Shown: positions 1 to 64,000 of the stretch, in pieces
Position numbering within the stretch: position 1 is the first letter of the stretch
Layout of the letters: the number at the start of each line of letters is the position of its first letter
NCBI GenBank assembly: GCA_024137785.1
Contig: JAHRHZ010000021.1
Span: 26,863,321 to 26,927,320 of the forward strand
Reading direction: 5' to 3'
Length of the DNA stretch: 64,000 bases
Origin: Ginglymostoma cirratum
Lineage: Eukaryota
Made by a program: the position numbers and the translations under genes
The notes under the pieces: generated by a model
The model's database searches: none
The model's input: only the letters and a program-made list of their open reading frames with translations
What the model was told of the DNA's origin: nothing

Positions 1-420
1 ATGAAATCTGCTGTGTAAGGATATAGCACTTTCAATGCAGCATCTGCAGCCTATAGCACCCTGCTCTTGGATGATGTTAACTGTGCTGGCAAAGACTACT
101 ACCCAGGCTGCAGCACTGACCTGCCCACAGGGAAACAAAGTGAAGTGGTGAGATCTAACACAAATTGTACCAGTAAAAGCCTTGTGGTTGAAAAATTTGT
201 TGGTTAAGAATAGACAGATCCTGCACAGACCTCCAGTGGATTCTGAGAAACAACGAGTTGCATAGGAGTGGAGCCACACATATCATCTTGAACGCCACTG
301 GAATTGGATGGCCACCCTTCCCTTCGGGTCACAGTTCTGCTCAAGCAGATGAGACAGTTCTATGACTGTGTCCTGAGACATCCTCAGTGTGTGGTGGCAA
401 TTTACCTCATATTTGGAGGA
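1..420 (-). mobile_element. Decayed PIF/Harbinger (HARBI1-like) transposase fragment, N-terminal half
   Basis: Minus-strand translation across frameshifts gives CHHTLRMSQDTVIELSHLL, PVAFK, LHSYATRCFSESTGGLC and FASTVNIIQEQGAIGC. These are colinear with the recalled Harbinger motifs RLRLSxxxVxELCxLL, PVxxK, LNFYASGSFQxxxGDL and FxxxAGFPxVxGAIDC. Confidence 0.65.
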
Positions 421-3012
421 AATGGCACTGAGGACGATAAATTCTGGGCCTTGTGAACCTCCCCTCCATCCTGAGGGGACCTTCTGCTGTGCCATCTTCA
501 CATTTGGCAGTTTGGCAGCCACTGGAGGTTCCTGATTGTCCTGGACTCACCAGCAAATTTCTTTGTCCTTAACTGCTGTGTCTTCAATACACCAAGGACA
601 CAATGATGATAATCCCTGCTGTGGCTGGATCCATTGGTCGCAGTTTTAATGAGCCTACATGGGGGAGATAAGAAACAGAACAAGTCTTTAGTAATGTCAG
701 CAGTCAGCATTTACATCACACACAAATTATAGTTTGGCATAGTCCTCCACACAGTGGAACATGGAATACACTGACAAGGAGGGCCATGGAATGCAACTAT
801 CTGGATTTTTGACACAGTGGACCTTATTTTGGTGCATGCAGCACAAGCCATGTTGCATAAATACAGTAAAAGATCGTGGTAGCCTTATGGAAACTTTGCA
901 TTCCCCGCCCCAGACAGTCACCCAAGAAAGGCAGAAATGTATATGAAAGCTTGTTGTTAAATACTTACAAAGTGAGAGGAAATAAGGTCCGTGGCCTTGC
1001 GGAGCCGATGAGAGACGGGATTGTCTTTGAGAATTGTGGTTCACTGGAGGCAATTTCAAGGTCGCCTGTGAATATTTCTGCCTTACAAAGGAGACTATGA
1101 TCAATCCATAATTAGCAATGACATGGTCAACGTTGCTTTTGGCCAGGATTTGTGTTCAACATTGTTAATCATTGCATGTTTTGCAGTGTGTTGAATTCTA
1201 CGATATGTTAAACCTGGACTGTGGAAGTGCCTGATTAATGCAATTATTGCTTGAAGGCACTCCTATCACTTACAAATCCAGCTGCATTCTCAGACAGCAA
1301 AATAATCATTGCACCTCCCAATCTGGGGTGGCGGTTGCTGGTTTTCATTTGTAATTTGGATGAGGATGAAAGGCAACACTTATTGCACTTTGCACAGTAA
1401 AACACAGGCTCAATTTGCTAACCCAAGGGAGACCATCACCAAATTTACATGTTCTTTTTTGCTTTGCACTCCGTGTTGAACTCATCAATTCTGAGCTTCC
1501 TCACATTCCCATCCAAAACCTTTTCAGTCTTTACCTCCCAATATGTCCCCCGAGCCCAAGGCTAACTATCATGATACACTTTTCCCCGATCAAAGCCAGT
1601 GTGGTGGTGACCACTAATCAACAACCTCAGTAATCCATACCCTCAAATACAAGATCATGCCCTACCCTTTTATATAGTGTTGCCTTCTTTCAGAATTATT
1701 GGCCACTCCGCATCCCAGCATCTAATCCCCACAATAGAATTCCTCAACTTTCCCGGCTACAGCAGTGGCCCTGGGAAGCTACTTGGACTCCCCCTGGCAC
1801 AAGGACTGTCCATGATCCACTCTAATGAGCGACTGGAAAGACAGCCAAAATGAATGAATGACTAATCACTGTGCGGCCCCTTGACTGACTTAACCCCCAT
1901 TCCCAGGCTGGTTGCTCTGCACCTGCAGGGTTGATCGTAGCACACTCCCTAGGCTGTAATGGCATGAAACTCCTGACGCTGACTGCCACAAGCAGTCAAA
2001 TGAGATCAGAAGCTGCCCTTGACAGACTGGCAACTGGCCCCTCAACTTGGATGAATACTACTCTCTGTAGACTTTTAGATGTAGCCATATGGTCAAAGTA
2101 GACAATGTAAGCTGCTGGCACATGCTGTAGGTGTGAGATTGACGCAGCAAGTGTCATTCAGCAGCATGTTGAGCCCCTTGACTAATCACTGCTGCTCATC
2201 AAGTGCTGGCCTTTGTATCTGTGCTAAAAAGCAAGACAAAGCAGAGATACTGTGAACATCCATATAGGTGCACAGTGGGTGAGCACTAAAAGTACAAGTT
2301 AAGAGCTCTGAGATGCATCCTGCTCCAATTCATTAGACGGGTGCCATCTCTGCACACAAAATGGTCTGGAGGCAGCAAGGTGACAGTGGGCTCCAAATTA
2401 CGGTGGTCAAGCGATTGCCTGTATTCTAAGATGGAGACAAACTGTGATTATGTGGTAGCAATGATGCTTTTCAAACGCCAGGCTCTGTGGATCAAGGAGG
2501 CAGGCAATCACTGCCCATTCAGTTGGCCAAGATGGAGGCCAGGACAGCAAGCAGCAGGCTGGAGCTGCCAGGTACCTGCTTAGACTTGACTGTCAGGAAT
2601 TATTACTGTTTTGTTTCTCTATATCGCATGTGAAAACAACAAACTGCATATGTATGAGGCAAGAACAGGTAACTATAACATGTAAATACATGCAAACACG
2701 CCTCTCACAACTGACTAGTAAGATTCTGGTCTTGCCATTAAAACCGGACATTTTCTTCTCAACATCCAGAATTTCATTCTTCCAATCCCGTCATATTTTT
2801 CCAAATGACTCGTTGTCACCCATTTCATTCAAGGGTTGGAAAAATTCCACCCAATTAATCTGTTGGTATTGTTATGTTCATTGGTATCAAAGATTAATAA
2901 CAGTGGTTTCAAATGGTAAAGTAGTCCTGTACACAACTTCAGGAATATCTCCAATGGTTTTGTTGTTTTAACAGCATTTGGTATAAGGAAGCTCTCATTT
3001 CCACACAAATGT

Positions 3013-3070
3013 TTATTTCACTCGACAGCCTAAAGCTTCTGAGTCAGGCAACTGTGCCAAATGGGCTCGA
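3013..3070 (-). CDS. Candidate terminal exon of an unidentified minus-strand gene
   Basis: Strong acceptor attcattttgttttttgcag ending at 3071. Possible readings are xEPIWHSCLTQKL* (phase 1), RAHLAQLPDSEALGCRVK* (phase 2) or SSPFGTVA* (phase 0). AATAAA lies at about 3012-3017. Protein not recognised. Confidence 0.35.
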
Positions 3071-3372
3071 CTGCAAAAAACAAAATGAATAATTCCAATC
3101 CCGAATACTCTATGACTACAGAAATCATTTATGAAAAATTGTCAGGAAAATTATATCCAGTTTTGTGCAAACTTGGTAAAGTAAAAGCCTAGTTATACAA
3201 GAAAATGTTTAACTATGTTTTGAAATCAAACCAAAAAGCCACTGTTCTCTTTTTACAAATTCCATTGGTTACTTTGGAAACTTACAAAATAACAAATAAA
3301 GGCTGAGTTTTCCGACATATTCTCAAAACAGTAAACAATCAGAACACAGAAAGTATCCTGAATGCAGCCCAC

Positions 3373-3402
3373 CTATCACTTTGGAAATAGTACTTTCTCT
3401 AC
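3373..3402 (-). CDS. Candidate 30-nt micro-exon
   Basis: tgttttccctatttgcag|GTAGAGAAAGTACTATTTCCAAAGTGATAG|gtggg. Open in phase 1 (xRESTISKVI) and in frame with the phase-1 reading of the 3070 exon. Confidence 0.3.
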
Positions 3403-4309
3403 CTGCAAATAGGGAAAACACAAGAATAGCATTTCACCCCTGCAGCAGACATTACTCATCTCGCCCAACCTGTACTGCATAAACGCATACATAAGGACTC
3501 ATTTTAGATTTCAATTTTAGTACTTTGATGAAGAAAGTAACAAAAAAATCAATCATACAGATGAGAACAACAAACTTTTAATTGTTCTACATGAAGCTGG
3601 CACGGAAAATGATTTCTTCCTCATTCATTTTTATCTACATACAAGTAAACATCACCGCAGCACTACAACAATGGAAAGGCAGATCAACAATTTAAAGTTC
3701 AAAATAACTACAAGCTTTAAAAACACCACAGAGATTTACAGTACACAGATCATAGACATCCAATTTCTGTTCCTTCTCGTTGCTGGAGAAAAGTAAATAC
3801 AAATCCGTAACCGTGCACTCTCCTCATAGTTCTGTATATTTCTCTATTCTAAATATTTATCTACTTTTCCCTTTAAGATTTCTCAATCCTTCACTTTGGA
3901 AAAGTCTTTTTCTCCCCACTTGCTTAATGACCAGTTTGCTTGTTTTATTCTTTCATAGGAATGTGAACATTGTGGGAGCAGCCAGATTTATAATTCATTC
4001 CTAACTCTCATTGAAAAGGTGAGGGTGAGCCATGTAGGTATAGCTGAAGTGTTGTTAGGAATGTTAGATGACTATCGCTGATCAATACAGTAATAGCAAA
4101 AAGTGTTTCAGTATTCAGCAATGGATCATGAGATCAGGTCTGTTTTTGGTGAAATTTCTATTTGTATATTATCAGAGAAAGAAAATGTGACATTAGAAAA
4201 TGTGGTACTATAATACTGGTATGTATGTTTATCAAATTTTGTGAAGACTGATATTTCACTTCATTACACTCCCAGTTTCAAAAGATCACAAAGTGGTTCA
4301 TGGACCAAT

Positions 4310-4590
4310 TACTATTTATATCGTCTTTAATGCTACAAAAAGTCCAAGTTGCTTTACAGAGCATTTAATAACAAACTATGACAGCAAATCACCTAACAAG
4401 ATGTAAGAGAAGATGGTCAAAGAGGTAGGATTGTAATCACTGTGGAGAAAAAAAGTGGTTGACAGGTTTAGGGAAAGCATTCCAGAGCTCAAAGCCAGGC
4501 AGCTAAAGGCAAAACCACCAATGAAGGAGATGGTTTAAAATGCTCAAGAAGCCAGAAATAGAAGAGCACAGACATCTCGGAAAGTCTGTA
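4310..4590 (-). mobile_element. L2-type LINE 3' fragment (decayed)
   Basis: Motifs ggtcaaagaggtagg, agggaaagcattccagagc, aggcagctaaaggc and atgctcaagaagccagaa are shared with the copy near 31.6 kb. Confidence 0.55.
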
Positions 4591-4635
4591 GGATTTCATG
4601 AAATTTGTGTTTCTTTCAACTTCTATTCAAGCTTA

Positions 4636-4855
4636 AAGGGGTTGGTTAGCTCAGTTGGTTGGATGGCTGGTCAGAGTCAAACCAACAACGTGGGTTCAAT
4701 TCCCACACTGGCTGAGGCTACCATGAAGATTCTGCCTTCTCAACCCGAGTCATTGCCTGAGGCATAGTGACCCTCAGGTTAAACTCACTACCATTCATTT
4801 CTCTCTAATGAAGGAGCAGTAGCCCCATAGTTCACTGGGCCTATGGCAACTTTAT
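4636..4855 (+). mobile_element. tRNA-derived SINE (family 1)
   Basis: A-box-like tagctcagttgg and B-box-like gggttcaattccc. The body tgaccctcaggttaaac...ctctctaatga is shared with the copy at 37.2 kb. Confidence 0.75.
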
Positions 4856-7329
4856 TCAAGATAGGAATGTCAGATAGATTCCATGGAATAAGCAACGTAA
4901 AATTGTGCTATTTCCTGACCAAATTCATTTTCAAATGGCGAGCTCCTTCTGTGAATTCATGCCCAGCATTTTGACACTCAATGCACAGAAACAAGTCACA
5001 TAATTGTGCAGCTTCCAGTATCTGACTATATCTGGTGATCCAAATCTACATGGCACCCAAAATAAATATGGAGAAGCATTTAATGAAATATATTAATACT
5101 TGACATCATCCATATAATCTACACAGTTTCATCATGACTTAAAAACACTATCACAAGGAAAAGTGTACTCCTGCGGTATCATAAGAGCAAAGATGTTTTC
5201 AATCCAGGAAACAATATTAATAAGAATTATTAAAAATCATGTGGTAAAGATTCTGGCTGGAGCCAAAATAAACTGAATATAAATGGGACAGGGTTTTCAC
5301 ACACATCACGAAACACTGCCTGGTATATGTTACAATTTCAGACATTTTTTAAGAAGCAGAGTTAAAATGCTGCTTTGAAATAGTAACCCTTAAAGCCTAC
5401 GTATCACATAGGTCATGCATTGAATAAATAAAATAAAAACAAGAGAGTGTAAAATGTTCAAAAAGAACATCTGTCCTCAAGTGACCTGTACACTTCAAAC
5501 CTTGCTGAAAAGATAGGATCGGAATAAGGTACATGTGTTGTGTTTGTAGAGGATAAGTGATACTGCACTTGAAGTGTCATGTAAGTTCAGCTTTTATTTC
5601 ACAACTTCCAGAAGTTGGTCAACAGGGGAATCGAAACCCAAAGACTTCATAATGAAGAAATGAAAGTTTGTAAAAGTCTGTAAAAGAAAATATTTACTTA
5701 GAGTACAACCATTATAGGTTATCTTTGTTCGCTCCCTGCATGCTTCTGTATTATGTGTGAACAGCCAACATTGACCTAATATTGATTTTCAAATATAACC
5801 TGCTTTTAACTACAATCTTAAAACAAAAATTTTTCAGCATGTCTGCACTGTAGCTCTATCATTTATGTAATAGCATTACTTTAGCAGCAGTAAAACAATA
5901 TTGAAATAAAGCCATAAAAATGGAAGAAAATTATTACCATGCTGATTGTCAAATAGATCTAATTTTGAATCACACTAGTGACTGATAATTAACAACTTCA
6001 TATCTTTAAGAGTGCCAAATCTGTTCACTTTTACTGGGCGTGTGAAAAACAAAGATTGAACTGGTTAAATAAGGATGCCTTTCAATAAGTTCATTCACTA
6101 CTGTAGCGACCAGAGTTGATTGTAACCCTGGAGATGTTCATGTTTGAATTATCCAGGGAGTGAAAAGAAAAGAACCAACTTACAAGAATGAGAAAACAAT
6201 ACAATAAGTACTGAGCAAGAAACAGAGCTCATTTATGCCCATTGTAGGTGCACTTAGAGTTCAAAATTTGTATCTACATACATTCATCCTGTTGGAGGAC
6301 AGATTGTGATATTGTATTGTGACACCCTGCAAGTCCCTTTGTACACTGTTATCCACAGCCACAATATCTGTGCTGGCATGTTAGCATCGTGATCTTCAAT
6401 TATAGCACATGAGTGTGTGTCGTTTGTGTTGTAATGGAAGCTGTGGCGTTGTTCCTCCAATAGGTGCTCCTCGAATAGAGTGGCTCCATTCAGCACAAAC
6501 CTGTTGTCACCTCTTGGAAGACCGCATTTGTCCTCCACCATCATGTTGCAACCACTGGCTGACCATAACATCAGAGCTCTAAGACCACGAAAGGGTAGGG
6601 GAAATGAGGCATTAAATTAATGCACACGGTTGATTTGTTGATTTTCGTATGCAATATGACATGGATTGTATTTGTAAAGTTGGCTGAGAATATTTATTTT
6701 GTTGTGGCTTTCATATTTGTACTTTGGTCAAATGGATGTGTGAGATCAGTAACGAGGAAGGTAACGTCATACAACGTGGTTAGTTTAAGTGTGTAAATGG
6801 AATTGATCTCCTCTTCCATACAGGAAAGCAAGGCCTGCAAGCTGTATGCAAAGCCCCATGATGAGTTGGTGCTGGCATGCTCCATAGTCCTGAGCAATGA
6901 CTGGGGGCTTTCTGGTAGCCTGCCAAATTCAACAACATTCCAGTCCATTTTAGTCCTCACCTGAACCCACTCATATTTATGAGAGACCATGACATCCATT
7001 TTATCTATGCTATCCATGTACCTGCCCTGGTTGTAGTCCACTCGCGCTCACTATTTAATGATGTATAGATCCCGCCAGTATAATATTCTTACACTGTGCA
7101 CCCGAGATGGAGACCAAATGTGAAGCTGAATGACAATGTGTCTACATCATCACTGGTTTCTTGTTGTTCTTTCACTAGCCGTCCATATTGCATTTTTAGG
7201 GTAACTAAATGGAACTTTGATATCGGAGCAGTCACTCTAACCTCATCTCAGCACCCGAGCTCTTTCTTCCATGTTTGGGCTAATACTGGAACCATGGGAG
7301 GAAACTGAGATGGATTACTCACTTAGCAT

Positions 7330-8400
7330 TTCTAGCTCAAGACGGTTGAAAATGCCTCCGCCTTCTCATTTGCACTCACGTGCTGGACTGCCCCCTCATT
7401 GAAATGGGGGATATTTATGGAGCTGTTCCTCTAGTTTTGTTCAACTGTCCTCCGTGATTTACAAGTAGATTTGGCAGCACTGCAGAGGTTAGATTTAATC
7501 CATCCATTTGAAATCATTTGTATGAATTTATCACGTTCTGCTCCTGCTGATTTAGCATACTGTAGTTTAACCAGCTTGACACCTCTTAGACACGCCTGGG
7601 CTGCTCTTGACATGTCCTCTTTTCATAGAATGAGGGTTGATCTTTGACTAAATGGCAACATTGAGGGAAGCGGTCACTCGTCAGTGTTTACTACTGTCTT
7701 TCAGGTAGGAAATCTACCATCCTAACCTCATGGGTCCTACATGTGATGCCAAATCAAAAGTAATTTGGTTGACTCTTAACTGCCCTCTGGGAAATTAGGA
7801 GTAGGTGATAAATTCTGGTCTAGCTGGTAAAAACCTACATCCCACAAATGAGTAAGATAAAAATAAGTTTTCCCTTCTTTTTGGCTCCCTCACCACACGT
7901 CACAGATCAAGTTTTGCAGCTATGTCATGTGCGACTCAGCTGAGCAGTGGTACTTCAGAGTCACTGTTGTTAATGGACACTCAAGTCCTTTACCCAGAGT
8001 ATGTGCTGTAACTTTGCCACCATTAGTGCTTCTTTCAAATGGCGTTAAACTTGAAGGACTATTGATTCATTTATTGAGAGGGAGCAGTAGGCAGTTATCA
8101 GCAGGTGGTTTCCTTGTCCATGCATAACCTGATACCATGAGACTTCATGGGACCTGCAGTCAATGTTGAGTACTGCCACGACAACTCTTTCCTGACTGTA
8201 CACCCTGTGCTACTGTGTTTGTTAGGTCTATCCTGCCAGTGCGATAAGTCATGTATAGAAATGATGACGATGGTGTCTGGGATCGTGTTGCACAATTCTG
8301 AGAGTATGACTACAGCACCCATTCTTGACTAGTCTGAGGGAACAGCTCTCCCAATTTTGCACAAGACCCAAGATGTTGGTATGGGGGCTCCACAGGATTG
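7330..8400 (-). mobile_element. Non-LTR retrotransposon ORF2 fragments (APE endonuclease region), interrupted by a SINE fragment at about 7670-7860
   Basis: ORF 8098-8322 (VILSE..IPDTIVII..HDLSHWQDRP) resembles the APE motif IVILTE..PGYxLxHRxDR. Confidence 0.65.
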
Positions 8401-8989
8401 ATAGGGTTATGGCACTTGTGAGCAGGAAAGGAAACTGAGAGGTTTTTACAACCAGGGTGTAGAATCTCCTCAAAAACATGCAGAATTCAAACTGAGATGC
8501 AGCTTTAAATGACATACAGAACATGAAACAGGGATTAGATATTTCCAGTGGGATTAATGGACAGAAGCAAAGAGATAAACAGAAGTAGTATAAAAATTAG
8601 AAACCCAAGATTAATTTTTTCAGCAAGAAATAAAACCACGCTGCTAAGTTAACTTTTCAGGATCGGAGAGGCTACTTAGACTAATTACTACTTCACATTT
8701 TGTTAAAAGAAACTCACTAATTACAAAAACAATAGCACCATTTTTTCAGCTTTCTGTTGTATGGAACCAGTACGCGTACATAGCAAGTTGACGTTATTGA
8801 TATTATTTCAATGTCAAATCTGTTTACAAGTGCTGCAAAAATGAATCTTATGCAGCAGTAGAGTCTTTCTGATAACAACTTTGATGTTTGCTTATTTAAC
8901 TCCTTACGTTTGCACTTCAGAAATTGCCAGATTTATACCATAGTAACACCGATCACAGAGAGCCTCACTGGTTTTTGTTTATTTTTAAG

Positions 8990-10005
8990 TTCTTTCATGG
9001 GAGGTTGGAATCACCTGCGGGGCCAGCATTTATTGCCCATCCCTAATTTCCTTGGTGACAGCAGTGATGAACTTCTTTCTTGAATCATTGCAACCTTAAG
9101 ACATATAGGGACACCCACAGTGCCAATAGGAAATGAGTTCAAGATTTTGAATCAGTGGGAGTGCAATAAGAGTGACCTAGTTCCAAGTCAGGCTGGAGTT
9201 AACTTGAAGGAGAACCTGTATGTGGTGGTGTTACCATGCAGTTGATGCCTTTGACTTGCTGGATGATTGAGGTAATAGGTTTGGAAGGTGGTACTGAGGA
9301 AGCCTTAGTGGGTTGCTGTCACTGTGCATGGGAGATGGGGAAACTTGTGAATGCTGAAGATGGTAACTGGGATGCCAATGAAGTGGGTCGCATTGTCCTG
9401 GATTGTGCAAAACTTCCTGATGCTGTTGGTGCTGTAATCACCCACACAAACAGAGAAAATTCCATCCAATTCCTGAGTTTTGCCTTGTAGATGATGGACT
9501 GGCTTTGAGGGGGAAAATCAGGAGGTGACTTTCTCATTCCAGAATTCGGAGCATCAGTAGCCGCAGTATTTATATGGCTGGTCCAGTTCCATTCAATGGT
9601 ATCCCAAAAAAACTAATTGTGATGGATTCAGTAACAGTAATGTCACTGAACTTCAAGGAATAACAGTTAGATCCTCTTTTGCCGGAGATATCCATTGCCT
9701 GGCACTTGAAGCCCGAGTGCTCCTTGCCACTCATCAGCCTAGGACAATATGTTGTCCTGCTCTTCCTCCCTTTGGATTTGGATAGTTTCAGAGTGTAAGG
9801 GATCAAGAATGGTGCTCAACATTATGCAATTATCAGTGAACATCCTCAAATCTGACCTTAGATATTTGTCAATGACCTATACAGGAATGTGATAGCACAC
9901 CTCTGGAGCAGGTGGGACTTGAACCCAGGCCTCTAGGTCCAAAGGTATGGACACTACTTCTGCACCACAAGAGCCCAAACTTCTGACCTTATAGTGGAGG
10001 GATGA
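8990..10005 (-). mobile_element. Non-LTR retrotransposon (L2/CR1-group) RT C-terminus and 3' end
   Basis: ORF 9319-9537 (PQSQSIIYKAKLRNWMEFSLFVW) matches the LxxIYKAxVRxxMEYxxxxW motif. The 3' tail reads gccagcatttattgcccatccctaatt on the plus strand. Confidence 0.75.
9861..9981 (-). mobile_element. Short tRNA-derived SINE (family 2) nested in the LINE
   Basis: Reverse complement reads gggctcttgtggtgcag...gggttcaagtcccacctgctccagaggtgtg. Flanked by the direct repeat tctgacctta (9851-9860 and 9982-9991). Confidence 0.8.
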
Positions 10006-10014
10006 TCATACAGT

Positions 10015-11365
10015 CAGAGAGTCATAGAGTCATAGAGCACGGAAACAGACCCTTTGGTCCAACCAGTCCATGTTGAACATAATCCCAAACTAAACTAGGC
10101 CCACCTGCCTGCTCCTGGCCCATATCCTCCAAACGTTTCCTATTCATGTATTTATCCAAAAATCTTTTAAATCTACCACTTCCTCAAGAAGTTCATTCCA
10201 CACTCGAACCACACTCTGTGTAAAAAATGTGCCTCTCATGTCTTTTTAAATCTCTCTTCTCTCACCTTAAAAATATGTTCCCTAGTCTTGAAATCCTCCA
10301 AACTAGGGGAAAAAAAACTATCATTAGCTCGATCTATACCACTCATTATTTTAAAAACTTCTATCAGGTGACCTCTCAGCCTCCTGTATTCCAGTGAAAA
10401 AAGTCCCAGCTTATCCAGCCTTTCTTTATAATTCAAACCTTCCATGCCTGGCAACATCCTGGTAAGTCTCTTCTGAACCCTCTCCAGCTTGATAATATCC
10501 TTCCTATAAACTGGGCAACCAGAACAGAATACAGTATTCTAGAAGAGGCCTCACCAATGTCCTGTACAACTTCAACATGACTTCCCAACTTCAATAGTCA
10601 AAGGACTAAGCAATAAAGGCAAGCGTGCCAAACACCTTTTGAGTCATCCTGTCTATTTGTGATGCAAGCTTCAAAGAATTATGTACCGGCACCCCTAGGT
10701 CCCTCTGTCCTATAACACTACCCAAAGCTCTACCATTAATTGTATAAGCCCTACCCTTTTTTGTTGTACCAAAATGCAATACCTCACACTTATCCAGATT
10801 GATCTCCATCTGCTATTTTTCTGCCCATTGATTCATTTGATCAAGATCCCTTTGTAACCTTAAAAAAAAACTTTCTTCACTGTCTACAATGCCACCAATT
10901 TTGGTGTCATCCACAAACTTACTAACCATGCCTTCTATATTCTCATCCAAATCATTTATGTAAATGACAAAAAGAAGATCAGAACTTTTCCCAGTGGAAC
11001 ACCGCTGGTGACAGGCCTCCCACCTGAAAAGCAACCCTCCACCATTACTGTCTGTCTCCTGCCGTTAAGCCAATTATGTATCCAATTGGCAAGCTCACCC
11101 TGAATCCCACATGACCTAAATTTACTAATTACTAATTTTACTAATTAGTCTACCATGTGGAACCTTGTCGAAGGCTTTACTAAAATCCAAATAAGCAACG
11201 TCGACTGTTCTGCCCTCAATCTTTTTAGTAACTTCCTCAAAAAACTCAATCAAGTTTGTCAGACATGATTTTCCTCACGCAAAACCATGCTGACTATCCC
11301 TAATCAATTTTTGCCTCTCTAAATTTCCATAAATCCTACCTTTTATAATCACCTCCAACAATTTA
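10015..11365 (-). mobile_element. CR1 LINE, 5'-truncated, RT domain and 3' UTR
   Basis: ORFs give LLFVIYINDLDENIEGMVSKFVDDTKIGG, KCEVLHFG, RDLGV and YKERLDKLGLFSLEYRRLRG. An (ATGACTCT)n-type tail lies at about 10018-10037. Confidence 0.95.
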
Positions 11366-11379
11366 CCTGCAAGCCCAAG

Positions 11380-12300
11380 ACACAAGTGCTATGTATTTAT
11401 TAATTCGTGACTTAAGTAACAGATTAAGGAGCCATTTATCCCAAGTTTGCTCATGGCATAAAGATATATGCAGCAATCAGGTACATAAAGGAACACAAGG
11501 TTACTGAGAAACTGATAGATTAAATGAGTAGCTAAAATCATCAAATGAATTCTAACATAGTTTGTGTGTGAGGTTGTCCTTTTTGGTCCAAAACAGGATA
11601 GCGTTTTTTTAATAAATTGTGAAATGTTATGAACAGTGGAGATTTAAAGGGTTTTAGGGTCCATGAAAACAGATCACTAAAATATAGGAGTCATGTACAA
11701 AAAATGATCACAAAGGCAAATAGCTGTAGTAGGCTGGAATATAAGGGGGAGGAAGTATTTTCTTTCCAGCTATATAAAGCCTGGTTAGACCACATCTAGA
11801 ACACTGTGTATATTTCTGAATGCCAAACCTTAGAAAGGAAATATTGGTCGCCAAAGGCATGCAATGCAGACTCAACAAAATGTTCCCACACTGCGCAGTT
11901 TTAAACGGAGGAGAGATTACAAAAGCTAGGCTCACATTCCCTGGAACACAAAATGTGAAGAGGTAATTGGATTTCAGCTTTAACAATTCTGAAAGGAACT
12001 GATAGTGGAAAAAGTTTATATTTATCTACCCTGATGGGGCCATCTAAGACACAGAGACTTAATCTTAAAATCAGAGCCTGGCCATTCCGGAGTGAAGTTA
12101 AGAAATACTTTGCTATGCAAAGAGTTGCCACAGAGTAAAGTTTTCTCCCACAATGAACATGGGTTACTAGTTCAATTGAATCAGACATTGATAAGATATT
12201 TGTCAGCTAGGATCACAGGAATATAGAATGAGGATTGGTGGATGGAGATCAGCAATGATTTTCTTGAATGGCAGCACAGGCAAGAAGCTGACTGACCTAT
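11380..12300 (+). mobile_element. CR1 LINE RT/3' fragment, older
   Basis: tataaagcctggttagaccacatctagaacactgtgta translates to YKxLVRPHLEHCV with a frameshift; ccaagtttgct gives SKFA-like sequence. Confidence 0.8.
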
Positions 12301-12309
12301 TGCAGTTCT

Positions 12310-12705
12310 CAGCCCCCTCCTTTTTTCTCCTTTCTTGCTCCAACACCACACCACTGACCTCTACGTCTTATTCTCCCTGCCCTCTTTCCTTTTACTTCTT
12401 AATTCTCCACTCATTCTTTTGTTGTTTTATCCCCTTTCTCATTTTCCATCACTGGATCTTCCTTCAAATCCATGTCACTCCTATTCAGTCCTCCTTCCTC
12501 CATTCCATCCACCTCTCCCTTTCCTCATTCCTCTAGTCACTCTCACTACTCCTTTCCTTCTTCATCTTCCTTTGTTTTGTGCTTATATCCAGGACCAACA
12601 TAACTGTCTTTCCCTTATCCTGCTTCCCATTACCACTCCTCTCTCCCCCTTTCTCTCATGTTTCCATCTCTCCTCTCTTTACCTCTCACTTTATTCCCCA
12701 TTCTC
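12310..12705. repeat. Pyrimidine-rich (CT) low-complexity tract
   Basis: About 400 bp strongly depleted of G on the plus strand. Confidence 0.75.
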
Positions 12706-12995
12706 ATATGGAAGGGCTGAAATCTTTCTGTGGTCCCTTTGGAATTTTATTGTTTCAAAAAGTTACTGAAATTATCTTGTAAAATGCATTCAGTAGGCAA
12801 ATAAGTAAAAATGCCTTGAGGGACTAGGAGAACAAGTGGATCAGTGCCCACACTGAGATACCATTTAGAGAACTGAATTGTGCCTGTAGCATGAGCATTA
12901 GTGAAATATGGAACTCACTCTGCCATAGTACTAACTACACCTACTAAATCAGTAATGATGACTAAATCACAAACATAAGAGGCATTGTATAATGA

Positions 12996-13139
12996 GATAA
13001 TAGGTACTGCAGATGCTGGAGAATCCGAGATAACAAAGAAAATTTTCTGATGAAGGGTCTAGGCCCGAAACGTCAAGCTTTCCTGCTCCTATGATGCTGC
13101 TTGGCCTGCTGTGTTCATCCAGCCCCACACCTTGTTATC
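12996..13139. mobile_element. Short PLE-terminus-derived element with a hammerhead-like core and 16-bp target-site duplication (TSD)
   Basis: Flanked by aggcattgtataatga at 12980-12995 and 13140-13155. Sequence is shared with copies at 15.0, 20.3, 21.3 and 40.1 kb. Confidence 0.85.
13043..13078 (+). ncRNA. Minimal type I hammerhead ribozyme-like motif
   Basis: CTGATGA (13047) A GGG-tctagg-CCC GAAA CG TC. Stem I is weak (ttt/aag). Confidence 0.65.
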
Positions 13140-14978
13140 AGGCATTGTATAATGACTTTTTGATGATTAACAGTAATGTTGCATATGCAGAGCACAATGA
13201 TCTCAGTCTTGATCATGTGCACTGGTGCACAGGTAAAGTTGTGATCTCCGATAATGTGCAGTATTATGTTAAGAACATAATTAGTAACTTTGAGCAACTC
13301 AGTTGACATTACTTCAATTTTTGCAACTGCTAGGGAGACATAAATGGTCGAATCACTTTTCTTTCTCTGTCTGAGATATTTTGGTGGTAAACACTTCTTT
13401 GTAGTACTTTCCTAAGTTTAATTACTGTAAGGAATAGGCTGTTCAGCCCGTCAAGCCTGCTCCACCATTCAATAGGATCCTGGTTGATCTGACATTCCAC
13501 ATGTCCACATGACAGTCATACTGGACTGGTAAATTGCATAGGTTCGATTTATTTGCAAAGCTCTAGCAAGTTTACTGAACAGACAAACTACTCACTTGCA
13601 ATTACAGAGCACCTGATAAATACATCCCTCCTCTAGCAAGCTATTGGTCAGAGTCCTCATGACTGCTGGTCATGTGGGGTCATCCTGGCGCTTGGTTCAT
13701 TTGCATATTCATCTCTTAAAGCAGTAACAAAATATCTTCTTTATTATCACTCATTCGCCGCCCCCCCCCAATAAAAATTACATACATTAAGAGTGAAAAT
13801 ACTCAAGCATTAGGTTGTTACAAAACTGGAACAAGAATTGAAAAATGGACAAGTTTAAGAGTCTTAGAGTTTTATGATGGAAAGGTAGTTTGAGAATCAT
13901 TTGGATCACATGGAGGGATAATCTTCTAGAGATCTGATCTTCACACTGGTTGTTCTAGGCTTGTACATGTGTTGGTCTTTTGTGTGTTGTAAAGATCATT
14001 GGTTGATGTCATGATGGTTTTCCACATCTCCATTATCCAAGCATATGATTCTGCGTTCTATACAGAGTTGCAGTTTCCCAAATGGGATTTTGTTCCTCAC
14101 AATGTTGCTCATTATGGTTTCACAACATCAAGGATCGCTGCACACTTTGGATACCTCTGCAGGTAATCAAGCTCCTTGGGTAGGACATGTGACTCTTAAC
14201 CTTCTGTTCTCCATGTAGATTAAGCAGTTCCACACATGCAAATCATCATGTACCACCTTCATTCTCCCTTGTTTTCAAGAAGTTTATTCTGTATTTCTGA
14301 GAATTTAGACAGTTGATGGTTAGGCAGTGTTGTCAAAATTTATCTTTCACACAGAGTCTTTGCTGATGGTAAGCCCATATCCAAAGGTGAAGCTGTTGGG
14401 TGTAGCATTGCAATATGAAAACCCTGTTTTGTCACGTTATTCTTCATGACAAGTGCTTCAATGGTACAAACTATTTGCTCAGTGACAGAATCAGATCTGA
14501 GATAATGTGGCAAGGCTGTTACATGGTTTATTTCCATTTGGCACATTCCCTTAAAAGATCTCCCTGTATATTGTAGCCTCTTATCAGATAGGATCTCCTC
14601 AGGTATACCAAATAGACTGAATATTGCACTCATTATGTTTGCTATGGGGACACTCGAAGTGCCCTTTAGCTCTCTGACAATTGACAATTTGGAAAAGAGT
14701 CAGTGACTTGGAGAAAATTGCTATCATGTATGGCAAATAAATCTGTTGTGATTTTGGTTCTAGGAATTGACATAATTTTGAGAATGTAGCTGTTCTTTTT
14801 ATTGCTGCTATTAGGGACTCAGTAAGGATGTGTGAGGCTTACACAATGTTCTCAATGTATTTGTTGACCCCTGGCCAATAGAGTTTCTCGTGCCAGATAT
14901 CTTGTTTGCTTGATGCCCATAAGTCCCTGACATAGCTGTGATAAGTTCTGGTGAAAAGCTTCAGGGACAAATACTTTC

Positions 14979-15202
14979 AGAGATAGTAGGAACTGCAGAT
15001 GCTGGAGAATCTGAGATAACAAGGTGCACAGCTGGATGAACACAGCAGGCCAAGCAGCATCAGAGGAGCAGGAAAGCTGATGTTTCGGGTCTGGACCCTT
15101 CTTCAGAAATGCTTTTCTGACGAAGGGTCCAGACCCGAAACGTCAGCTTTCCTGCTGCTCGGCCTGCTGTGTTCATTCAGCTCTACACCTTGTTATCTCA
15201 GA
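14979..15202. mobile_element. Palindromic PLE-terminus-derived element with hammerhead-like cores on both strands
   Basis: Inverted arms at about 15010-15109 and 15114-15202. Plus core CTGACGA (15117) A GGGT-ccag-ACCC GAAA CGTC. Minus core CTGAAGA A GGGT-ccag-ACCC GAAA CATC. Confidence 0.85.
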
Positions 15203-15222
15203 ATACTGGTGTGTTTTTTTTA

Positions 15223-15355
15223 NNNNNNNNNNNNNNNNNNNNNNNNNNNNNNNNNNNNNNNNNNNNNNNNNNNNNNNNNNNNNNNNNNNNNNNNNNNNNN
15301 NNNNNNNNNNNNNNNNNNNNNNNNNNNNNNNNNNNNNNNNNNNNNNNNNNNNNNN
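15223..15355. other. Assembly gap
   Basis: Run of N. Confidence 1.
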
Positions 15356-16149
15356 AAAGGGCTCAAAATTTTAATTACTTGACTTATATGTCAACAGTTC
15401 ATAATCGTCTAAAGTCTATTTGCAAGTACCATTTGTGCAGTAATTTTTCCCTTAGAACCCAGTGTAATTGTAACTTCTCCACTGTTTCAAATCCTGTCTG
15501 AGAGTCATTCCTGTGGTTTTGAAATTTGCATCGCTGTCTTCCTTTCTTTAAAATATTATTGCTGATCACCTTGTCAGAGTCTTGTGCTGTTGCTGAGCTA
15601 ACTGCTGCTTAGGCTCCTGGTGGTTGCTGGACATTGTGGAGTCATCCTGATCCTTGGCTTATTAACATACTTAGCTCTTAAAGCAGCAACAGCACAGTAA
15701 CTATTTACGTGTTATGACTGACCTCAGCCCTTCAACTCTATCCAGATTCTGCAAGCTAAAATTTACGCAATTTAAACGCAACACAATCATCATAGTAAAA
15801 TATCCAACTCAGAACTTGCTCACAGAGTGTCAAATCCACCAATTTTCATTTTTTTCCTCAATTCCAGCAGTCATTGTCTCACCCTCGCCGCTGTTTCTCT
15901 GCCTGTAGCTGTTTTACTGTATTTTTATGAGCCTTGACTGGGCATCACTCTGGAATGTAATCTTGTCTTTATGTCTACCTGTGTACACTTCCAGTTAAAG
16001 TCAACAGCCAGTCAGCAGAAGAAAGAGTCGGCTTAATATCCTTTGCCTTAACTTGACACCCTGAGGCCAATTTTAGTATCAACATCTTAGCTCTGGCTAA
16101 AATCTGTAACCTCTTCACTGGTCAGACGTAAAGCCTAAACTTGGGATGA

Positions 16150-16505
16150 AATGTTAGCATAGTGATAACACAACGGGATGAGTAATCCAGAGGTCAGGGC
16201 TAACACTCTGGCAAATATTGGTTCAAATCCCAGCATGGCAGGTGGTGGAAATTCAATTCCGTTAATAAAATCTGGAATTAAAAGCTACGGTCTTTGATTG
16301 TGACCAGCATCTAAAATTCTAACTGGTTCAGCTATGCGGTTTTAGGAAGGGTAATCTGCCTCCTGGCTCCATCTGGTCTCCATGTCTCTCCATACCCACA
16401 GCAATACGGGTGATTTTTAACTGCCCACTGAAATGGCCCAGCAGTCAAGGATAATCAGAAATAAGCAGCAAATGTTGTCCTGCCCGGTAATGCCCACATT
16501 TAATG
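16150..16505 (+). mobile_element. tRNA-derived SINE (family 3) with LINE-like tail
   Basis: B-box ggttcaaatccc. The 3' end aataagcagcaaatgttgtcctgcccggtaatgcccacat resembles the 3' end of the LINE at about 9000. Confidence 0.75.
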
Positions 16506-17089
16506 ACAGATTAAAAGAACCCCTTGTGTTGACAAATTTATTGCTTTTTTTTATAATAATTAACCTTTATGCATTAATTTCAACCTAAAGTTATCAAAAC
16601 TGGCATGAGAAATTATACTTTGGAAAATTATAACTTTGTTGATATACAGATGACTTTAAAATGAAACGTACTTTTGCAAAAGCATTAACTCTAATAATAT
16701 AATTTATTGGTAAGGTGACAGATATTGTTTCAACTTTTACAAAAATCTAAAAACTTCCAAAACGTTATTGAAGAAATGTGAACCCATATCTTCCTTGGAG
16801 AAGTACTCACTGTCAGACCCATCACTCTGTTCCTACTTTCTTTTTAAACGCAATAACCAAGCTCTACATTTCTGCTCAGGACTTTGAATGTTGACCTCTT
16901 CAGAAGTGAGGAGTGTATTTTATACCAGAGTCTTTCTTTATAGCAGGGGATTTTCAGGGGAACCCAAGTCAGACTCCCTTACAGAGCATCAGTTGCCATT
17001 TTCTGTGAAGTATTCACTAACACATGGAAAAACTTTGAAACCAGCTTTTTTTTTTCACTGTGCTAAAGAAGCAGATGAGGTGTAGTCAG

Positions 17090-17590
17090 TGTGTAAGGAG
17101 ATGGGAGGTGAGTCAAGTGTGTAAGAGAGTAGGGTTCAGTGGAGGATGGCAGCTGCACATGTTTCATGGTAGGCAAGGTAGTTGGATGGCAGAGTAGTGA
17201 AGTGATAGGTAAATTGGAAGATGGGTAAGCTGGCAAGTGGGTGGGATGGGCAGTTGGGGAGTGACTGATCTGGGAATTAGTCAGGATGGGTAGCAGAATC
17301 AGTTTGGGTCAGGGGATGGGGTAGGGAGTCAGGTGGTGTTGCCTCAGTTGGATTGGGTCTGGGTGCAGCGCGGGTGTCAGTTGGGTTGAGATGGTTATTA
17401 GGTTCTAGTCAGGTCTAGACCAGCCAGAAGTTGATGGTTGAGGAGTCAGATGGTCAGGAGGAAGGGATGTCAGAAGGAAGTGGTGAACTCCAGACAGGCC
17501 AGAATAGCGGTTGGGAGTTGAGGTGGTGGGAGCTGGGAGATTCAGTAGAGTTGGTCAAGGAGTCAACAGGGTAAACTGGGGTGGTCAACT
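17090..17590. repeat. G/T-rich low-complexity tract, probably inside an unclassified repeat
   Basis: Many GGG runs and gtcagg/gttggg units. Confidence 0.6.
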
Positions 17591-20299
17591 GTACACTTAC
17601 CCAAGAAGAAACACTGTTTTCAATTTGTCAAACATTTGGGTTCCTATCCAGACATCAGAACTTACCAAAGTCTTCAACTGTAAATCAGAGTCGTAGACCT
17701 TTTCAAAGGGTCTCCAGGAACAGGTGATTTGCCCATCAGAACTTCAAGCTTTCCAAGCAATTCCCAAAGACTCTGTGAATCAGAAACTCCAAGGGCACCC
17801 GCACACATATCTCGTCAAACATCCAGTCCTCAGCTATCCAAAGACAAGATGATCTGGGCCACTGTTTTGTACTGCCTAATGTATTCCCCAAGTATGACTG
17901 AACACATAACAACATCAGAACTTGTGTCGATCGCATGCATTGCTACTGCAAAAGAAATGACATGCTTCTGACAGTAAGCTCCTCTGAGATCTACAGCTTT
18001 GCTTGTCATAATCCAGGTATGTCATGTTTAGTGGACAAATTACTAGCAGGTCTCAGCTGGTTGCTTAACACTAAAAATCCATGTACAAGACAAGAACAAG
18101 TCCTACTTATGGAATTACTTTCAAAGGGAAATTGATCAGTTAGCATTATTTTTCATCCCCTTAATGGAGTAATAGTTCGGAGTTTGTAAACTTATATTGT
18201 GTGCACGTATGATAGAGACGCTGAAAACTGGTCCTTTAATCCCAAAGGTGGCACACACATTTGTGACACTTCAAAGAGAAAATATAAAGAATAATTGGTG
18301 CTCTTCAGAAATATAAAATGGCAGAGCCAAGATGAGCACAAATGCTTAATTGATCTTTGTGCTAACTCAGCTTTTGTATACTCAAAATTTATTACATTTT
18401 GTGACCTTAAAAGAACACACAAGCACAACAGCTAAACAATTGTACATTAAAACAAATTTGAAACTTGTCACATTGGTGGAAAATGAATATTTTGGATCAA
18501 GGATGCACAAGAGAAACTGGCTAATTTTCTCTTCCAGTAAATAATAAATCCATCAGTTTCTACAATGGCTGACCAATTCATAATACAGGTTTATAGCCAA
18601 ACAGCAAGTTGAAAATCTGTATTTAACTTGGTACAATATTCCAGCTCTCAAACAGTCCATTCACCAACTAACAACTGCTAACAAATGAGATACTGATCAA
18701 GAATTTTACATATGCATGCAATTCCTGCTTAACATTGCAATTCCTGCATAAAGAGACAAATTCACTTCATTCCAAGCTTTTCCAGTAACATTACGTACTA
18801 GAATGGCAGTGGACAAGGTTTTCAAGTCGAGGATTGGGACCCAAAGCCTCTGATTTTGTTTGGAATTGGCAACTAATCTTAAAGCGGGGACAAATTTAAA
18901 TGTGCAATAAAACCATTGTAAAGCAACCATCTGACATGGCTAAATCAAAGTCAGCAGAAGGGGAGGCTGAGCACTGACAACCCTGGCAAGGGTAGCTCAC
19001 AATTTACCAATGTGATTTTGGAGATGGTGTCAGTGACAGTACATAAGAGAGCAGGGATCTTGTTTCTAGAAACTGACAGGTAAAGAACACTCTGTCAAAC
19101 ATGCTTGCTTAAAGATGGCAGAAAGTGTCAGGAGACAGTGCTGTCCACAAAATCTGAATGCAATGGCACATGTGGTTTAATGGCCTCCTCAGTTCTGGCA
19201 AGAGAGAGACTAATGCAACATCGGGATGACAGGTCTGTAGTTACCAGCAGTCACACCAGCTGAGCATCATCAGCATGGTGTGCCTGAGCATCAGAGATCC
19301 AAAAGTCCACAGTATTTATTGACCTGTCAGCAAGGATTAGAGCCCTAGCATTTTCCAGGGCCTGGTAACATTGGTAAATGCAAGGTCTTAATTAAAGAAA
19401 CCACATTGTTGAGACCGACCATTGCCTTACTTGGTAATTCTGGCAGGACCAAAAGGAGCAGAATTCAAGTAAGCACAGGAGGAGCAGTCTTCCACCTCTC
19501 TATCCTCAGAGTTATGGAGGTGGTAATGGCAATAGAGATTCCCAATAGAGTGGTACTGCATAACCACATGTGCAATGTAGATGTGGGATTACATGGAGAA
19601 TGGGTGAAAGAATATTGAATTGGAACGACAAAGGGAAAGGCATTCACTCTCCCCTGTCTAATAAATGGCCTAAGCCCCAACTACACTGGAAAGTCTCAGC
19701 TGAGGCCTCTGCTGTTAGAGGCAGTTCTCATACTTTGGCTTTCTGTTTCCCACAGGGACAGCTGTCAATGGGAAGCATGTCAGCACAGCAGCAGCATTAG
19801 GGGGGGCTTCTGATAAAACTATATGAGCAGACTAGGAGCATCAGAGCATTCAAGTGCATTCTCCACTGGTGCAGACACACTCAAATAGAGAGGTCCTTGT
19901 ATGTGGGTCAAAAAGGAGACACTGGATGAAGAGCATGATGTAAGTGAAGAGAAGGAGGTGGTGAGTGTGGCGACTGTGGGCAATTCCCCTCAGATGATGG
20001 AGGATAGACAGAGACATGCTGAGTGGAACACAGATGCAGGACCTCGGAACTTAAGCAATGTGGCACCACTTTGACCAACAATGTGAGATATCTGCCCAAA
20101 TGTCAGATTTTCCTGAGATACTGTAGAGTCAATGGCTGAGAATAGAGAAATTTATTCAACTTGTGTGCACCTCCATTGATACACTCAATGACAACCATAA
20201 ATGGTAAGACTCCAAGTGGATATCAGAACAACACCTTGACATGCACAGAATGCATGCATTGTTCCAGCCCTTTGATAAGCCAGTGACACTGATGGCGTG

Positions 20300-20429
20300 A
20301 AAGAAAACTTCAGAAGCTGGAGTCAAAGATAACAAAACAACAGTCAGAGAGCTGGAAGAACACAGCAGACCAGGCAGCATCAGAGGAGCAGGAAAGTTGA
20401 CATTTCAGGTCAGGATTCTTCTTCAGAAA
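20300..20429 (-). mobile_element. PLE-terminus-derived element, single arm, decayed hammerhead-like core
   Basis: Aligns by eye with the left arm of 14979-15109. Minus core reads ctgaagaagaatcctgacctgaaatgtc. Confidence 0.8.
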
Positions 20430-20544
20430 CAGAATTATTCAAACCTTTAAGCTGTCTTCAGGGTGGCATGAATATGAGGGCAGATTTGATACAGGTGTGT
20501 TTCTACTGAGTTTTATTAATTCAGCAGGTTTGTATGATCCAGGA

Positions 20545-20649
20545 ACAAAAACTAAAGTTGCTGGAAAAGCTCAGCAGGTCTGGCAGCATCTATGAAGGAA
20601 AACAAAACAAAGTTAATGTTTCAGATCCGGTGACTCTTCTTCAGAAACC
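20545..20649 (-). mobile_element. PLE-terminus-derived element (second subfamily) with 11-bp TSD
   Basis: Flanked by atgatccagga at 20534-20544 and 20650-20660. It is the reverse-complement homologue of 22758-22857. Confidence 0.85.
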
Positions 20650-21274
20650 ATGATCCAGGAGTCATTTTGCTCTGCTTAGGAGAACTCCCTGACATTACAG
20701 CCTTGAATATATCCACTTTTGCTGCCAATGCCTAGTCCATAACTCTCCAGCGGCCTTTGTCCTTATTCAAATATCACTGCTTCCCTTCTGTATTTCACAT
20801 TTTCAAGCCTTGACTTTAAGGAATGTGATCCCTATATCTGGGAGCATGGCTCAGTATGCCCAATGTTACAAATAAGTTACAGGATGCACATTCAAAACTA
20901 AAATTAACCTAAGTGAATTCAATCATGCTTTGACTGTTGAGATGGTCTCCAGTCTCAGTCACCTCTGTGCGCTCCTCTTGCAGCCTTGGATGAGTTGGAG
21001 GCATTGACTTCTGGGTGTTTGTTTGGATGTGAGACATGCAGGATGATCATTCTCCCCAAAGAGGTGCCAGTGAGAGACCTCCCAGAAGATGCTGCGCCAA
21101 TGTTCATGCAGGGGTGGGCTGTGTTACAGGACCATGTTGCATGGAGGGTGTTTTAGTCAGGTGGTCAAGAAGGTCAGTGGTACCTCATCCTCATCAATGA
21201 CTGCCTTAACTTTGGCACGCTGGATAGCTGGAAGGAATCACCAGGTGGGGTCTGACTGGCATTCACTCCATGTA

Positions 21275-21371
21275 GAGATAACACAATGTGGAGCTGGAGG
21301 AACACAGCAGGCCAGGCAGCATCAGAGGAGCAGGAAAGTTGATGTTTCAGGTCAAGACCCTTCTTCAGAAA
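21275..21371 (-). mobile_element. PLE-terminus-derived element, single arm
   Basis: Minus core ctgaagaagggtcttgacctgaaacatc; same body as the 15.0 kb copy. Confidence 0.8.
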
Positions 21372-22309
21372 TGGTCTTTCCGGAGGGAGGGAGGACAATT
21401 TCTTCAAGGTGGGCATCCTTTAACATCCACTGACAGGGCATGACGAGCAGTACTGTGAGGTCTGAGATCCTTTCTCAATGATGGTACGAATCTCAGTGAC
21501 CACCTACCTAGGTAGGCATGGTCTCCTGCAGTATTGGTGCTCTGACATGCCTAGGTAGCTTCTTTATGCAGAGACTATGGCCTATATGTTCTTCCTATTC
21601 TTCATTTCTCTCCTCTGCTTTTCTCATATCCTGGGCTCTGGTGTTTGCTCCTACAGACAGTGATCTACTTGGCCACTGATATCCATCTTGAAGTACCTTA
21701 ATTCCATATCTAGCTATTAATTTGATCATAGTCAAATCCAATCTAAATGATTTCTGTTCACCATGCCCTTTTCACCACCACCCCAAATCAAGCCACAATC
21801 CCACAACTTCGGAAGGTCACAAACCCTCCTTGAATGTTTCAATGCATGCAGACCACTCGCTCTGCTAACCCTGCTCACTTAGTGGTACCTGTCTCAAATG
21901 ACACACACAGCCTTTCACGTATCTAACTAATTTAGTAGCATGATGATGAGTGAATCTGGCTGTTGTATCATCTCCTTCCATTTGGACTGTTCCAGATTTA
22001 TTGTGGAACCTGAATTTCCCCAAAAAAATAGCAAAATAACATTTAGAAAGCTCGTGAACAACTTTAATGGTCAGTAACCTGAGTCAGGTGGCTACACTCC
22101 ATTGAGCAAAATTGTCAAACATCAAAATGGCACCATTATACCAGAATTTTGTCAACAATAATTAAACCTGCCTACCTACCCCTGTTCCTGTCATTAAAAT
22201 TGGATCAAAATTCTGTTCAGTATTTTCACAAGTGAACCACTGCTACACCGAGTAGCTTTAAGAAGTAACAGACAGATATATTTGCACAGAGAATGTTACA
22301 GTCTATTCC

Positions 22310-22709
22310 NNNNNNNNNNNNNNNNNNNNNNNNNNNNNNNNNNNNNNNNNNNNNNNNNNNNNNNNNNNNNNNNNNNNNNNNNNNNNNNNNNNNNNNNNNN
22401 NNNNNNNNNNNNNNNNNNNNNNNNNNNNNNNNNNNNNNNNNNNNNNNNNNNNNNNNNNNNNNNNNNNNNNNNNNNNNNNNNNNNNNNNNNNNNNNNNNNN
22501 NNNNNNNNNNNNNNNNNNNNNNNNNNNNNNNNNNNNNNNNNNNNNNNNNNNNNNNNNNNNNNNNNNNNNNNNNNNNNNNNNNNNNNNNNNNNNNNNNNNN
22601 NNNNNNNNNNNNNNNNNNNNNNNNNNNNNNNNNNNNNNNNNNNNNNNNNNNNNNNNNNNNNNNNNNNNNNNNNNNNNNNNNNNNNNNNNNNNNNNNNNNN
22701 NNNNNNNNN
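22310..22709. other. Assembly gap
   Basis: Run of N. Confidence 1.
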
Positions 22710-22857
22710 GAGAAAACAGAATTAACGTTTCGGGTCCGGTGACCCTTCCTCAGAACAGTTCTGAGGAAGGGTCACCGGACCCGAAACGTTAATTCTGTTT
22801 TCTCCTCCACAGACGCTGCCAGACCTGCTGAGCTTTTCCAGCAACTTTGTTTTTGTT
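22710..22857. mobile_element. Perfect palindromic PLE-terminus-derived element
   Basis: Arms 22710-22756 and 22758-22804 are exact reverse complements (47 bp, 1-nt spacer). The left arm runs into the gap. Confidence 0.9.
22757..22794 (+). ncRNA. Minimal type I hammerhead ribozyme-like motif (mirrored on the minus strand at about 22720-22757)
   Basis: agtt CTGAGGA (22761) A GGGTC-accg-GACCC GAAA CG TT aatt. Stem I pairs AGUU with AAUU. Confidence 0.7.
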
Positions 22858-25108
22858 CAATCAAGGATCTCATGGTCAACAAGATCCACCTGGTTCCAAT
22901 CACTCTGGTATTTTTTTGGCAGAAATATGAAACAGGTGTTACCAGATAGAGTGACCTTTAACATTCCACCCTTTCTTAGGAATTTATGTTACTCCACACT
23001 GGACATTGTTTCTTGGGTAAATTGGGAGAATAGACAGAGGGGCACTGGGCCAGAAATGAATTCACGTCCATCCCTCTCTGAAACCTTAAAAAACAAAAGA
23101 TCTCCTTTTTGCAATTAACCTGAAGCAGTCCTGTTAAGATAGCTCAATGCTAGACACCGATACACCCAGTATTTCACCGAATATCCACAACCAATTGAAA
23201 AAAAAGAGTCGAAGTCTTCTCCACATCATAAATATGCTGTTTAGCATTTTGATTCTCACTTGATCCAAGTGGCCCCAGTAAAATAGCACAGCGAAGCGTT
23301 AGAGTCAGAATTTTCAGCAAGTATCGCACTGTGCTTCAAGCTGCTAATGCCCTGTTGCTACTCAAACGAACAATTTGATATCACCACCACGTCAAGATTT
23401 TTGTTGTTTCAATAGGAATTGATGAGTTGGAAAAGTCAGGCTTGATGCGAGTAGTGAACATCTTGACTGAATGTATTTGAAAGGGAGTTCAAATTATCAC
23501 CCCAAATGTTTTCCTATTGGTTCAAACAGCACCTTCCTTACCCACTAATTGAGCAAATATACAAGTGTGCTGCTTCTTCACATTGTACTTTTCCCAAAAA
23601 AAGGCATCTAATATTTAATTGTGTTTACAAAAATAATGTAATAAGATTTGTTTATTTGAAATAGCATTGGGGTTATAAAAGCAGGTAGGATTGAAACACA
23701 GCTACATAATGAACATGAAGAAAATGATAATTTTAATCATATCTCAACACACTATATTGGCAATGATAATGTTGGCAATTTTACCGTATACTATTATGAT
23801 GGAAGAAGTGAAAGCTACAATATCTTACCAATGTCACAAAACAGTATTCGTTAATGAGCCTAGGGAAAATGTTTGTGATACAGCCAATTACAAAAACAAA
23901 GCTTTAAACATATTTTTATGATGTTCATATATATGCACACAGGGAAATAACTGACACATCTAAAGCCATCACACCGCATGTGACAAAACCTACTGAGTTC
24001 CCTTTGGCACACTCATTTCTTGCATTGTGCAAAACCACTTGAAAACATGCTTACAGACTACTTGTCAGTTGAAAAAGAGCAGTAATGAGATCTGGAGGTT
24101 TATGACAATGGTCCTCAACAGCTTCAAATAATACTGTATAAATCATGCAATCTCATTCAAATTTATATTACAATTCACCACACACATGCTACTCAAAAAG
24201 ACAGGAGTGACTTCTACACACACAGGCAGCATATCTAAGACAAAAGTCGGCTGCGAAATGTTCGCATCAGAACAAAATTATCTGGAAAACTTAAAAAGTG
24301 AATAACTGAAATAGGACAAAAATCTAATACTGCCTAGATTTTGATTCGATTTTATCACAAAAGAAATATAACTATAGTGTATTGGTTCTCTTTATGCTAT
24401 GTTCAGGCAAAGTGTTGAAAACAATTATACTGATTTGAATGTACAAGTAATATATAAAACCTGTAATAAGCTCTTACTTTACTATTACAATGGTCTTGAA
24501 TTGCACTACTGTAACCCTCATAACCTCCATCAATCACCATCATTGTGGGAGGGTTGCCAATAATACAAAGCGCTAACCTGGCCCATTTACATTGCCCTGT
24601 AAGATATTACCTATAATTTCTATCAGTCCCCACACATGGATGGATTGACAATTTTTTACTTCAAGCACTAGGTTTTGCAGAGTCAGAAATTCATGTAAAA
24701 GGTTTTGTACCCATCTATATTTCTTATGGCTTGTGGCACACAAAACTGCACTCAGATTCCTAAAATGCCCATCTGGTGTATGAAGATCCCCAATCAGGGT
24801 ATAAACATGTAAATGTAGCTATCATTAAAAAACATTATTTTATTCTCAAAGATCAATTATATGCACAGCATAGCAATTTATAAGTTCACAGATTCTGCAA
24901 ACCCAGCAATCTACCCAGTATAGTACTCCACAGTTGTACTCAAAAACATGAACTTCAATCCCATGTTAAACATTACCGTTCTCCCTTCTATTATTCAGGA
25001 ATCAGCCTGGAAGCAAAACAAAGCACGTCATGCATGGTATCAACATCAAAAAAATACTGAAACCCCATTCGTGCTTCCTCAGCCATTACCTTGAAAACAG
25101 ATATAAAA

Positions 25109-25441
25109 GGGCAGCAGATGGCTCAGTGGTCAGCATTGCTGCCTCACAGCTCCAGGGACCAGGGTTCAATTCAGCCCTCAGGCGACTGTCTATGTGGAGT
25201 TTGCATGTTCTCCCCATGTCAGCATGAGCTTCCTCCGGGTGCTCTGGTTTCCTCCTACACTCCAAAGATGTGCAGGTTAGGTGGATTCATCATGCTAAAT
25301 TGCCCATAGTATCCAGGGACGAGCAGACTAAGTGGATCAGCCATGGGAAATACTGGGTTACAGGGTAGGGGGGTTGGGTCGGTGTGGACCTAATGGGCCG
25401 AATGACCTGCTTCCGCACTGTAAGGATTCTATGATTCTATG
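25109..25441 (+). mobile_element. HE1-like V-SINE, full length
   Basis: tRNA-like head (tggctcagtgg, gggttcaattc), V-domain (gtggagtttgcatgttctcccc...cctccgggtgctctggtttcctcc) and CR1-like tail gattctatgattctatg. Confidence 0.92.
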
Positions 25442-25982
25442 CAGCACTTTAACTCCTGTCCTTATTTCAAAGTCAAGGTCCAACTGCTTTTCTCTCAACT
25501 AACAAATCCACAAATCCTCCCCAAATCTTTCCCCTGCTCTTGCCTGTCTCACCTCTTGCACTTGTCTGCTTGATCCACTCTCCATTTAATTTCTTGACTA
25601 CTCGTGCTGGTCTTCCTGCTTGCCAATATCAAAAGTGTTTTCTTCGTTCAAGTTCTGTCATTTTACCTTTCAAAAATATAGCCACAATTCAATCTCTCAA
25701 ATATACCTGCATTTTAACTGGCCTTTCTTCTGCTCATCTTGCTTTGAGATTTTTAACGGTGATTTTACCACCTAGTTCCATGCTCAAAGCCCTGTTCAAA
25801 AAGTTTTAGTCCATCTTGCATCCCATTTACTCAATTCACCAAGTAAACAAAACCAAACAAATCTACGCTCCATAGCATTAAACACAGCAAACCATAACAC
25901 CACACACCTCATCAATGTCTGCTCTTCCTGGTATTTTTACAGTAATAGAGAGATCCAAGAAAATCCTTTTGACACCAACCAC

Positions 25983-26926
25983 TGTTATGTCCCAGCTAAT
26001 GTTATTACCAGGGAAGTTAGATCCCAGATGGGAACCTACCTTGACAAATCATTTTTAAAAATTTGTTTTGGTTCTAACAAAGTGGTCATTTGCTAAATTA
26101 TAAACACAATGCTGCAAATATTGCTTTAATCATGAAAGATTTTTATTATAAAAGAAATGAAGATAAAATAGAACAATCTAAACCACCTACTCAAAATACA
26201 AATTCAAAAATTTTTAAACACAAAATAAAAATATCATCTCATTACCCCAAAACACTCTGTTATAAGGTGAAAAGTAACAGAATAGTATTTTTATGGTACC
26301 CATCATTCATATAATACTCAGAATTCTTGCATCTTACACCTTGCTACATTTAAGTTACTTGTGAATTCAAACTTATACTTGGACTATGATAGTTTTTTTT
26401 TACCTGGAGCTATCATACTAAAATGTACTTGGCTTTAAGTAATCTTTTCAGAGTGTTATCTCAACACTTTTGGCCTGGGACTAACACCAACTCTTCACTC
26501 CAACGTAACCTATTGATATATCCTTACCTTTTCAGGTACACTTTTCTACACAGCCATCCTATTCCAGGGTCTTCACAGGACTGCTCACTCAAAGTCAAAA
26601 GTAAAACTAAAAGAGTCTGTCTAGTTAAGCTAAAGGGCTCCCTTCTGTTTAAAACCAGTTCCTGAACTCTCTAACAATCTCATTAATTACATGCTGAGAC
26701 AAAAAACAACCTCAATAACCACTAGTCATCAGTGGTGCGCAAAACACATCTACTCTAAAGGCAGGCTTCAAAACTGTTCTTTTCAAAACAAATCACCATG
26801 GCTACAAAAATACTTATTAGTTAATAACTAGCTTCAGCCACATAGAAAACTCATTGGTTACTAACTAAAATATCAAAAACTCAAACTCACCACAAACAAA
26901 ATTAAAAATTATACATATGAATCACA
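25983..26926. mobile_element. Possible solo LTR
   Basis: Begins tgttat and ends atcaca. No TSD seen. Confidence 0.3.
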
Positions 26927-27664
26927 CTGTTCACATTACACCTATATTCTTCTTTGTTACAGACTTCACCTCCTCGTTGGCTGCACACTCAAATTGTACA
27001 TATAAACTTGGCTTTCCTAATCAATCTAGAGTTGAGTTTCAAATTGTATATCCATCACAAAGATCCTTTAGTTCAAACTGCGCAATATTGTTTGCATCTG
27101 TCCCTAACTCATCCTCTGGTTTCTTCTCAAACATTTTCATATGATAATGTATATGCGTGTATATATGTTTTCTAACCTTATTTTTATAGCTTCTTGTGTA
27201 TTGATGGCAAAATCTTCAACCATCCTGATATTACTTTCTAAACACACTTCCCCTGCATCCTTCTCTACCTATCTCTCTTTTTAATAGCCTGTCCACATTT
27301 GGCTTTCAGTTATCTGTGTCCTAACCCAGTTACCCCACCACATCCCCTCCCAAATTAGATCAAGGCATCAACTCATTTATTTTTCTCTCAAAATGTTTTC
27401 GTGATTATCTTCATTAAAAACACCCTATGATTATGAGTTGTTGTTGAAAGTAAACCTTCATATTATTTTCCCTCACAAAAAGAAAGTGTCTCAGATAAAG
27501 TTGGAATATGGATTGGTTTGATATCTGTTACCACAGATGTGCAAATTATGGGGAACTTTACTGGTGTTGAAAATGGCTTTCCTGGCTTTTTTGACAACAC
27601 ACAGCAGTGGCAGGGATTACCAATAACAAATCCTGGAATGTTCTGTGAATCATCGCTTTTACTG

Positions 27665-28365
27665 ATGAATGAATGATTTTATTGTCACGTGTATTTTACA
27701 GTGAGAAAAACAGTAAAATATAGTGAAAAGCTTTTCCATTGTCACCATGATCCAGCGCTGTTTTGAATCATTTTAAGAATAAGAAAAGAAAAAGATATAG
27801 CTTAAAGACAGTCCATCAGCCCTGAGCCAGCTCACCATCAATGATGCCTATGCTGCCATCCCTCCTCCACCACCTCACCACTGCCTACACTGGACCCAAC
27901 CAATGTTGACATCACCATCATTCAAGTGCCATCTTTCACTGCTGGGCCAATTCTCCTTTTGCCACTGCCTCGCCACCACCTGTGCCAGACCCACTAATTT
28001 CAAGTTGCATCTCTCGCCGCTGGGCCCACCTCAATGTCACTGTGATGTCCTTCCGCCGCTGCCAGTGCCAGACCCAAAAAACAACAAAGTTACCGATCCT
28101 CAGGCACCATCTTTCACTGCTGGGCCTACCTCGCCAATGTCGCCTCCACCACAGCTGCCAATTTTGATGCCAAGTCCCAAGATTACCCCAGAAAACCAAG
28201 TAGGGGCTCACCCAAGTCTGCACCGGGCCAACTGCTGCTGCTGCCATCCGAGGTCAGACAAGAGGTAAGTAAAGGAGAAGAAAAAGAAACAAGAAAGAAG
28301 TAATAAAGTGAAGCGGGTAGAACGGATGAGCCCAGGCTCATGAACCCTACTCCATCACAATCTTG
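27665..28365 (-). mobile_element. Non-autonomous LINE-derived element with internal duplication
   Basis: (GAAT)n followed by tttattgtcacgtgta...agtgaaaagc looks like a LINE 3' end on the minus strand. The C-rich body repeats ccatctttcactgctgggcc at about 27929 and 28107. Confidence 0.45.
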
Positions 28366-29859
28366 ATAACATACTTGAATCATGCAAAAATGCTCAGAGG
28401 TGTAGTCACAGACAGCTTTAGAATTGTTCACTAAATCAAGCCCTAGGTTCCTGAGAAAGACAAAAGCTTATCATAGGAAATCATTAAAATGCACCTAAAT
28501 GGACATAAGAAATGTTTTTGAGCAGGTACCTTGTGCCATCCTTGCAAGTTCTGAAAGTTTATGTACAGAACTTATTTCCACTATCAAGAAACTAAAAGAT
28601 TCAATAGTTGAATAAATTAAGTTTTAAAAGAAAATAACCAAAGAAAGCAAACACTAAATACGATTTTAGTTAATTCCCTATCTTCTAAAACACAGAATCA
28701 ATATAAATTAAACATGAACTAACATGCAAATTGCCATCAATGATAGACTATAAATTACATAATAAATGGCAGGTACAACTAAAACAGCTTCCAAAAATTG
28801 GTTCAGCAGGTCAAACAATGTTTGCATCATCAACGTTAGTCAGAAAGCCCTTCAAAACACTACCATGAAAATTTGACCACTTCCTTGAATAGTCTGATTC
28901 CCAGTTTACAGCAGGCTAAAACCAACCCATGTTCCACAGATATGGTCTTCACAAAAAAATGGCACTCTTCTGCAGAACCTTCTCAAGTTGGTATGGTTGG
29001 AATCAATCCACCAATGATATCTGAAAGTAATAGAAACAGCTCCAGCAACAATATTTTTGTTTATTCTCGGTTTCTGGATCTAGCCTCTATCTTCTTCATT
29101 CTGCCTTTACTGCACCATTGGACTCATCACCCACTGAGCTTCAATGGCTGTCTCCTTCTATGTAGTTTCAACCAGGGATTTTGGTTTTCAATCTCAATTT
29201 CAGCCTTAGTTTCCTTAGCAACTCGGAAGGTCTGTTTGCTTTCTCGGTTTTCCTTTCCAATTAGCGTATGTCTCAAAAACTACAAGCTTTCAATCATGGA
29301 TTCCATCACAAACTCACAAAAATGGCCATGTACTCCAGACAAGTTAATGGGCTTGGTGAATTTCCATGTATTACATCCTTAAAGGAGGGTGTTAAAATTA
29401 AGTCTGTCTTTTTAGGTGCAAGGACACTATCAGGCATTTTTTAGGTGCTAAAAATATTAAATTGGTAACGGTGAACCAAGTAAGTGGCTTTGTAGAGAAT
29501 GTTACAGTCATTCATCTTCAGTTAAAATCAAATTACTCAATGGTAGTGGACTAAATACTGATTTAAAATGCTTATTCTATGGTAAATCCATTTTCAGCTG
29601 CAGGAATAAAAAAAGAACATGTTAATACTCGCAACAAACACACCAATGTACTTGACACCAAGAAAAACAAAGCATTCTAAATCATTACCTCACTGTGGTT
29701 GTTCATGAACAAATTTTGTGTTGTGGTTATGCAAATAAATTGAGTTTGAGCTTAAACTTTAACTTTGTTCTGCCAAACTAGTACACTTTGCACCAGATCA
29801 TCAACTGCACTCAAAGCAGGTACTCCACTCTTGGTTGTCAACAGTTTGTTTTCTTTATT

Positions 29860-30490
29860 TCTTCACAGGGTGTGGGCATCACTGACAAGGTCAATCTTTG
29901 TAACCGATCTCCAATTGCCTTTGATTTTCCCAATTGCTCATGAACTGCTTCAGCCTATGTGCCATCGGTATTCCACAGCACTATCAGAAAAGAATTGCAG
30001 GTATATGACTCAATAACAATGAAGGAATAGAATCAGAATGGCATGCAACTTGGTGTAGATCTAAGAGGCATTTGTGCTCCCTGTTGCCCTTGACTTTCTT
30101 TGATGCAGAGGTTACAGGTTTCAGAGATGGTATGAAGAAAGGCTACTCTGGGAGACGCATTCTGATATAGTCTTGCAAGGCAGCAAAGACTTACTGTGTT
30201 GTCTCTGACTCCAGTATCTGTAGTTCTTGCTATCTCCGAAAGACTTTTTGGCTCTTTGCACATTTCTGGTGCTCGAATCTGGTGCTTAGGTCAATCCCGG
30301 TGAGGGGGTGTGCTCTTTCAGTTCTGTTTTTATTATGAATTATTGTTGCAGGTTTGACACAATTGACTGGCTTGTTAAGGCACTTTAGATGGCAGTTCGT
30401 CAACAATAAAGTAAGGACGGCAGATTTCTTTTATAAAGGTTGTTAGTGAACCAACTGGCAATTTTGTGACTACCATACTAGCTTCTTATT
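29860..30490 (-). mobile_element. Decayed LINE 3' end (family of the 9.0 kb copy) plus SINE family 3 fragment
   Basis: gtgtgggcatcactgacaagg...ccaattgcc and agtaaggacggcagatttc...gttagtgaacca match the other copies. Confidence 0.55.
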
Positions 30491-30499
30491 CTAGGCTGT

Positions 30500-31300
30500 T
30501 GCATTAGAAGTTCTGCAAAACACTTATTTTACTCAGTTGTTGGAATTCATTTCTGCCCCTGTACCAACTCATTATTGCTGCAAACCTTGTCCATATTTTG
30601 TTTACATCCAAATTTAACTATTTCAATGCTCTCATGGTGAGCTTCCCAGCTTACAATCCTCAAAACTTAAACTAATCTAAAACTCGGCTCATGTGCCTAA
30701 AACCAAAGGACACAAGTTTAAGGTGAGGAGTTTAGAGTGGTTTAGAGGAGATCTAAGAAAAAAATTTTTCACCCAGAGGGTGATAGAAATATGGAACATG
30801 CTGCTTGAGAGGATGGTGGAGACAGGTACTCTCACAACATTTAACAAGCATCTGGATGAGCTCTTAAAATGATCAGGCATAGAAGGCTGTGGACCAAGTG
30901 CAAGTAAATGGGATTAGCGTAGGTTGGTGTTTATTGGTCGGCATAGACATGGTGGGCCAAAAGGCCTGTTACTATGCTGCATGGCTCTGTGAATCCTAAC
31001 TCAAGTCCTGTTTATCCATCATCTCTCTGATTTATTTTGGCTCCCGGTCTCCAAATGCCTCAACATTAAAACTCCTTGTGCTAAAATCTGTCTATCCCTC
31101 ACACCTCCAGCATCTCCAACCCACTTCAGCACTACAACACTGAAGGATCTCCACATTTCAACAATTTTGGTCGATTATAGACCCCCCCAAAAAATACAAA
31201 CTACCATTGCTTTAACTTGCCTGGACCCCAAGTTCTAGAATTCTCTTCAAAACAGCTTTGTCTCCTCCTATAATTCACTTCATAAAACCTAAATGTAATT
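30500..31300 (+). mobile_element. L2-type LINE fragment interrupted by a CR1 3' end (about 30695-30992)
   Basis: The CR1 part has aaggacacaagtttaaggtgagg, ttttcacccagagggtg and tgggccaaaaggcctgtt. The flanks have L2-like cctaactcaagtcctgtttatccatc and ttggctcccggt. Confidence 0.75.
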
Positions 31301-31499
31301 CACTTTTCTGCTTACAGTCCTCTGTAGTAAATTAAAAATAAACTGAAATTAAAAGATATTACATTATGGATGTTGTCGTTTGTCCTCCTCTTCTTTATCT
31401 TCCACCTTTTCCTAATCCAGTGCTTCCACAGCCCACTGGTAGAGAATTCAAGGCGTTCACTTACAAAGTTGAAATTTGTCTCCATGTAAGTCCTAAATG

Positions 31500-32740
31500 G
31501 CTTGCTCCTTATTCTGAGCCACATAATAAAACATCAAGAAAATTCACAGGCCCAACAAGGAACAAAATTTTACACGAAAGAACTTGGGTGATGTTAACGC
31601 AAATGCTTGAACGCTTAATGAAGGAGGTAAGTTTAGAGGACAGACATAGAGACAGAGGAAGGAAATACCAGAGATTATGACCTTGGCATGGCCACCAATG
31701 GTGCGGGGTTTAATTAAAATCTGAAATGTTCAAGGAATCACAGCTGGAGAAGAATACAAAATTATATGAGGATGGTGGGAAGGGGGTGGGTGGTGGGGAT
31801 CACCAGCTGGCAGTGGTGATGCAGTGGAGGGACTTTAGGACAAAAATGAGAATTCTAAAATCACGGCATTGTTTAACTAGGAGTTAATGCATATCAGCGA
31901 GCACAAGAGGGATAGGTGAGGGGGGCTTTTATAACATGGGAAGAATTTTGAACAATCTCAGTTTGCAGACTGTAGAACATGAAAGGCCAGCAGTAACCCA
32001 GGCACCAATGAGCATTTCAGACAGAGAACAGTTGAGCTAGTACAGAGACAGGTGATATTACAGAGGTAGAAATGAGTGATCTTAGTGACAGTGCAGATAT
32101 GAAGTTGGAAGGGCACTTTGGTTAAATAAGTCCAAACTTGTGAACATCTGATTAACACCACACATTGCCCCCAAACAGTGTGATAAAGGGACTAACTAAA
32201 GAACTGGGTTTGTCATGGATTAGTTCTGCCAATATTTAATTGAAAAAAATTTCCTTTGATCCAGATTTGACATAGAGCTGAGTGTCACCAGCATAATGTC
32301 TAAAACGAAGGTATGCTTTTCGATGATATGTTCGAGAAGCAGAAGCAGAAAGTATTCCTGAACCTGCTGATATCTGGTTTAACTTAGTGGTACGATGAGA
32401 CAAGGGCCTAACCTGGCAATGTTATGGAGGTGGCAATAGATGGATTTAGCAACGCCACGTATGTGTGGTTGGAAGCTTAGCTCAGGTTTAAATATGACAG
32501 CAGGTTTGTGAACAGGCTGGTTCAGACACAGATAGTCACTGAAAAAAGGATGGAGTCTGTAAGTGATCCATAAGACAGCAGCTCCAGTTTTCCCAGTATT
32601 TAACTAGAGGATATTTTTGCCTATCTGGTAGTGGATTTCAGACACGCTGTCTGATAAATTAACAGCAGAGGAGTTAAGATCAGTCGTCATAAAGAACAAC
32701 TTGGTATCATCAGCATACATGAGTTAATTAATGTTATAAT
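31500..32740 (-). mobile_element. L2-type LINE fragments (at least two pieces)
   Basis: catcatcagcatacatg reads YADD on the minus strand, the RT catalytic motif. Homologous to 46250-46870. Confidence 0.7.
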
Positions 32741-34739
32741 ATTATTGATCAACAGCGTATACACGAGAAGTCAGAGAAAACAGCAAACACCAGAAAGCAG
32801 GTAAAGAAGTCATTGAAATCCTGCTCCAATTACATGGATAAGAATAGGAGTCAGCATGTGCAGTCACATAGGATACCACTTGTAACTTTGATAAAACAAA
32901 TCTTTTGGAATTATTGCAACTTCCACAGCTGTCATTATTACAGATTGTTTAGTTATGCCCTTTTCCCTGTATTAACTATACTTCCTTACATTTAACTGGC
33001 TTAGTGAAATTGAAAAGGTGTTGTTATCCCTTATAAGCCTGCAAGACATTTTACATGCCTCTTAATGGCAGAATCACAGATTTTTGAAACCAGGAGGAAA
33101 ATAAACAACACTTCTGTAACATCAAGCAGGAGAAATAATTATAGTTGGCAGTTTTTGTTTGCAGCAATGGACTCCAGGCTGGAGGTTTCTCTACAGTTCA
33201 GAGAGCACATCCCACAAAAGAGTTGTGGAGTCGCCTGCAGGGTCATTTGAATTCTGAAGGAAGACTGCAGTAATGTCCAGACTCGATGTTCTGATATAGA
33301 CGTGACAGTATATTGAAAAGATACTTTTTAAAAGGCAATTGATTTTTGTGCAACTTCAGATTTACAGTAGTAATTTTATTTGACACCATTTATGTAAGTG
33401 CTGAATGGTTTTACAAAATGGTGATTAATTTATTTTATTTGGGCATTACACTTTGATCTGCACATAGTCTCCAAGGAACTTATGATTGATCTGAAAGCAC
33501 GATGCTCCAACAGTAGACATCAAAGTCTCAGATGTGATTTACAGGACAGTTTTGAAGATAAATGACGATCGGTGATCAACTCAGGTCCAGGAACTTACCT
33601 TCTTCCTACAAGAAGGTATTTCTAATATCTGCCCAATACTCCATATAATGGGCTGTGTCAAGACTCATCTGAAAAAAGTATCACTGTGTAATATTATGAC
33701 ACTTCTAAAAGAAAGTTTTCACAAAAGAAAGAGATATACATAGGAGAAAAATCTTATATTGCCATCCTCTACCCTAGACAAGAAAACAATCTGACAAATC
33801 TTGGGAAGGGAGACCGTGGAGGTGAAATGAAATAGGGCAACTGTGTCATGTGAAAACAAACCACCTCAATCATTTTCTCTATGTCAGCACTCTTTTTCAG
33901 CTCTTAAAACTTCCAATTGCAGATCACCTTGCTAGTCTTTGTATAATTATGTTCCACCTTGCCATAAATCATTCTCATCAGCTCTTAGTCATAAAAACAT
34001 CTCACTAGCAACAAATCTGATAGCCTATTATTCTTTAAGACCAACATGGTTGTTCAGCCTTTTCAATTTTGTCCTCCTACTTCCATAGCGGCAGACAGTT
34101 TTGAATATGATACACTGTTGTTTGCAGCATAAGCCTTGATGGAGGGATTGAGGTGGTTCTTTCTTGTAATTTTTTGTGGTCTATTTTTCCTTTTTAAGAC
34201 AAGGGTAGAACGTGAAGAACTCATGACATTATATGGAATGAAATCTGGGTCCAAAAGAAACTCCTTAATGGATTTTGGAGAGACACTGTTAATTCCATCT
34301 ACTTTTCAAGCAAATCATGGACCTTCATGGATTTCTTTCCCTTCTGAATGAAAAGTTGGACCTTCTTTAACCGATTACAAAAAAGCATATCAATTGAAGA
34401 ATGTTGTACACCAGCCTCAGAAATTGCACTAAACCGCACAGACACAAAATCACTGCTCTTTCCATTCAGCTTCCATGCTTCCCCATTCTAACACAATCTA
34501 CCAATAGAGGACTGCAGCCACCAGTAACGTATCAGTGCAAATAAAAGTGTGGTGTGAAAAATTAGATAGGTTCTCAATGGTTATACAGAGGACATAATAA
34601 TAATTTCCGGGCACTTTTAGAAGTAAATTAGCAGTGAGGAAAATCTAGCCTTGTATTGCTGTTCAATCAAAACAATATTTGAATTATTTTAGGTAGAAGC
34701 TTTAAGCATTGTAATGTATTTTTCTTTCTGCAGTCTTAT

Positions 34740-35520
34740 CTATGACTGCTGACTGAAACTTCAAATTTACATTCTGGCATACCCTTGACAACCTATCAAC
34801 CCTTTGCATAACAAGAATATATTTACCTCTGCCATAAAAATAACCAAGGACTTGACTACCGCCACCTTCCTTCAGGCAGAGTGCTCCAAAATCTCTCATC
34901 CTCCTCAGCGAAAAAAATTCAGCTCATCTCTGGGCATCTTTTAAATAATGACTCCTAGTTCTAGATTCTCCCATAAGCAGCAGCATCCTTTGCACAGCTA
35001 CACTATAATGCTATCTCAGGATCTTGCATGCTTCAATCAGGTCACCACTTACTCTTCCAAACTCAAGGAGATGCATACCCAGCCTGTCCAAACTTTCCTC
35101 ATGAAACAAATCCATCTCTTCCCCTCTCATTCCAGGTATTAGTCTCGTGAACATTGTGTTGGACATAGTTCAGACATTCTTGCTTTAAAAAAAAATGACT
35201 AATAATGTGCATGTACTCCAGAAGCAGTCTCATCAGTGCCCTGTATAATTAAAGCATACCATCCCTACTTTTGTATTTAAATCATCTTGTGATAAATTCT
35301 AACATTCTACTAGCTTTTGCAATTAATTGCTTTATCCACCTCCTAGCTTTTTATGAATCATACATGAAAACACCCAGATCCATCTGCATTCAGAGATGCT
35401 AAGAAATCTCTAACTACTTAGATTATATGCTGCTTTTTTCATTCTCCTTTGTCTCACAGACAATTTTACATTTTCCTACATTATACGCCATTTGCTACAT
35501 GTTTGCACACTCATTTAACA
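34740..35520 (-). mobile_element. CR1 LINE RT/3' fragment, decayed
   Basis: Shares cttccaaactcaaggag, tactccagaagcagtctcatcagtgccctgtata and ttttacattttcctacatta with the other CR1 copies. Confidence 0.75.
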
Positions 35521-36099
35521 TTTATTACCAATATCCCAAGGCATACAAAGAGGTTATCGTGAGTGTATTCCAAGGTTAAATCATTTCGAGGAAGCTCTCA
35601 AAGCTAGGGCCCCACTGTCTAAGTGATTAGGCTTAATGGTCCATCACTAAAATTTGAAAAGCACTGATGGTTGCTTTAATATCTATTTGGGACAGGAGAT
35701 GTGAATTCTTCATTTTTCCAAGAGGTCTTTGTCTTCAGTGGATTCGAAAGCATACCATCTCCATCCCAATGATTTGGAATATCCTATATCTAATGTACAG
35801 CAATGCAAATTGCAGCTATTTTTGGCAGCGATCTCAAGACGTCTTTTGTTTCTTTATTTTTAAATGTCCCTGTTTTTAAAACTTCAATTCCATGTCATCA
35901 GCAATGGATTTAAAATCATTAATTGACATGAAACATATTTGAAATGCAAGAGCTGCTGGTCACATCTGCATACTATTACCAAGTCAGCCTATTTCCACCT
36001 CAATAAAAGTCTATCTCAGCCTTCAAAATACTTAGCAGATCAACACTGACACTCTGAGCAGCAAAGAATTACAGATTCACCACTCTTTGAGAGAAACTC

Positions 36100-37087
36100 T
36101 GATGCTTACTGGCAACAGGTGAGTGCAGCCTTGATATAATAATTGAATATTGACTTGGGAGGAAGAAAATTTCAGGTGTAGATCTTGAAAGGTTAGACAG
36201 GTTTAGGATTTCAGTGGAGTAGATAACTTACTAATTCTTTTGTCAGATTGAAATGACATTTAGCTATGTATAATAAACAAATGGCTCAATGTAAGATTTT
36301 GTAGCATTCTTAAAGCATGCCCCTCAAAGTATGAACTATGTGGAGACACCCAAAGATGGGAGGAAGGGGCCGATTGGTGGCAGCAGAGAAAAGCACAAAA
36401 TTTTCGTAAAACCCATCTTCATTGTCTCTTGAATAAAATGTAAAAGAAAGATTTTCAAGAGTCCACAGAAAGAAACCTTAAATGTGTGCCTGGAGGAGGC
36501 GGCTTGCTTTTCCCTGAAACCCTCCTCAAAAAGTGAGCTAATTAAAAATCTCACTGTAAAAAGGACAGTTCTTAAGAGTGTTGTCTCTTGGAATGTCAAT
36601 CAACTGTACGATCTCCAGATAAAAAGACTTTAGCCAACTCTAACTGATCCAGGAAGGCTCCAGTGTGAAACATCATTTCAGCTGCAGACCAACTTTGGAA
36701 AATCTGTGAAAAATTCATTTTCCTGATTTTAACTGTTACTGGGCCAATTTATTCCTAACACAACTCTGCAGAGTTTTTGTATTCCTTTCCCAGACGTGGA
36801 AGTTTGTACTATATTTTCAAAAAGGATGGTTGTATGCATTTGCACAGTTTACACTCTTTGTTAAATAATCTTCATATTTTTGCTTGAGAAAGTTTTGTTT
36901 ACAATGAACTAGTTGTTTACTTATTGCATTAAAAAAAAGGCAGACTCAATTCTGATCCTGGGCTATAAACAATGCTGTATATAATTGGCAATATCATCTC
37001 CCCTTTTTAAATTCAAACATTGTTGTGACCAGTGGAAGACTAAACAAGGAAAGCAATCATTTCAACCCTCCTAACTCAGTTGTAATG
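36100..37087. mobile_element. Possible LTR-derived sequence
   Basis: Ends in aaccctcctaactcagttgtaa, an LTR-like terminus by recall only. Confidence 0.3.
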
Positions 37088-37164
37088 TCACCAACTAATG
37101 AGAATGACATAGCTAAGTAAATTTGCAGTGAAACTGGAGGGACGTATATGAACTAGCAAATACT

Positions 37165-37370
37165 CGGGGTTGCAAACTATCTTTCCAACTGAGCAAAGCA
37201 GGGTGATGCCAACAGTATGCGTCCAATTCCTATACGAGCTGAGGTTATCATGATGGTCCCACCTTCTCAATCTCATCCCTTGCCTGAGGTATGGTAACCC
37301 ACAGGTTAAACTACCACTAGTTATCTCTCTCTAATGAGACAGCTGATCAAGGGGACCATGATGACTTCAC
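37165..37370 (+). mobile_element. tRNA-derived SINE (family 1), second copy
   Basis: Homologous to 4636-4855 (gctgaggttatcatga, ccttctcaa, tgcctgagg, caggttaaac, ctctctaatga). Confidence 0.75.
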
Positions 37371-37469
37371 AGAACACTGCTAGTGAGGAATGTTAATTAA
37401 TCCTAATACAAGAGTGGGATAACAATATTGCAAATTTCACTGAAGAGTTTCTGTAGTGTGTTGAAGACA

Positions 37470-37920
37470 TTTTGTTGACATTACATTTCAATCCCAACAA
37501 ACAAGAACATTGCACTCAATTCAGGGCACTTCACCAGAAAGGATACTGAGGTTTCAAAGATGGTGTAGGAAAGATTTGCAAGAATGCTTCTGTGGATGAG
37601 GGAAAAGAATGCTCAGAGGAGATTTGGTAGGGGTGTTCAAAATCATAAGAGCTCTAAGGCAGAACAGACAGAAATAATTCCCATTGGCAGGAATGTTTTC
37701 TTTTATTCTGAGTGGAGTGAATGGTTAAGTTCTCGAAAGTACTGCCTGAGAATGTAGTGGGGTTAGATTCAAGTGCAGCTTTCAACAGGGAATTGCATAA
37801 TTTCCTGAAAACAGAAAATTTTCAGACCTTGGCAAAAGATCAAGACAAGCTAAATTGCTAATTCGGAGGGCTAGCACAGACACAACAGGCTGAATAGATT
37901 CTTTCTGTTCTATGATTCCA
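37470..37920 (+). mobile_element. CR1 LINE 3' fragment, old
   Basis: ggagatttggtaggggtgttcaaaatcat and the tail tctgttctatgattc. Confidence 0.65.
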
Positions 37921-52049: not shown

Positions 52050-52640
52050 ACAGGAACTGACTGGAAGATGACAATTGTCTCACAGTAACAAGTCCAGTTT
52101 GGGACATCTTACTTTAAGAGGGATATGGAGATCAAGCAGAGGGTGAAGAACAGACTCATCAAGATGATGCAAGAGCAAAGGCTTCAGTTTGGAGGGAACA
52201 GTATGAACTGGTTGCATTAAGCCAAAAGTAAATGTTAAGAGTGAAACTGATAAGAGTTGTTCAAAATTATTACAGGTTTTGATAAATTAAATCAGGAAAA
52301 TCGATTTTGACAGCTCAGTTAATCTGCAGAAGACCAACATTTATATAAGTTGAAGCACAAAAGGGAAAATTTGAAATAACCTGTTATATGCAGAGTTTGT
52401 TTGGAAATGGAACTTATGGTGTAATGAGATTAAATGATGATGTAACTGGTCAAATGACTGATTTCATTAAGAGAGAAGATATCAGTCTAGAATGAGCATG
52501 TCAAGACAGAGGTCTTAGATATTATGTGAGGGAGCTGTATTCAAGAAGCTACTATGTAAATAGAGGAATGTTACAGCACATAAGGAGTTGAACAGCTTTG
52601 CATAGTACAAAGAGCAAATTGGCTCAGGCACAGTGTATGT
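52050..52640 (+). mobile_element. CR1 LINE 3' fragment, very old
   Basis: gtccagtttgggacatcttactttaagagggat resembles VQFWxPYFKKD; also gagttgttcaaaattatt. Confidence 0.5.
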
Positions 52641-52719
52641 GCAGACACTCAGCCCTAGATAATCCAGACACGTACATGCAGGTATTGACAGCAATATTGG
52701 CTTAAAGTACAAAATAAAA

Positions 52720-54560
52720 TATGGTGGCAGTTATGAAAAGAAACCTGCGCCGGTATCTAAACTTAAAGCAAAGTCCAAAGGATTTAGCTGAAAAGTAGCA
52801 TTCCCACAAATCTTCCTACCGCTGAGCAGACTCTGAGATCTATGCAGAATCGGAATTCAAGGCCGTGATCAGTGCACTGACAGTAATTCACAGAACATCA
52901 CAGCAGCTGGGTGCATAGCTGAGAGGAACCACTGCAGAAAACTTAAATCTCAGAAAACAGGCCAAGATCTCAGAAGAGGTCCAAGAGAAAAGTACTGGAA
53001 AAGATGATGCTTGAAGGAAGGGGAAAAGACGTCGGAAAGTCTTTTATTCGAGGGCAATACAGCAGGAAGGCTCTGAAGCTTAGGAAAAAGGAACCTCAGA
53101 AGACTTTACGACCTAGCAACTACAGCATTAAATTGAAAATACATCAATGGAAACACTTCCATACTAAGAAGGAAACATCCAAATGGTCAGTCAGGGACGA
53201 TTGTCTATAGGGATAGTAGGTTCAGTAGACACTTTGTCACTAACTCAACCATTTGATGATTTGAAGGCCCAGCTGAGGCCAAAAGTGAAGGCTCTAGAAG
53301 CAGAAGTTTCCGTGTGCTATAACGGTTTCAGACTTACACGTGAAGGAGCAGCAACATCAACAGCACTTTTTTTATATATTCTGTAGCTCCAATAGCTGAT
53401 AATATTCCAGTAAGATAAACCACAGAACAAAGGACAACAGAGTATGAGGTATTGATTAAAACATTTGACATGTACTTTAGGTCATAAAAAATATAGTTAT
53501 AGAATGGACAAGCTTTTATCCGTGTTCTCAGTTTTTAGGAGAATCAATAGAAGCTTTTATAATGGATTTATGTCATCAGGCAGAATATTGCAGTCTCATG
53601 GCATTGAAACGTAAATTAATTAGAGGCTATATAGTAGTGAGAAGTTGTCAGATTTCCCTCATTCTAAGGAGGCCTTGACACCCGAACAGTGACAATCTAA
53701 TTCACAGCACAGACAGAAATCAGAGTCCAAAATCAATTAGTGCTGCAGGGAAACAATGGGGATTCTTCTGGCAATAGGTGGGTGGGTAGACCCCAAAATG
53801 GTGCTGTCACCATCCTGTAAATCTGCCAAAACATCACAGTGTAAATTGACATCATCAGTTAACAGCACTTTCACCAGCTCAAAAACACAGAAATGGGCCT
53901 GCAAAAGGCAAATTTCCATAAAATGGTAAACATGCAACAAGAAAAAAGTTCAACAAGTTAATGATACAGAACAATATGTGTAGGCAACATTTCAAGTTGA
54001 GGTCAAAGAAAGTCAATACTGATTCTAGACCATCAATTTGAAGGCACTCGGCTTTGAAACAAAATTTAAACTTGATGCAGGAGCAGCTGTTTCAATATCG
54101 ACAGTTAGTTTGCCATGGCTGAAGTCTGTGAGTCAGGCCAGCACGTATAAAATCCTAAAGTCCAGGAAAAACAAAAGAAATATTCAGGATCAGGAAGAAA
54201 TTCACCATTTTTGAGCCAAAAAGTGCAACTGCATATGATTTTCACAGGATGCAGATAAAGCCATGCCTAAAATATATCAACCAAAGTACAGAATGGTGCA
54301 ACTATTCGAGTCAAGACACAACACCAAACACCCCAGTGTTAAACTCAAGCAAACCAAATGTTAATCATTATAAAAACTTAGTAAGTAAGTATAAGTAATG
54401 TACTGGAATAAAGTAGACCAAAGGTGAGAAACTTAGGGGAAAATGTGGAATGCTCAGAGTCCTGTAAATGATTACTTGACTCTGACAGCAAGGGAGAAGA
54501 TACCATCGTAGAATAAGCATGTAAAGTGACAGGTCTAAGACAACTTGCTTTGCACAAATG
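52720..54560 (+). mobile_element. Decayed Ty3/Gypsy internal region (gag-protease remnant)
   Basis: tttaaacttgatgcaggagcagctgtttca (about 54065-54095) gives FKLDAGAAVS, resembling the aspartic protease motif FKLDTGA. A PBS-like tggtggcag lies at 52722. Confidence 0.5.
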
Positions 54561-55089
54561 AAAATAATGACTGTGATGAAGGTTCATATTATATCATTAT
54601 TGCTTGGGAACTTGGATTTGAAGGTGAAGAAATGATATATAGCTTTAAGTTTGTTTTGTGCATGTTAAGAAAGGAAGGACATAATTTCAGTTCCAGTTCA
54701 GAGTTCTGTTAGTAGTGATGGGCTGTCTGGGAGTTTTGCTTTTAAACTGTATTTAAATGACCTTTTTTTTTTACATCCTTGAGGTTCAGTGCATTAGAAA
54801 CAGTTGTAGAAGCCAGGAAGAAAACTAGGCTATTGCCCAGCACCAAGATGTTCTATGAAACAAGGAGACAGAGACAAAAACAAATTCATTAAGAAAGATG
54901 GTGTACCTTTCACCTAGAATACGGTAATTCAGATAGAAACTACCTATAACAGTATCAGTGTTGTTTAGCAGTCTCCAAAATAGTCAGGGTAGAAGAAACA
55001 TCCTGAGTGGTTTATAAGTCAGTGAGTAGAAAGCTCCAGTAACCAATTACAGTTCTGCCTACTAACCAAAGAACTTGAATGAATATATA

Positions 55090-55630
55090 ATAAATCACTG
55101 AGGCTTTTTATCCCTTGCTCATCAGAATGAAGGCACAAGAAACTGAAAAGGAGACACCATTTTGTACAGCATGAGCAGAGGGTGCTAATTGTTTGGACCA
55201 TAATTGGCATGAAGGTGCTGCAAGAACAGTTAATGGTCAAATTTAATTCTCAGACCAGGAGGTAGATTCTGATGGGTCAGGCCATTGCCATAGGATACAA
55301 GTTTGTCTGCTGCCATTAATATATTTTTGAGAGAGGTGCAATGTATATACAAATTCCTTCTGCCTACATAAAGCAGGGCCCTGAGTAATTATGTGGCTTT
55401 GAGCACATGCAAATGATTCACACTGCGAGCCCAACTGATGATCTCAAACTGGTTTACAGTGTAACTCTTGGCACAGTCTGGCTTATTTAATAAATGATTT
55501 CCAATAGCAGAATCACATCTGATGGGTGATACACTTCTCTGAAATTTGCAAGCAATGGCCGGTTGAGCATGAATAGTGTGAAGCCAACTACAAATGGCTA
55601 AGAGGACATCTTGTCTGATACAGTTCTTGT
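55090..55630 (-). mobile_element. Penelope-like element: GIY-YIG endonuclease C-terminus and 3' region
   Basis: ORFs 55389-55646 and 55243-55434 join by a frameshift to give DSAIGNHLLNKPDCAKSY..QFEII..ARSVNHLHVLKA..ITQGPALCRQKEFVYTL, resembling the PLE endonuclease tail (SAIxxH..F.IL..LEAxYI..PxL). Confidence 0.8.
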
Positions 55631-55769
55631 TGCATCTCCAAGCCAATGATGCCCCAACTGATCATCTAATGCTGTATGAAACGGCGTCTCTTACGTCTAT
55701 TTGTTATATCCCACTTCCGATGGGTGCAAGACAAAAATGTTCAATTTCTAGTCTTCTTTTGGAAATGGT

Positions 55770-56140
55770 TATAAACAAAAATATCACTGCATACACTCAG
55801 TAGGTCTGGCAGCATTTATGGGAGAGTTAGTGCTTCAGATCAACAGCCTCTCTTCAAAACTGGAAAACGTTAGAAATACATCATGGGTTAACAAAGTAAT
55901 GAGGTTGGAAAGGATGGGGTGGAAGTGTGGAAAATGAAAGGGAATTTCTGCGATAGAGTGGAAAGCAGGACAAATTAAATGACAATCCAACCATTGAATA
56001 GACAGTGGAAGACAGAAAAAGATGTTAACATCACAGATAAAAAAACAAAAGATGAGAAGTGGAAATGAGAACATCAGTAATATTGCAAAGAGCTGCCATC
56101 TAAAAATGGGACAATTGTCATGATAGAAGCAACTCATCAA
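55770..56140 (-). mobile_element. Old PLE terminal region with a decayed hammerhead-like segment and purine-rich body
   Basis: actcagtaggtctggcagcatttatgggagagtta...tcttcaaaactg is homologous to 20545-20649. Confidence 0.6.
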
Positions 56141-56417
56141 AAAGGCCAAATTTATGATTAAATTTGAGATTTAATTTCCACCTTCAATCTACTTTCTAGA
56201 ATTGTGTACAGAAATAAAAATCTTGAATATTCAAGTTACTCGAATAAGGAAACCAATAATTCAGGAATACTTCAATGACAAAAGAATTATGTACATTCTG
56301 CATTAATGTGGGATTATTTAAAACACCAGTCTGCATTCTGATAACAGTTGCTTTACAAAATGAGAATAAAATTATACACACTTTGAATTCAGCTGGGCCA
56401 ACTGACCCACCAGATAT

Positions 56418-56985
56418 TGGCACTGGCTCAGTAGTAGCACTCAGAATTTTTTTTGGTAGTGGGTTCAAGCCCCACTCTAGATACTGGAGTACGTGATCTA
56501 GGATGGGACCCTATACAACACAAAGGGAGCACTGCTATGCTGGATGCAATTTTCTCTGTAGTTTTTCTTCGCAGTGCATGATATCTTTCTTCCAGTACTG
56601 TAGAGATTGCTGCTTCATCATTCAGTTTAGAGCGAACATTGTTGGTGCAATCTTTCAGACTATGTGTTGATCACGATCCCTCCTATTCTCACAGGTGGAT
56701 GTAATATTCTACAGCCTGATTCAAGGGAAATCTGTGAAGTCTTCCCTCATCCAAATGCACAAAACAGATGATTTAGTACTTTATTTCATTTATTTGTGTT
56801 TGCAGCCCACAGTACAAACAGATACATAAATGGCTGGAATGTGTGGTGAGCTACATAAATGCAATTCTTACTTTCCTTCTTTAAGATACTTTGTAACACT
56901 TCAAAAAATACTTAATTAAGTGCTAAAGTACTTTGAAATGTCTGGTGGTTGTGAAAAGAACTGCATAAAGTCAAGTTGGTCTTTC
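56418..56985 (+). mobile_element. tRNA-derived SINE with L2-like tail (Deu-SINE/SacSINE1-like), interrupted
   Basis: tggctcagtagtagcactc, gtgggttcaagccccactc, ctcacaggtggatgtaa and tail aagtactttgaaatgtctggtggttgtgaaaag. Confidence 0.6.
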
Positions 56986-57434
56986 TTTCCTCTACTTCTA
57001 CTTTGCTTCCAGTAATGTTTATCTTTCTTCCAGATTCAAATTCACAAAAGACCACACCATTATCCTCTGAAAATCAAGGCTACAACTTTCCTGCACTCTG
57101 AATATCCCTGTACATTCCAACCATCACTGATTCCCTATAACCTTCAATGCACCAGTTTAAAAATCCTCCCTTTGTTTACAAGTCCTGCCACTTTCATCTA
57201 ATGCCATGCCCTCTGCAATTTCCTTCAATACTATCTTCTAGCTTGTTCTTCTACACCTGACTTCTGCAAATTTCTGATTCTTGCCCTCCATTATCGTGGT
57301 TGCCCACTTCACTGACATTCTGCCTCTTAAAACCTCAGTCTTTCTACCTTCCCCCAGCTTCCAAACCTTATGTTTCAATCATATATGTGGTCATCAATCC
57401 TGACAGTTTTGCCTGCAATTGATAGCTATTTACT

Positions 57435-57609
57435 TTTCTCAATGAGAAAGCAACCTATGGTACGGTAGGACTGGTGCCTTTCCTCAGCAAAGGGCCTAGA
57501 TATATGCAGTTATGTTAAGGCTTTCTCAATGAGAAAGCGACCTATGGTACGGTAGGACTACGGTGTCTTTCCTCAGCAAAGTGCCTAGATATATGCAGCT
57601 ATGTTAAGG
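57435..57609. repeat. Tandem duplication of a ~87-bp unit
   Basis: Two copies of tttctcaatgagaaagc...atgttaagg differing by a few substitutions and one short indel. Confidence 0.95.
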
Positions 57610-60439
57610 TTTTATATATACACTATACTTTTTATATATATGTGCAATTTGTTGAAATTATTAGGAAAACAGTAGAATACAAAGTCTTTGCTTCCCTGCC
57701 ATCCCTCTTCACCCATTCCTCCATCCCAATATCCCAAATTTATATCTCAACTATTTTTTTATTTGAAGATTAATTAAATTGAGAATAGTTTAAGTTGTTT
57801 CCAGAAGCTTCTGATAAAACGAAAAGACTCTGCTCGTACAACAATAATGCACTCATCAACTTTACAACAGGATTGCCTGCATTCCAACATGACAATACAG
57901 AGGAAAATTAATAAATTTTAAATTTGCTGTCCCGACAAGTGGGTACTGCCTGTAAAATTACAAAACATACATGTTGATATCATTATACACTGAACAAGCA
58001 TGTAACTAAATGGAGTAGACTGAACCTGGAAGGCAAGTCAGGGGTATTGAATAATCTGCAGGCTAACAAAAAGTTTTCTGAATGCAAAATCTAACTAAAT
58101 GCATTTTGGCTTTTAAAGCTTGCTCCTGGTTATTTCCCCAATAAAATTTCAATCTGCAATTGTTCTTAATCAGAACGTTAGCTACTACTAAATAAATGTA
58201 TTACATCATGTAATATCACACAGCAGCTGTTCCACTGATCCAAATTGATCAAGTTTTAAAATATGTAAATATTTTTAAAAATCTCTGCAATAAACCACAC
58301 AATAATTTTGATCTTCCTTTAGACGTAATATGAAATGCTATTTAACTACAATATACAAGATACTCTTGCAAGATATAGAAAATTGTTCACTGCCAAAATT
58401 ACATTTGTCAATTTTAAGGGCATCAAAAAATTGTAATGCCTTAGTCATTGAGTGTCTGGCTGGAGATTAATTATTTTTGTTTTTTGGTTATGTATTTGCC
58501 CTCCATCTGAAATTACAAGTTAACATGCATTAAGGCCAATCACACAGATTTATTGTAGGTAAGTGTTTTAGAGTTTTATCATGAACAAGCAACAGAAGAA
58601 GCAACATTAATCACTGGTATCGAAATGCAAGGCTATAAACTAAACTGAATTAGTGTAATGGTTTTACATTTTCAGATACATAAACCAGTAGTCACACAGT
58701 AATAATGAAACAACTACTAAACACTTAGCAAACTATTACCTTTGGGTTACATGTACACCAAATATATTCTCATGCCCAGATTTTCATCCTCAAGGCAGGA
58801 ATCGTAAGTTGGACCATTTCTCAACCTCATGATCCCATCTCTTGCTTGACAGTGACTGCCCAAACTTCTTTCATCACGAGATGACAGAGATAGGCTGGAG
58901 CCACTGCTGTCTTCCTTGCAAAGCAGGATGGAGGCAGAAATGGAGAAGGACAAATGTCAAGGTAGACAAGTTAGAAGGTTCACCCCGGTTCCCTTGTTTA
59001 GCTGACCAGGCTTGTAGCCGAGTGTGAGGCACCATAGCCCCTTATCCATCATGGAGAACCTCATCAATCTACAGCCAATGCCTACTCACCACCATAACTC
59101 CATGCCCAAGATTCCACATTGTGTAGAATTCTTGAGCACCTTATAACAATAACAGAAAGTCATTGAGATGTTTGTGAAGCTGTCAAAATAAAGTCCTTCA
59201 CAAACCACTTCAGCCACATGAAGAGATTAATTTACCAGAGAAACTGACATCAGAAAATTTGAACATTAATATTAATCAATACTGATCAATTTAATGGTCA
59301 CTCATCTCTTCCTAACAAAGCTCTATTACTAATCACTATTTTTAAAACACATCTGACATATCATGTACCATAACAAAATGACATTTCGAGTTGTCAACAC
59401 TATTTGAAATTAGCTGACAAAAGGGTTCTTGATTTCAGACTAGGCTTCCCCCATGGTTCATTACTCCTCTGAGATACTGTGATTCACACCTTATGCCAAA
59501 ATGGGCCTGATTCCGCGAAAGATAGCTGGAGGCCTAAAACACCAAGCCCTGTAATGGAGTCATCGAGAGTAGGAGTGCCGCTAAAAATGAGACATAGCAG
59601 GAATAGGTGCAGATTTGTCAGAATCAGAGCCTACCTAACATTTTTAGTGCCTACTGTACTGACACAAACAGCTGCATGAAAATATGATGCTTAGTTATTC
59701 CGTCCAAATTAACTCCAAAAGTAAATTCAGTTCATGGGGTTTTATCCAAGCTCCAGCAGACAGACACAGTCTGTAAAATGAAACAGCCCATGAAAGAACA
59801 GCAGTTGAAAATCTTCCAAAAGAGAGGGGCCATGAGGCTGATTCACACAGTTAAGTAATTACTACGCCTTGAGATTTTGGTCATGCACTCCCCCACATCA
59901 TAAACGGGCACATGGAAAAGTAGAGACCTGGCACCACGACAGGACAAAAATGTAAAAACATGTCATTCGGTAAACAGCAATGAAACATTAAAAATAAATG
60001 AGTCTTTAACAATTTAATATCCAACAAGAAGAATAATTATGCACCTTTTAGGTTGGTGTTATCTCACGTGTGATATTAATCCAAATCTTGATTAGCAGAT
60101 CTGATATCTAACATTACACATTGAAGTCACAGTTAGAAAGATGGGCGAAAGCATTTTCTTGATGCTGTGCTCAACTTCCTGCAGCAGCGCTATTTTCCCC
60201 TCAAATAAGATTCTCTACTTATGTACCTTTGTACCGAAGATGGCCCTCAAAATGGCAACTTGTAAACTTTTTACTGGACCCATGTGAATACATGCGACAA
60301 TAAAACTAATTCTAATTTTAATTTTAAAATCTTCAGATTGTTTGATGGCACAGATTTTTCCTTTTTGATCTCTCCAGGCTGGTTTCTTTTAGCCCCATGT
60401 AATCCGGTCCAATCTGCAGGCTCTGACACTGGCTTTTCT

Positions 60440-60700
60440 AAATAGCTTTGCACCTAAATTGGAGACTCCTGAGCAGCAGGGTTCTGCGTTCAGCCAGTTA
60501 TAAAATACCTTTGCTATGTGGGAATCCTCTACATGAACCTACAGTCAATCCAGCATGTTGGGGCTCTGATTAGCCTGCACTCGACATCAGAGATGCGGCT
60601 TCTACAGCATTCAGGATTTTGTCCTGCCATTTGATGTTGTAGATAGAACTTAAGCAGTGATAGTGGAATGCATTCAAAAACATTCTTGGACTTTATCATT
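60440..60700 (-). mobile_element. RTE-clade LINE ORF C-terminal fragment
   Basis: Minus strand gives LNAFHYHCLSSIYNIKWQDKI, then HV..IAKVFY-like sequence, matching RTE LNxFHxRCLRxILxIxWQDK. Confidence 0.75.
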
Positions 60701-61619
60701 CAGGGTCCGTCAGATATCACAGAGATCATTCCATTCTCCATCCCATCAACAGTGAGTGTTCAGATCAGAATTCAGAACATTGATTGAGTCTTTACAAAAC
60801 TTTCTCCCATCAGGAACCAATCACAACAATTCCGTCCATTACAACATGGTGTTCTATTTGACAAATAAATTCCACCTAAAAGTGTATGTCTGTATTTTTA
60901 AAGAATGATTTGCAATAATTATTACTGTAATCATATTGCAGAAACCTACCTTTTTACAATAATATTTTAATGGTGTGTGCATGTGTGTGGGTGCGCTGTG
61001 TTTGCTTTTTGAAAACATTTCTTGAACAACAGCGGAATGGTCTTAAACTGTACTGGAGCAACGCCGTTTAGTTTTTAGGTCAGCTGGAAACCTGCTCGTC
61101 TTCAAATGCAAAACGTTGGACTCAAGTGTTGTAGACTGGCCCATTCCAAGGTCTAGTCCCATGTGCTGTGGGACACAACAAAGCTTGAATCAAGCTGCGA
61201 AGGAGGCACAATGGGGAAAGGTCACTATCAATCGCCTTTCAGTCAAAGTGAACTGAGAGACAGAAAACTGTAGAAACCCTTCACGCTGTATGCCTTACAA
61301 AGAATGAACGTTGTAAATAAAATGTATTAAAATATATTGAAGTGTTTCAGATTAGAACATTTTTTATAGAGAAAAATTCTATATCTATTGCACTTTCTGT
61401 ATTTTACAATTTGAAAAGATTTTACCTTCAAGTTGTACACCTTCTAGAACATAATGTGTAAATGTGACCTGATATGGTATCTAAGTATTAAGTCTATTAC
61501 TATCCTTTTAAATGGAACATGCTGTAAGGGGTCGAGTTGAAGAGAATTACAAATTCTGAATGATTCAATTTTATATGCTTTGTATTATTTATTTTTACAA
61601 ACTTTATAAAATAAAGTAT

Positions 61620-62115
61620 ATCATGGCTGATCTATTTGTATTCCAAATTCCATATTCTCATCTATCCCTGATAACCTTCAATTCTTTTGTCCAACAAGCA
61701 CCCATCTACCTCCCTCTTAAAAGTATTCAATGACGCCAGCTTAACTGCCCCCCAGGTTACACATTCTACTGAAGGAAAAAAATTCACTCCTCTCCATCTT
61801 AAAAGTGTGACTCCTAATTTTAAAACAGTGTCCCCTTATTCTGGACTCATCCACAAGTGGAAACATCCTTTCCACATCCCCTTGTCAAGAGGTTCAGGAT
61901 CTTATAAACTTAAACTAAATTACCCCTCATTCTTCTAAACTCCAGTGAAAACAAGCTCAGCATGTTGACTTTTTCACCATAAGAAAATTGGCTCGTCCCA
62001 ACTATCAGTCCAGTGAACCTCTTCTGAACTGCCTCCAATGCATTTACATCCTTCCTTCCAAACTTCACACTGTATTCAAGATGTGGCACCATCAGTGCCC
62101 TATATATCTGAAGCA
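61620..62115 (-). mobile_element. CR1 LINE 3' fragment
   Basis: ORF 61910-62092 reads PHLEYSVKF.RKDVNALEAVQKRFT..LFSLEFRRMRGNLV. Confidence 0.9.
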
Positions 62116-64000
62116 GTTTTCTATCATCTTCTTAACACACTACACTTCAAAAACCCGCACCATCACAGATTGCCTATGGAAATTCAAAAGTCTGAACCAA
62201 TTTCCCAGACTAAAAAATTCATGTAAATTTCACATGGTGTGCAGAAAAACAAATCACTAATAATTTCAAATGTCACCTCCAAAACGAAGTAAGTAGCATC
62301 ATACGTCCATGTTCAAACTATTTTGTTTTAATGTGTATGCTGTCAACGGTATACATAAGGGTCAAGTCAAAATGCTAAATATTACTTTACAAATTATATT
62401 TTCATTAATTAGCTACATTCATCATTTGTTACACTTTAGATACCACTTAGGTGTATGGAGAGATCAACATTAAAATTACTTACGGCCATTTTTGAAATTT
62501 AAATCATTTTTAAACTAAAACTGTAACTCCATGCAAGTTTAAAAAATTACAATTCAAATACATAGCTTTGAAAGACAAAATTTAGGATTCCATTGCAATT
62601 TACAGTTTTTAAAAGGAATCATCTATTTTGCTTAATAATCTGAACACAATCCTATCCCATGAGTGTGTTGTTATTTGCTCCAAAAAAGAGCAGTAAACCC
62701 TTCAACTTATCTACTTTTTGTAATTTGAGGTCAAAAGGTAACATGCAAATAAATCTGACGCATTGGTCCCCACACTACAGCTCATCATAGAAACATCAGC
62801 TGTGTGAATGATGGGGAATATGTGCTATTTGTGCACCACTTTGTAGTCTGGACACCATTGAAAAAAGAAGAGCCTGACAAGAGCTAAAGCAGTTCCATCA
62901 CTCTACGACAAGGTAGATTTATCTTTCAAAAACATAGTAGGTTGTTAGTGATAGGATCTGTACATATTCAATACAGCTGCAAACCAAATAAACGAAGAAA
63001 CACCTTCAATAAATAACACATTGCAATATCAGTTTGCCTGTCATTTTTCTTTTTTGATTTTTCTTTAAAGGCCAAAGTGCATTTTCCACTGCAGAAATAT
63101 TTGCAAAAACAACTGAACTAAACCAATGATTCTAGTCACTAATAAGAATTTCAACAAAAGACACCTATTTTAGTGGACACACTCTAACCTGCAACAATAT
63201 GAAATTAGCAAAATAGTATTTAAATCAGGTGATTTCAACATCTATTTAAGCATATCTGCTTTTTAAAAATCACGGTATTTTTAGCAATTTTACTTCACAG
63301 TTAATGATGTACACATTGCCTCAATCCATTCTTTTATCAAAGCAGCTAATCTATCTGCAGTTGACAGCTAACAGCATATGATCTCGTAAACAAATACTTT
63401 CACATAGTATAAAAGTGCTATTAAAGCCAAAACTGTCAGCACAAATCTAATCTCCACAAAAGAAAAAATATAAACTGTTGATCACCTCTCACAACCCTAA
63501 CTAACATGGAGGTTGTCATGGAAACACTTCAGCAAAGCTCTCTTTCGATAAATACTTCTAACTTAATTACTATTAGGCTTAGAAAAGCACTGTTTAATCA
63601 GACAATTGGAGACAGTGGAACTACTGTAACATTTTAAATGAGCTGTCTACAGAAATCATTTAATTTTTCCCCCAAATATTTGGTGATAACTACATAAATA
63701 CATATACATACGTTAATTAGAAGAATTGAAACGAAGAATGAGTTTCCTGACCTCTTTGTTGTGAATTCGAATGTTAAAAGTTATGAAAAAAACATTACTT
63801 GTGACTTAGGGGAATAAACATAGAGGAAGAAAAACACAATTGTATACTGCACTTCAACCTCATAGCAGACAGTAAGCAACTCTTCTCTAGTGTGAAAGTT
63901 ATCACATGTGATCCTCCTCCTCTATTCCTCCCCCTCTCTATCCTTACAAAGTGTGTGTTCATTTCCAGGCTTATAATTGAACTGGTTACAACTTGGCAGA

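Follow-up and report, generated by a model that had tools for sequence, protein, structure and literature searches.

Short hammerhead-bearing repeats of Ginglymostoma cirratum as very probable truncated, often inverted terminal copies of Penelope-like elements

Short repeats carrying a hammerhead core are dispersed over a 64,000-nucleotide stretch of the Ginglymostoma cirratum genome (GCA_024137785.1, contig JAHRHZ010000021.1, positions 26,863,321 to 26,927,320; hereafter "the window"), and raise the question of whether they form a non-autonomous, retrozyme-like family of their own, as the initial annotation proposed, or are derived from autonomous Penelope-like elements (PLEs). Nine copies in three subfamilies had been listed. 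Sequence comparison within the window found the shared body at all nine places and bore out the subfamilies, here called family A (13.0, 15.0, 20.3, 21.3 and 40.1 kb), family B (20.55 and 22.7 kb and probably 55.8 kb, placed solely by a match of 25-26 nt) and family C (45.5 kb). As detailed below, these nine repeats in all likelihood derive from three autonomous PLE families, as terminal copies that lack their 5' part and are often inverted. Their module of 100-130 nt consists, with positions counted from C3 of the hammerhead (= 0), of the hammerhead, an end site P at about +94, a 33-nt tail and a second end site T at about +127.

Four of the nine insertions (13.0, 15.0, 22.7 and 45.5 kb) are head-to-head inverted pairs. 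The family A pair at 13.0 kb is enclosed by a 16-nt target-site duplication, its left copy (12980..12995) being identical to the 16-mer on the right (13140..13155). Between these lie a minus-strand tailed arm without hammerhead (12994..13036, +84 to +126; 97.7% in BLAST to a long genomic copy) and a plus-strand tail-less arm (13044..13139, -3 to about +92) with a minimal hammerhead core at 13047-13074 and a predicted cut after 13074. At 15.0 kb, a minus-strand tailed arm of the CCA-loop subfamily of family A (14979..15111, -5 to +127), in which the core is present and CpG decay has removed the helix III pair, is joined to a plus-strand tail-less arm (15114..15202, -3 to +96) that has an 11-nt internal deletion and a core at 15117-15144 passing the hammerhead descriptor. 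The family B pair at 22.7 kb combines a minus-strand arm, visible at 22710..22756 (-3 to +43) before its remainder enters N, with a plus-strand tail-less arm (22756..22858, -5 to +97; core 22761-22790), and both cores pass the descriptor. In the family C pair, a minus-strand tail-less arm with a decayed core (45463..45559) adjoins a plus-strand tailed arm (45550..45679, about -7 to +122; core 45557-45583) whose helix III pair was lost through CpG decay. The other five insertions each present one arm, on the minus strand: an old family A copy (20306..20429, -3 to about +115; 77% to the reference) with a recognisable core and a broken helix II; a tail-less family B arm (20540..20646, -2 to +100) with a decayed core and an 11-nt target duplication (20534-20544 and 20650-20660); a tail-less family A arm with a CpG-decayed core (21275..21374, -6 to +94); a tailed family A arm (40101..40206, +22 to +127) that begins 22 nt into the motif and therefore has no core; and a heavily decayed family-B-like arm (55780..55865), found by 25-26 nt BLAST matches (family D3), in which both core halves are altered or lost. 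A plus-strand, tail-only fragment of family A (30197..30241, 81% over 47 nt) was not listed by the initial annotation, nor did the latter describe the inverted pairs.

All three families have the CUGANGA and GAAA core with an extra base after A9, a paired helix II, a palindromic 15.2-16.2 and a UH cut site, and three of the nine window insertions possess these features of the minimal type I hammerhead in full. The four stem II variants and the occurrence of T, C, A and G at N7 are as first described, and changes from CG to CA/TG of the kind reported can be seen at 15.2-16.2. The claim that the copies carry the core holds in part: it is recognisable in seven of the nine and passes a strict descriptor in three (four of 13 arms: 13047+, 15117+, 22761+ and 22753-), but is absent at 40.1 kb and lost at 55.8 kb. 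The motif is far above chance, since the descriptor matches 49 times in 852 kb and not once in each of 10 shuffles. Helix I pairs differ in concert between the families (UUU/AAG, AGUU/AACU, CAGUC/GACUG), which represent three related lineages only, and helix I comprises no more than 2 bp in the older family A subfamilies. The accessible part of PMC4209133 describes the same core in metazoan PLEs, with the extra base between A9 and G10.1, the G10.1-C11.1 pair, the palindromic 15.2-16.2 without a helix III loop and a short helix I. There, too, most motifs are single and dispersed, with some close opposite-strand pairs; there are thousands of them per genome (sharks are not named in that part), and the dispersed single motifs are considered "probably related to truncated PLEs". 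Helix II differs, having 4-5 bp in the shark and 7-8 bp in Schistosoma. None of the Rfam hammerhead families was hit in the window (E up to 1) or, at gathering scores, in four long loci; microRNA models instead matched the hairpins below threshold, along with one tRNA-like head, and the Rfam hammerhead models apparently do not cover the minimal form. Monomer folding of seven arms (z-scores of -2.0 to +1.4) yielded no hammerhead fold and is uninformative, because the motif is thought to act as a dimer. Together with the frame linkage described next, these features support the earlier assignment of the motif to the minimal type I hammerheads found in PLE terminal repeats, with self-cleavage predicted from the sequence.

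The initial annotation had called for linkage to open reading frames for reverse transcriptase (RT) and GIY-YIG endonuclease, and such linkage was found in all three families. The repeat sequence sits about 260 nt downstream of an RT and GIY-YIG frame and also directly upstream of its predicted start. In family A the repeat lies in sense downstream of the frame at 19 of the 20 GIY-YIG loci fetched; the linkage was seen at 6/25 loci for family B and 3/25 for family C, and five of the ten CCA-loop loci fetched have the frame's end upstream. One locus (L042:3341-5290) holds a 650-aa open frame with RVT_1, GIY-YIG and a YIDD motif, the GIY-YIG domain scoring 28.2 bits (cut-off 22.6) and RVT_1 25.3 bits, under its cut-off of 29.6 (E 1.4e-5); the hammerhead core follows 256 nt past the stop of this frame. 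A module also precedes the predicted start codon at 7 of the 25 loci containing the 5' part of the frame, and a terminal module both after and before the frame constitutes a pLTR, a partial tandem arrangement. The Poseidon element PAc of Anolis carolinensis likewise has a module at the 5' end of its coding region, although its frame begins inside stem II (PMC11167929), whereas about 165 nt separate C3 from the predicted start codon in the shark. In families A and B, the translations contain a CX4CX2C linker between RT and endonuclease; a zinc-finger-like CX2-5CxxC linker is, according to the accessible part of PMC8557442, a criterion for Neptune, and Nematis has it too. No fully intact source element was confirmed, and no GT-AG joint that would indicate a 5'-leader intron, as in Penelope of D. 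virilis, occurs among the best-supported joints listed. In what is available of PMC8557442 and PMC3846280, Neptune-type EN+ PLE units resemble the shark elements in their single frame, in which a Cys-rich linker joins RT to a C-terminal GIY-YIG, and in having a pLTR arranged as a partial tandem, a neighbouring copy that is inverted and 5'-truncated, heavy 5' truncation, a tail of 30-40 bp at one end and a target duplication. They differ in that the shark density is far higher, with about 90% of the insertions below 300 bp, and in that the duplications measure 10-17 bp in the shark vs 8-10 bp in the rotifer cases.

Could the short copies nevertheless propagate as a family of their own? A wider sample of 852,334 bases of unselected DNA contains 185 insertions, or one per 4.6 kb (one per 3.2-6.4 kb in four regions), while the estimate of one per 7 kb is correct for the window; these stubs occupy about 5% of the sampled DNA (41,474 bases), and exact matches of single variants number 3108 and 5274 genome-wide. 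Insertion length varies continuously from about 40 bp to more than 2.5 kb. The 3' ends are fixed at two sites, and 85 of 220 5' ends lie at one point, the rest being spread from +102 to beyond -2000. Such fixed ends yield near unit-length copies, and 167 of the 185 insertions measure 300 bp or less, as would be expected of a SINE- or retrozyme-like family whose stubs retain the two start sites along with an internal promoter, are transcribed and seed further stubs through PLE protein in trans; pLTRs alone are reported to have sufficed for integration in trans (PMC3846280, accessible part), and a 2026 preprint derives retrozymes from pLTRs. Retrozymes of the non-LTR kind are also small, non-coding, related to PLE termini and provided with type I hammerheads, and dispersed monomers are described for them as well, but the available parts of PMC7229834 and 10.64898/2026.07.22.740005 define retrozymes as tandem repeats, whose hammerhead-bearing units give rise to circular RNA, the hammerheads in PMC7229834 being canonical. 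The shark copies, unlike these, are single or inverted, bear the minimal motif, vary in length and are of the same kind as the frame-linked termini. Head-to-tail tandems are absent from the window, and only 2/185 insertions contain a partial head-to-tail pair; the cut site is not where copies end, and inversion junctions differ among loci (41 distinct end pairs among 43). On a tree built on 95 columns with few resolved forks, short and long copies are intermixed (19 label changes vs 20.5 after shuffling, with 151/500 shuffles as low) and short copies do not form clades of their own. One cluster of six members is short-only, but its loop variant has 846 long matches genome-wide and is the one for which five of ten fetched loci have the frame end upstream. 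We therefore consider self-propagation of the stubs very improbable. Given the tandem-based definition of retrozymes, the lengths, the junctions and the tree, the proposal of a separate non-autonomous family is not supported, and the short copies are by-products of autonomous elements.

The inverted pairs provide a record of how insertion may proceed. Among the 185 insertions, 41 are inverted pairs, and in 41/41 two-arm insertions the 3' ends face outward. Of these pairs, 12 resisted assignment to P or T; the other 29 comprise 27 with one tail-less and one tailed arm (P+T), one PP and one TT (p = 8e-7 against 50:50), so that the 33-nt tail stands on one arm only in 27/29. The same T+P inversion, bounded by a duplication, recurs at two long loci (L042 and L188), where the arms measure 0.9-2.6 kb. 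Duplications of at least 10 nt (10-17 nt) flank 27 of 38 testable pairs vs 5/320 shifted controls, but duplications of at least 10 nt (10-19 nt) were found at only 28/135 single arms. For rotifer PLEs, inverted forms have been attributed to fold-back self-priming of a single cDNA or antisense template, and palindromic junctions have been read as self-priming (PMC3846280, accessible part). Fold-back could produce the 6/27 P+T pairs with equal 5' ends and the 5/27 in which the tailed arm is longer, but in the remaining 16/27 the 5' end of the tail-less arm lies over 5 nt beyond that of the tailed arm; each arm then has sequence absent from the other, and neither was copied from the other. The arms at 13.0 kb moreover overlap by only about 7 nt, and fold-back offers no reason why the second arm should end at P. 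We thus regard fold-back as improbable here, and priming from both DNA ends as the probable route of insertion.

The other regularity concerns the 5' ends. Among the 220 arms, 85 start in -8..0 (34 of them at -3) and three in -29..-9; put differently, of the 118 arms that reach the ribozyme, 85 have their end no more than 8 nt from its 5' edge. Across the genome, the CCA-loop sequence is matched exactly 3108 times from -3 and 846 times when extended to -10. Literature searches revealed no description of 5' ends so sharply placed at the edge of the hammerhead. Cleavage was dismissed as its source: the 220 arms show no peak at the predicted cut site, and only five of them start at +28 to +30. 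A spliced template was rejected because short copies have no common sequence beyond about -5, and a downstream promoter element, suggested by the resemblance of AAACGT(C/T) to a motif in PMC2377424, was set aside because its distance from -4 varies among the families by as much as 3 nt. In family B, G was in excess at position -8 (18/26), but this did not recur (6/38). We lean towards the 5' end of the RNA itself as the cause of the pile-up at -3/-4. Against this, the ends of family A lie at -3 and so miss the initiator-like A at -4 by one base, and the arms show no additional G that a cap would have left before their 5' end. A polymerase stop, in which a protein-bound folded hammerhead would end reverse transcription as the enzyme leaves helix I, seems rather unlikely, although several observations speak for it. 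The end point coincides with the helix I 5' strand in family A (3 bp, ends at -3) and family B (4 bp, ends at -3 to -5), and the Anolis hammerhead cleaves only when the element's protein is present (PMC11167929). Long cDNAs also mostly pass the upstream hammerhead: only 2/15 copies that hold the frame start and reach it stop in -8..0, while 13/15 read through, and this difference from 85/118 implies that one RNA start cannot account for all templates. Against a stop, the enzyme should be blocked as it meets the 3' side of the fold (about +28 to +32), and 5' ends do not peak there; family C has a helix I of 5 bp yet ends mostly at -4; and the extra T at -4 in family A (25/47; template A) agrees with bases added without a template where a cDNA runs off. 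One poly(A) RNA run had equal depth on both strands and a profile mirroring genomic copy number, and within it no molecule starts piled up at the hammerhead; a second run provided 15 reads, and neither run gives evidence of initiation, cleavage or splicing.

It is likely that the shared start point and the paired ends record how the element copies into the genome. Frame linkage, the two fixed 3' ends, the 10-17 bp duplications, the P+T arms and the -3/-4 pile-up are the basis of the following scheme. The endonuclease would cut both target strands 10-17 bp apart, and each DNA end would prime its own cDNA, one at P and the other at T. Most templates would finish at the 5' edge of the hammerhead, where the cDNAs run off unless they stop sooner; the two cDNAs would then be joined head to head, a single arm resulting when one DNA end fails to prime, and the ribozyme would be copied in its uncut state. 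This parallels PAc in vitro, where both target strands are cut and extended, two internal reverse-transcription start sites bound the tail and uncut hammerhead RNA is the main substrate (PMC11167929); the use of one site per end within one insertion is not reported there. We are confident, if slightly less so than about their PLE origin as such, that the nine repeats are terminal copies that represent likely dead-end products of the element's own protein copying only the last 100-130 nt module. More tentatively, and with some doubt, the scheme may extend to all of the nearly one million PLE stubs of this shark, with both ends of a 10-17 bp staggered break serving as primers, one per start site, on templates most of which begin discretely at the first helix I bases. 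If so, the stubs would be strong-stop-like run-off copies of the 5' leader, and during insertion the hammerhead would serve as a mark of the RNA start, not as a cutting point.

The element class, the minimal hammerhead and the inverted-plus-tail form are already in print, and the family itself is thus ordinary. The rule of one P plus one T, together with the 5' pile-up, gives genomic support to a model of two-ended priming for which the evidence had come from in vitro work alone, and makes two questions testable: the origin of the PLE tail and inversion, and the role of the hammerhead. As regards annotation, the stubs belong under PLE fragments, not ribozyme genes or retrozymes, and their hairpins score as false microRNA matches.

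The shared body that the initial annotation had placed near 13.0, 15.0, 20.3, 20.55, 21.3, 22.7, 40.1, 45.5 and 55.8 kb of the window is present at all nine places, and the proposed hammerhead core CTGANGA-A-helix II-GAAA-CG-TH can be read in the best arms (an arm being one copy in one orientation), with four stem variants and T, C, A or G at N7. However, not all nine copies bear a hammerhead: the one at 40.1 kb is without a core and the one at 55.8 kb has lost it. A descriptor comprising the core, three helix II pairs, two helix I pairs and the 15.2-16.2 pair matched 49 times in 852 kb, 47 of these matches lying within three Penelope-like element (PLE) families, A, B and C, and gave no match in each of 10 shuffles; in the window it was passed by 4/13 arms, belonging to 3/9 insertions (single arms or pairs). 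Four of the nine insertions are head-to-head inverted pairs, and clear target duplications (16 nt and 11 nt) are found at two. Judged from its sequence, the hammerhead corresponds to the minimal type described in PMC4209133, where the motif showed no in vitro activity as a monomer and only weak activity as a dimer. Changes in helix I pairs go together from family to family, but in the older A subfamilies helix I is down to 2 bp. In monomer folds of window 15111-15152 and 13041-13082, the CUGA side of the core is paired to letters surrounding the predicted cut site, a modelled pairing that would keep a lone motif inactive. Note also that a family A tail-only fragment, absent from the initial list, lies at 30197-30241 (+).

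The search for GIY-YIG in the 4.36-Gb assembly gave 22,577 first-look candidates, of which 150 were scored and 96 passed, and 20 loci were fetched. The linkage to PLE RT/GIY-YIG frames that the initial annotation had called for was found for family A, lying in sense downstream of GIY-YIG at 19/20 fetched loci (the 20th reaches N), and for families B and C, with a homologous frame end upstream in 6/25 (52-60% identity to A) and 3/25 loci, respectively. At locus L042, a 650-aa open frame has RT and GIY-YIG matches, and the hammerhead core begins 256 nt past its stop. A hammerhead-plus-tail module also stands immediately 5' of the start codon (~+165) in 7 of 25 loci with the 5' part of the frame. 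Since the module occurs both downstream of frames and directly before the start codon, three PLE families have the window repeat as their pLTR and tail; membership among PLEs is borne out by the frame, the pLTR, the inversion, the tail and the duplication. The linker in the frame is CX4CX2C, a type that marks Neptune and Nematis elements in the accessible part of PMC8557442, and this linker, as the sole basis, suggests assignment to Neptune. Among named relatives, the element's protein comes closest to those of Rhincodon (91%), Stegostoma (86%) and Chiloscyllium (77%), which makes a carpet shark the probable host. A minimal hammerhead outside the three families, whose helix II is longer and whose helix I has 5 bp, was seen at L121:2632 (+), and divergent PLE-like frames (27-39% identity) in L049, L056 and L102 show that this genome contains further PLE families. 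Two proteins, P0061 and P0101, named as a kinase-domain isoform and a XIAP isoform, match 69% and 93% of the length of the PLE frame and are probably gene models having absorbed PLE sequence.

Insertions were called by BLAST, the six references each being a single genomic copy, in 112 unselected 10-kb stretches (31 all N) plus the window, i.e., 852,334 readable bases. There are 185 insertions (102 in family A, 79 in B and 4 in C), a density of one per 4.6 kb, and 167 do not exceed 300 bp; across four regions the density varies from one per 3.2 kb to one per 6.4 kb, and thus roughly 0.7-1.4 million insertions are obtained by extrapolation. With element coordinates counted from hammerhead C3 = 0, 85 of the 220 arms not adjoining a stretch edge start at -8 to 0 (34 at -3), 3 at -29 to -9, 30 at positions 5' of these and 102 at positions 3' of 0; the predicted cut (+28 to +30) accounts for just five. 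The letters 5' of the short copies come from unrelated flanking DNA. Across the genome, one exact variant gives 3108 matches from -3 and 846 that extend through the variant's own upstream letters to -10. Among loci chosen by core pattern alone, 26/30 in family B and 20/30 in family C (17 by eye instead of by script) are short, with 5' ends mostly at -3 or -4. In all three families an A at -4 lies within a YYANWYY context, which is the initiator consensus. A single RNA start is nevertheless disfavoured, since 15 of the 30 copies that contain the frame's start extend to the upstream hammerhead, and no more than 2 of these end at it (Fisher p = 1.7e-5), the 5' ends in family A miss this A by one base, and no cap-derived G was seen at the 5' ends of arms.

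The 3' ends of 230 arms fall at two fixed sites separated by a 33-nt tail, P (~+90 to +98; 94 arms) and T (+120 to +138; 93 arms), or elsewhere (43); in family A a TTATCTC-like sequence closes both sites. In 41/41 two-arm insertions the 3' ends point outward. Twelve pairs were unclassifiable, and 27 of the 29 classifiable ones join a tail-less to a tailed arm (P+T), with a single PP and a single TT pair as the exceptions (p = 8e-7). The P arm extends >5 nt further 5' in 16 of these 27 pairs, the T arm in 5 and neither in 6. Duplications of 10-17 nt accompany 27/38 testable pairs vs 5/320 shifted controls, and a duplication is found at 28/135 single arms. This build recurs in long copies (L042: T arm 0.9 kb, P arm 2.6 kb). 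The Anolis PLE protein, a predicted dimer, cuts and extends both strands, has two internal start sites bounding the tail and uses uncut RNA (PMC11167929). We propose that each end of a staggered break would prime one cDNA, one at P and the other at T, and that these cDNAs would run off or halt at the 5' edge of the hammerhead, or earlier, before being joined; gap filling would produce the target duplication, and for long copies the template would be the downstream module in a tandem or read-through RNA.

The repeats are real and, as the frame linkage bears out, had been correctly tied to PLE hammerheads, but their initial reading as a separate retrozyme-like family is wrong. On a tree of family A arms (42 short, 26 long; arms with N or not spanning 0 to +88 excluded), short/long labels change 19 times vs 20.5 when shuffled, with weak support. 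A short-only cluster of six, including the window's 15.0 kb copy, dissolved, its variant having 846 long matches, with the frame's end upstream in 5/10 of those fetched. Inversion junctions comprise 41 distinct end pairs among 43, and only 2/185 insertions contain a head-to-tail pair. Intermixed labels, the dissolved cluster, varied junctions and rare tandems thus indicate that the short copies, or stubs, are newly generated from RNA of the autonomous elements. Retrozyme membership fails on tandem organisation, the arrangement described for retrozymes in the available portions of PMC7229834 and 10.64898/2026.07.22.740005. As far as the accessible sections go, dispersed single motifs had already been attributed to truncated PLEs (PMC4209133), the inverted pLTR, the tail and duplications of 8-10 bp had been described, with self-priming as the preferred explanation (PMC3846280), and the D. 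virilis start had been placed 46 bp upstream of an intron (PMC2377424); excerpts of PMC6155905 and 10.1101/2021.04.23.441226 were also compared. The shark families, the P+T rule and the 5' pile-up were not found in the literature covered, which lies mostly outside subscription journals.

The window contains other repeats. Two copies of a tRNA-headed SINE (25110-25432 and 42310-42665), 78-83% alike in three blocks, end in GATTCTAT; we take this SINE to resemble the shark HE1 family. A second short repeat, headed by tRNA-like sequence (4640-4785 and 37199-37312; 74% alike), scores 26.4 bits with the Rfam tRNA model, below cut-off, and a third, dispersed one with tRNA-like letters lies at 9887-9937, 42138-42200, 42778-42840 and 42924-42986, three copies falling within 850 bp. 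An 89-bp unit is tandemly duplicated at 57435-57613 (two copies, 92% matches). Pfam gave nothing above cut-off for 18 of the 30 stop-to-stop frames of at least 110 aa (the 12 over N or repeats being left out), and a sub-threshold match to PF09095 lies at 51566-52027. Sub-threshold hits to microRNA models from plants and animals fall on the inverted pairs at 15035-15176 and 45467-45643; hairpins of this kind might wrongly be annotated as microRNA genes, or might be a source of genuine small RNAs.
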